Below are positions 1 to 32,000 of a stretch of 32,000 bases of DNA, piece after piece. The notes below the pieces were generated by a model. That model saw nothing but the letters and a program-made list of their open reading frames with translations, was not told the DNA's origin and searched no databases. The stretch is taken from positions 540,001 to 572,000 of the forward strand of contig CP001848.1 of assembly GCA_000025185.1 (NCBI GenBank). The letters run 5' to 3'. The stretch comes from Pirellula staleyi DSM 6068. GTDB lineage: Bacteria > Planctomycetota > Planctomycetia > Pirellulales > Pirellulaceae. Every line of letters starts with the position of its first letter. The stretch's first letter is position 1. Both the position numbers and the translations under genes were made by a program.

Positions 1-394
1 CAGCCGTGTGCCAAGCCTGCTCCACAACTAGTGGTTTCCCCGCAGAAGCCAACTCGACCACAAGACGAGTACGTGTCACCGTACCGCCCTGACCATCTGT
101 GTCGAAGCTCCCCTCCTCAGATGACTCGACTCGCCACGACCGCACTTCTGCCCACTTCAGCAGGAATCGATCGCCAGCCCAACACCGCAACTCCGTGATA
201 CCGTGCTCGTCCGCAGCGATTCGAGTCGCGGCTGCGTGAAGCAGCATACCAATAATCAGGCAGAACCCGCCCACGAGTCCGGCGGCTTCCCAACCTGTGG
301 CCCTGGCTTCTGCAGTCACGTCCGGCACGAATTGTAGTTCCGGCGAGGACCATAAACGTCTCTGTATAAATGCGATTGCGGATACCGCAATCAT
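1..394 (-). CDS. Hypothetical membrane protein, 3' end outside the window (cassette ORF)
   Basis: My own translation of the minus frame ending at 394 (ATG = cat 392-394) is open all the way to the window edge, so it is absent from the supplied track. It reads MIAVSAIAFIQRRLW...GLVGGFCLIIGMLLHAA...ITELRCWAGDRFLLKW, with two hydrophobic segments. The start is uncertain; the frame is open up to 451 and has a TTG at 407-409. Confidence 0.4.
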   Translation of the reverse strand, partial: MIAVSAIAFIQRRLWSSPELQFVPDVTAEARATGWEAAGLVGGFCLIIGMLLHAAATRIAADEHGITELRCWAGDRFLLKWAEVRSWRVESSEEGSFDTDGQGGTVTRTRLVVELASAGKPLVVEQAWHTA

Positions 395-453
395 CCCACC
401 CCAAGCCAATCCGGTAAAGAGAAAGAATGGGTTCGTCAGCCGTCTCTCATCTT

Positions 454-513
454 AGATAACACGCACGCTCACCATCCTTCCACTTAACGCTCCGGTTGAC
501 CGCTTTGTTCGCG
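454..513 (-). repeat. attC recombination site (weak candidate)
   Basis: AGATAAC (454-460) ... GTTCGCG (507-513). The right half resembles family A sites (CCGGTTGACCGCTTTGTTCGCGG). The left half is not convincing, so the site may be truncated. Confidence 0.3.
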
Positions 514-969
514 GAATCGTGGAATTGCGGAGGCGAGCCCTGTAATCGCCACGAACTCCTCAAATGAGTCAGCGACCTTGATCCATTGATTGCCAGCTCG
601 GCCCCATTGTAGCCGGAGAACACATGGTGATTCAGCCGATCGTCGATAATCGAGCACGAGTGGCGCGTCCGACCCAAGGCCAAAGTCTCCGATTGCGACC
701 GCCAAGGTATGATCAATTCCCAATGGTGCGGCATGTTCGGAAAGCCAAAACCTATCGCCGCCATTAATGAGCATCTGAATCGTGCATTGCGGCAAAGGAT
801 AGAAGTAAACCGTGCGTTCACCTGGCGCCCAATCGCGAATAGACTCTGGAGCGAGAATTGGATTCAGGTTCTGCGATTCCAGGTTCCCGCGTTCTGAAGG
901 CCAGATTCCGTTAGCCGCCAAACGCAACATGAATTCCGGTACGACTAAGCGGCCATCGATCATGCGCAT
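484..969 (-). CDS. SUKH/SMI1-KNR4-like immunity-type protein
   Basis: ORF track 484..996. I prefer the ATG at 967-969 because the upstream GTG lies inside the attC core. The pattern AVAIGDFGLGSDAPLVLDYR...LRLQWG...WIKVADSFEEFV matches what I recall of SUKH-superfamily immunity proteins. Confidence 0.6.
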   Translation of the reverse strand: MRMIDGRLVVPEFMLRLAANGIWPSERGNLESQNLNPILAPESIRDWAPGERTVYFYPLPQCTIQMLINGGDRFWLSEHAAPLGIDHTLAVAIGDFGLGSDAPLVLDYRRSAESPCVLRLQWGRAGNQWIKVADSFEEFVAITGLASAIPRFREQSGQPER

Positions 970-978
970 TTGTTGCTC

Positions 979-1074
979 CGCGAACGACAATCTCACCCGC
1001 CGCCGGGGCGGAGTGAGCTGTGAACTCCAGAAAGCCTACATGCCCCGCCGGTCAGGGTCAGCGACTGGTTCGGC
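979..1074 (-). repeat. attC recombination site (candidate)
   Basis: CGCGAAC (979-985) ... GTTCGGC (1068-1074). The outer arms CGAACGACAATC / GACTGGTTCG pair imperfectly. The right box overlaps the 3' end of ORF 1058..1531. Confidence 0.45.
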
Positions 1075-1531
1075 GTGCCTTATTGTACTCGGCGAGATCG
1101 ACCGCCATGGGGAAGTACTGCCGGAAGCTCTCGCCGATGGACCTGTCCCGGCACAGTAGCAACGTGCTGGTCGAGTCCCAGCACACGATCTCGACCTCGG
1201 CCAGCGGGTGCTGGATGCGCGGCTCGTCCACCCAAAAGCCCGCGTTGCCGTCCGCGTAGGGCACGACCGCTAGCCGGCACAGGTCGAGCGACACGTCCGG
1301 CGGGAATCCGGACAGGACCGCCCACACGAACTGCATGTCGTGCTCGGCGACCAGCCGCGTCAGCTCCTCGCCCGTCCGCCAGTGCGGCTCGCTGCCAATG
1401 AAGGGCGGCTGCTCATCATCCTCGTGAACGCCGAGCCAGCCGTACTCCAAGTCCGTGATGAGCCAATTGAAGTCCCGCTGACGGTCACCGATGGCTCGGA
1501 ACACGAGCCGCAGGTCGGTGAAGTACGGCAT
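1058..1531 (-). CDS. Hypothetical cassette protein
   Basis: This is the C-terminal 157 aa of track ORF 1058..1918, starting at MPYFTDLRLVF (cat 1529-1531). The upstream part of the track ORF runs through an attC site and was discarded. Confidence 0.6.
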   Translation of the reverse strand: MPYFTDLRLVFRAIGDRQRDFNWLITDLEYGWLGVHEDDEQPPFIGSEPHWRTGEELTRLVAEHDMQFVWAVLSGFPPDVSLDLCRLAVVPYADGNAGFWVDEPRIQHPLAEVEIVCWDSTSTLLLCRDRSIGESFRQYFPMAVDLAEYNKARRTSR

Positions 1532-1578
1532 CTCGCAGCGGCCTTCGAGAAGTGTCTCCACCGCTGAAGCCCTCCCTC

Positions 1579-1669
1579 GCCTAACGACCAAGGTAACCCG
1601 GCGGCGGCCAAGAACCTTTGATTTCAAAACCCACCCGAACCGCCGCTCGGGTTGATCGCCTTGTTCGGA
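1579..1669 (-). repeat. attC recombination site, family A
   Basis: GCCTAAC (1579-1585) ... GTTCGGA (1663-1669). The inner arms are AACCCGGCGGCGG / CCGCCGC-T-CGGGTT, with a single bulged T on the right arm. Confidence 0.7.
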
Positions 1670-1691
1670 AGCTTTTGTCAGCCGCATGTTC

Positions 1692-2144
1692 TTAAAACGG
1701 ACGGCCTTTCTTGAATGGGAACTGGGGCCAAGGAATGAGTGGCTGTCCAATGGACTGCGATTCCCACTGTGCATTGATATATTGTAATGGAGAGTCGGCA
1801 ATTTGACGCCAGGTGACGGACGGAAACATTGTGATTGCCCAATGATCGCAGTCCCATGAAATGTACAGATCAGAGTCAGGAATCCATGACAGAATGTGCT
1901 CTGGAGTGTAGCCGTCACAACTCTCTACCAGATTGACGACTGGAACCGCGTAATAGCCTTCAATACCTTTGTTCGGATCGGACGCAACGTCGTGCAATGA
2001 TTGCCCATCAACCCACACTTCGCCCAATTCGTGTTTGCCAAGCGGCAACAAGATAACTTGGCCACATTCACATTCGTGAACTGCATACTCAAGTTGACGC
2101 TTTGCGCTGAGGAAGTCGGTTAGATCGTCTGGGAGTGTAATCAT
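1692..2144 (-). CDS. SMI1/KNR4 (SUKH-1)-like immunity-type protein
   Basis: ATG start. N-terminal LPDDLTDFL, then GYYAVPVVNLVESCDGYTPEHILSWIP...WDCDHWAI. This is the pattern I associate with SMI1/KNR4 family proteins. Confidence 0.65.
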   Translation of the reverse strand: MITLPDDLTDFLSAKRQLEYAVHECECGQVILLPLGKHELGEVWVDGQSLHDVASDPNKGIEGYYAVPVVNLVESCDGYTPEHILSWIPDSDLYISWDCDHWAITMFPSVTWRQIADSPLQYINAQWESQSIGQPLIPWPQFPFKKGRPF

Positions 2145-2163
2145 GCCCTGTCCTTTGTCCGCT

Positions 2164-2252
2164 TCCGAACATTTGAGTTTAGGGGGGGCCGCACGCCATT
2201 GCCAGGTTCATGCGCAGTCCGTCACGGTGTCCCCTTCAACGAATTGTTAGCC
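2164..2252 (-). repeat. attC recombination site (candidate)
   Basis: TCCGAAC (2164-2170) ... GTTAGCC (2246-2252). The inner arms are GGGGGGCCGCACG / CGT-ca-CGG-tgt-CCCC. The TAA stop of ORF 2247..2636 lies inside the right box. Confidence 0.5.
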
Positions 2253-2636
2253 ACCGTACGCCTCCACCCACCTAGCTTCTCCGTGAGTAGTGACGCTTAG
2301 GCCGGTGGCCGTAATTTGAAGATTCTGGCCTGTTTCAAAATTCAGCTCAGCCACTACCTGACCATATGCATTGAGCGGTACTGGCAGCAAACCAACCAAC
2401 TCGCCTTGAATTGACACACGCCCATCCCAGAGCCGACCCTCAAGACCTGACTGAAGCTGTGTCTGGGTGCCCGAGAACGTGAGTGTGGCGGCCTGCAGGT
2501 AGCCATTCCCAGCAGTTACCCCAGGCTCACCCTCAGACTCGTGAATGTAGGCCTCTGAAAGCTCGACCACGAGGCAACTTTCCTTGACGTGCACAGAAGC
2601 TACGGTTGAGTCGTGGAATTCGAGGGCACGCTTCAT
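2247..2636 (-). CDS. Hypothetical cassette protein
   Basis: 129 aa ORF with an ATG start 4 nt from the next attC core. Begins MKRALEFHDSTVASVHV... Confidence 0.6.
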   Translation of the reverse strand: MKRALEFHDSTVASVHVKESCLVVELSEAYIHESEGEPGVTAGNGYLQAATLTFSGTQTQLQSGLEGRLWDGRVSIQGELVGLLPVPLNAYGQVVAELNFETGQNLQITATGLSVTTHGEARWVEAYGG

Positions 2637-2640
2637 AGGT

Positions 2641-2726
2641 GGCTAACGGATAAAGTTCACCCGCCGCCAGATTCACTCTCGGCCACGCTAGACGTTACGG
2701 CGGTCATGTGCAGCGACTTGTTAGGC
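2641..2726 (-). repeat. attC recombination site (candidate)
   Basis: GGCTAAC (2641-2647) ... GTTAGGC (2720-2726). The inner arms are CACCCGCCGCC / CGGCGG-tcat-GTG, with the extra bases on the right arm. Confidence 0.6.
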
Positions 2727-2730
2727 GGTT

Positions 2731-3105
2731 TTAGCTCAGGACAGTTACTATGCAGTGAACAGGCTTTCCGTGACGTACGATCACATACCCTGCACGCATC
2801 GCGAGCGTCCAGGGATTGATCAAGAACGGCCAAATCATATCCCCTGGCTGTATCGTGTCGCGAATGCGATGCCATTCGGGCGAATCAGGCAACTCTTGAT
2901 CAACATCTTCCGTGCCGAGTGAGCGACCAAACCAGCGGAAACTCGGCGGGGCATGACGCAAGGCTTCCCACCAAAGCTGTTGCTCATCGCCGCGGAGTGT
3001 GACGTACCAAGTTCCACGGCGGACAAGGAACCAATAGAGCCAGCGTAGAACGCCAAGGCGATACCACACGCTTCGCTCGCAACGAACTACTGCCGCTGCC
3101 ACCAC
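2731..3105 (-). CDS. Hypothetical cassette protein
   Basis: Track ORF 2731..3234 trimmed to the GTG at 3103-3105, because the upstream part crosses the attC at 3120-3209. The C-terminus reads ...DMIWPFLINPWTLAMRAGYVIVRHGKPV. Confidence 0.45.
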   Translation of the reverse strand: MVAAAVVRCERSVWYRLGVLRWLYWFLVRRGTWYVTLRGDEQQLWWEALRHAPPSFRWFGRSLGTEDVDQELPDSPEWHRIRDTIQPGDMIWPFLINPWTLAMRAGYVIVRHGKPVHCIVTVLS

Positions 3106-3119
3106 GGATACCTTTGAAC

Positions 3120-3209
3120 GCCTAACGCCAAGGTAACTGGGAGGCGGAGAACGACTTTCCATTTCAAAACCGCTTGGCCCGCGGCTCCGTGTGCAACCGA
3201 TTGTTGTCC
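3120..3209 (-). repeat. attC recombination site, family A
   Basis: GCCTAAC (3120-3126) ... GTTGTCC (3203-3209). It shares GCCTAACG-CCAAGGTAAC...GATTTCAAAAC-like sequence with sites 1579 and 10376. Confidence 0.6.
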
Positions 3210-3237
3210 GGCTTATCACATCAGTACGAAGCATCCG

Positions 3238-3546
3238 TCAAGCTGCTTCATTATAGTCGAGCGTGCAATAAGGCCTACCGTAAGGGATATCTTCTCCATC
3301 GGCATTGAAATTTGCGACGATTATACCACCCTTGATTTCGTCACCTGGCGTCAGTTTCGGTTGAGTCGATAGAAATCCAGGGCCCGTCAGGCGCAGTGTG
3401 CATCCGCCACGCGAGTCACGTGCTATCGCAAATGGCGTACCGGCATCGACATATCGGTCCCATGCATCATCTATCCACGCAACGAATACCAGCGAGTGTT
3501 CGCGGAGTTGCTCAGGAAAGATCGTCGCTTTACAGGAAAATGGCAT
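3238..3546 (-). CDS. Hypothetical cassette protein
   Basis: 102 aa ORF with an ATG start. Confidence 0.55.
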   Translation of the reverse strand: MPFSCKATIFPEQLREHSLVFVAWIDDAWDRYVDAGTPFAIARDSRGGCTLRLTGPGFLSTQPKLTPGDEIKGGIIVANFNADGEDIPYGRPYCTLDYNEAA

Positions 3547-3570
3547 CGGAAACTTGGATGAGCTTGAATC

Positions 3571-3668
3571 GGATAACGAAAAAGATCACCTGCCGAGGTG
3601 GCGGGTGTGACATTGAACTCGAAACGATTCTAGTCGCCTCCACGGTCAGCTGGAGCGGCTTATTCGGC
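3571..3668 (-). repeat. attC recombination site (weak candidate)
   Basis: GGATAAC (3571-3577) ... CTTATTCGGC (3659-3668). The inner arms are CCGAGGTGGCG / CGCCTCCACGG (imperfect). The right box is degenerate. Confidence 0.35.
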
Positions 3669-4267
3669 CGCTGTGCTACAGGGGAGGTCGAACATGCGCA
3701 CCGATCCGTCTTTGCTCTGCACCCGAATTGCCCCTTCCAGGACCCATCGAGCAAACTTAGCGTCGTTCTCGGGAAGGACAAACTCCGCCAGCTTCGGCAT
3801 GGGCAGATTTAGCGGTTCATGGAAATCGTACACCGTCACTTGATGCGGACAGGCCCAATAGCATCCGATGATCGCCACCTTCGTCCGATCCGGTGACGGA
3901 TGGAACTCAGTCCAGATGAACGGGTCATCAGGCGATGAGAACCCAGCCGTAAGCCCATCCGTTAGGTCGACGACCGTTTGTCCCTCTAAGTCCTCCGAGA
4001 AAAGTAGGTAGTCGTGCCGGCCCGAGATACCCAAGCGTAGAAGCAGCGGCTGTCATTCCGCTTGATACTCGCCACCTCATGCTCATCGTCGATGCGACTG
4101 ACAACCACGACGGCGAAGTCCGCGCCGTGCTCGTCTTCGTATTCTGCTATCTCAAGCCGGTATCGACCGCACGGCGACAACTCGGTGACCGGTTGGGCTG
4201 GGGATAGCCGTGCTGATGCCAGCGCACGCACAGTCGCCTCACGGACTTTCTGTATTTCGTTCTTCAC
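3660..4267 (-). pseudogene. Cassette gene split by a frameshift (two overlapping ORFs, 3986..4267 and 3660..4034)
   Basis: The upstream frame ends ...IKRNDSRCFYAW then runs into nonsense. The second frame reads on as GISGRHDYLLFSEDLEGQTVVDL... The two frames overlap by 49 nt, and together they fill one cassette between two attC sites. Confidence 0.5.
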
Positions 4268-4302
4268 CGCTGTTGCACCCGCGCGAGGCTTCCTGTCTTA
4301 AG

Positions 4303-4389
4303 GCCGAACGACTAAATTCACCCGCCACGCCAATCAGTTTGCCACACCTGACCGACGTGGCCGTGGTCGGGTGCAATGGCTTGTTATGC
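4303..4389 (-). repeat. attC recombination site (candidate)
   Basis: GCCGAAC (4303-4309) ... GTTATGC (4383-4389). The inner arms are CACCCGCCACG / CGTGG-T-CGGGTG, with a bulged T on the right arm. The TAA stop of ORF 4384..4782 lies in the right box. Confidence 0.65.
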
Positions 4390-4782
4390 CCAGCCGTAGA
4401 GGACAGTTCGCATCGCAAACATGCCGGCCAGACAGATGCCGTACCAAGCGATCGAATGCATTAGCAACTTCCCAACGCCCCGCCAGCCGCGACTCCACAC
4501 AATGTAGCCAGGCACTACAATCCCGGCCAAGATGAAAAACCAAAACCGAGCAAGGAGCGGAATGGGATGGCTACGCGCAATGGAGTCAGCCACCGCCCAT
4601 ATACACATGACCGTGCACATGGCAAGCGGCACGAGGATTTCGAGCACCGACGCCGCGGGATAATAGGCGCACCGAATCCCCCAAACAACCGCGAGCACGT
4701 AGAAGCAGCCGAGGAGCCACCAGTGCAGTTTCGACCGCTGCGGAGGGCCGGTCTTCGCAGGCGTTTCGGGCAGCGGATTCAA
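4384..4782 (-). CDS. Small multi-pass membrane protein (cassette ORF)
   Basis: 132 aa with a TTG start in the track. There are four hydrophobic stretches (LHWWLLGCFYVLAVVWGI, ILVPLAMCTVMCIWAV, FWFFILAGIVVPGYIVW, IAWYGICLAGMFAM). Confidence 0.6.
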   Translation of the reverse strand: MNPLPETPAKTGPPQRSKLHWWLLGCFYVLAVVWGIRCAYYPAASVLEILVPLAMCTVMCIWAVADSIARSHPIPLLARFWFFILAGIVVPGYIVWSRGWRGVGKLLMHSIAWYGICLAGMFAMRTVLYGWA

Positions 4783-4794
4783 TCAACCTCCGAG

Positions 4795-4886
4795 GCATAA
4801 CGCTTGCAATCACCCGGTTGGCGCGAGTGACGTGGTAAAGTGAACTTGGCACCGCCGCCAACTCGGTGTGCATTGCATTGTTATTG
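4795..4886 (-). repeat. attC recombination site (candidate)
   Basis: GCATAAC (4795-4801) ... GTTATTG (4880-4886). The inner arms are CAATCACCCGGTTGGCG / CGCCAAC-T-CGGTG-tgc-ATTG. Confidence 0.65.
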
Positions 4887-4898
4887 CCCTACTCGACT

Positions 4899-5294
4899 CT
4901 ACGTTTCCATCGGTGGATGTAAGCCGAAATCACCATCTTTCCACCCGTGAAACCCCATGCACATCCCATCGCCGTCAGCGAGATTGATTTCCGCTACAGC
5001 TTCACCAGTGTCCAGATCAGTGAGCTGGACAGAAACAGAAAGGTTTACGCGATGTTCTTCGTTTTCAAGGGATCCAGAAACACCGTCGATGATCATCATG
5101 ATTCCATAGACTGCATCATCAATTGCTTTCAATGCCGCTGAGCGCGCATCGTCACTGAGTCCAGCCTCGAGTTGTTCGATTGCATAGTTTCGCACATCTT
5201 CAAAGATGATAAGCCCGGCTGCATTTTGAATCCAGAGATCGCGTTTTCGTTCATCGCTCGGAGGTCGCGTCAATCTTCTTTGGTGTGTTGCCAT
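4899..5294 (-). CDS. Hypothetical cassette protein
   Basis: 131 aa ORF with an ATG start. Confidence 0.6.
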   Translation of the reverse strand: MATHQRRLTRPPSDERKRDLWIQNAAGLIIFEDVRNYAIEQLEAGLSDDARSAALKAIDDAVYGIMMIIDGVSGSLENEEHRVNLSVSVQLTDLDTGEAVAEINLADGDGMCMGFHGWKDGDFGLHPPMET

Positions 5295-5359
5295 AGGGGA
5301 TTTGGTTCAATGCTATCAGAGTGATTGCCTCACGGTTGATCTCGGGACTCTGTCTTGGG

Positions 5360-5454
5360 CAATAACGATAATGTTAAGCTGCCCCCGCCCACGTTGGACG
5401 AGCACCACGCAAGCCACTTGCAGGGCGGGAGTCAGCTTGAACGCCTTGTTCGGC
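5360..5454 (-). repeat. attC recombination site (candidate)
   Basis: CAATAAC (5360-5366) ... GTTCGGC (5448-5454). The inner arms are AAGCTGCCCCCGCCC / GGGCGGGAGTCAGCTT. Confidence 0.65.
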
Positions 5455-5460
5455 CTGTCT

Positions 5461-5832
5461 TTACTGCCACAGAGCCTTCGATCGGCTAATAATGCCGACG
5501 ACTCGCTCGTCGATTCCGCGGCCAATCCGCCACACCACCCGTCCGTGCTCTAGCCAGAGAACAGCACCCCAGCCTTCGGGGACGCCAACGCCATCAAACG
5601 TGACGAGCAGCCCAAGCGACGACAGCCACCCCTGACCGACATCGGATTCCTCGTCTACAGCGAACGCCTCGACCTGCAGCCCGATCTCGGCAAGACGCGC
5701 CACCGCCTCGCGGAAGTTTGCGCGAGCCGTCCGCTCCGGACCAGACCACGGGACGGTGAGGAACACCATCGCTCGAGGTGCCGCGTTGATGGCGGCGATC
5801 ATCGCTTCGTCGGTACCCTCCTGCACGATCAT
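5461..5832 (-). CDS. Thioredoxin-fold-like protein lacking the CxxC motif (second gene of a two-gene cassette)
   Basis: Track ORF 5461..5910 trimmed to MIVQEG (cat 5830-5832). AMVFLTVPWSGPERTARANF resembles a Trx active-site region, with WSGPE in place of WCGPC. Its ATG overlaps the upstream TGA as ATGA. Confidence 0.5.
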   Translation of the reverse strand: MIVQEGTDEAMIAAINAAPRAMVFLTVPWSGPERTARANFREAVARLAEIGLQVEAFAVDEESDVGQGWLSSLGLLVTFDGVGVPEGWGAVLWLEHGRVVWRIGRGIDERVVGIISRSKALWQ

Positions 5833-6158
5833 CCGCCCCCCCACTTCCGCCGATCTACAGCAGCCACATGTCTGGCGAGTTCGAGTAGCAAGCCATCCCC
5901 CAGCTCGCATTCGGCGAGAAGATAGTTTCCTGACCAGTTGTCCCAGCCGGCAGCTAATGACACACCCTCCCTGACGTACGAAGGCATTATGCCCTCGTCA
6001 CAACCGATGACCGGCTGAGACTCCGTCAACAGTGTCCGGCGTGTAAAGCCCTGGGCAGTCAGCCAGTCAACCGCGAGAAACCACTGCGGAGAGTCGTACG
6101 CCTCGAACTCCAGCAGGTTGCGGCCGTTAGCAGCTTTCAGAAGCAGCGGTGTTTCCAT
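5829..6158 (-). CDS. Hypothetical protein (first gene of a two-gene cassette)
   Basis: Track ORF 5829..6227 trimmed to METPLLLK (cat 6156-6158), 5 nt from the attC core at 6164. Confidence 0.5.
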   Translation of the reverse strand: METPLLLKAANGRNLLEFEAYDSPQWFLAVDWLTAQGFTRRTLLTESQPVIGCDEGIMPSYVREGVSLAAGWDNWSGNYLLAECELGDGLLLELARHVAAVDRRKWGGG

Positions 6159-6163
6159 CAGTG

Positions 6164-6242
6164 GCCTAACGACTGCGTTCACTTGAGGGCCGGCTGCAAG
6201 GAACGCGAGGTCTCGAAAAACCGTCATGCCGGCCCGTTAAGT
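6164..6242 (-). repeat. attC recombination site (candidate)
   Basis: GCCTAAC (6164-6170) ... GTTAAGT (6236-6242). The inner arms are CTTGAGGGCCGGC / GCCGGCCCGTTAAG. The right box lies in the last codons of ORF 6224..6718. Confidence 0.65.
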
Positions 6243-6718
6243 GCAACGCTTTGCTCGGGCTCCGCTGTCCTTTCCCAAACGCGAAAATCGAAATCGTAAG
6301 GGCAGCCCAAGATGATGTACCGCCCGTCCGAAGAGAAGGTCGCAGCCGCCCAATCGCCGGAGAAGTTCTCGAACGTGGACGACCAAACTTCCTTTCCATC
6401 CTTGAACACCGATACCGTCTCGCCTTCTGGGTTCAGAACTAACTGTTCGACATTCGGGGCAGAGAGAATCGGGCGGCCGGGGTACAAACCAATGATGTCC
6501 CACTCCATTCCTTGATAACGGCACACCCCGCTGTCGGGGTCGAACAGGTCATACTCGGCGTACTCTGGGTCTGTCTCGACGGTGATGGGATGACCGAGTC
6601 GGACCAGGTGTATGCCCTCATAGGAAACGACCAGCACTGTGTCATCCTTCGGGATTGAGAACCCGATCATCCGCTCGCAGATATCGGGAACCGACAGTCT
6701 TCGCCACGCCGCCGCCAA
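6224..6718 (-). CDS. Hypothetical beta-rich cassette protein
   Basis: 164 aa from a TTG start; an alternative ATG sits at 6668-6670 (MIGFSIPKDD). Reads ...SGDWAAATFSSDGRYIILGCPYDFDFRVWE. Confidence 0.6.
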   Translation of the reverse strand: MAAAWRRLSVPDICERMIGFSIPKDDTVLVVSYEGIHLVRLGHPITVETDPEYAEYDLFDPDSGVCRYQGMEWDIIGLYPGRPILSAPNVEQLVLNPEGETVSVFKDGKEVWSSTFENFSGDWAAATFSSDGRYIILGCPYDFDFRVWERTAEPEQSVALNGPA

Positions 6719-6733
6719 TGTGCGCCCCCTGTT

Positions 6734-6823
6734 GCCGAACTTTCAAAATCACCCGGCGGGCGCGGTTGATTGCCTATTGTGAAAATGCCCGATCGCCCGC
6801 TCGAGTGCATTGTGTTGTTAGGT
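6734..6823 (-). repeat. attC recombination site (candidate)
   Basis: GCCGAAC (6734-6740) ... GTTAGGT (6817-6823). The inner arms are CACCCGGCGGGCG / CGCCCGC-T-CGAGTG. The TAA stop of ORF 6818..7249 lies in the right box. Confidence 0.65.
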
Positions 6824-7249
6824 GTCCCCGCTGGAAGCAAAAGCCTCGATTCCGCGTGTGCAGGATCGTAGCGTTTGAACAAGTGGGGCATACAGCGATG
6901 CCGCACCGTCGCGCGCTGAAAGGAAATCGTACCAGGCGAACAACCTCATCACTTCGTCCGCATCTTCCACATATATCTCGTTCAGGCCGTCTGATTCGTC
7001 CCGGAGAAAGCGGGTAAGCATGAACGGCAAGATAGTCAGCCGCTCTGCATCCGACGCTTCGAATGGCTTCAGGGAATCATCGGCATACACGGTAACATTT
7101 CGGCGTATACCCGAACTCCAATCCAGAGTCATAGCGCCGTTGACGTATTCGACAAAGGGAGGGAGAAGCCTCTGGATTTCACGCCAACGGCCGACGCTAA
7201 CATCCCCGAGCTCGTGCTCGTAACTTTTGTAGAACAGGATATGTCCCAC
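6818..7249 (-). CDS. Hypothetical cassette protein
   Basis: 143 aa with a GTG start 9 nt from the attC core. Confidence 0.55.
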   Translation of the reverse strand: MGHILFYKSYEHELGDVSVGRWREIQRLLPPFVEYVNGAMTLDWSSGIRRNVTVYADDSLKPFEASDAERLTILPFMLTRFLRDESDGLNEIYVEDADEVMRLFAWYDFLSARDGAASLYAPLVQTLRSCTRGIEAFASSGDT

Positions 7250-7258
7250 TGTACCCCC

Positions 7259-7358
7259 GCTTAACGCCCAAGCTCAGCGGACCGGCCCGCCGAGAGAAAG
7301 CCTCATGATACCGGAAACCTCGGCGGCGGGCCGGGTCCGCTGCAGCGCGAGGTTAGGA
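7259..7358 (-). repeat. attC recombination site (candidate)
   Basis: GCTTAAC (7259-7265) ... GTTAGGA (7352-7358). The long inner arms are CAGCGGACCGGCCCGCCGAG / CTCGGC-ggc-GGGCCGG-g-TCCGCTG, with the extra bases on the right arm. Confidence 0.7.
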
Positions 7359-7359
7359 G

Positions 7360-7734
7360 TCAGACCAGCTCGATCTCGTAACCTAACGCCGCGGCACTCC
7401 GACGCAAGAGCCCCTCGGTCGCCCGCTCTTGCTCGCCGGAATGGTAGCCGATGAAGAGGCCCTCGCCGGGCATCGCCACGAAGCTCAAGGCTCGCTCTCC
7501 CGACGGCTCGTCAGCGACCGTGACCCAGACCGCCTCCGGCTGTGCCTTGCGGTGGGCCTCGACGATCTCGTCGGGGGCGCGCATGCGGAGGAACTGAGCA
7601 ATCATGTCGCCGACATGATCAGCCCCGGCGTCCCGGTCGGTATCGACGATGGCGAACTCCTCGCGGAGGCGACGGACGACCTCACTCGGGGTGAGATAGC
7701 TCCGGCCGGACTTCGGCGAGAGACGATGGGCCAT
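7360..7734 (-). CDS. Hypothetical cassette protein
   Basis: Track ORF 7360..7755 trimmed to MAHRLSPKSG (cat 7732-7734), because the upstream residues enter the attC. Confidence 0.55.
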   Translation of the reverse strand: MAHRLSPKSGRSYLTPSEVVRRLREEFAIVDTDRDAGADHVGDMIAQFLRMRAPDEIVEAHRKAQPEAVWVTVADEPSGERALSFVAMPGEGLFIGYHSGEQERATEGLLRRSAAALGYEIELV

Positions 7735-7746
7735 TAGGGTAGAGCC

Positions 7747-7806
7747 GCCTAACACCGGAATTAAGCCGACCCGCGAAGCGGGTTCGGCTTGAATGAATTG
7801 TTAGGC
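7747..7806 (-). repeat. attC recombination site (60 bp, classical 59-base-element size)
   Basis: GCCTAAC (7747-7753) ... GTTAGGC (7800-7806), a perfect consensus pair. The inner arms are AAGCCGACCCGC / GCGGG-T-TCGGCTT, with a single bulged T. Confidence 0.75.
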
Positions 7807-7839
7807 CCCGACCGCGTACAGCCGGAGCCAGATACTTGC

Positions 7840-8052
7840 CTAGCTGCCACTTGGGTCGGCTCTGAACACTCGACGACGATACTCGTGCAGCCCAGCAAGC
7901 AACACATCATCCTCGGCACTGAAGATTTGAGGGCAGGGATCGCTAGGCAGAATAGCGTTTACAACGATCTGACCGAGGCGCAGGTCCGGCTCGCGCTCCC
8001 AGATCTCTCGCAGCACTTCAAGGATCTGCTCAATTCGTTGGGGATCGCGCAT
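7840..8052 (-). CDS. Small hypothetical cassette protein
   Basis: Track ORF 7840..8172 trimmed to MRDPQRIEQILEVLREIWEREPDLRLGQIVVN (cat 8050-8052). The discarded N-terminus is translated attC sequence. Confidence 0.5.
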   Translation of the reverse strand: MRDPQRIEQILEVLREIWEREPDLRLGQIVVNAILPSDPCPQIFSAEDDVLLAGLHEYRRRVFRADPSGS

Positions 8053-8057
8053 ACGGG

Positions 8058-8144
8058 GCCTAACGTTCTGCATCACCGGCCGCCGCTGGTGATGAACCAT
8101 TGTGAAACCAAAGCCGAACGGCGGTCCGGTGCATGCGGTTGTTC
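8058..8144 (-). repeat. attC recombination site, family B
   Basis: GCCTAAC (8058-8064) ... GTTGTTC (8138-8144). The inner arms are CTGCATCACCGGCCGCCG / CGGCGG-T-CCGGTG-C-ATGC. Confidence 0.7.
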
Positions 8145-8152
8145 TTCCGAGT

Positions 8153-8584
8153 TCACGATTCTCGGCGAACAACCGGTAAGTTACTAGCGCAGGATGATTC
8201 AGTGGGAAAACGATTCAGGTATTCCCCAAATTCGACCATTGCGGCTTGAAGTGCCTTGATGACTTTTAATCGCCTAGATTCCTTCAAGAGGTGTCCCGGC
8301 AACCGTTCAAACCACCGTTGACTAACGTCGCGTTCAAATCCATGTTCGGTGGTGTCGAGACGTGAGCTCGGACGTAACTTCTGCTGGTAGTACTCCAAAA
8401 CCGGCTTGATTTGGGCAACGCTACCAAATCGGAAAGTAAAGCCGCAGACCTCGACGCAATATGTCCACACCGGGATGAGTGCTGGATTTGGCGATACGTC
8501 ATGTGCGGGTAATCCGACATACGCATGAAGATCGAAGTGTTGCGACCAGTGACCCTTTCGCTCTTCTTTCCAAATCCGAGCCAT
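8153..8584 (-). CDS. Hypothetical cassette protein
   Basis: 143 aa ORF with an ATG start. Confidence 0.6.
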   Translation of the reverse strand: MARIWKEERKGHWSQHFDLHAYVGLPAHDVSPNPALIPVWTYCVEVCGFTFRFGSVAQIKPVLEYYQQKLRPSSRLDTTEHGFERDVSQRWFERLPGHLLKESRRLKVIKALQAAMVEFGEYLNRFPTESSCASNLPVVRRES

Positions 8585-8622
8585 TGAAACGCTTTATCTG
8601 GAAAACGCCGAAAATCAGCCGC

Positions 8623-8688
8623 TGCCAACGACTGATGCTTTAATTGAATCCGGCCTATACGGCAGTCTGCTGCATTTGCTCGTTAGGC
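8623..8688 (-). repeat. attC recombination site (weak candidate)
   Basis: TGCCAAC (8623-8629) ... GTTAGGC (8682-8688). The inner arms are CAGCCGCTGCC / GGCAGTCTGCTG (imperfect). The TAA stop of ORF 8683..9090 lies in the right box. Confidence 0.4.
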
Positions 8689-9090
8689 GGCGCCCGCTGC
8701 AGCCTGCCCCGTACAAATCGCCTCGAGAATGATACTCGACAACCCCGTCTTCAAAACACTATCCATTGGTCGCAATTCTTCGGCTGTGCTCTCCCAGCGG
8801 GAAGCTTGCCCAATCTGAAAGATTTCGGCCCGCGCCCATACTCGCAGCGCGACAACGTTCGATTCGTCAAGTGAGAGTACGACCCACACCTTCTCGACTT
8901 CACTACCTCGCCATTGCCTGATCTCGAACCGGTGACTCCACGAAAGAGAATCATTCTTATAGTGGTACGTGCGCGCTGACTCGTCAACGATCACGATTCC
9001 ACGTGCAATCAAGATAGCCTGTTCTCGACGCAACAACTCGTCCAGCAGGTGTTCTGCTTCACGAAACTGATGCTCTACTGCGGTGATCAT
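8683..9090 (-). CDS. Hypothetical cassette protein
   Basis: 135 aa ORF with an ATG start 7 nt from the attC core. Confidence 0.6.
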   Translation of the reverse strand: MITAVEHQFREAEHLLDELLRREQAILIARGIVIVDESARTYHYKNDSLSWSHRFEIRQWRGSEVEKVWVVLSLDESNVVALRVWARAEIFQIGQASRWESTAEELRPMDSVLKTGLSSIILEAICTGQAAAGAA

Positions 9091-9097
9091 TGCTGTC

Positions 9098-9192
9098 GCC
9101 TAACGGATCAATATTCACTGGACGGGCCAATGACCAGCTTTCGAATCACAGGGACCGTTGCGGCCCCGGTTCAGTGCAGTGTTTGGTTAGGC
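9098..9192 (-). repeat. attC recombination site (candidate)
   Basis: GCCTAAC (9098-9104) ... GTTAGGC (9186-9192). The inner arms are CACTGGACGGGCC / GGCCCCGGTTCAGTG. Confidence 0.6.
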
Positions 9193-9210
9193 AGCAGCCG
9201 GGTCGCCGCA

Positions 9211-9648
9211 TCACCAGTTAAACCAAACGACGAAGCGAACTCGGTCCGCGCCGAACCGTTCTTCGAGAGTACGAGCGAACGCAAACGATAGCGTCCATTG
9301 GCTATCCTCGGGCGGCTCCTTCAGTGCGTAACCGCGAATCTCATCCCACAAAGCCCATGTGTAACCGCCCATTTCGCCGGTGCCGAACTTCGCTTCATGT
9401 GCTTCGATCTCGTCGAGAGCTCGACGGACTTGCACGGAAGGGTTCGCAGGCACCCCACGGGCAGCGGCGATTGCGGCGACCGACTTTTCGCCGCTCACGC
9501 ACCCTTTGGACATGCCAAAGATCTGTTCGGTGTCCTCGTCCGCGACGTCGACGATCGCACCGAGATTGACTACGCCAGACCATGCGTGCTCGTCTGCCGT
9601 CTCCGGCAACCGTGCGACCTCGATCCATCCTTCAATCCAGAAGGGCAT
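9211..9648 (-). CDS. Hypothetical cassette protein
   Basis: Track ORF 9211..9777 trimmed to MPFWIEGWIEV (cat 9646-9648), 8 nt from the attC core. Confidence 0.55.
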   Translation of the reverse strand: MPFWIEGWIEVARLPETADEHAWSGVVNLGAIVDVADEDTEQIFGMSKGCVSGEKSVAAIAAARGVPANPSVQVRRALDEIEAHEAKFGTGEMGGYTWALWDEIRGYALKEPPEDSQWTLSFAFARTLEERFGADRVRFVVWFNW

Positions 9649-9656
9649 CTGCTGCT

Positions 9657-9745
9657 GCCTAACTTTCTGCCTCACCGGACGCCGCTGGTGATGAGCCATT
9701 GAAAAAACCAACGCCGAACGGCGGTCCGGTGCATGCGATTGTTTG
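9657..9745 (-). repeat. attC recombination site, family B
   Basis: GCCTAAC (9657-9663) ... GATTGTTTGC (about 9737-9746). It is near-identical in its central part to sites 8058 and 11781 (CACCGG-CGCCGCTGGTGATG ... CCGAACGGCGGTCCGGTGCATGCG). Confidence 0.65.
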
Positions 9746-10353
9746 CTACTCCCAATAGTCTTCCCATTTATCCGCAAACGCTTCCTTCAGACGTTGCATG
9801 TAGGCATTGGTCTTGATCTTTGCCATCCAGACTTTCCCGTTAGGCACACCCTTGCAAACCACGCCTTCAGCCACGCCGAATCGACCTTCACGGACATCGT
9901 CCGCGAATTTGCCGGTTAGCTTACCGCGATAGACCGTCCGTGCAATCGGGAGATTGACCAGATCCTGTACGAATTGGGCTGGCGAAAGAAAACCGTCCGC
10001 GGTTTGCACGTCAATGATGACCAGCCGTTTCGTGTCAGTCGAAAGGTGCTTTCCTGCAAAAGAGTGGTCACCGAGGAACTCCGTAAAGACAATCAGCTCG
10101 TTTGCGCCGTAACAATCAAGACCGGACAAAACTGAAGACAGTTGTTCCGCAAAGGCACCGAGTTAAATGCTGCGATTCCTTGATCATCAAGGTCAAACCG
10201 ATCTTGACGTGTGCCGAATGCATACCAACCGAGCGTAGCATCCCAGACCCAATGGATGTTGGTGCCATCGTATTTCTCGAATGCAATGCAAGTGCCAAGC
10301 GGTGCATCACCACTGTCGGGCATCTTCGGATAGACGAGATTAGTACGAGCCAC
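9746..10353 (-). pseudogene. ATP-dependent RNA ligase (nucleotidyltransferase-domain type), interrupted by a frameshift
   Basis: The upstream ORF (10093..10353) carries motif I, EKYDGTN. The downstream ORF (9746..10129) carries FTEFLG (motif III), EGVVCKG (motif IV) and MAKIKT (motif V). The second frame is closed by a TAA just upstream of ...LGAFAEQLSSVLSGLD, which places the shift at about 10160-10175. Confidence 0.7.
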
Positions 10354-10375
10354 AGAAGAGGTACTTAATCTTGGT

Positions 10376-10460
10376 AGCGAACGGCCAAGGCAACCCGGCG
10401 GCGGCCAAGAACCTTTGATTTCCCCCCGACCCGCCTCTCGGGTTGACCGCCCTGTTTGCG
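10376..10460 (-). repeat. attC recombination site, family A
   Basis: AGCGAAC (10376-10382) ... GTTTGCG (10454-10460). The stretch CCAAGGCAACCCGGCGGCGGCCAAGAACCTTTGATTTC is almost identical to site 1579. Confidence 0.65.
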
Positions 10461-10463
10461 CCG

Positions 10464-11183
10464 CTACTTAGGCGCAGGCCAGCGTTTCCCACCATTAAAG
10501 CAGATCTCCTTCAGTTGAGGCAGTGCGTCCAACAAGGCGTCGTATTCTGACGGATAATAGTCATCAGAGAGCCAGAGATATTCCAATTTCTTCAACTGCT
10601 TGAGAGGCAACAAATTACGCCGTTCTTTCGGAAGGCGCACAAGCAGAACAGCAAACTGAAGTTCCTTGAGTGCAGAAAGTGGATTCAATGACTCGACCTG
10701 ATAGCGGGCGCTAATCTGTCCATCGATGTAGATTTCTCGAAGTTCGGGTAGCGTCGAAAGCGGCTCCAGCGAAGTGACTCCCATGGCTTCGCTGACACAC
10801 AGGGAATGCAGCCAATCCATACCTCGCACGAATTCCAGAGACTCCTGTTGCCGATTCCACCCCAACACCAGCGTTCGGAGATTTTTCAGGCAAGCCAACG
10901 AAGGTATGTCTTTGCATTTTGGCAGCGTTAATTTGACATGCTCGAGATTCGGCATACTCGCAAACGCTGGAAGCCATTCTTCATGCAGTGGAGAATGAAC
11001 TCGACGAATCTCTCTAAAGCGTGGAAGGTCGTCGATGTGTTTCGTCTTGCGGTTGAGCCATACAGACCGAACGTCGGACGGCAAGTCTGCGACGTCATCG
11101 CATAAGACCATACCTGGAGGCATTCCCAAGTAGGGAGCTCGATGCGTTGCTGCGAACTCTTTGATGTAATTTCGGGTTGGCAT
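10464..11183 (-). CDS. Leucine-rich repeat protein
   Basis: 239 aa with an ATG start. It has a repeated LxxLxxLxL periodicity (LPNLEHVKLTL, LKNLRTLVLGWN, LPELREIYIDG, LKELQFAVLL, LKKLEYLWLSD). Confidence 0.7.
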   Translation of the reverse strand: MPTRNYIKEFAATHRAPYLGMPPGMVLCDDVADLPSDVRSVWLNRKTKHIDDLPRFREIRRVHSPLHEEWLPAFASMPNLEHVKLTLPKCKDIPSLACLKNLRTLVLGWNRQQESLEFVRGMDWLHSLCVSEAMGVTSLEPLSTLPELREIYIDGQISARYQVESLNPLSALKELQFAVLLVRLPKERRNLLPLKQLKKLEYLWLSDDYYPSEYDALLDALPQLKEICFNGGKRWPAPK

Positions 11184-11194
11184 GCAGCTTCTAC

Positions 11195-11285
11195 GGCGAA
11201 CGGTAGCGGTAACCGGGGCGCCGCCACAAAACTAGGATTTCAAATCCCGCGTTATCGGCGGCTCCGGTTCACCACTTTGTTCTGT
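11195..11285 (-). repeat. attC recombination site, family A-like
   Basis: GGCGAAC (11195-11201) ... GTTCTGT (11279-11285), with central GGATTTCAAATCCC. ORF 11232..11753 reads 54 nt into this site before its stop. Confidence 0.55.
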
Positions 11286-11753
11286 CGCGTTTAGTAACGG
11301 TTTGCATTTAACTTTACATTCAGCGGTCGTCGCCGTTGGATTATAGCCTGGAATTCGGCCAACCAGTTCAGGAAATGCCGAAGTCAAGGCCGCCCACCCT
11401 GCGGTGCGACGATGCATTTCATCGGATGCCAGCAGTGATTGGACGAATGATAGTTCGCATTCAATGTCGGAGCCACGTCGGTTGAGTTCAAGCAGTAGTA
11501 TGTTGGGAGTCAGGCAGGCGGGGTCATGGAGTTCGCCGACCAATTGTTCATCGGTCATGCGTTCAAATCGTCGTGAGATCCACCTAAGGCAGACGATGAG
11601 AGGCATCTGTCCAATCGTCGCACCCAGTACGAATCCGATTGGGATGCCGACAACACAACCAAGTATGCCAAAAGCGTTCCATCCGGTTGATCCGAGAACG
11701 ACCGCGCCACCCACAGCGGCAATCAATCGAATTAGGTCAAACAGGGTAAACAT
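11232..11753 (-). CDS. Membrane-anchored hypothetical cassette protein
   Basis: 173 aa with an ATG start and two N-terminal hydrophobic helices (LIRLIAAVGGAVVLGSTGW, ILGCVVGIPIGFVLGATIG). Confidence 0.6.
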   Translation of the reverse strand: MFTLFDLIRLIAAVGGAVVLGSTGWNAFGILGCVVGIPIGFVLGATIGQMPLIVCLRWISRRFERMTDEQLVGELHDPACLTPNILLLELNRRGSDIECELSFVQSLLASDEMHRRTAGWAALTSAFPELVGRIPGYNPTATTAECKVKCKPLLNATEQSGEPEPPITRDLKS

Positions 11754-11780
11754 GTCATTGACGTGTAAGCGGTCTTAGCG

Positions 11781-11868
11781 ACAGAACGTTCTGCATCGCC
11801 GGCCGCCGCTGGTGATGTGCAATAGTGAAACCAAAGCCGGGACGGCGGTCCGGTGCGTGCGGTTGTTT
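11781..11868 (-). repeat. attC recombination site, family B
   Basis: ACAGAAC (11781-11787) ... GTTGTTT (11862-11868). The central sequence matches sites 8058 and 9657. Confidence 0.6.
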
Positions 11869-11974
11869 GCTGATGAAGTGCAGTTGGACGTTGCCAAATC
11901 GCCATCAACCAAAACAAGCGAAAGACTGCGATGACCATGAGCGATCATCGATTGGGAAAACCGCCGATCGGCGA

Positions 11975-12475
11975 CTACGGTCTATCGGTTGGTTCGTCGA
12001 CATTTTGATTCGAGTCACTTCGCAGTTTTGGAATAAGGTACCACAGAATATAGCCAGAGTCGATCAATTCACCGGCATCACACGAAGCCTTGATTGTCGA
12101 ACGGAGTTCCACAGAGTCAGCAAAGCCATATTTGGTTTGTAGTACATGGCGGGCAAATCTCTCCATGCGATAGAAATCGAGCCCATCAATTTGTCCATGT
12201 TCGCCAAAATCGAAGTCAACGCTGAATTCCGGTGTCTTGACAGCGCATCCAAAGCCGTGAATGAAGTACTGACCGCCATTCGCCAACTGTCCCATCTGCG
12301 GAACATCGTAGGCGACCCAATCAATCGTCGATTGTGGTCGAGGTATGCCTATCGCCTCTAAAGATTCGACCGCATATCGAACCGCGTCCTGATAGTCATG
12401 GATCAATCGAATCAACCGAGCGTCAATTGCAACTGCTCCCGTCGAAGAACAACTTGTATACAGAACTCTACACAT
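11975..12475 (-). CDS. Hypothetical protein (last recognisable cassette ORF before the recombinase remnant)
   Basis: 166 aa with an ATG start. QYFIHGFGCAVKTPEFSVDFDFGEHGQIDGLDFYRMERFA resembles a DUF-type family I recall seeing among immunity-like genes. This is unverified. Confidence 0.6.
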   Translation of the reverse strand: MCRVLYTSCSSTGAVAIDARLIRLIHDYQDAVRYAVESLEAIGIPRPQSTIDWVAYDVPQMGQLANGGQYFIHGFGCAVKTPEFSVDFDFGEHGQIDGLDFYRMERFARHVLQTKYGFADSVELRSTIKASCDAGELIDSGYILWYLIPKLRSDSNQNVDEPTDRP

Positions 12476-13053
12476 TCCTCTGAGGGCGTATTCTGCTTAT
12501 CTCGGGGGGTAGTGTCAACGAAAGTCAAGAAAGGTGCGATAGGCTCCAACTTATCCCGACTTCTGCAAAATCTGGATGATCTAGAATCGTCTTAATTCCT
12601 CCGTCCCAATACCGCGAACTATGGCTTAGCTGCCCACATTTACAGCAGCAGGACTTCGACGCAGGTCGCTGATCTGCACCGACCGGAAAGCCGATTCAAT
12701 ACCCTCTAACTGGTAGTGCTCGTCTTGATCGACGTTTTTCGTCCGGCCGTCAGCACCACGTAGTACAGCTTGTCGGTTCCCAGACGGCTCACCGGTCTCT
12801 GCCTGATCTTGCTCACCACCACTCGATCACCCGGTCGACAGCGATGCACTTCCCCCCAGAACTTCCTTGACCATGCTCGTCGCCTCCTAGAGTTTGCTTT
12901 CTATCTGTCTGAGTAACCGCTTCTTTTCAGCGGACTGGCGTGCTTCTCGTTTCGCTTCCCGCTCCTCGGACTTTTCAATCATCTGCTGCAGTTTCAGCAG
13001 CACGGTTCGCTTGCCATGGTCATGTGCCTGCAGCTCGAGCAATCTTTGTCGTG

Positions 13054-13383
13054 ACGCATCGAGTCTCCAAGGTTCTGACGCTAATTGGAAAAGCAGCTGG
13101 CATCGAGGTGCAAGCCGCTGTCGGATCCCCTGCGGAGCGGCCCCAGAAGACACGAGGAGCTCCGACCAAACAGGAGACACGCAGCAGCAGTTACCATCCC
13201 CCGAAGTATGCCAGTGCCCACGATCTCCGCCGCACGTGTGCTGACCGGCTGGAGGAGGCAGGAGTTGACCCGCTGGTGATTGCCCGGATCATGCGGCACA
13301 AGAGCTACGAGACCACGCGTCGATTCTATGCCACGGGGAATGTGCAGCGGGATGCTCGGAGGCTGCACGAGGTACTGACCGGA
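13054..13383 (+). pseudogene. Tyrosine recombinase, C-terminal catalytic fragment only (possible decayed integron integrase)
   Basis: In track ORF 12940..13509, LIGKAAGIEV...SAHDLRRTCADRLEEAGVDPLVIARIMRHKSYETTRRFY carries the HxxR box and the H...Y box of tyrosine recombinases. No N-terminal or core-binding domain is visible upstream in any frame. Confidence 0.6.
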
Positions 13384-13499
13384 TTGACGACGGATGATAA
13401 ACTTAGGGGGCTCAGATTGATAGCGGAAAGCGATACTCGTCACAGGTGGTCACAGTTGAGGTCACATCCCGCCATCGAATTTGACGTAAGTCCTTATCT

Positions 13500-13572
13500 G
13501 CCCTGGTAGCTCAGAGGATAGAGCACCGGTTTCCTAAACCGGTGGTCGTGGGTTCGAATCCCGCCCAGGGTA
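13500..13572 (+). tRNA. tRNA-Arg (anticodon CCT)
   Basis: Hand-folded cloverleaf. Acceptor GCCCTGG/CCAGGGT, D stem GCTC/GAGC, anticodon stem CCGGT/ACCGG with loop TTCCTAA, T arm GTGGG-TTCGAAT-CCCGC, discriminator A. No CCA is encoded. Confidence 0.9.
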
Positions 13573-13574
13573 CT
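13524..13574 (+). repeat. attL (direct repeat, inside the intact tRNA)
   Basis: CACCGGTTTCCTAAACCGGTGGTCGTGGGTTCGAATCCCGCCCAGGGTACT is identical to 23227-23277. Confidence 0.9.
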
Positions 13575-13608
13575 ACACTAAACTTTTACAAATCAACAAC
13601 TTACATTC

Positions 13609-13639
13609 ACAGCCTCGCAAGAGGCTGTTTTCGTTTCTT
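13609..13639 (+). terminator. Rho-independent terminator after the tRNA (supplied by the island)
   Basis: Stem ACAGCCTC / GAGGCTGT with a GCAA tetraloop, followed by TTTCGTTTCTT. Confidence 0.6.
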
Positions 13640-13668
13640 GGGACTATTTCGACACGAATTTGACAATT

Positions 13669-13706
13669 ATTTGACAACAGGTTACGATCACAACCTGTTG
13701 TCAAAT
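13669..13706. promoter_or_regulatory. 15 bp inverted repeat with TTTGACAA motifs upstream of the integrase (candidate recombinase arm site or operator)
   Basis: ATTTGACAACAGGTT (13669-13683) - 8 nt spacer - AACCTGTTGTCAAAT (13692-13706). A further direct copy, AATTTGACAATT, sits at 13657-13668. Confidence 0.5.
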
Positions 13707-13732
13707 TTCGTCCGATAGTCGGAGTCTCAAAG

Positions 13733-15226
13733 ATGGCACGCATTGCAGCAGAAGAACGCCAACTCTCCTACCACGAAAAGGGCCGCTGCTGGCGAAAGTT
13801 CTATCGTGGGAAGATGCACTACCTCGACCCGCGAGGAATCAGCAAAAGCGACGATGCCAGCTATCGGCAAGCCCTACGAAATTGGGAGCAAAAAAAGTTA
13901 GCAATCGACCTAGAGGAAGCGAGCCAGAACGCACCCTCGACCATTACGGCCCTGAGGCTCGCTGAAACCATCAAGCGACTTCCTACCCCCGACCTCGAAA
14001 GCCTAGGACTCGACCCGAGCACCATTGCTGCCTTGAACGTAGAAGCAGCCATGAGGGGACAGCCCGAGGGCTCACTAAATTTCGGCCCCCGACAAACCAC
14101 AATCGCCGGACTTGTCGACGCTTACATTTCGGCAAAACGGGCTCTAGCCAATGCAGGGGCAATCTCGCGGCAGATGCTTATTGAATACGAACACAACGCA
14201 CGTTTTTTCGGGGAGTGGGCAACGCAAACCGGAACCATTCATACCGACAGCATTGATTCGGGATGCCTTGAGCGATACCGCCAATTCATCCTCAGGCTAA
14301 AAAATCCCGCGTTTGCCAAACGAGCAGAGACAGCACCACTGGGAAGACTAACGATACGCAAGAGACTTGCACGCCTCAAAAGCTTGATCGAATGGGCCTA
14401 CGAAACGGAACAACTCGCGATGCTCCCCCGCAACCTAAAGGGACTCGCGAAGCTCCGACTCGAAAACCACGAAGAGGCGGAGAAAACCGCAGACGAATTG
14501 TTCTGGACCGTCGAAGAGGTTCGGGAGCTATTCGCAGCAGCAACCCAGCGAACGAAGCTCTACATTTTGCTGGCCGTGAACTGCGGTTACACCCAAACCG
14601 ACATCGCCACGCTTCGCCATGCCCACATCGACTGGCAAACGGGAGTTATCTCGCGGCCCCGACACAAGACAAAGGGAAAGCAAGTTCACAAGCTATGGCC
14701 CAGCACGCTGGAGCTACTCAAAGCCGAAGCCACGAAGCCAGACAAGAAACAGCAAAGCAGCGGGCTTGTTCTGCTGGGGGAAAACAGACTACCCCTGCTC
14801 TACCACTCTGACACGACCACATCAAAACAAGACACTATCCGACTCGCTTTCTCGGTACTCCTTAAGTCGCAAATCAAGAAGCGACTCAGGGAGTCCTCGC
14901 CCGAACTGTTCAAACTGGCCAAAAGAGCCAGCAGCACCATGAGCAAGGAACAACTGAACGAAATCAAGCGAGAGCAGAAAAGGCGGGCCGATCAAATAGA
15001 TGCAGCAATCAAGGAAGCACTAGCAAACGAGTCTCGCACGTTCAAAAGCTTCAGGAAGACCAGTGCAAACCTAATAGAGAGGCAATTCGGCGATGGAAGC
15101 AAACTTGCCGATCAGTTTCTAGGGCACACCCAAAAGGCAACGAAGCGATTCTATGTCGACTCTCACTATGAAAGCCTGTTCACAGCTATTGACTGGCTAG
15201 GAGAGCAATACGGGCTTGCTGAGTGA
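13733..15226 (+). CDS. Tyrosine-type site-specific integrase
   Basis: 497 aa. The C-terminus FRKTSANLIERQ...ADQFLGHTQKATKRFYVDSHY carries the R...HxxxxxxxxY catalytic pattern. It lies next to the attL/tRNA junction. Confidence 0.85.
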   Translation: MARIAAEERQLSYHEKGRCWRKFYRGKMHYLDPRGISKSDDASYRQALRNWEQKKLAIDLEEASQNAPSTITALRLAETIKRLPTPDLESLGLDPSTIAALNVEAAMRGQPEGSLNFGPRQTTIAGLVDAYISAKRALANAGAISRQMLIEYEHNARFFGEWATQTGTIHTDSIDSGCLERYRQFILRLKNPAFAKRAETAPLGRLTIRKRLARLKSLIEWAYETEQLAMLPRNLKGLAKLRLENHEEAEKTADELFWTVEEVRELFAAATQRTKLYILLAVNCGYTQTDIATLRHAHIDWQTGVISRPRHKTKGKQVHKLWPSTLELLKAEATKPDKKQQSSGLVLLGENRLPLLYHSDTTTSKQDTIRLAFSVLLKSQIKKRLRESSPELFKLAKRASSTMSKEQLNEIKREQKRRADQIDAAIKEALANESRTFKSFRKTSANLIERQFGDGSKLADQFLGHTQKATKRFYVDSHYESLFTAIDWLGEQYGLAE

Positions 15227-15340
15227 ATTACTCGCCCGCCCCCCTCTCAATACTTTGCCACACTCGGCAGATATAACAAGGCGGGCCGACCCTCTCACTG
15301 AATAATCTGCCGTACTAAGCACATTTAAATTATACATTAG

Positions 15341-15360
15341 TCCACTCAAGTGGAGTTTTT
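15341..15360 (+). terminator. Weak terminator-like hairpin downstream of the integrase
   Basis: TCCAC-TCAA-GTGGA followed by GTTTTT. The stem is only 5 bp. Confidence 0.3.
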
Positions 15361-15439
15361 GAAAAAGTCAGGCCGACGATTGAACTTATAGGGATAGAGA
15401 GAAGCTAGAGGGAGAAGCACACACTGCCTAGCAAGTGGA

Positions 15440-16048
15440 TTATTCTGCCACGATGGACCCGTACACCTCCCTAGGGTGTTTTGGGACAGTCTCACCGCTA
15501 CAAATTCGCTCGACCGATGTTTTTGATACTCCAGTCATTTTTGCAATGTCGCGATAGCTCATTCCAGACAATTGCCGCAACTGTATGATTCTCTGGACTG
15601 GGTATTCTTCAGGGGGCCTGCCTCCCTTGCGGTCAGGGAATAGCTGATTGAACGCAAGCTTTCTCAGGCTGGGAAGTTCATCAGATGAAACCAATGGCAG
15701 GACCGAAACGAAATCCACAGGATACGCCTCTAGCTTGTGCGGATCGTGACAGAGACGCTCCCAATCGTGGGCGAGCACAGGCAAAGATCGAAACTCAGCA
15801 AACTCTATCGCCTCTCGCAGCTTCTTGCATACGCTCCTGCCATCTAAACCGGGTGCTCGAAATACCGCCGAACAATTAACGCCAAAAGCCAAGAGCGCCT
15901 TTTGCATTCCCAGTAGCTGATAGTCTCCCTCACGCTGCCGACCGCTCTGCTGAGGAGAAGTTCTAACGAACATTACTGCCTCAGACTCCCAGGGGTATGT
16001 TGAGGCGAGAAATATATTGCTTGACGATATACTATTGTCTGATAACAT
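15440..16048 (-). CDS. Divergent (possibly inactive) serine-recombinase/resolvase-like protein with a C-terminal HTH
   Basis: FVRTSPQQ aligns with the YxRVSTxxQ catalytic-Ser motif. GLDGRSVCKKLREAIEF...VLAHDWERLCH aligns with G..DRP.f..L......vvv..LDRLSR. The C-terminal RKGGRP...IIQLRQLSGMSYRDIAKMTGVSKTSVERI is a resolvase-type HTH. The start is uncertain: GTG 16099 in the track, ATG 16048 or ATG 15973. Confidence 0.6.
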   Translation of the reverse strand: MLSDNSISSSNIFLASTYPWESEAVMFVRTSPQQSGRQREGDYQLLGMQKALLAFGVNCSAVFRAPGLDGRSVCKKLREAIEFAEFRSLPVLAHDWERLCHDPHKLEAYPVDFVSVLPLVSSDELPSLRKLAFNQLFPDRKGGRPPEEYPVQRIIQLRQLSGMSYRDIAKMTGVSKTSVERICSGETVPKHPREVYGSIVAE

Positions 16049-16093
16049 AAATGCACCAATCGGTTGAGTTCTAACGCGGACCACCGAACCTTG

Positions 16094-16135
16094 CCCCACA
16101 AGCTGTTTGCAGCAACTTGTGGGGCTTTTCTTTTT
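16094..16135 (+). terminator. Hairpin plus T-tract (terminator-like on the + strand) between two minus-strand genes
   Basis: CCCCACAAG (16094-16102) / CTTGTGGGG (16116-16124), followed by CTTTTCTTTTT. On the minus strand there is no U-tract. Confidence 0.4.
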
Positions 16136-16382
16136 AAGACTGCGGAGAAGCTACGGCCCCGCTTTCGATACCCCGACTTAATACCCTGTAAATCATTGGT
16201 TGCGTGTAGGGCTTGCCGTCGAAATTGACTTTCCCCATTGAATTCAAGAGCCCTGCTTGCTCGACCTGGGGAATTCCTTGTTCAGTCCACTCTCGCAAAA
16301 GCGGCAAAACATCTTGATAGTATTCGATTGCCTGTTGGGTACGCCGAAGCCCTGCAAGTTTGCGACGACTGATTGCTTCCAT
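16134..16382 (-). CDS. Small DNA-binding-like protein
   Basis: 82 aa. LLNSMGKVNFDGKPYTQPMIYRVLSRG resembles the LN..G..t..G..W....v..IL motif that I recall from the recombinase domains of serine recombinases. A sigma70-like promoter lies upstream. Confidence 0.55.
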   Translation of the reverse strand: MEAISRRKLAGLRRTQQAIEYYQDVLPLLREWTEQGIPQVEQAGLLNSMGKVNFDGKPYTQPMIYRVLSRGIESGAVASPQS

Positions 16383-16440
16383 TAGAAGACCTCACATTAA
16401 AGAGAGTGGCGACAGCGGGTCGCAAGAAGGTTAATTCATC

Positions 16441-16468
16441 AATATAACATGACTTAAATAGTCGTCAA
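16441..16468 (-). promoter_or_regulatory. Sigma70-like promoter for the 16382<-16134 / resolvase-like gene pair
   Basis: On the minus strand: TTGACG (16463-16468), 16 nt spacer, TATATT (16441-16446). Confidence 0.55.
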
Positions 16469-16519
16469 CGCAATTATTGCAACAAATATAATGTTTTCTC
16501 TCTCAATAGTGCATCTCAG

Positions 16520-16528
16520 TGTTATAAT
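16520..16528 (+). promoter_or_regulatory. Extended -10 element (TGTTATAAT) for the plus-strand cargo module
   Basis: TGT-TATAAT at 16520-16528 in an AT-rich divergent intergenic region. AGGAG at 16550-16554 lies 9 nt before the ATG at 16564. Confidence 0.5.
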
Positions 16529-16563
16529 ACTAAGATATTTAACACTCACAGGAGACCCACATA

Positions 16564-17115
16564 ATGACAGAGCAGCTACTAACAACAGAGGCAACGCAAC
16601 TACCAATTGAAAGCCCTCAGGCGGAAGGCTTGACAGCAGAGGCTTCGAGTCTACCCAAGCAGTACAGCGAAGCGTATCGAATGAAGTTGGCGGGGTGTTC
16701 GATGCAAGAAATCGCCGACAGCTTCAGCGTAGACAGAACGACAATCTGGCGATGGTGCCAGAAAGTAGAAGCAGAAGCTCAGGCACAGATTGCAAACGAG
16801 CCTGTTTTCAATATCATCGTGCGAGAACTGGCAAGACTGACCGACCTAGAGGAACAAGCTCGCACCGCAGCTGAAAACGCTAAGTCAGATCGTGCGAAAG
16901 CAATGTATATCAGCGAAGCAAGGCGGGCCGCTGTTTCTCGGCAGTCCCTGCTGCTCTCGACTGGCATCATTCCGAAAGTGCCCGACCAGATTTTCAGAGT
17001 CACAGCTACAATGAAACCCAGCGACCAGCAAGAACAGCCAGTCGAGCGACTGAACCGCGAAGAGGCAATCGCACAGATCATCAGCAGGATGCAGCATTCC
17101 CAGTTCGTTACGTGA
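16564..17115 (+). CDS. HTH-domain protein with a coiled-coil C-terminal half
   Basis: 183 aa. YRMKLAGCSMQEIADSFSVDRTTIWRWCQKV is a clear helix-turn-helix, and the rest is helical. The organisation recalls small terminase or regulator proteins, but this is not resolved. Confidence 0.7.
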   Translation: MTEQLLTTEATQLPIESPQAEGLTAEASSLPKQYSEAYRMKLAGCSMQEIADSFSVDRTTIWRWCQKVEAEAQAQIANEPVFNIIVRELARLTDLEEQARTAAENAKSDRAKAMYISEARRAAVSRQSLLLSTGIIPKVPDQIFRVTATMKPSDQQEQPVERLNREEAIAQIISRMQHSQFVT

Positions 17116-17213
17116 GTGCAATCGATTGGAGAAAGTCAGATTGCGAGAGTACTGCACTTGGCAATTGCATTCCCCCCTATCACTACTACAATTAGTGACT
17201 ACGGGACATTCCT

Positions 17214-18473
17214 ATGCAGCGATCGAAGCAGCTTGAGTTTTTCAACATGAGTAACGACGAAACGCGAGAAGAGAGCGAAGCAGAGTCGCCCCCCTCAATC
17301 ACTCCTCAGAAAAAAGAGGGAGCGAAGAAACCTTCTCCAAAAAAGAAATCCAGCGGCAAAAAGATCGAGGCTCCACCGGAAGTGAAGCCAAAGGAAAAGG
17401 CAGCCAAGTCACCCAAGAAGAAGGGCAAGGCTACTGCTCCATTTTATTGGACGTTCCCTAAAAACTCGCTTGAAGACGCACTTCTTGTTGCGAGGGCCAT
17501 TGAGGACAAGCACGCTGGCAATCCGATGCGGGCTGCGGACTTAGCTAAGGCAGTAGGCTACAATCTCCCATCCGACTGGCGATACCTGGACCTACTGAAA
17601 TCTGCCAACCAATATGGATTGGTGTCTGGCACCGGGCAACACGCCACCGTTTCATTGACCGAGATCGGACAAGATGTAGTTGCCCCTAGCTCGCCCCAGC
17701 AGCGACAACAGGCACTACTGAAGGCATTTCGCAACGTCGACGAATTTCGTCGAGTCGAAGACTTCTACAATGGGAAGAAGATTCCAGAGGATGAGTTTTT
17801 TGAGAACACGCTGGTTCGAGAGTTCTCGATCCCACGCGAGCGAATCAAGCCATTCATAAACGTATTCACCTCGAACCTCCGCTTCCTTAACTTGTTCAAT
17901 CCCCGTAGATCGGAGCAAGTCGAACCAACCTCGGTGACCTACCCGCCGACTACGCCACAGCCCTCAGACACGGAATCGAATGCGGAATCGACACGGGTTC
18001 GAGAGTTCCTAGACACCTGTTTCATGATGATGCCTTTCGGCACTTGGTTCGACAAGTATTACAAAGAAATCTTTGCACCCGCAATAAAGGACGCTGGATT
18101 TGAGCCAATTCGGGGCGACGAAATCTTTACAACGGGGACCGTCGTTGAGCAAATATGGGAGCAAGTACAGAAATCGACTGTTTTGCTTGCAGACCTCAGC
18201 GATAGAAACGCTAATGTGTATTATGAACTTGGGCTCGCTCACGCGGCTTCTAAGCCTGTAGTTCTTACCGCATCCAAAATCGAGGATGTGCCATTTGACC
18301 TACGACACCTTCGAGTAATTGTTTACGACGTTCGAGAGCCTGAATGGTCTGTAATGCTCCGCAAGAGCGTTACAGAGTACCTCAAAAACGCAAAGGCGGA
18401 CCCTGCAAGAAGCATACCGCAGCCTTTTCGCAATTCAACGCAGCTACTTGGCAAACAACCCCTCACACCTTAA
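17214..18473 (+). CDS. Three-part protein: Lys/Pro/Ala-rich basic tail, winged-helix-like middle, C-terminal nucleoside 2-deoxyribosyltransferase/TIR-like domain
   Basis: 419 aa. Residues about 30-75 read KKPSPKKKSSGKKIEAPPEVKPKEKAAKSPKKKGK. The C-terminus CFMMMPFG...VLLADLSDRNANVYYELGLAHAASKPVVL...PFDLRHLRVIVYD matches, from memory, the PF05014/PF15891-type fold motif (xPF...D...N.yyElG.A.a.gKPv). Confidence 0.7.
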   Translation: MQRSKQLEFFNMSNDETREESEAESPPSITPQKKEGAKKPSPKKKSSGKKIEAPPEVKPKEKAAKSPKKKGKATAPFYWTFPKNSLEDALLVARAIEDKHAGNPMRAADLAKAVGYNLPSDWRYLDLLKSANQYGLVSGTGQHATVSLTEIGQDVVAPSSPQQRQQALLKAFRNVDEFRRVEDFYNGKKIPEDEFFENTLVREFSIPRERIKPFINVFTSNLRFLNLFNPRRSEQVEPTSVTYPPTTPQPSDTESNAESTRVREFLDTCFMMMPFGTWFDKYYKEIFAPAIKDAGFEPIRGDEIFTTGTVVEQIWEQVQKSTVLLADLSDRNANVYYELGLAHAASKPVVLTASKIEDVPFDLRHLRVIVYDVREPEWSVMLRKSVTEYLKNAKADPARSIPQPFRNSTQLLGKQPLTP

Positions 18474-18492
18474 GACTAGAAGACTTTTTTCC

Positions 18493-18753
18493 ATGAGAAG
18501 CAATAGCGATTATGGGCTAGAGCGTTTTGTTCGAGCCGCCCACAAGATGCTTAACGACCCTGCACGTTATGGCGTGAATATACTGGATGTTTACCTCTCA
18601 GTGTGGAGCAATGAGGCAGCAATTGAATCGTCACAAAATATTGCTAGGCAAGCCGCTGAAAGGGGATACATTGTTATCAAGAAGAACAGTCAAATGATTG
18701 ATAGCGTAACGCCTAGCGGGCTGGAATTCATTGGCATCACAAATGCGGGTTAA
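18493..18753 (+). CDS. Small hypothetical protein, downstream partner of the 419 aa protein
   Basis: Track ORF 18448..18753 trimmed to the ATG at 18493 (MRSNSDYGLERF...), 19 nt after the upstream stop. The C-terminus GYIVIKKNSQMIDSVTPSGLEFI looks like a winged-helix wing. Confidence 0.55.
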   Translation: MRSNSDYGLERFVRAAHKMLNDPARYGVNILDVYLSVWSNEAAIESSQNIARQAAERGYIVIKKNSQMIDSVTPSGLEFIGITNAG

Positions 18754-18830
18754 ACCGACGAAGCCTGAAATCTGGCACCGCCCTCTGTCTGTTCGAAACC
18801 TACTTTTCTGCTATTCCTAGAACTTTTTAC

Positions 18831-19415
18831 TTACACCGCTGCTAGATACCGAATGACGGTGCGGCGGGAGACTCCTAGAGCAGTAGCAATCTCTGTGTGA
18901 TTCAAGCCCCGACCTAGTAGCTTCTTTGCTCTGTCGGGTGTGCTTTTGGTAGTTCCTGACTTTCGGCCCCGATACAGTCCAGCCTCTTTAGCTGCTTCGA
19001 TGCCCGCCTTTTGGCGTTCTCTACGGGTTTCCTGCTCCATCTCTGCTACTCCCAGCAGTACCGCAGCGAGCATTTTCCCCACAGTGCCGCTAAAGTCGAT
19101 TTGCTGAGTCACAGAGACGACCCGCAAGCCTTTCTCGCACCAATCGCATAGAACGTTGATTCCGTCGCGTAGCTTGCGAGAGAGCCTATCTAATCGCCAG
19201 ACGACCACAGCACCAACTTCGCCCCCGAAGATAGCTTGCTGAAGCTCGGTAAAGGCGGGGCGGTCGAGTGTGTCGCCTGTTTCCTTGTCTACATACCATC
19301 GAACAGAATCAGGGGGCACCCCATTACCGATCAACCACTTTCGCACCTCCCGCCTCTGTCCTGCTTCGTTCTGACCAATCGTTGAAACTCTGATGTAAAT
19401 TGCTGTTGCTTTCAT
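18831..19415 (-). CDS. Serine recombinase (resolvase/invertase family)
   Basis: MKATAIYIRVSTIGQ (catalytic Ser motif), VVVWRLDRLSR, E-helix MEQETRRERQKAGIEAAK, C-terminal HTH GLNHTEIATALGVSRRTVIRYL. The ATG at 19413-19415 is preferred over the TTG at 19427. Confidence 0.9.
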   Translation of the reverse strand: MKATAIYIRVSTIGQNEAGQRREVRKWLIGNGVPPDSVRWYVDKETGDTLDRPAFTELQQAIFGGEVGAVVVWRLDRLSRKLRDGINVLCDWCEKGLRVVSVTQQIDFSGTVGKMLAAVLLGVAEMEQETRRERQKAGIEAAKEAGLYRGRKSGTTKSTPDRAKKLLGRGLNHTEIATALGVSRRTVIRYLAAV

Positions 19416-19711
19416 CGTAGGCACCAAACTAGAGAAAGGTTTCGAAGTGTGCGTTTAGAGTATACGCTTTCTGTCTCAGTTTCAGCAAATCGAAAGCACT
19501 CTGTTTCCAAGCTGTTTTCAAGTCTGAGTCACAGAGAATCGCCCGACACCCTAATTGTCACAGCTGAAAGCTCGATTGCTCGATTCGACCCGACTTCCGA
19601 CACTTTGCCACTACCCTGGCAATTGCCATCCAACAAGTGCACAATTCCACACGATTGGAGTCGGGCCGAATTGGGGACAGAACACCCAAGAGAAGAGAGA
19701 TATAGGGAGCA

Positions 19712-19747
19712 AGTCGGCAGGAAAGCCTGTGTTCCTTCCTGCCGACT
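19712..19747. other. Perfect 12 bp-stem hairpin in a 630 bp ORF-poor region
   Basis: AGTCGGCAGGAA (19712-19723) - 12 nt loop - TTCCTGCCGACT (19736-19747). No U-tract follows on the + strand; a pyrimidine-rich tract follows on the minus strand. Confidence 0.5.
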
Positions 19748-20060
19748 CGCTACAACCTACACACCACAAGCCATGCTGTTTCCTACGTGTGGGGAGAACG
19801 CATTCCACACGTCGCATCGCTCGCAGCTAATCGACCCGCCCTCAAGAACCAGAATTGAAGGCGGGCCGATGTACTCAATTGATCCTAAGCACCTTGATAG
19901 TTACCATTCGAAACCACAGGGACAGGACCGGAAAACAAACTGTCAAGGAAAATCGAAAGTCAAGGCTTGTCCGGTTTTGATTCCTAGTCGACCAACACCC
20001 TTAACGTATATTTCGTGCGTTTTTTGATTTCCGCCAATTCGTAAAACATGGATACTCCAA

Positions 20061-20681
20061 ATGGATGCCCCGAACACCACCGACTGGATACAGGCAATAG
20101 CGACCATAGTGATTCCGATCGTAAGTGTTGTACTGGCTCAACGAGTGACGACCGAGCACTATCGAGCAATTGCGACAATGGATTTGCTTCGGAACATCGT
20201 TCTGCACTGCCAGCAGCTAAAGCATGAAATGCTTGACATGTTTCAAGCTAAATGTGCCTGCAAAAAGATCCGAGGGCTTAATGAACAAAACAACAACTCC
20301 AAGAAAAGGATAATACAGGGAATTAAAAATGGAGAGGCAAGCTTAAATGCACATCTAGAACAGGCCCATGAACATGAAAAGAGCATTTTAATGCACATCC
20401 AAATACAAGATGAAATTTTTGCCTCTTCATTCAAGAGAGGTAGACAAATTGAAGCTCAAATTGACACTGACATACTTACACTAGGATTTCTCCTGCAAAC
20501 CAAGGGAAGCAAATGTGGAGAAGCATTGAGGAAGTACCTTAGATTCTTCATAAGCTACACCTACACGACCGCTTGCCAAGAAGATTTCAATGATTTTCAG
20601 CAAGAGATTCACAATAGGATATGTGCGGTGGTCGACGAGGTGACGAAGCTGCAGAAAGCCTCGATTCAGGATGATTCTTAA
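20061..20681 (+). CDS. Single-pass membrane, all-helical hypothetical protein in a visibly AT-rich segment
   Basis: 206 aa. An N-terminal TM (WIQAIATIVIPIVSVVLA) is followed by Lys/Glu/Gln-rich helices. Codon and base composition differ clearly from the flanks. Confidence 0.6.
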   Translation: MDAPNTTDWIQAIATIVIPIVSVVLAQRVTTEHYRAIATMDLLRNIVLHCQQLKHEMLDMFQAKCACKKIRGLNEQNNNSKKRIIQGIKNGEASLNAHLEQAHEHEKSILMHIQIQDEIFASSFKRGRQIEAQIDTDILTLGFLLQTKGSKCGEALRKYLRFFISYTYTTACQEDFNDFQQEIHNRICAVVDEVTKLQKASIQDDS

Positions 20682-20686
20682 GTCGT

Positions 20687-21139
20687 TTATCGCTCTCGCT
20701 GCCGTAGTCGTTTCTCGAAAGACTCAATATCGTATTCAAGCTGACTTTTGACGATGTTCTTGAGTTTTGGTTGCTCAAGTCGCCCGCGTTCATTTGCTCG
20801 GTAGTCTTCCAGAAACTCGCGGCCCTCGACCTCGGGTACGCTTTGCAAGAGCGAGCCAGGCGAATTCGCCGCAGCATGCTCGGGTGCGGTGAATTCGTCG
20901 ACTACCTTGCTGGCAATGCTCCAGCCAGTGCCGTAGTTTTTTTTCATTCGAGCGTGTAAACGTTGCTCGGCTTGTTCTCGCGTTTCGGCATACACCCAAA
21001 CGAATTGCTCAGGCTTGCAGCGAAACCGAAAGAAGCTTTTGACTGAACTCGGGAGCAATGCCCGAAGCTCTGAGAGCCGACTTTCAAGCTGGGAGATTTC
21101 TCGGAGAATTTCGGTACGGTTGATAGATGCGGTTTGCAT
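20687..21139 (-). CDS. Hypothetical protein (last gene of the seven-gene operon)
   Basis: 150 aa with an ATG at 21137-21139. It converges on the 20061..20681 gene with a 5 nt gap. Confidence 0.55.
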   Translation of the reverse strand: MQTASINRTEILREISQLESRLSELRALLPSSVKSFFRFRCKPEQFVWVYAETREQAEQRLHARMKKNYGTGWSIASKVVDEFTAPEHAAANSPGSLLQSVPEVEGREFLEDYRANERGRLEQPKLKNIVKSQLEYDIESFEKRLRQRER

Positions 21140-21317
21140 TTCTGCGATTCCTTAAATACGACTGGCAACTTAGAACTTTGTAGGACGTGTATTCGGCCCC
21201 GCAATTTCCCATGTACTCATGGAAGTGCGACAAGGCTTCGCTCCGCGATTCTGCCTCTGTTTCAAACTGGCAAGTTTCCTTGCTTCCTGTCATGCAGTAG
21301 TGAACGCGGTAGGGCAT
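21084..21317 (-). CDS. Small hypothetical protein
   Basis: 77 aa, MPYRVHYCMTGSKETCQFETEAESRSEALSHFHEYM... Its 3' end overlaps the next ORF by 56 nt, so one of the two boundaries is probably wrong. Confidence 0.45.
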   Translation of the reverse strand: MPYRVHYCMTGSKETCQFETEAESRSEALSHFHEYMGNCGAEYTSYKVLSCQSYLRNRRNANRIYQPYRNSPRNLPA

Positions 21318-21320
21318 GGC

Positions 21321-21662
21321 TTATTCATCAATCCACGGGACTATCGAAGTATCATCGAGCAGTACGACGGTTCTTTCTTCCCCATCGCTGAACACCACTC
21401 GAACCACCGAACCGGCAAGCCATCGATTCGAGTCGTCGGGGTCGAGAGCAAGGGCGGTAATGCTTGGGTTCTCGGGGTCGACGTTCAAACGAATTCGGTC
21501 GATAGCAGGCTGTGAAGCTTTGGGCGGTCTGCCGGTTCTCCCTTTTCCTTTCGTTTCGTTGTCTCGCATCCCGGTTCTAGCCATCAACTCGCTACCAGCT
21601 GGAACCGCTGACTTGGCAAGTTCGAAGTGAAACAGGGAATCGAAAACGTCGTTTTTGCTCAT
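21321..21662 (-). CDS. Hypothetical protein
   Basis: 113 aa. Its ATG overlaps the upstream stop (4 nt overlap). Confidence 0.55.
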   Translation of the reverse strand: MSKNDVFDSLFHFELAKSAVPAGSELMARTGMRDNETKGKGRTGRPPKASQPAIDRIRLNVDPENPSITALALDPDDSNRWLAGSVVRVVFSDGEERTVVLLDDTSIVPWIDE

Positions 21663-21931
21663 GGCAAAACCTCGCTTGGTGGTGTGGTCGATTCTGCTTG
21701 CCCCAAGTGCCGCGAGGGCTTGGGAGAGAAGTAGTAGGCGAGCAATTCAAGCACGGGCAAACTCGGCACCCCGCCACCACGTAAGCGGTGAAGGTTCGAA
21801 ACCGATATTCCGGTGTCGCTCGCGATTTCCCGAAGGTCACAAGTCTGCAAGTGCTCTCTGACTTTGAGCACCACAAATTGCAGGCAGAAAGCCAAGTCGG
21901 GCGAATCGGGGGTTATTGGGTTTGCAACCAT
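21659..21931 (-). CDS. XRE/Cro-like HTH protein
   Basis: 90 aa. LREIASDTGISVSNLHRLRGG is an HTH of the Cro/C1 type. Confidence 0.55.
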   Translation of the reverse strand: MVANPITPDSPDLAFCLQFVVLKVREHLQTCDLREIASDTGISVSNLHRLRGGGVPSLPVLELLAYYFSPKPSRHLGQAESTTPPSEVLP

Positions 21932-22317
21932 TGGGGAAACAGCCCTTGCATGAGGTCATCGGTCGATGAATTGGGAGCAGTCGAAGCAGCCGATTTCTGT
22001 ACGACTTCCCGAGGCTCTGAACTGACAACGTCGGGCGACCATTGGGGGAGCAATGCGGAGTCATCAAAGATTGCGTTTAGGTCACAGGGAGGAAGCTCGA
22101 TTGACTTGGAAACCTGCTGGCGGTGTCGGGCTACTTCTTCAGGCGATACACGTTCAGCGACTCCGAAACCGATTAACTCCCCTTCGACAATCACTCCTGC
22201 GATGCAAGCAGACTTTTGAATGTCGATCTTCTCACCTCGAATCGCGGGGTCGAACTTGCCAGTTTTTCGGAAGTGCTGAATCTGGGCGAGTGTCGGAATC
22301 GGATTGGCGATAGGCAC
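21913..22317 (-). CDS. Hypothetical protein
   Basis: 134 aa ORF in the operon, 3 nt after the upstream stop. Confidence 0.55.
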   Translation of the reverse strand: MPIANPIPTLAQIQHFRKTGKFDPAIRGEKIDIQKSACIAGVIVEGELIGFGVAERVSPEEVARHRQQVSKSIELPPCDLNAIFDDSALLPQWSPDVVSSEPREVVQKSAASTAPNSSTDDLMQGLFPQWLQTQ

Positions 22318-22320
22318 GGG

Positions 22321-22659
22321 TTAGTCTCCGTTGAGTTTTGATTGCAGTGTCTGAACGTGAGCAGTAAGGGAGTCGAGTAGTTCGGCCTGCTGAACACTCA
22401 GCTTGTGAAGCTCGACCGCAACGAAAGCCAACTGGTCGCATTGATCCAGCAGTTGCAAGCCTTGCGTTCGCTGCATCCCCTCAAGAGTCGCTTCGCCGAT
22501 TCGCTGGATTCGCGAAACCCGAGCAGTCGGGCCGAACTGAGATTTGCAACGGTCGATAGCTCTGCTCATGGCATGAACTGAGTCAGTAGCCAAAAGCATT
22601 CCGACGTGTGGCGACCGCTGGGAGTCGACGACGAAAACTAGATAAAGTTGCAGCTTCAT
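22321..22659 (-). CDS. Hypothetical protein
   Basis: 112 aa ORF, 4 nt after the upstream stop. Confidence 0.55.
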   Translation of the reverse strand: MKLQLYLVFVVDSQRSPHVGMLLATDSVHAMSRAIDRCKSQFGPTARVSRIQRIGEATLEGMQRTQGLQLLDQCDQLAFVAVELHKLSVQQAELLDSLTAHVQTLQSKLNGD

Positions 22660-22663
22660 TGGC

Positions 22664-22954
22664 TCACCAGGGAAACAGCGAGTTAAGCGAGGAATTCGGG
22701 CCTGTCGAGACTTGGGAGTTGTGGCGGGCTTCGCCGTCGTCTCGTTCGATGCCAGGGTTAGGGCAATAAGCCATCACCTCGCGAACTTCGAGAGCCGACT
22801 TTGCAATCAGCTGTTTTGTCTGAACTGCTTGCTCCGCTACGACTCGGTAGATTTGCGGCAAGCTCGCTTCAAGCTCGGCATCGGATAGCCCGTCAAGTTC
22901 GATACCGCGCTCTCGACAAATTGCCGCAAGAAATGGGGGAACAAGAACGGCCAT
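22664..22954 (-). CDS. Hypothetical protein (first gene of the operon)
   Basis: 96 aa ORF with an ATG start. It faces the attR-proximal non-coding region. Confidence 0.55.
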   Translation of the reverse strand: MAVLVPPFLAAICRERGIELDGLSDAELEASLPQIYRVVAEQAVQTKQLIAKSALEVREVMAYCPNPGIERDDGEARHNSQVSTGPNSSLNSLFPW

Positions 22955-23136
22955 TGTTGAGGCTCCAGACGCATGGGAAGCAACGGACAGAAATAGGCAT
23001 CAACCTGCCTTAGTTCCGTTGGTTTGAAGCACCTAGAGAGGCGGTGCTTGTGTCTTGATCTTTGTCTTTATCGTGGTCGATTCGGTACAGGCAGATTTGA
23101 CGTAAGTCGCGACAGAGTCGCTGAAAACCTGCCCCA

Positions 23137-23158
23137 ATTGTCAAACTATTTTGACAAT
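23137..23158. promoter_or_regulatory. TTGTCAAA/TTTGACAA inverted repeat near attR (candidate recombinase arm site)
   Basis: ATTGTCAAA (23137-23145) - CTAT - TTTGACAAT (23150-23158). This is the same motif as at 13657-13706 near attL. Confidence 0.45.
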
Positions 23159-23226
23159 CTCATCTACACTAAAAACCCGAATCGAGCCTAAATTCTAACA
23201 TATTAGATAGTTATGTCAAGCACAAA

Positions 23227-23277
23227 CACCGGTTTCCTAAACCGGTGGTCGTGGGTTCGAATCCCGCCCAGGGTACT
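23227..23277 (+). repeat. attR (displaced 3' portion of tRNA-Arg)
   Basis: 51 bp identical to 13524-13574. The upstream tRNA half is absent. Confidence 0.9.
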
Positions 23278-23298
23278 TGTTTGAATCGCCGCTGAACC

Positions 23299-23346
23299 AA
23301 GAAAAAACAAAAGGCGGGGGCAATCCGTGGTGGACTGCCCCCGCCT
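23299..23346 (-). terminator. Rho-independent terminator of the YXWGXW-repeat gene
   Basis: Perfect 11 bp stem AGGCGGGGGCA (23312-23322) / TGCCCCCGCCT (23336-23346). On the minus strand it is followed by TTTGTTTTTTC. Confidence 0.75.
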
Positions 23347-23419
23347 CTAACGTTTCTTGATCGAGGTTAGTACTGACGCCTAATTATCTGGCAACTATGA
23401 ACTAACCATCTGAAGAGCA

Positions 23420-25003
23420 TTAGTCACCCAAAAGTCCGCCACCGATATTGGGAAGAACGTTGGGTACACTGGGGACGACGTTTGGAACATTCGGTACCTG
23501 GGGGACAACATTCGGCACAGCAGGGACTGCTCCAGGAACTTTGGGTACAACACCTTCTACTGCCTCGGTCGCTCCGGATGTCAAACCTTTCACGACAGGG
23601 AGTGCTTGGTTGGTCGCTGGAGCCAAGGCGGCTGTTGCACGAGGTAGTTTGAGTGCGGTGCTAGGTAGCTGAACGGCTGTTTTGGTAGCTGTATTAAGAT
23701 CTACCGCGCCAGCTGCTGAGTTCACCTTCAAACGATCGGCGGTAACCAGATCGAGTTGTTTGAGATTGGCATCAAGTGCCACTCGCTGATCGGCTGAGAC
23801 TGCGACAAAACCTTGGGGGTTGGTCGAACGCAGTAGATCGATCGGCTGTCCGAGGACCGAATTCACCGCTCCACCTGCCACGCCCGCAACCTCGGGCAAC
23901 TGAGCTTGCTTAGCCAAATCCACAGCTGGCCGCAAAGCCTCATCGGCTGCGATTTTTCCGAACGAAGCAGCCGATTGCTTCAGGAAATCGACCCCTTCTG
24001 AGGCCTCGCGCCACACACGAAACGAAAGGACAGGATCGACCACTCCACGTGTCGCTGCCACTGTGTGCCAAGGTTGAATCCCCAGTTCACGGAAGTTGTC
24101 GCCATAGTAGTCACCGAACAAATAGGTACTAGCTCCTGCGCGAACAAACAAGTGATTCGCTAATACGCTGTTATTAATGGCCACACTAGGAGTGAATCTG
24201 AGTGCAGCTCCATTTGTGCGTGCACCCGCTGCAATACGAATCGGCGCGAACAACTGTCCGCGAATCGATAGTGGGTAATCCCAATAGCCCGGCACATAAA
24301 CATAACCGGCTGATGTGGCTACATAATGCGATGGGACCCACAAATAGCCCCGTTGATAGGGAGCCCACTGCCCTGCATGCCAACGATAGTCGTTATTATA
24401 AGGTTCCCAGTACCCAGGAATCCAACATTGATTATTGTCGATTGCTGGCGAACTTGGACCATTATCGAGCGATTTAGGTGGTCGTTTATAAAACCCTAAC
24501 TCGGCGTCGCTAGCTGCCGCCCAAAATCCGCTATTCCATTGATAGCCCCCTTCCACTTGGGCCCACACACCAGGGACCCAGCGCATGCCGGGTGGAGCCG
24601 AACGCCAGGCACCGGTGATCCACAAAAAGTCGTTGGTGGCTTCATCCCAGGCCCAGTAGCCCGGCGCCCAAATCATGTTGTTCCCTGCAGGTCGCACCGC
24701 CGGGGGAATCTCGTCGATGTCGGCTGGTGGCTCTGTTGGGATAACCGCGCTGGGTGCTGCGTTGAGCTGAATCTGCTGCAGGAAAGCTTCGTGAACCGGA
24801 CCTCGCAGTACGGCGCTGAACTGCGCATCGGCGTCAACGGTTGCTTCAGCTGCGGCGTCTACCTGGGGGGCCACTTCGTCTTGCGCGGGGGTTGCTGGCA
24901 CTTTTGTTTGAGCCTGCACGCTCTCAGCGGCGACCCATCCGGTTACCACAAGGGCCGCAACGCCAAGACCTGTTCCTACCATCTTCAGTTTTGCCATCTT
25001 CAT
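23420..25003 (-). CDS. Secreted YXWGXW-repeat protein with a Val/Pro/Asn-rich C-terminal tail
   Basis: 527 aa. Signal peptide MKMAKLKMVGTGLGVAALVVTGWVAAESVQA. Repeats PGYWAWD, WVPGVWAQ, GYQWNSGFW, IPGYWEPY, YRWHAGQW, YVPGYWDY. Tail VPKVPGAVPAVPNVVPQVPNVPNVVPSVPNVLPN. Confidence 0.85.
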   Translation of the reverse strand: MKMAKLKMVGTGLGVAALVVTGWVAAESVQAQTKVPATPAQDEVAPQVDAAAEATVDADAQFSAVLRGPVHEAFLQQIQLNAAPSAVIPTEPPADIDEIPPAVRPAGNNMIWAPGYWAWDEATNDFLWITGAWRSAPPGMRWVPGVWAQVEGGYQWNSGFWAAASDAELGFYKRPPKSLDNGPSSPAIDNNQCWIPGYWEPYNNDYRWHAGQWAPYQRGYLWVPSHYVATSAGYVYVPGYWDYPLSIRGQLFAPIRIAAGARTNGAALRFTPSVAINNSVLANHLFVRAGASTYLFGDYYGDNFRELGIQPWHTVAATRGVVDPVLSFRVWREASEGVDFLKQSAASFGKIAADEALRPAVDLAKQAQLPEVAGVAGGAVNSVLGQPIDLLRSTNPQGFVAVSADQRVALDANLKQLDLVTADRLKVNSAAGAVDLNTATKTAVQLPSTALKLPRATAALAPATNQALPVVKGLTSGATEAVEGVVPKVPGAVPAVPNVVPQVPNVPNVVPSVPNVLPNIGGGLLGD

Positions 25004-25518
25004 TGGATGCTCCTTAGTGAGAGTCTGCCGCTAAGCCCACGCTGGGGCTCGCAGCGAAACGCCAACCAAAAGTCCAGTTGGTGGGGAGAACCATTCTCCA
25101 CTTGGATGTCGCACATCGTGTCGCCAAGTTTCGCGTCAAACACCCCATCACTGTGACAGGGGGTCACAAAACTCGGTCACTCAGGCCTGAGCGGGTCTAT
25201 CGTAGAAGTGACCACCCACGAGTCCAGTGCGGCTACCCGCTCCTGATCGACTCACGCTCCCTGGCAGCCCAATTTAACACCCTAGAAAATGCGCGTAATC
25301 CATTTACAAGATTAGACTTAGCGATAGCCAACATCAGCCGCGACAGGGTCCTTCTCCCTCGCTAGCAGGTGGCCAAAAATCTGCTAAAAAGTCCTTACAT
25401 CGGTCGAAACCTGGCAGCTGATGGGTGTTGGCGGCTCGTTTTCAATAGCAGCTGACAGCCGTCCTACGCTATTCCCCGCGACCTGCCAAAGTCAGCCCCA
25501 GAATCAAGAAAAACTAGA

Positions 25519-25546
25519 TTGACATGTAGCGATGTTCCGATATATT
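25519..25546 (+). promoter_or_regulatory. Sigma70-like promoter of the ArsR/sulfur operon
   Basis: TTGACA (25519-25524), 16 nt spacer, TATATT (25541-25546). GAAGGA lies 7 nt before the ATG at 25568. Confidence 0.6.
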
Positions 25547-25567
25547 TACCTGTAGAAGGATCAAACC

Positions 25568-25882
25568 ATGTCACCCGCTAAAAAAGCCAACCTCACCAGC
25601 CTCGAAGCGCTCGGTCAAGCTGCCGAGTGTCTGAAGATCCTGGCCCATCCCCATCGACTTCGGATGGTGCAAATGTTGCTGGCCGACCAATACACCGTGG
25701 GCCAACTTGCCGACGCTTGCGAGATTCCCAGCCCCATGGCTTCGGAACACTTGCGGCTAATGCAGCGTTGCGGATTTCTCTCCGCCACCAAAGATGGCCG
25801 ATTCGTCTACTACTCGATTGCCGAACCTCACCTCGCCAACATCATGTCCTGCATCGAAGCCCGCTTCGGAGCCCCCTCCTGA
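25568..25882 (+). CDS. ArsR/SmtB-family transcriptional regulator (context suggests a BigR/SqrR-like persulfide sensor)
   Basis: 104 aa. LKILAHPHRLRMVQMLL...YTVGQLADACEIPSPMASEHLRLMQRCGFLSATKDGRFVYYSI is a canonical ArsR wHTH. It has four Cys (21, 51, 68, 95) and heads a sulfide-oxidation operon. Confidence 0.85.
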   Translation: MSPAKKANLTSLEALGQAAECLKILAHPHRLRMVQMLLADQYTVGQLADACEIPSPMASEHLRLMQRCGFLSATKDGRFVYYSIAEPHLANIMSCIEARFGAPS

Positions 25883-25981
25883 ACCCGCACTAACGACAAA
25901 GTCTTTTTTTAGACAATAGATCGACATATCCCGACATTTCTACAAAACACTCCACCAGTATCGCATTCGAAGGAACCTCCC

Positions 25982-26902
25982 ATGACCGCCACCATTTCTG
26001 CTGAAGAACTCAAACGACAACTCACCTCGGGAAAGAGTCTCACGCTCGTCGACGTACGGACCCCTGTCGAGTTCCGCGAGATCCATGTCCAAGGTGCAAA
26101 AAACTTTCCCCTCGATCGGCTCGACACAGCCGCCATTGCTGCGGAGCGGAAAGTCGAAAGCGAGCCGCTCTATGTCATCTGTCGCAGCGGCAGCCGGGGT
26201 CGCCAAGCGTGCGAAAAACTGACAGCCGCTGGCGTCGCCAATGTGGTGAACGTCGAAGGGGGCACCGTCGCCTGCGACGCTGCTGGTGTCGCCGTGGTGA
26301 AGGGAAAGAAAGCGATCTCGCTCGAGCGACAAGTCCGCATCGTCGCTGGTTCGCTTGTGGTCGTTGGAGCCGCCCTCACCCTCGTACACCCTTACTTCGC
26401 CGCCCTCCCTGCTTTCATCGGTGCCGGGCTCGTCTTCGCTGGCATCACCGACACTTGCGGCATGGCGATGATGCTCGCCCGCATGCCTTGGAATCAGGTC
26501 GCAGGGGGCGCGTGTAAAGTCGCGCTGCTGTTGTCGTTGATCACGCTCGCTTCCACCGCCCAGGCAGTCGATCACACCAAGGATTCGCTCGACACCGTGA
26601 AGCAGAATCTTGCCCAGAAAAAAGCGGTGATTATCGATGTCCGTGAACTGCGCGAGTGGAAATCAGGCCACCTTGCAGAGGCCTCGCTGCTGCCACTCAG
26701 CGAACTCGAAGATCGCTTGGCCCGCGAACCCGAAAAAGTGCTCGCTCAGCTTCCTCAAGACAAAGTGATCTATCTCCACTGCCTCATGGGTGGTCGCTGC
26801 TTGCAAGCTGCAGAACTCCTCCAAGGGAAGGGTCTCGACATTCGCCCGCTTAAGCCCGGGATCAACGATCTTTTGCGAGCCGGATTCCCCGCTGCCAAGT
26901 AA
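25982..26902 (+). CDS. Rhodanese - DUF2892 (YgaP-like membrane hairpin) - TM - second rhodanese fusion protein
   Basis: 306 aa. Domain 1 has the active-site loop CRSGSRG. DUF2892-like segment: SLERQVRIVAGSLVVVGAAL...GAGLVFAGITDTCGM. A signal-peptide-like segment follows (ACKVALLLSLITLASTAQA). Domain 2 has the loop CLMGGRC. Confidence 0.85.
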   Translation: MTATISAEELKRQLTSGKSLTLVDVRTPVEFREIHVQGAKNFPLDRLDTAAIAAERKVESEPLYVICRSGSRGRQACEKLTAAGVANVVNVEGGTVACDAAGVAVVKGKKAISLERQVRIVAGSLVVVGAALTLVHPYFAALPAFIGAGLVFAGITDTCGMAMMLARMPWNQVAGGACKVALLLSLITLASTAQAVDHTKDSLDTVKQNLAQKKAVIIDVRELREWKSGHLAEASLLPLSELEDRLAREPEKVLAQLPQDKVIYLHCLMGGRCLQAAELLQGKGLDIRPLKPGINDLLRAGFPAAK

Positions 26903-26959
26903 ATCCAGTAGCCCCCATTGCGCTCACCATTCCCACCTCACTTAGCGAAAGCTCCTGCC

Positions 26960-28357
26960 ATGTTACTCAAATACTTTTATGACACCGGACTGGCTCACGC
27001 TTCTTACATGATCGGCTGTCAGCGTAGTGGCGAGGCGATCATCATCGATCCCAGCCGCTCGGTCGATCAGTACCTGGAAGCAGCGAAAGCCGAGGGACTG
27101 AAGATCGTTGGCGCAGCGGAAACGCACATCCATGCCGACTTTGTTTCGGGTGCGCGAGAACTTGCTCACCGCGTGGGGGCCAAGCTCTATCTTTCCGATG
27201 AAGGAACAGCCGACTGGAAGTATCAGAACCTCGAGGGACTTAGCGCTCAGCTCGTGAAACATCACGACAAGTTCTATGTCGGGCGGGTCAAACTCGAGGT
27301 GCTTCACACACCTGGTCACACTCCCGAAAGCATTTCGTTCCTCCTCACCGATGAAGGTGGTGGCGCATCGCAGCCGATCGGAATTTTTACTGGCGATTTT
27401 GTGTTTGTCGGCTCGATCGGCCGCCCCGATCTGCTCGAAACAGCTGCCGGAATGATGGGAACGGCAGAAGTCGGCGCACGTCAGCTCTACCACTCGATGC
27501 TGGCGTTCCTCGAACTTCCCGATCACCTGCAAGTCTGGCCCGCTCATGGTGCCGGTAGTGCTTGCGGCAAAGGACTCGGCGCAATTCCATCGAGCACTGT
27601 TGGCTATGAAAAGCTCATCAATCCCGCACTGCAGTTTCGCGACGAGCAAAAGTTCGTCGACTACATCCTCGCCGATCAGCCGGAAACACCGTTTTACTTT
27701 GCAGTGATGAAGCGTGTGAACAAAGTGGGGCCTGCTCCCCTTAGCTCGCTTCCACCGGTCGCCCCGATCGATCCCAGCCAGCTCGCCACCCTTGCTACTC
27801 GCGAACTCGTCGTCGATACCGCAGCCGCTAAAGAATTTGGCGAGCACCACGTCGCGGGAACCATCAACATCCCGACAGCGATGCTTCAGCAGTGGGCTGG
27901 GTTTTTGGTGAACTACGAAAAACCGGTTTACTTCATCACCACAGCCGAGGCGCTCCCAGCACAGCTTCGCGCTCTGCGATCAATCGGCATCGACAATGTC
28001 GCTGGCTATTTCGAAAGTTCGCAGACCACCGATTATCGCCAGGCGAGCTACTCCACCATCCCCCCTGCTGAACTGCAGGCTGCGATTGAAAGTGGCAAGC
28101 TGCGGCTGATCGATGTTCGCGCGAAAACCGAATTCGACGACTACCGAATCGCTGGAGCCGAGCATCATTTTCTCGGCCGGTTGTTTCGCGAACTAACCAC
28201 CATTGCACGCGACAAACCGCTCGTCACGCAGTGCCTCGGCGGAGGACGCTCGGCCATTGCCGCCAGCATCCTCGAGCGCGAAGGTTTTTCCGTCATCAAC
28301 ATGCAAGGTGGCATCCGCGCTTGGCAGCAAGCGGGCCTTCCAACCGTGCAGTCGTAG
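26960..28357 (+). CDS. MBL-fold metallo-hydrolase (persulfide-dioxygenase-like, CstB/Blh-type architecture) with two C-terminal rhodanese domains
   Basis: Track ORF 26918.. trimmed to the ATG at 26960 (MLLKYFYD). Metal motif AETHIHADFVSG, then HTPGHTPES. The terminal rhodanese has the active-site loop CLGGGRS. Confidence 0.8.
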   Translation: MLLKYFYDTGLAHASYMIGCQRSGEAIIIDPSRSVDQYLEAAKAEGLKIVGAAETHIHADFVSGARELAHRVGAKLYLSDEGTADWKYQNLEGLSAQLVKHHDKFYVGRVKLEVLHTPGHTPESISFLLTDEGGGASQPIGIFTGDFVFVGSIGRPDLLETAAGMMGTAEVGARQLYHSMLAFLELPDHLQVWPAHGAGSACGKGLGAIPSSTVGYEKLINPALQFRDEQKFVDYILADQPETPFYFAVMKRVNKVGPAPLSSLPPVAPIDPSQLATLATRELVVDTAAAKEFGEHHVAGTINIPTAMLQQWAGFLVNYEKPVYFITTAEALPAQLRALRSIGIDNVAGYFESSQTTDYRQASYSTIPPAELQAAIESGKLRLIDVRAKTEFDDYRIAGAEHHFLGRLFRELTTIARDKPLVTQCLGGGRSAIAASILEREGFSVINMQGGIRAWQQAGLPTVQS

Positions 28358-28415
28358 TCCACTCTGCTTCTGTGCTCCACCATGTTCACCTCTATCGTCG
28401 CCAAGTGATCTACTC

Positions 28416-29243
28416 ATGATCTGGGCCCTCACCATCGCACTCGGAGCTCTCGTCGGAGTTTCCCTCGGCCTGACCGGAGGAGGAGGCGCAATCTTTGCGG
28501 TTCCTCTTCTCGTCTACGGCCTTGGATTCGACTCGCGACAAGCGGCCACCATGTCGCTGGTGACAGTCGGCATCACGTCGCTGATCGGACTCCTTCAAAA
28601 AGCAGCCCAGCGACAACTCGAATTCAAAGTCGGCCTGTTGTTTGCCATTGCCGGAGCCCTTGGAAGCCCGATCGGTGTGATGCTTGCCGCCCAGCTTCAC
28701 GAAACGCTCCGCCTGGCGCTGTTCGCAGGGCTGATGCTCGTGATTGCCTTCCAGATGTGGCGCCGCGCATCGACGGTGCAGCTGGAACTCCCACTCGCCT
28801 GGCATCGCACCCCGACAGAGCAGCGTGCGGTCACCTGCCAGCGAGATCCGGAAGGAATTCTGCGGATAACCTCCCCTTGCGCCCTGCTGCTTGGCGCTGT
28901 CGGCATCGGCGCTGGAATCCTCTCGGGAATGTTCGGAGTGGGAGGTGGATTCATCATCGTCCCCGCGCTCGTTCTGTTCAGCGGAATGGCGATGCGCCGC
29001 GCTGTCGGCACCTCGCTCTTGGTCATCACCATTGTCAGCCTCACGACACTCCTGCTGCAAACGCTCGATGGAGTCGAAATACCTCTCATCACCACCTCTC
29101 TTTTCTCCGCAGGGAGCATCGCTGGCCTGCTGCTGGGGAGCGGACTCTCTCATCTCCTGGCTGGACCACGGCTGCAAAAAGTGTTCGCCACCATGATCCT
29201 GCTCGTCGTGATTTTCATCATCACCAAAACGGTCCTCACCTAA
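28416..29243 (+). CDS. TauE/SafE-family sulfite/anion exporter
   Basis: Track ORF 28203.. trimmed to the ATG at 28416 (MIWALTIALGALVGVSLGLTGGGGAIFAVPLLVY). It shows the duplicated GxGGG(x)I(x)VP motif and multiple TM helices. Confidence 0.85.
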   Translation: MIWALTIALGALVGVSLGLTGGGGAIFAVPLLVYGLGFDSRQAATMSLVTVGITSLIGLLQKAAQRQLEFKVGLLFAIAGALGSPIGVMLAAQLHETLRLALFAGLMLVIAFQMWRRASTVQLELPLAWHRTPTEQRAVTCQRDPEGILRITSPCALLLGAVGIGAGILSGMFGVGGGFIIVPALVLFSGMAMRRAVGTSLLVITIVSLTTLLLQTLDGVEIPLITTSLFSAGSIAGLLLGSGLSHLLAGPRLQKVFATMILLVVIFIITKTVLT

Positions 29244-29315
29244 AACATCCCCGCAGCTTCCTATCGATCATGCCCCACTCTACACGCACCGCTTAAACCC
29301 TGGTCGAGGCTCCCG

Positions 29316-30518
29316 ATGATCGCTCCACAAGAGAAAACGCACTATCAAATCCTCATCCTCGGCGGCGGCACCGCTGGCATCACCGTAGCGGCTCAGCTGC
29401 GGCACAAGCTGCAAACCTTCGACGTCGCGATCATCGAACCATCGACCAAGCACTACTATCAGCCCCTCTGGACCCTCGTGGGTGGAGGTGTTTTTCCCAA
29501 GGAGCAGAGCGAGCGGCTGGAGGAGTCGCTCATCCCGTCGGGGGCCATCTGGATTCGAGATTCTGTCGCCGAGTTTGCCCCCGAACAAAACAGAATCACG
29601 ACGACATCGGGCAAAGCGATCAGCTACGACTATCTCGTGATCGCGCTCGGGATTCAAATCGACTGGGATAAAATTCCGGGGCTTCGCGAAGGACTCGGAC
29701 GCAATCAGATCTGTAGTAACTATGCTTTCGATCAAGTCGATTACACGTGGGAATGCTTGCAGTCGTTCCAAGGTGGGAACGCACTCTTCACGATGCCCGG
29801 AACTGCGGTGAAGTGTGGCGGCGCACCGCAGAAGATCATGTACCTCGCAGAAGATCACTTTCGACGACGTGGCATTCGCAGGCAGTGCAACATCCACTAC
29901 TACTCGGCCCAAGGCGCGCTCTTCGCCGTCGAGAAGTACCGAAAAACGCTCGAAAAACATGTGGTCGAGACAGGGATCGAGCTGAATCTAAAACAGAACC
30001 TCGTCGAAATACTCCCCGATTCCAAGGCAGCGATTTTCGAGCATGTCGAAACGAAAGAGCGCCGGCAGGTGGGATTCGACATGATCCATGTCACACCACC
30101 GATGAGCGCGCCGAGCATCATTCAAAAAAGCACGCTGGCTAGTAGTGCTGGCTGGGTCGAGGTCGATAAGCACACGCTACAGCACCCACGTTTTCGCAAC
30201 GTCTTTACGCTCGGCGATTGCGCTGGCCTTCCGACTTCGAAAACAGGGGCCGCAATTCGCAAACAAGCGCCAGTCGTGGTGGCGAATCTGCGCAGCGCAC
30301 TCGCGGGAGAACCTCTCGCGGCGAAATACAATGGCTACACGTCGTGTCCAATCGTCACCGGTTATGGAAAACTGATCCTCGCCGAGTTCGACTACGACGG
30401 GAACCCACAAGAGACGTTTCCGTTCGATCAAGCGCAAGAGCGATGGTCGATGTACCTGCTGAAGGCCTACGCACTTCCCACCCTCTACTGGAACGCGATG
30501 CTGCGAGGCTGGGCCTAA
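29316..30518 (+). CDS. sqr: Sulfide:quinone oxidoreductase, type II (SQRDL-like)
   Basis: 400 aa. FAD-binding HYQILILGGGTAGITVA, EPSTKHYYQPLWTLVGGG, and the redox cysteines in VKCGGAPQKIMYL and YTSCPIVTGY, as in eukaryotic/type II SQR. Confidence 0.9.
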   Translation: MIAPQEKTHYQILILGGGTAGITVAAQLRHKLQTFDVAIIEPSTKHYYQPLWTLVGGGVFPKEQSERLEESLIPSGAIWIRDSVAEFAPEQNRITTTSGKAISYDYLVIALGIQIDWDKIPGLREGLGRNQICSNYAFDQVDYTWECLQSFQGGNALFTMPGTAVKCGGAPQKIMYLAEDHFRRRGIRRQCNIHYYSAQGALFAVEKYRKTLEKHVVETGIELNLKQNLVEILPDSKAAIFEHVETKERRQVGFDMIHVTPPMSAPSIIQKSTLASSAGWVEVDKHTLQHPRFRNVFTLGDCAGLPTSKTGAAIRKQAPVVVANLRSALAGEPLAAKYNGYTSCPIVTGYGKLILAEFDYDGNPQETFPFDQAQERWSMYLLKAYALPTLYWNAMLRGWA

Positions 30519-30624
30519 TCGCTACTCCCAGAACATAGCGCTGAGTAGTGTCGATTTCCTTGGTAGACTGGCGGCGCATTGCTTTGCGAGCAACGTCCCC
30601 AACTCTCCTCGAGGAACTATCGAG

Positions 30625-32000
30625 ATGCGTTCTCTTCCGCTATCGCTTGTTTCACCACTGACATTCGCCTTCGCCTACTTAGTCAGCCTCACTTGGTGCA
30701 ATGCCGAAGAACTGCGCTGCGACGTGCTGGTCTATGGCGCAACCCCCGGCGGCATCGCCGCCGCCCTTGCTGCTGCCGACGATGGCGAGAACGTGATTCT
30801 CGTTGAGCCGACCGAGCGCATCGGGGGCCTAGTGACCTGCGGACTCTCGCATACCGACTATCACGCTTACGACGGCCTCACCGGATCGTTCCTCCAGTTT
30901 TCGAAGCGCGTCGAGGCCTACTATGTGAAAAAGTACGGCCCTGACTCGCAGCAAGTGAAAGACTCCTGGCGCGGCACGTTTGGAGAGCCGCACGTGAATT
31001 TGCTGATCTTCAAGCAGATGCTCGCCGAGCGCAAAAACATTCGCGTGGTGACCAATGCTGAATTATTACGGTGCGAGGTAAAGCCCCTTCATCTGATCGA
31101 CCCCCAAGCGCCGCTCGGACCACCCAAGATTATCGAATGCCAATTCGATCAAGGATTGGCCGAGTCACTTGCGATTCGCGCCGAGATGTTCATCGATGCT
31201 TCGTATGAAGGTGACCTGATGGCGATGGCGGGTGCGGAGTATCGTGTCGGCCGCGAAGCGCGCGATGAGTATGGCGAATCTCTCGCCCCCGAGCAGGCCG
31301 ATGATCAGTTGCAGGCCTACAACTTTCGCTTCATCATGACGCAAGCTGCTGAAAATCGTGTCACCCCGCTCGCTCCACCCGGCTACAACGCCGACGACTT
31401 TCTGCCGATCGTCGAAGTGCTCAAAAGTGGCAAAATCAAGTCGATTTTTGGCTACCCGAACGACTGCATCTTCAAAGCCCAACTACCTCCGCTCCCCAAC
31501 AGCAAGCACGATATCAACGACGTTTCGAAGTCGGCCATTCGCCTTTCACTACCAGGCATCAATCGCGCGTGGCCCAATGGCGATCGCGAAACACGGGCGA
31601 AGATTTTTGCCGAGCACCGCCGCGATCAAGAGGGTTTGCTCTACTTCCTGCAGAACGACGAGCGCGTGCCGGCCAAGTTTCGCGACGAAGCACGCACCTG
31701 GGGCTGGTGTAAAGATGAGTTCGAGTCGACCGGTCATCTGCCACCGCAACTCTACGTGCGTGAAGCGCGGCGGATGGTGGGGCTGTATGTCTTCCGACAG
31801 TCGGACTGCGAGAATGCCCCCGGCGATGCCCGCGCGAAACTGTTTACCGACGCGATTGCGATGGGCGAATATGGCAACAACTGCCACGGCACCGCGCACG
31901 AAGGTCCCCGTTTTGGCGGCAAGCATACGGGCGACTTCTACCATGCGACTCCCCCGTACCAAATTCCGTATGGCGTGATCGTCCCCACGGAAGGCGACAA
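30625..32000 (+). CDS. Secreted FAD-dependent oxidoreductase, 3' end outside the window
   Basis: My own translation from the ATG at 30625 gives MRSLPLSLVSPLTFAFAYLVSLTWCNAEELRCDVLVYGATPGGIAAALAAADDGENVILVEP...FIDASYEGDLMAMAG. The frame is open to the window end, so it is absent from the track. The ORFs the track lists in this region are shadow frames. Confidence 0.8.
   Translation, partial: MRSLPLSLVSPLTFAFAYLVSLTWCNAEELRCDVLVYGATPGGIAAALAAADDGENVILVEPTERIGGLVTCGLSHTDYHAYDGLTGSFLQFSKRVEAYYVKKYGPDSQQVKDSWRGTFGEPHVNLLIFKQMLAERKNIRVVTNAELLRCEVKPLHLIDPQAPLGPPKIIECQFDQGLAESLAIRAEMFIDASYEGDLMAMAGAEYRVGREARDEYGESLAPEQADDQLQAYNFRFIMTQAAENRVTPLAPPGYNADDFLPIVEVLKSGKIKSIFGYPNDCIFKAQLPPLPNSKHDINDVSKSAIRLSLPGINRAWPNGDRETRAKIFAEHRRDQEGLLYFLQNDERVPAKFRDEARTWGWCKDEFESTGHLPPQLYVREARRMVGLYVFRQSDCENAPGDARAKLFTDAIAMGEYGNNCHGTAHEGPRFGGKHTGDFYHATPPYQIPYGVIVPTEGD

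Follow-up and report, generated by a model that had tools for sequence, protein, structure and literature searches.

A probable array of integron gene cassettes, orphaned from its integrase, in the chromosome of Pirellula staleyi

The left part of a 32,000-nucleotide stretch of Pirellula staleyi DSM 6068 (CP001848.1, positions 540,001 to 572,000; hereafter the window) carries a series of small minus-strand ORFs with imperfect palindromes between them. The question raised by this locus is whether the palindromes are integron attC sites and, if so, what kind of element they form. A sequence-only reading had proposed an integron cassette array of about 21 units in one orientation. We put the probability at about 0.88 that positions 1 to ~12500 of the window form a chromosomal array of integron gene cassettes orphaned from its integrase platform. 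The array holds at least 21 cassettes, and because its leftmost ORF is cut by the left window edge, it continues beyond that edge.

Palindromes of 60–100 bp were present in the ORF gaps where they had been reported. They comprise 20 solid attC sites of 60–100 nt, spanning 977-11873, and one decayed site, all with identical polarity. On the + strand, each site consists of an R' box (..AAC), a 6-nt spacer, 3 bp, 6 bp and a stem/loop, and its second arm of an extrahelical T, 6 bp, an extrahelical C or G, 3 bp, a 5-nt spacer and R''. Pairing involves both the R and the L boxes, and the central spacers measure 6 and 5 nt. The arm facing AAC carries the extrahelical bases, at positions 16 and 23, with 6 bp of stem between them; T is found at position 23 in all 20 sites, and C at position 16 in 15 of them. 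Published attC sites have, in their bottom strand, extrahelical bases at 16 and 23 with a 6-bp stem in between, spacers of 5–6 nt and a length of 57–141 bp (Nivina 2016, PMC5027507). The full published attC architecture is present here, beyond the two boxes. The box consensus of the sequence-only reading held only in its core: AAC is present in 20/20 left boxes and GTT in 18/20 right boxes, but strict RYYYAAC occurs in 8/20 (GCCTAAC in seven of those) and strict GTTRRRY in 5/20.

The helices covary. Cells of the alignment were paired in 88.5% of cases, versus 69% when shuffled and 29–42% when slid, and compensatory or both-side changes were seen in 14 of the 21 pairs. The site sequences are heterogeneous, with a mean pairwise identity of 61% and two subfamilies at 73–88%; five sites (979, 2164, 3120, 3571 and 6164) are degenerate. 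Folding of the + strand, a check that the sequence-only reading had suggested, gave a mean z of -1.75 over the 20 sites, but z was above -1 in 7/20, and the + and - strands folded with equal energy, leaving the bottom strand without advantage. Folding energy taken alone is weak support.

A strict structural template matched ten times on the + strand, never on the - strand, never in 13–32 kb, and never on 100 Markov-shuffled 13-kb sequences; a chance origin of the sites is excluded. A covariance model trained on 13 window sites (R1) recovered the remaining seven, untrained sites at E 1e-10 to 5e-3. Model R2 was trained only on sites beside TIGR02249 integrases in other genomes, with no window sequence; not fully independent, since its training sites were first located by the window-derived R1, it placed 19/20 sites of the window, each on the + strand, at E<=1e-3, and the twentieth (977-1076) at E ~0.03 on the strand matching ORF orientation. 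Nothing else in the window fell below E 0.03 with R2, and 453 kb of unrelated metagenome loci gave no matches. A gapless repeat finder picked up only two sites, in keeping with the prediction that they would escape an ordinary repeat finder. The word "hidden," which had been applied to the array, means simply that it is not annotated.

On other genomes, R1 found 239 sites that cluster on one strand, spread over 80 loci. Twelve loci had an IntI homolog, which in 11 of them lay on the polarity-predicted side, and two of those homologs scored 398 and 428 bits on TIGR02249 (cut-off 265). In these comparison loci, 29 of the 31 sites next to integrases have C at position 16. The gene at 8153-8584 had a tblastn match in an acidobacterial array (L117, 5193-5528) lying between attC matches at 5075-5168 and 5536-5629. 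The sister contig L001 was collinear with the window over five cassettes at 98.9% identity, and 9 of the 29 differences sit in attC 3120-3209. The cassette-level differences anticipated among relatives did not appear: no cassette gain or loss was seen among close relatives, where L001 was the only overlapping sister contig.

The units are compact. Successive attC sites are spaced 311–819 bp apart, minus-strand ORFs occupy 84–99% of the space between them, and each ORF starts 4–65 nt past the preceding R' box. Stop codons overlap attC in 10/20 ORFs; the three that the sequence-only reading had placed inside R'' boxes were exact, and the stop of ORF 2247-2636 is positioned likewise. One 136-bp unit, formed by attC 11781 and the decayed attC 11917, contains no ORF. 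At the left, 480-515 holds only an attC remnant with a non-significant score. At the right, no attC site was detectable in 12000-12710, so the array proper stops near 12000–12500, short of the 12710 first given. Promoter-like hexamers lie at 12518-12490 on the minus strand, near the DUF6896 gene, for which no upstream cassette boundary was identified. PADLOC gave no matches to known defence systems for 20 cassette ORFs, leaving the suggestion of a defence-gene reservoir without support.

Table. Features of the cassette array, in order of window position. R1 and R2 are covariance model scores in bits; "untrained" marks R1 scores of sites outside its training set.
Feature	Positions	Strand	Remarks
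Cassette ORF, off left window edge	1-440	-	open frame >145 codons; no Pfam match
Cassette ORF, 161 aa	484-969	-	weak SUKH/SMI1_KNR4 similarity (PF09346 E 0.0018, under curated cut-off)
attC, weak/degenerate	979-1074	+	R' CGCGAAC, R'' GTTCGGC; R1 18.0 (E 0.005 window-wide), R2 15.5 (E 0.035)
Cassette ORF, 167 aa	1058-1561	-	
attC	1579-1669	+	R' GCCTAAC; extrahelical G and T; R1 87.1, R2 62.4; template 18.5/21
Cassette ORF, 150 aa	1692-2144	-	identical protein called on Logan contig L001
attC, weaker stem	2164-2252	+	R'' GTTAGCC holds stop of ORF 2247-2636; R1 24.3 (untrained), R2 21.2
Cassette ORF, 129 aa	2247-2636	-	
attC	2641-2726	+	R' GGCTAAC, R'' GTTAGGC; R1 56.4, R2 44.2; 78% identity with site in Planctomycetaceae MAG (L013)
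Cassette ORF, 124 aa or longer	2731-3105	-	
attC, arms poorly paired	3120-3209	+	R1 28.9 (untrained), R2 26.8; related to 1579 and 10376
Cassette ORF, 102 aa	3238-3546	-	
attC	3571-3668	+	R'' starts ATT, not GTT; R1 29.2 (untrained), R2 21.4
Cassette gene split by 1-base gap near 4019	3660-4267	-	single 212-aa ORF in sister contig L001
attC	4303-4389	+	R'' GTTATGC holds stop of ORF 4384-4782; R1 65.5, R2 60.3; template 19/21
Cassette ORF, 132 aa	4384-4782	-	looks like a membrane protein (reading of translation)
attC	4795-4885	+	R' GCATAAC, R'' GTTATTG; R1 43.4 (untrained), R2 46.6
Cassette ORF, 131 aa	4899-5294	-	
attC	5360-5454	+	R' CAATAAC, R'' GTTCGGC; R1 37.7 (untrained), R2 32.0
Single cassette, two overlapping ORFs, 149 and 109 aa	5461-6158	-	possibly one frameshifted gene
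attC	6164-6259	+	R'' GTT changed to GCT; R1 34.0 (untrained), R2 34.2
Cassette ORF, 164 aa	6224-6718	-	
attC	6734-6823	+	R'' GTTAGGT holds stop of ORF 6818-7249; R1 72.7, R2 49.3
Cassette ORF, 143 aa	6818-7249	-	
attC, longest (100 nt)	7259-7358	+	R1 58.2, R2 39.9; fold -31.6 kcal/mol, z -4.3
Cassette ORF, 124 aa	7360-7734	-	
attC, short 60-nt type	7747-7806	+	perfect R box GCCTAAC/GTTAGGC; template 21/21; R1 52.1, R2 51.4; 89% identity with site in Rubricoccaceae MAG (L032)
Cassette ORF, 70 aa	7840-8052	-	weak DUF1040 similarity (PF06288 E 1.3e-4, under cut-off)
attC	8058-8147	+	R1 82.5, R2 51.0; subfamily with 9657 and 11781 (82-88% identity)
Cassette ORF, 143 aa	8153-8584	-	47.5%-identical homolog is a cassette in Pyrinomonadaceae array
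attC	8600-8688	+	R'' GTTAGGC holds stop of ORF 8683-9090; R1 63.3, R2 43.2
Cassette ORF, 135 aa	8683-9090	-	
attC, perfect R box	9098-9192	+	R1 58.6, R2 36.9
Cassette ORF, 145 aa	9211-9648	-	
attC	9657-9747	+	R1 74.7, R2 32.5
Single cassette, two overlapping ORFs, together RNA ligase-like	9746-10353	-	probable frameshift; merged translation PF09414 RNA_ligase E 1.4e-5, 25.7 bits (cut-off 27), across both halves
attC	10376-10460	+	R1 66.3, R2 44.4; subfamily with 1579 (80% identity)
Cassette ORF, 239 aa, leucine-rich repeat protein	10464-11183	-	LRR_4 E 1.1e-10 (Pfam)
attC	11195-11285	+	R1 70.2, R2 54.4; 82% identity with site beside integron integrase in Planctomycetia MAG (L052)
Cassette ORF, 173 aa	11232-11753	-	N-terminus looks like membrane helices (reading of translation)
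attC, last solid one attI-proximally	11781-11871	+	R1 69.7, R2 35.4
Decayed attC after DUF6896 gene	11917-11998	+	cleavage triplet AAC changed to AAA; R1 15.2, R2 15.8, E ~0.03 window-wide
Most attI-proximal gene, DUF6896	11975-12475	-	PF21837 E 1.7e-26

We propose that each cassette is a promoterless small minus-strand ORF followed by its attC, and that the + strand would be the recombinogenic bottom strand, folding when single-stranded. The fold would pair R' (NNNNAAC) with R'' (GTTNNNN) and L' with L'', leaving the 6/5-nt central spacer unpaired and flipping out, on the arm facing AAC, C or G at 16 and T at 23. This hairpin could then be bound by an integron integrase, which would cut AAC between A and C; attC x attC recombination would excise the cassette, which could be re-inserted at an attI site. 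Cassettes would move in this way only given an IntI encoded elsewhere in the genome and supplied in trans.

Judged from the attC polarity, attI/intI belong at the right-hand end of the array. No integron integrase was found within the window, including 19.5 kb on that side, and no recognisable attI. The attI side carries instead a 5'-truncated small tyrosine recombinase (13063-13420, +), which lacks its N-terminal ~117 residues, a tRNA-Arg and an integrated 9.7-kb island bearing 52-nt direct repeats; thus, the array is an orphan. A cluster of attC sites lacking an integron-integrase is termed a CALIN, a class defined for IntegronFinder (Cury et al. 2016, PMC4889954). With neither integron integrase nor attI in the window, the locus is an array of this class and not a demonstrated complete integron: a large CALIN in IntegronFinder terms, or an array that has become separated from its platform. 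The observation made in the sequence-only reading is therefore confirmed and its integron interpretation supported, with "integron" standing for the cassettes and attC sites but not for an intI/attI platform. Because the cassette array is real but has no adjoining integron integrase, it is an ordinary case of a well-known kind of element.

It is possible, though rather unlikely, that the array represents the distal portion of a sedentary chromosomal integron that is complete: its intI/attI would still be present in the genome, but split off by a rearrangement or because DNA inserted at the tRNA-Arg hotspot. If so, the array would functionally be part of an integron and not an independent CALIN. 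Its size of at least 21 cassettes fits this account, given that just 6.6% of CALIN exceed 10 sites, and rearrangement is one listed route to CALIN (Cury 2016, PMC4889954); the attI-proximal end adjoins rearrangement debris in the form of the recombinase and the repeat-bearing tRNA-Arg island, and the majority of attC sites look intact. However, the 19.5 kb right of the array are free of IntI-like sequences and pseudogenes, the AAC triplet is missing from the attI-proximal attC, and two or three of the cassette genes seem to carry frameshifts.

That the array is served by the small tyrosine recombinase family rather than by IntI is highly improbable. The truncated member does sit at the integrase's expected place, and a Blastopirellula MAG encodes a full-length one, P0007 (204 aa), 3.3 kb upstream of an attC array that lacks an IntI within 10 kb. 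Yet not one attC match was obtained in the 453 kb of 80 metagenome loci that carry family members, the orientation to the cassettes differs between the window and the Blastopirellula case, the window copy is missing its N-terminal part, and the family proteins do not match TIGR02249. It is just as hard to credit that the hairpins are dispersed REP/BIME- or MITE-like palindromes or terminators unrelated to integron recombination: they are imperfect intergenic palindromes, some folding no better than shuffled sequence and none with an adjoining integrase, but their shared polarity is defined by unpaired bases that lie asymmetrically, at fixed positions, they are absent from the window's other 19 kb and from 453 kb of unrelated loci, arrays beside verified integrases, on the predicted side, are found with the same model, structure is kept at an identity so low as to be the opposite of REP/MITE copies, and no terminator-like T tract was seen at any site on direct reading of the sequence, nor were 11781 and 11917 called by a terminator scan limited to 11800-13700.

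The orphan array resembles CALIN in having at least two same-strand attC sites <4 kb apart with no intI nearby, and cassettes mostly of unknown function with no resistance genes; integrons have been reported in Planctomycetes (Cury et al. 2016, PMC4889954). With at least 21 sites it is much larger than a typical CALIN, whose mean is ~5. Similar to the Vibrio cholerae superintegron (VCR), it is chromosomal and long and its small ORFs, of unknown function, all point one way, with long-type attC sites (85–100 nt), a sizeable variable terminal structure and stop codons often inside R''. Unlike sedentary chromosomal integrons, the window has no intI/attI platform, its attC sites are heterogeneous rather than one homogeneous repeat, and no toxin-antitoxin cassettes were recognised in the array. 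With attCaadA7 and other mobile-integron attC sites it shares the bottom-strand geometry and the conserved distal T (Nivina et al. 2016, PMC5027507), and site 7747-7806 is of the compact 60-nt type; in contrast to those sites, position 16 is mostly C here, where the literature usually has G, and the window sites are mostly longer, with no folding-energy advantage of the bottom strand. The same attC type is found in MAG integron arrays from Planctomycetia, Pirellulales, Acidobacteriota, Abditibacteriota and Cyanobacteria (L052, L079, L047, L051, L085, L028, L063). Unlike the window, these MAG arrays carry a TIGR02249 integrase on the attI side, mostly divergent and co-directional in L052 and L013. 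They share with the window the attC motif TCACCSG ... GGTC..GTG-C-A ... TTGTT, single sites up to 82–89% identical and one homologous cassette gene.

Twenty imperfect palindromes of 60–100 nt were found at 977–11873 of the window, each in a gap between minus-strand ORFs, and the starts of their left boxes, by which we name them, are 311–819 bp apart. The left 7-mer ends in AAC in all 20 sites, and the right 7-mer begins with GTT in 18, the exceptions being site 3571 (ATT) and site 6164 (GCT). The sequence-only reading had assigned them the consensus boxes RYYYAAC and GTTRRRY of integron attC sites; the AAC and GTT cores of this assignment stood, but the strict forms were present in only 8 of 20 sites (GCCTAAC in seven) and 5 of 20 sites, respectively. 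ORF stops overlap the attC in 10 of 20 cases and fall within the right box in four, and the three examples that had been quoted of a stop codon in the right box proved exact. The array also has the single orientation ascribed to it: throughout its 21 units the ORFs are encoded on the minus strand, and the plus strand is the bottom strand of every site. As had been predicted, an ordinary repeat finder misses the palindromes; a gapless inverted-repeat search reported only 2 of the 20 sites. The element is defined by its structure and escapes ORF tracks and repeat finders, yet a reader without tools could recognize it.

On the plus strand, the 5′ part of a site consists of a 7-nt box, six unpaired nucleotides, helices of 3 bp and 6 bp, a further stem and a variable loop; the 3′ part consists of the returning stem, an unpaired T, 6 bp, an unpaired C or G, 3 bp, five unpaired nucleotides and the second 7-nt box. 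These two single unpaired bases occupy positions 16 and 23 when numbered from the 3′ end. The extrahelical T at position 23 is found in 20 of 20 sites, separated by 6 bp (7 in two sites) from position 16, which is unpaired in all sites and is C in 15 and G in five. Most sites have spacers of 6 and 5 nt; in a few, the spacer on the 5′ arm measures 5 to 8 nt. The R-box helix is 78% paired, and the L helix is 93.9% paired, with compensatory change in 11 of 14 pairs.

In the published attC bottom strand, the R′ box RYYYAAC carries the cleaved AAC, the spacers are 5–6 nt and the total length is 57–141 bp (PMC5027507), a range within which the lengths of these sites fall. Opposite the AAC are extrahelical bases at position 16, usually a G, and at position 23/24, a conserved T, with a 6-bp stem between them (PMC5027507, Nivina et al. 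2016). The layout of the window sites is that of the published architecture of a recombinogenic attC bottom strand; the extrahelical positions agree, although the base at position 16 is mostly C instead of the usual G. Because the plus strand is the bottom strand, the cassettes are read on the minus strand, which is the strand of all ORFs, and the R′ core site is, as expected, the left box, which is the more conserved of the two (GCCTAAC, reading GTTAGGC on the coding strand).

Naive pairing of AAC and GTT 7-mers (at least 6/7 complementary) gave mostly noise over the whole window, and noise likewise prevailed in a relaxed template scan at scores under 17; the sites were separated from background only by strict geometry or by a covariance model. 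A strict template, in which spacers and bulge positions were fixed and at least 17 of 21 pairs were required, yielded 10 matches with the plus strand as bottom strand and none with the minus strand in that role. There were no matches in 13–32 kb and none in 100 Markov-shuffled 13-kb sequences. When the 13 best sites were aligned, 88.5% of cells were paired, versus 69% after column shuffling and 29–42% after sliding by 1–3 columns, and 14 of 21 pairs showed changes on both sides, a covariation count that is partly circular in that the 13 sites were chosen by structure. A covariance model built from 13 window sites provides a non-circular test: it recovered seven sites absent from its training set, with E values from 1e-10 to 5e-3 and all on the plus strand, and found nothing outside the array below E 0.08. 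Folding energy gave a mean z of −1.75 and did not differ between plus and minus strands, so polarity rests on the extrahelical bases, and the case for attC rests on conserved geometry rather than on stability. Dispersed palindromes of the REP or MITE kind are made very unlikely, within the window, by the mean pairwise identity of the sites (61%), their single polarity and the lack of any copy in 13–32 kb.

There are two subfamilies among the sites, with 8058, 9657 and 11781 being 82–88% identical and 1579, 10376 and 3120 being 73–80% identical. Sites in Planctomycetia, Planctomycetaceae and Rubricoccaceae MAGs share 78–89% identity with single window sites, and a metagenome scan for attC of the 8058 type found none. 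The short 60-nt attC at 7747–7806 is 89% identical to positions 1502–1567 of a Rubricoccaceae MAG locus (L032), whose phylum differs from that of the other close matches.

A scan of one genome per species for an L-box motif common to four window sites retrieved at least 120 stretches, the majority of them in Pyrinomonadaceae and other Acidobacteriota, Abditibacteriaceae, Cyanobacteria and Planctomycetes. In the first 80 of these loci, the window-trained covariance model identified 239 sites, which within a locus were clustered on a single strand. A tblastn search with IntI1 revealed full-length homologs (41–53% identity) in eight loci, and several others yielded fragments. Two extracted IntI proteins scored 398 and 428 bits on the NCBIfam model TIGR02249 ‘integron integrase’ (cut-off 265), which validates the IntI1 query. 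The side predicted by polarity was the side of the integrase in 11 of 12 loci, right of plus-strand matches and left of minus-strand matches. Integrase and cassettes run in the same direction (the ‘inverted’ arrangement) in two planctomycete MAG loci (L052, 3552–4469; L013, 72–281); they are divergent in a Pirellulales locus (L079) and in the seven remaining loci that have a full-length IntI homolog.

Rfam contains no attC family, and a search against it gave only two tRNA matches. As a stand-in for a curated attC model, we built a second covariance model from 31 sites, all from IntI-bearing loci and without window sequence, the training sites having first been located with the window-trained model. 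With this second model, all window sites but one (19 of 20) were detected at E≤1e-3, each on the plus strand. Site 977 (977–1076) and a decayed site at the right end of the array (11915–12000 in this match) each matched at E of about 0.03, both on the plus strand, and the next match elsewhere had E 0.06. No match at E≤0.01 was found in 453 kb of unrelated metagenome loci. These data show that the window sites match, in structure and in polarity, what integron integrases recognize, and that the same type of site accompanies verified integrases elsewhere.

ORFs fill 84–99% of the space between sites and start 4–65 nt past the preceding R′ box. There is usually one ORF per unit; three units have two overlapping ORFs, and a 136-bp unit (11781–11917), made up of an attC and a further 45 nt, has none. 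The pair at 3660–4267 (3660–4034 and 3986–4267) corresponds to a single 212-aa ORF in a Logan contig (L001); in the window, a 1-base gap near 4019 (position 315 of the contig) splits it. The pair at 9746–10353 (minus strand) matches Pfam RNA_ligase just under the cut-off (E 1.4e-5), and only when its halves are merged; a KYDGTN motif is present, and this is probably a frameshifted RNA-ligase-like cassette gene. Both split ORFs may be either real frameshifts or assembly errors. Pfam otherwise identified little: DUF6896 (E 2e-26), leucine-rich repeats, and similarities to SUKH and DUF1040, both weak. PADLOC, applied to look for defence genes, gave no match among 20 cassette ORFs. For the gene at 8153–8584, a homolog of 47.5% identity lies between two attC sites of the same geometry at 5075–5629 of a Pyrinomonadaceae MAG locus (L117). 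This arrangement is direct evidence for a cassette-borne gene, which the acidobacterial array and the window array have in common.

Exact-protein look-ups matched only two contigs, both short: L001, 98.9% identical to 1607–4332, and a second Logan contig (L122), 98.8% identical to 12246–13529; five other look-ups gave no match. The two contigs derive from sequencing runs SRR31654782 and SRR28423907. L001, the only close relative overlapping the array, is collinear with the window over five cassettes. Nine of the 29 differences between them over 2.7 kb fall at 3138–3198, inside the attC at 3120–3209, and the L001 version pairs better. Comparison of the two sequences suggests local replacement or decay of this attC rather than uniform divergence.

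At the left end, an open minus-strand frame extends from about 440 through position 1, and the array therefore runs on beyond the left edge; a collapsed remnant at 480–515 was not significant. The features on the right are listed in the table below; over the stretch that L122 covers (12246–13529), this contig has the same junction at 98.8% identity. No further attC was found right of the DUF6896 gene, and a search for an attI site and a Pc promoter upstream of the first cassette gave only a sigma-70-like match on the minus strand at 12518–12490. To our knowledge, attI sequences are not conserved between integron classes. The decay of that site would leave the DUF6896 gene fixed in first place in the array. 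Searches with IntI1 and eight IntI proteins of other loci found no IntI-like sequence in the 32 kb. The island inserted at the tRNA gene also encodes HTH and sigma-like regulators.

Features at and beyond the right end of the cassette array
Feature	Position	Strand	Remarks
Last solid attC	11781–11871		attI-proximal side
Decayed attC	11917–11998		AAC triplet reads AAA
DUF6896 gene			Right of decayed attC; promoter-like match just upstream
Small tyrosine recombinase gene, 5′-truncated	13063–13420	+	Just upstream of tRNA
tRNA-Arg(CCT)	13500–13573		Intact
9.7-kb island in tRNA-Arg(CCT)	13500–23276		Integrase and resolvase; exact 52-nt repeat of tRNA 3′ half at about 23224–23276
Tyrosine integrase, 497 aa	13733–15226		In island
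Serine resolvase	18831–19427		In island
Sulfur-handling cluster	25982–30518	+	Beyond island; rhodanese with YgaP-like membrane domain, metallo-beta-lactamase-rhodanese fusion, TauE/SafE exporter, pyridine-nucleotide-disulphide oxidoreductase

The truncated recombinase gene right of the array was considered as a source of recombination activity. It encodes only the C-terminal ~105 residues of a family whose members are 200–225 aa and consist of the catalytic domain only, and there was no trace of its N-terminal half. The family is abundant in metagenomes, with at least 514 relatives in one scan, and a Blastopirellula MAG carries a full-length member 3.3 kb upstream of an attC array, with no IntI nearby. 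That the family serves cassette arrays was rejected when none of 80 metagenome loci with family members (453 kb) gave an attC match. The gene is also not a relic of intI, as the fragment 13051–13440 had no match to TIGR02249, in contrast to the 398 and 428 bits of the positive controls, and it is not related to the island integrase. In one metagenome locus, L151, a family member (383–1006) lies 1.3 kb from an IntI homolog (2270–3247) that is 37–45% identical to the IntI of seven other loci; this 3.4-kb contig gave no attC match.

The window holds a cassette array that is a CALIN as defined for IntegronFinder, a cluster of attC sites lacking an integron integrase, having at least two attC less than 4 kb apart on one strand and no intI in the window. 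An intI adjoining the array on the attI side, which would make a complete integron, was not found in the window; otherwise the array would work as other cassette arrays do. From integron biology (PMC5027507, PMC4889954), each site would be expected to fold when the plus strand is single-stranded, and its R and L boxes would be bound by two integrase monomers guided by the flipped-out bases. By analogy, the cut would be made between the A and C of R′. Recombination of attC with attC would release a circular cassette, and recombination of attI with attC would re-insert it behind a promoter. Lacking a local integrase and a recognizable attI, the array would only store cassettes passively, unless it is acted on in trans by an IntI encoded elsewhere, and most of the promoterless cassette genes are probably silent.

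Among 31 integrase-linked sites from four phyla (loci L028, L031, L047, L051, L052, L063, L075, L079 and L085), 29 have C at position 16, a proportion biased by the choice of loci with a C-containing motif; in the literature on mobile and Vibrio integrons, this base is usually G. Sites with C at position 16 dominate the window array and the arrays beside verified integrases in Planctomycetia, Acidobacteriota, Abditibacteriota and Cyanobacteria. One could speculate that they form a distinct recognition class, which may have co-evolved with soil and freshwater integron integrases, and that the window array, although large and without an integrase, remains alive as a bank of cassettes that are mobilized in trans and exchanged between phyla. 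The idea of exchange is raised by the cassette gene held in common with a Pyrinomonadaceae array and by attC sites 82–89% identical to those of other phyla. We consider this proposal unlikely. The window sites constitute a natural set of attC with C for G at the first extrahelical base, which could be used to test how strict integrases are at that position.

The array is an addition to the known environmental integrons: it is large and integrase-less and carries about 22 small genes of almost wholly unknown function. Its host is probably a Pirellulales-like planctomycete, as indicated, indirectly, by the best attC matches outside the window and by a homolog of the recombinase fragment in Blastopirellula. 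It is no new kind of system, as such arrays, orphan ones included, have already been described. Integrons have been reported in Planctomycetes, the origins of CALIN include loss of intI and rearrangement, and only 6.6% of CALIN have more than 10 sites (Cury et al. 2016, PMC4889954). Taxon-specific attC models exist for Planctomycetes, Acidobacteria and Cyanobacteria (Ghaly et al. 2021). The array described here is only mildly unusual: it is large for an orphan array, its attC sites are heterogeneous, and position 16 is C rather than G.

Follow-up and report, generated by a model that had tools for sequence, protein, structure and literature searches.

The gene Psta_0447, which lies in a window of 32,000 nucleotides of Pirellula staleyi DNA (the whole stretch that was analysed), belongs to a real and widespread family of single genes without annotation, to which we refer here as WH-NDT. 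The kind of catalytic module that it carries is already known, and, if WH-NDT is an immune gene, as is plausible, what is new is its architecture as a single-gene variant. Judging from sequence comparisons, the novelty is that a winged-helix domain without a Pfam model is joined to an effector module already known from type VIII Thoeris and from a CBASS family. We lean, with some reserve, towards the explanation that WH-NDT is a self-contained sensor-effector directed against phages or other mobile genetic elements, carried as the cargo of a tRNA-Arg island and degrading nucleotides or NAD+ when triggered. If it proves to be protective, WH-NDT would be a compact single-gene addition to the defence catalogue. 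With the sensor built into one gene, it would also provide a handy route to the cleavage target and the switch of the effector domain.

The WH-NDT gene occupies positions 17214-18473 of the + strand as an ORF of 419 aa, and the motifs quoted in a previous sequence-only reading of this DNA, which had singled out the protein for its unusual architecture, are indeed present in it. The true start is probably M12 (17247), which would give a product of 408 aa, since the NCBI protein, a Pirellula staleyi hypothetical protein found in our homolog search to be 100% identical to WH-NDT, has that length, and the aligned Met is nearly invariant among the homologs. A word-based search listed more than 1,087 homologs, more than 1,000 of which have the same architecture at identities of 57-72%, an exhaustive search gave 367 representatives at E<1e-30, and the gene is present in more than 541 metagenome loci. 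The family is found in Planctomycetota, Bacteroidota, and Alpha-, Beta- and Gammaproteobacteria, and its distribution is patchy, with few of the more than 1,000 sequences coming from named genomes. Two globular blocks (aa 77-228 and aa 263-406) are strongly conserved, and the alignments indicate that the shared architecture is far beyond chance. The domain order proposed previously, that is, a basic disordered tail followed by a winged helix, a linker and an NDT/TIR-like C-terminal domain, was borne out. Matches of 140-280 aa were considered as possible “C-domain-only” architectures, and this was rejected, as these sequences are truncated or mis-started copies of the WH-NDT gene.

The protein begins with a disordered tail (aa 12-76; 17247-17441, + strand; pLDDT below 50) with an acidic start and a remainder rich in Lys, Pro and Ala. 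The sequence of this tail is not conserved among WH-NDT homologs, unlike its positive charge: all 52 homologs have a net-positive tail, with a median charge of +5.5 and a pI of about 10.2, and the retention of this charge in every member gives a hint of nucleic-acid binding. It is followed by an N-terminal globular domain (aa 77-228; 17442-17897, + strand), which was modelled by AF2 with a pLDDT of about 98 as a winged helix with a five-helix extension after it. The alpha1-beta1-alpha2-alpha3-beta2-beta3 fold of winged helices is present in this model, for which Foldseek returned MarR/HosA, BpsR, SmtB and AF1382 at probabilities of 0.9-1.0, every one of them with E>0.01, and AF1382 superposes on it with an rmsd of 3.2 A over 74 residues; the winged helix suspected from the sequence was thus recovered in the predicted structure. 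Mean pairwise identity in this domain is 67% within the family. No Pfam match was obtained for it in 52 members, a PDB sequence search gave no match below E=0.5, and no match was found by tblastn of phages and plasmids. We regard it as a putative sensor or nucleic-acid-binding module that would be specific to the WH-NDT family. The winged-helix domain is near-neutral (pI of about 8), and so DNA binding by this domain is at most putative. Between the two globular blocks lies a flexible linker rich in Pro, Thr and Ser (aa 229-262; 17898-17999, + strand; pLDDT below 50 over aa 236-274), the length of which is kept at 28-38 aa in the homologs while its sequence varies.

The C-terminal domain (aa 263-406; 18000-18431, + strand) is predicted to be an NDT/DNPH1-like Rossmannoid domain of the ThsI-type, “CMP-hydrolase-like” kind (domain model pLDDT 88.6, pTM 0.82). 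In a Foldseek search, the model gave 81 PDB matches at E<=1e-3, with NDT (8pqq, 6.5e-6), DNPH1 (8rpt, 3e-5) and BcmB (4jen, 1.6e-4) on top and Rcl (4fyh) also matched, and the target-normalised TM-scores to the NDT/DNPH1/BcmB structures are about 0.5-0.7. BcmB, which is thus among the closest solved structures, is a CMP N-glycosidase. TIR domains of immune NADases were ranked below NDT/DNPH1, with TMq values of 0.5-0.59 for TIR-STING (7un8, 1.2e-4) and SPARTA TIR-APAZ (2e-4); the NDT/DNPH1 and TIR folds belong to one superfold. These matches agree with the NDT/TIR-like fold that had been proposed for this domain, which the model places in the NDT/DNPH1/TIR superfold and which is a putative N-glycosidase. 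Furthermore, an HMMER profile search of the PDB aligned NANVYYELG of WH-NDT to SLGVGYELG of Rcl, which contains the GYELG motif of DNPH1/Rcl, and the Glu of YELG is indeed found at the catalytic position assigned to it previously. This putative nucleophile, E338 (codon at 18225-18227, + strand), lies in the model where the helix of domain residues 79-90, which follows the third strand, begins. Neither E338 nor D302 varies among the 52 members, and the ELG motif is kept even in relatives with 29-35% identity. We presume that the “FxxxPFG” segment of beta1 resembles the beta1 motif of NDT/Rcl, with the Tyr of the NDT/DNPH1 beta1 strand seemingly replaced by an invariant Phe (F270).

Against PF05014, the WH-NDT protein scored 15.4 bits (E=0.021), short of the gathering threshold of 28.8 bits, and sub-threshold matches were found in 51 of 52 homologs (best E=1.8e-4). 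None of the TIR profiles that were used (TIR, TIR_2, ThsB_TIR and CAP12-PCTIR_TIR) matched the WH-NDT protein at E<=1 or the 52 homologs at E<=0.1. Mean pairwise identity in the C-domain is 76% across phyla, and the domain is acidic, with a median net charge of -3.

In sequence, the C-domain is nearest to immune effectors and prophage morons rather than to metabolic NDTs. Among the former are ThsI-type proteins of type VIII Thoeris, a system that has been validated experimentally and whose effector, ThsI, consists of a CMP-hydrolase-like domain and a TPR-S sensor; for the substrate of ThsI, the preprint puts forward no more than a hypothesis (bioRxiv 10.64898/2025.12.03.692087). One relative, with 33% identity to the C-domain (BLASTP E=1e-16; 97.8% probability in hhalign), is a TPR-S protein whose gene lies 5 nt upstream of a TIR gene; the TIR in question shares 56% identity with the validated type VIII ThsB of Yersinia. 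Identity rises to 40% (BLASTP E=4e-21) with an Agrobacterium plasmid protein that adjoins TIR genes. We infer that the plasmid TPR-S proteins are ThsI from their architecture and the adjacent ThsB homolog, and not from the ThsI sequences of the paper. Fusions of a ThsB1-like TIR to this type of C-domain also exist. The type is likewise found in prophage morons such as phrog_3634/Staphylococcus phage P630 gp47, and phrog_3634 matches the C-domain at 2.3e-25. The whole WH-NDT architecture matched no PADLOC model, and the full architecture was found in none of 50,697 phage records, 72,556 plasmids or the IMG/VR contigs. Thus, the previous statement that the protein resembles no named defence system holds for the architecture as a whole but not for its C-domain, which is homologous to those of ThsI, PDLC00733 and phrog_3634. 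PDLC00733 is labelled as a TIR effector in PADLOC, and we asked whether this label could stand for an N-terminal TIR; this was ruled out, as TIR-NDT fusions match only model positions 260-356, and the labelled domain is therefore the NDT-like one.

In Pirellula staleyi, the gene is carried by an island of 9.7 kb, the ends of which are perfect 51-bp direct repeats of the 3′ half of tRNA-Arg(CCT). The left repeat, attL (13524-13574, + strand), is the 3′ 51 nt of the intact tRNA-Arg(CCT) (13500-13574, + strand; ARAGORN, and 69.7 bits with the Rfam tRNA model), and the right one, attR (23227-23277, + strand), corresponds to the 3′ half of the tRNA only (partial Rfam tRNA match, 33 bits). Together with a tyrosine integrase (13733-15226, + strand; Pfam Phage_integrase, E=1.5e-9), these repeats confirm the mobile island that had been claimed. 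Upstream of WH-NDT, the island encodes an HTH protein of 183 aa (16564-17115, + strand; Sigma70_r4_2, E=5e-5), and GC content drops to 30% at 16450-16549, ahead of this gene, as expected from the previous description of a same-strand HTH gene behind an AT-rich stretch. On the opposite strand, convergent with WH-NDT, lies a small serine recombinase of the resolvase/invertase type (18831-19427, - strand; Pfam Resolvase 1e-30, and HTH_7). Promoter-like sites at 16300-19500 are no commoner than in shuffled sequence, with none in the spacer upstream of WH-NDT, scanning of the spacers on either side of the gene gave no intrinsic terminator-like site on the + strand, and an Rfam scan of the window gave tRNA and no other RNA family. 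A conserved ncRNA, terminal repeats or another non-coding element around the gene were also considered and rejected: in a blastn comparison, the 2.5 kb flanks of 15 loci share only the synteny seen in Sphingomonadaceae.

Outside the window, the WH-NDT homologs stand alone in contexts that are unrelated to one another, with TA genes, transposases or recombinases as frequent neighbours; for instance, serine recombinases are found near 3 of 79 homolog loci, and Resolvase in 3 of 148 neighbours. The gene downstream is variable, convergent or distant. As raw counts with no matched background control, the Pfam family seen most often in the nearest neighbours is TIR_2 (5 of 148 ORFs), Methylase_S, AAA_13, AAA_21 and SMC_N also recur among these 148, and about 10 of 71 neighbours match PADLOC models. 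At four loci, the WH-NDT gene adjoins an NDT-like paralog that is fused to a TIR or SIR2-like region, and the recurrence of such paralogs hints at cooperation within the domain family. Many other homologs lie in plain housekeeping or metabolic neighbourhoods. The syntenic position of the gene beside thiC in three Sphingomonadaceae genomes points to stable inheritance by vertical descent.

In the mechanism that we slightly favour, the tail and the winged helix would hold the protein on nucleic acid or recognise a cue derived from the invader, and binding or crowding would then draw the C-domains together. The active form of enzymes in the NDT/DNPH1/TIR superfold is a dimer, a filament or a higher oligomer, and assembly of the C-domains could turn on the N-glycosidic cleavage of an essential nucleotide, either NAD+ or an NMP or dNMP. 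Depletion of this metabolite would abort the replication of the invader and probably that of the infected cell as well. The protein would act without a dedicated partner gene, although at a minority of loci it may cooperate with the adjacent TIR- or SIR2-fused paralog. We prefer this explanation because of the fold of the C-domain, the invariance of E338 and D302 and the immune effectors among the kin of the domain, and because the gene is island cargo, has mobile, TIR and defence-like neighbours and encodes a basic tail; there are also precedents in Swarozyc, which combines an NADase with an HTH/winged-helix sensor, and in the DNA-regulated NDT-like effector of retron Ec86. Several observations point the other way. 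The housekeeping neighbourhoods and the thiC synteny of Sphingomonadaceae are among them, as are the C-domain identity across phyla, which is unusually high for an immune gene, the absence of the full architecture from phages, plasmids and IMG/VR, and the PF05014 score below gathering. A bolder form of the idea, which we consider quite unlikely, is a new kind of single-chain immune sensor-effector in which a linker-histone-like tail and a hitherto undescribed winged-helix domain would load an N-glycosidase of the NDT/DNPH1 type onto invading nucleic acid. There, it would either excise bases from the polymer, which might be modified bases of phages, or become active only once it is lined up on foreign DNA. 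To our knowledge, neither activity has been described for the NDT/DNPH1 fold.

The sequence-only reading had instead proposed a module of two genes, and a conflict module such as a toxin-immunity pair, possibly regulated by the HTH protein, was one form that it could take. The ORF downstream, Psta_0448 (18493-18753, + strand), starts 19 nt after WH-NDT, exactly the spacing that had been given, although it encodes 86 aa and not 87; the + strand also carries the HTH gene upstream of WH-NDT, and the lack of terminator-like sites on the + strand in the flanking spacers is also in keeping with a common unit. However, Psta_0448 is an orphan: its sole match among 5.8 billion proteins is itself, and no Pfam, PADLOC, NCBIfam or PHROG family matches it. 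Furthermore, the island proteins, including Psta_0448 and the HTH protein, are absent from 23 homolog loci searched by tblastn, and the clustering of 1,045 neighbouring ORFs from 79 loci revealed no constant neighbour and no recurrent small downstream gene. Psta_0448 was thus discarded as a small partner, and, since no homolog has it or the HTH gene as a neighbour, the “module” is one gene. As a feature of the family, the two-gene arrangement is essentially refuted; it could exist only as a strain-specific arrangement, and we give it hardly any credence.

The three other explanations that we considered keep the single gene and change the role of its domains. The protein might be a signal-responsive DNA-binding protein, in which the NDT-like domain would be the receiver of an immune signal derived from a nucleotide, in the manner of SLOG in ThsA, and the ligand would alter DNA binding by the tail and the winged helix; such a regulator, silencer or adaptor might be the partner of a TIR or SIR2 protein. 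The fusion of this type of C-domain to bona fide TIR or SIR2-like enzymes, which could supply the catalysis, fits this idea, as do the frequency of TIR_2 next to the gene, the basic tail and winged helix of the protein, its high conservation and its stable locus in some clades. We nevertheless find it improbable, given that the NDT-like domain is the sole candidate effector in ThsI and in the CBASS model, where the partner domain is, respectively, the TPR-S sensor and a remainder of the profile that is not common to the WH-NDT relatives, that the invariance of E338 and D302 is what one would expect of an enzyme, and that a TIR or cyclase that makes the signal is not near most loci. It is similarly doubtful that WH-NDT is a non-immune, chromatin-associated nucleotide N-glycosidase, that is, an enzyme for housekeeping or stress whose tail would anchor it to the nucleoid and which would, for example, sanitise aberrant nucleotides, as DNPH1 does with hmdUMP. 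The closest solved structures (DNPH1/Rcl, NDT and BcmB), the synteny with thiC, several metabolic neighbourhoods and the strong conservation would agree with such a role, but not the patchy distribution, the place of the gene as island cargo in Pirellula staleyi, its unrelated neighbourhoods in nearly every genome, or nearest C-domain relatives that are immune effectors and prophage morons. Finally, the winged helix and the tail could bring the NDT-like domain to DNA, which might be the modified DNA of phages, for N-glycosidic cleavage within the polymer. The covalent union of a DNA-binder-like tail and winged helix with an N-glycosidase fold, and the direct contact of the retron Ec86 NDT-like domain with DNA, make this conceivable; yet the C-domain is acidic, DNA-repair and modification genes are not linked to WH-NDT loci, and we know of no member of the NDT/DNPH1 fold that acts on polymeric DNA, so we hold this to be very unlikely.

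WH-NDT can be compared with several known systems. DNPH1/Rcl, NDT and BcmB (PF05014 and relatives) are its best structural matches, with the Glu of YELG aligned to GYELG, but these metabolic enzymes consist of one domain and lack both the tail and the winged helix. Swarozyc, a DUF4062 TIR-like NADase with an auxiliary HTH/winged sensor domain that binds the phage portal, acts alone and has been spread by HGT (bioRxiv 10.64898/2026.05.01.722283). It resembles WH-NDT in having an N-glycosidase of the NDT/TIR superfamily and an HTH/winged-helix sensor in one polypeptide, but the order of the domains is reversed, and DUF4062 (PF13271) matched neither the WH-NDT protein at E<=1 nor the 52 members at E<=0.1. 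The immune effector of Retron-Eco1 (Ec86) is likewise NDT-like, with Glu and Asp as catalytic residues; it acts as a dimer or filament and is regulated through direct contact with DNA. The Ec86 effector, however, depends on msDNA and a reverse transcriptase; an RT domain was detected in none of the scanned island ORFs, and Rfam gave only tRNA in the window, though some retron RNAs lie outside Rfam.

Two immune systems, CBASS and type VIII Thoeris, have the same kind of effector module. All 52 members match the CBASS effector model PDLC00733 (“Effector, TIR” in PADLOC-DB) at positions of about 260-372, with a best E of 9e-11, but the match covers only about 93 of 388 profile positions, and the N-terminal part of the profile, presumably the signal sensor, is not common to WH-NDT; no CD-NTase cyclase was found in the island ORFs scanned with Pfam, PADLOC and NCBIfam. 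With ThsI, WH-NDT has in common a homologous domain of the catalytic type, with the motifs CF.MMPFG, NANV.YELG..HA and PFD..LR, and both are found on mobile elements. The differences lie in what surrounds this domain. TPR-S and MAP3K_TRAF_bd, which Pfam detects in the ThsI-like proteins, are absent from the WH-NDT protein and its 52 homologs, and no ThsB TIR gene turned up among the scanned ORFs of the island or at eight annotated homolog loci. ThsI-like proteins have a TPR-S/TRAFs-binding sensor and a gene that adjoins that of the cADPR-producing ThsB TIR, whereas WH-NDT carries instead, N-terminal to its catalytic domain, a basic tail and a winged helix.

The WH-NDT gene, an ORF of 419 codons at 17214-18473 on the forward strand, is carried by a 9.7 kb integrative element bounded by tRNA-Arg repeats. 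Re-reading the window bore out the coordinates and motifs of the sequence-only reading, together with the 19-nt gap to the next ORF and the presence of an HTH gene upstream on the same strand; positions 16450-16549 form a stretch of 30% GC. A 408 aa "hypothetical protein" from Pirellula staleyi is 100% identical to the WH-NDT product, and in an alignment of 52 sequences Met12 is nearly invariant, while residues 1-11 have a counterpart in just one homolog among those displayed, which places the true translation start most likely at 17247. At the left boundary of the island, a complete tRNA-Arg(CCT) gene (about 13500-13574) is followed by a tyrosine integrase (13733-15226), and the 3′-terminal 51 nt of this tRNA recur as a perfect second copy at 23227-23277. 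Only the left copy belongs to a full tRNA, and the two repeats delimit the element. ARAGORN predicts a second tRNA-Arg(CCT) at 23200-23277, which we rejected in favor of an attR repeat because its match to the real gene is limited to the 3′ 51 nt and the Rfam match is partial (33 bits). Beyond this, the recognizable content of the island comprises a pair of HTH proteins, a small serine recombinase (18831-19427, reverse strand), and, as its chief recognizable cargo, the WH-NDT gene.

Several features lie around this island. A 189 aa ORF (12940-13509, forward strand) ends where the tRNA-Arg gene begins and matches the Phage_integrase profile only C-terminally, over positions 125-167 of its 172 (E=1e-7); an older integrase or element that lay on the opposite side of the same tRNA probably left this fragment behind. 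Outside the island, at 10464-12475 and 23420-25003 (both reverse strand), we found an LRR protein, an unannotated 173 aa ORF, a DUF6896 protein, and a 527 aa protein with WXXGXW repeats. Further rightward, rhodanese, metallo-beta-lactamase-rhodanese, and pyridine-nucleotide-disulphide oxidoreductase genes form what looks like a sulfur-metabolism cluster.

The tail-WH-NDT architecture is evident from the alignment of 52 homologs, in which four parts can be read. The N-terminal tail varies in length (12-150 aa) and sequence and is conserved in its basic composition, with a positive net charge in 52 of 52 members (median +5.5, pI about 10). It is followed by a conserved N-domain (aa 77-228; mean pairwise identity 67%), a linker of variable sequence whose length is constrained to 28-38 aa, and a conserved C-domain (aa 263-406; 76%). 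AlphaFold2 predicts disorder in the tail and linker, and its model of the N-domain (pLDDT about 98) shows a winged helix with five further helices C-terminal to it. Foldseek relates this model to the winged helices of MarR/HosA, BpsR, SmtB, and AF1382 with probabilities of 0.9-1.0, every E-value being above 0.01. A Pfam scan of the N-domain matched none of the 52 members, a PDB sequence search returned nothing below E=0.5, and tblastn against phage and plasmid collections found no match; thus far, the N-domain appears to be specific to the WH-NDT family.

The C-domain had been read as an NDT/TIR-like fold with a catalytic Glu in the YELG motif, and both the fold and the placement of the Glu are supported. 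Modelled alone (pLDDT 88.6, pTM 0.82), the domain alternates strands and helices around parallel strands, and Foldseek returned 81 PDB matches at E<=1e-3. These are led by nucleoside 2′-deoxyribosyltransferase (6.5e-6), DNPH1/Rcl (3e-5), and the CMP N-glycosidase BcmB; just behind them come the NADase TIR domains of immune effectors, TIR-STING and SPARTA. The best PDB-sequence profile match was Rcl/DNPH1 (E=0.012), with NANVYYELG aligned to SLGVGYELG, whose Glu we take to be the catalytic nucleophile. The equivalent E338 is invariant across the 52-sequence alignment, and the ELG motif is retained in two-domain relatives at just 29-35% identity. Formal Pfam membership does not follow, as 51 of the 52 members match PF05014, all under the gathering score. 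An exhaustive search also yielded distant two-domain representatives such as P0154 (384 aa) and P0171 (471 aa). In one of these Arg replaces the conserved Glu (FYRLGLAH), and another has an apparent frameshift inside the C-domain; they may be inactivated copies.

That search, covering 1.84 billion representative proteins, gave 22,704 matches to the C-domain at E<=1e-3 and 8,018 at E<=1e-10, the majority of which have the C-domain alone in common with our protein. One further setting of the domain is the PADLOC CBASS effector model PDLC00733, in which the matches of all relatives are confined to positions of about 260-372. Other settings include proteins of 240-300 aa in which a basic tail precedes the domain and a helical extension follows it (one from a 35 kb viral contig), fusions to a ThsB1-like TIR (PADLOC E=6e-61), and the phage families phrog_3634, 10872, 26406, and 16139. 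For instance, gp47 of Staphylococcus phage P630, a 216 aa phrog_3634 protein with this NDT-like domain, lies in reverse orientation within the replication module (L018, 4001-4651), as accessory or defence morons of prophages typically do.

The most informative setting is that of plasmid "TRAFs-binding domain-containing" proteins. Type VIII Thoeris, validated from Yersinia and a Pseudomonas scaffold, combines a cADPR-producing TIR protein, ThsB, with the effector ThsI, annotated "CMP hydrolase and TPR", for which nucleotide-pool manipulation has been proposed as a hypothesis only (10.64898/2025.12.03.692087). Using the Yersinia ThsB sequence of that preprint as a query, we located plasmid operons of this type. 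On E. coli pKMi029_2, a TRAFs-binding/TPR-S protein is followed after 5 nt by a ThsB homolog (56% identity), and the locus also holds another TIR gene and one for DUF4231. The WH-NDT protein matches the N-terminal domain of this TPR-S protein at 33% identity (E=1e-16, hhalign probability 97.8%) and an Agrobacterium counterpart at 40% (E=4e-21), and beta1, the Glu, and the PFD..LR motifs are common to the C-domain and the TPR-S proteins. Together, these matches and motifs argue, at the sequence level, that the C-domain is a ThsI-type effector domain. In the plasmid of Agrobacterium sp. MA01 (L019, 454-7326), a ThsI-like protein is clustered with two TIR proteins, DUF4231, a QueC-like "7-cyano-7-deazaguanine synthase", a "DNA lyase", and a carbohydrate kinase, in what looks like a composite TIR-signalling island.

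The idea that a small downstream gene completes the module did not hold. The ORF in question, Psta_0448 of P. staleyi DSM 6068 (86 aa), returned no homolog, the homologs lack such a partner, and their downstream neighbours differ. Across eight long contigs with annotation, the gene is solitary, with an upstream spacer of 140-450 nt and wholly different neighbours: SymE, antitoxin genes, DUF3800, DUF4747, an IS200-type transposase, AAA_15, an ImmA-like peptidase, ParE, HipA, IS21, and otherwise ordinary metabolic genes. Proteins of the window's island do not recur near homologs. Conserved flanking DNA was found in three Sphingomonadaceae genomes only (L002, L004, and L023), in which the gene keeps a shared chromosomal position, with thiC immediately downstream in convergent orientation; DNA identity across the flanks is 80-85%, which indicates vertical inheritance within that clade. 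After adding 80 further metagenome loci, we clustered 1,045 ORFs within 4 kb of the gene from 79 loci and found no universal neighbour, the largest clusters being an integrase-like protein (5 loci), an NDT-like-domain paralog (4), and serine recombinases (3, window included). Among the 148 nearest neighbours, TIR_2 was the commonest Pfam family (n=5), followed by Resolvase (n=3) and, at n=2 each, Methylase_S, AAA_13, AAA_21, SMC_N, Y1_Tnp, and several metabolic families; the other families shown were single occurrences, largely housekeeping, and about 10 of 71 long-contig neighbours matched PADLOC models. Thus, the gene is accessory, horizontally mobile, solitary, and dependent on no partner gene, and in raw counts with no matched background it is enriched near, and not confined to, mobile-element and immune genes. 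The original two-gene reading now seems to us very improbable.

Some neighbourhoods deserve separate mention. In L069 (1879-2757) and L077 (6074-6955), the WH-NDT gene is followed after 81-90 nt, on the same strand, by an NDT-like+TIR protein; a protein of that type lies convergently 31 nt away in L057 (3733-4629), and a 547 aa SIR2-like + NDT-like protein, its SIR2-like N-terminal region identified by GAGFS..TTNFD..MHGD motifs alone, starts 127 nt downstream in L075 (2658-4298). These adjoining paralogs may represent a two-gene subtype or hetero-oligomeric partners. Serine recombinases lie near NDT-like-domain genes in the window (18831-19427, reverse strand), L020 (5720-6304), L030 (5989-6546), and L049 (3245-5167); in a Hymenobacter plasmid one overlaps the end of a distant relative, with a NACHT protein next, and in pKMi029_2 one adjoins the type VII/VIII Thoeris cluster. 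This repetition could simply be mobile-element carriage. Near a betaproteobacterial homolog (L011, 3378-5399 and 10173-13121), a GAF-guanylate cyclase-caspase (Peptidase_C14) fusion, an AAA_15 protein, and a 982 aa protein form what looks like a defence island, from which the pooled PADLOC matches to PycC, caspase, GajA, and MzaA models probably originate.

As for function, we lean somewhat towards a sensor-effector model, in which the tail and winged helix would serve to sense, or to localise the protein to, nucleic acid or some other sign of an invader, the C-domain would act as an N-glycosidase on NAD+ or (d)NMP, and clustering would activate it. The TIR/SIR2 fusions and neighbours raise the alternative of a C-domain that receives a signal on a DNA-binding regulator or adaptor, which we consider unlikely, and we give the same low weight to a non-immune, nucleoid-tethered nucleotide glycosidase, suggested by the synteny beside thiC and by how strongly the sequence is conserved. 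Base excision from DNA is less probable still.

The sensor-effector model has precedents. In Swarozyc, the phage portal is bound by an HTH/winged sensor joined to a TIR-like NADase, the same logic of winged sensor and N-glycosidase that we propose, and the NDT-like effector of retron Ec86 dimerises, touches msDNA, and depletes adenine derivatives. TIR-STING and SPARTA, structural matches of the C-domain, are activated via assembly into filaments or tetramers, a precedent for activation by clustering. Neither the domain types nor the sensor-effector logic is new, and the earlier impression that the protein resembles no named defence system fails for the C-domain, whose named relative is ThsI; it stands for the winged-helix domain, the tail-WH-NDT architecture, and the stand-alone status, of which we found no description in the profile libraries and literature searched. 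The WH-NDT gene is a credible candidate for a single-gene immune system, not a categorically new one. Its putative effector domain is homologous to that of ThsI, placed N-terminally in the pKMi029_2 TPR-S protein and C-terminally here, and the WH-NDT protein offers a tractable route to the chemistry of ThsI-type domains.
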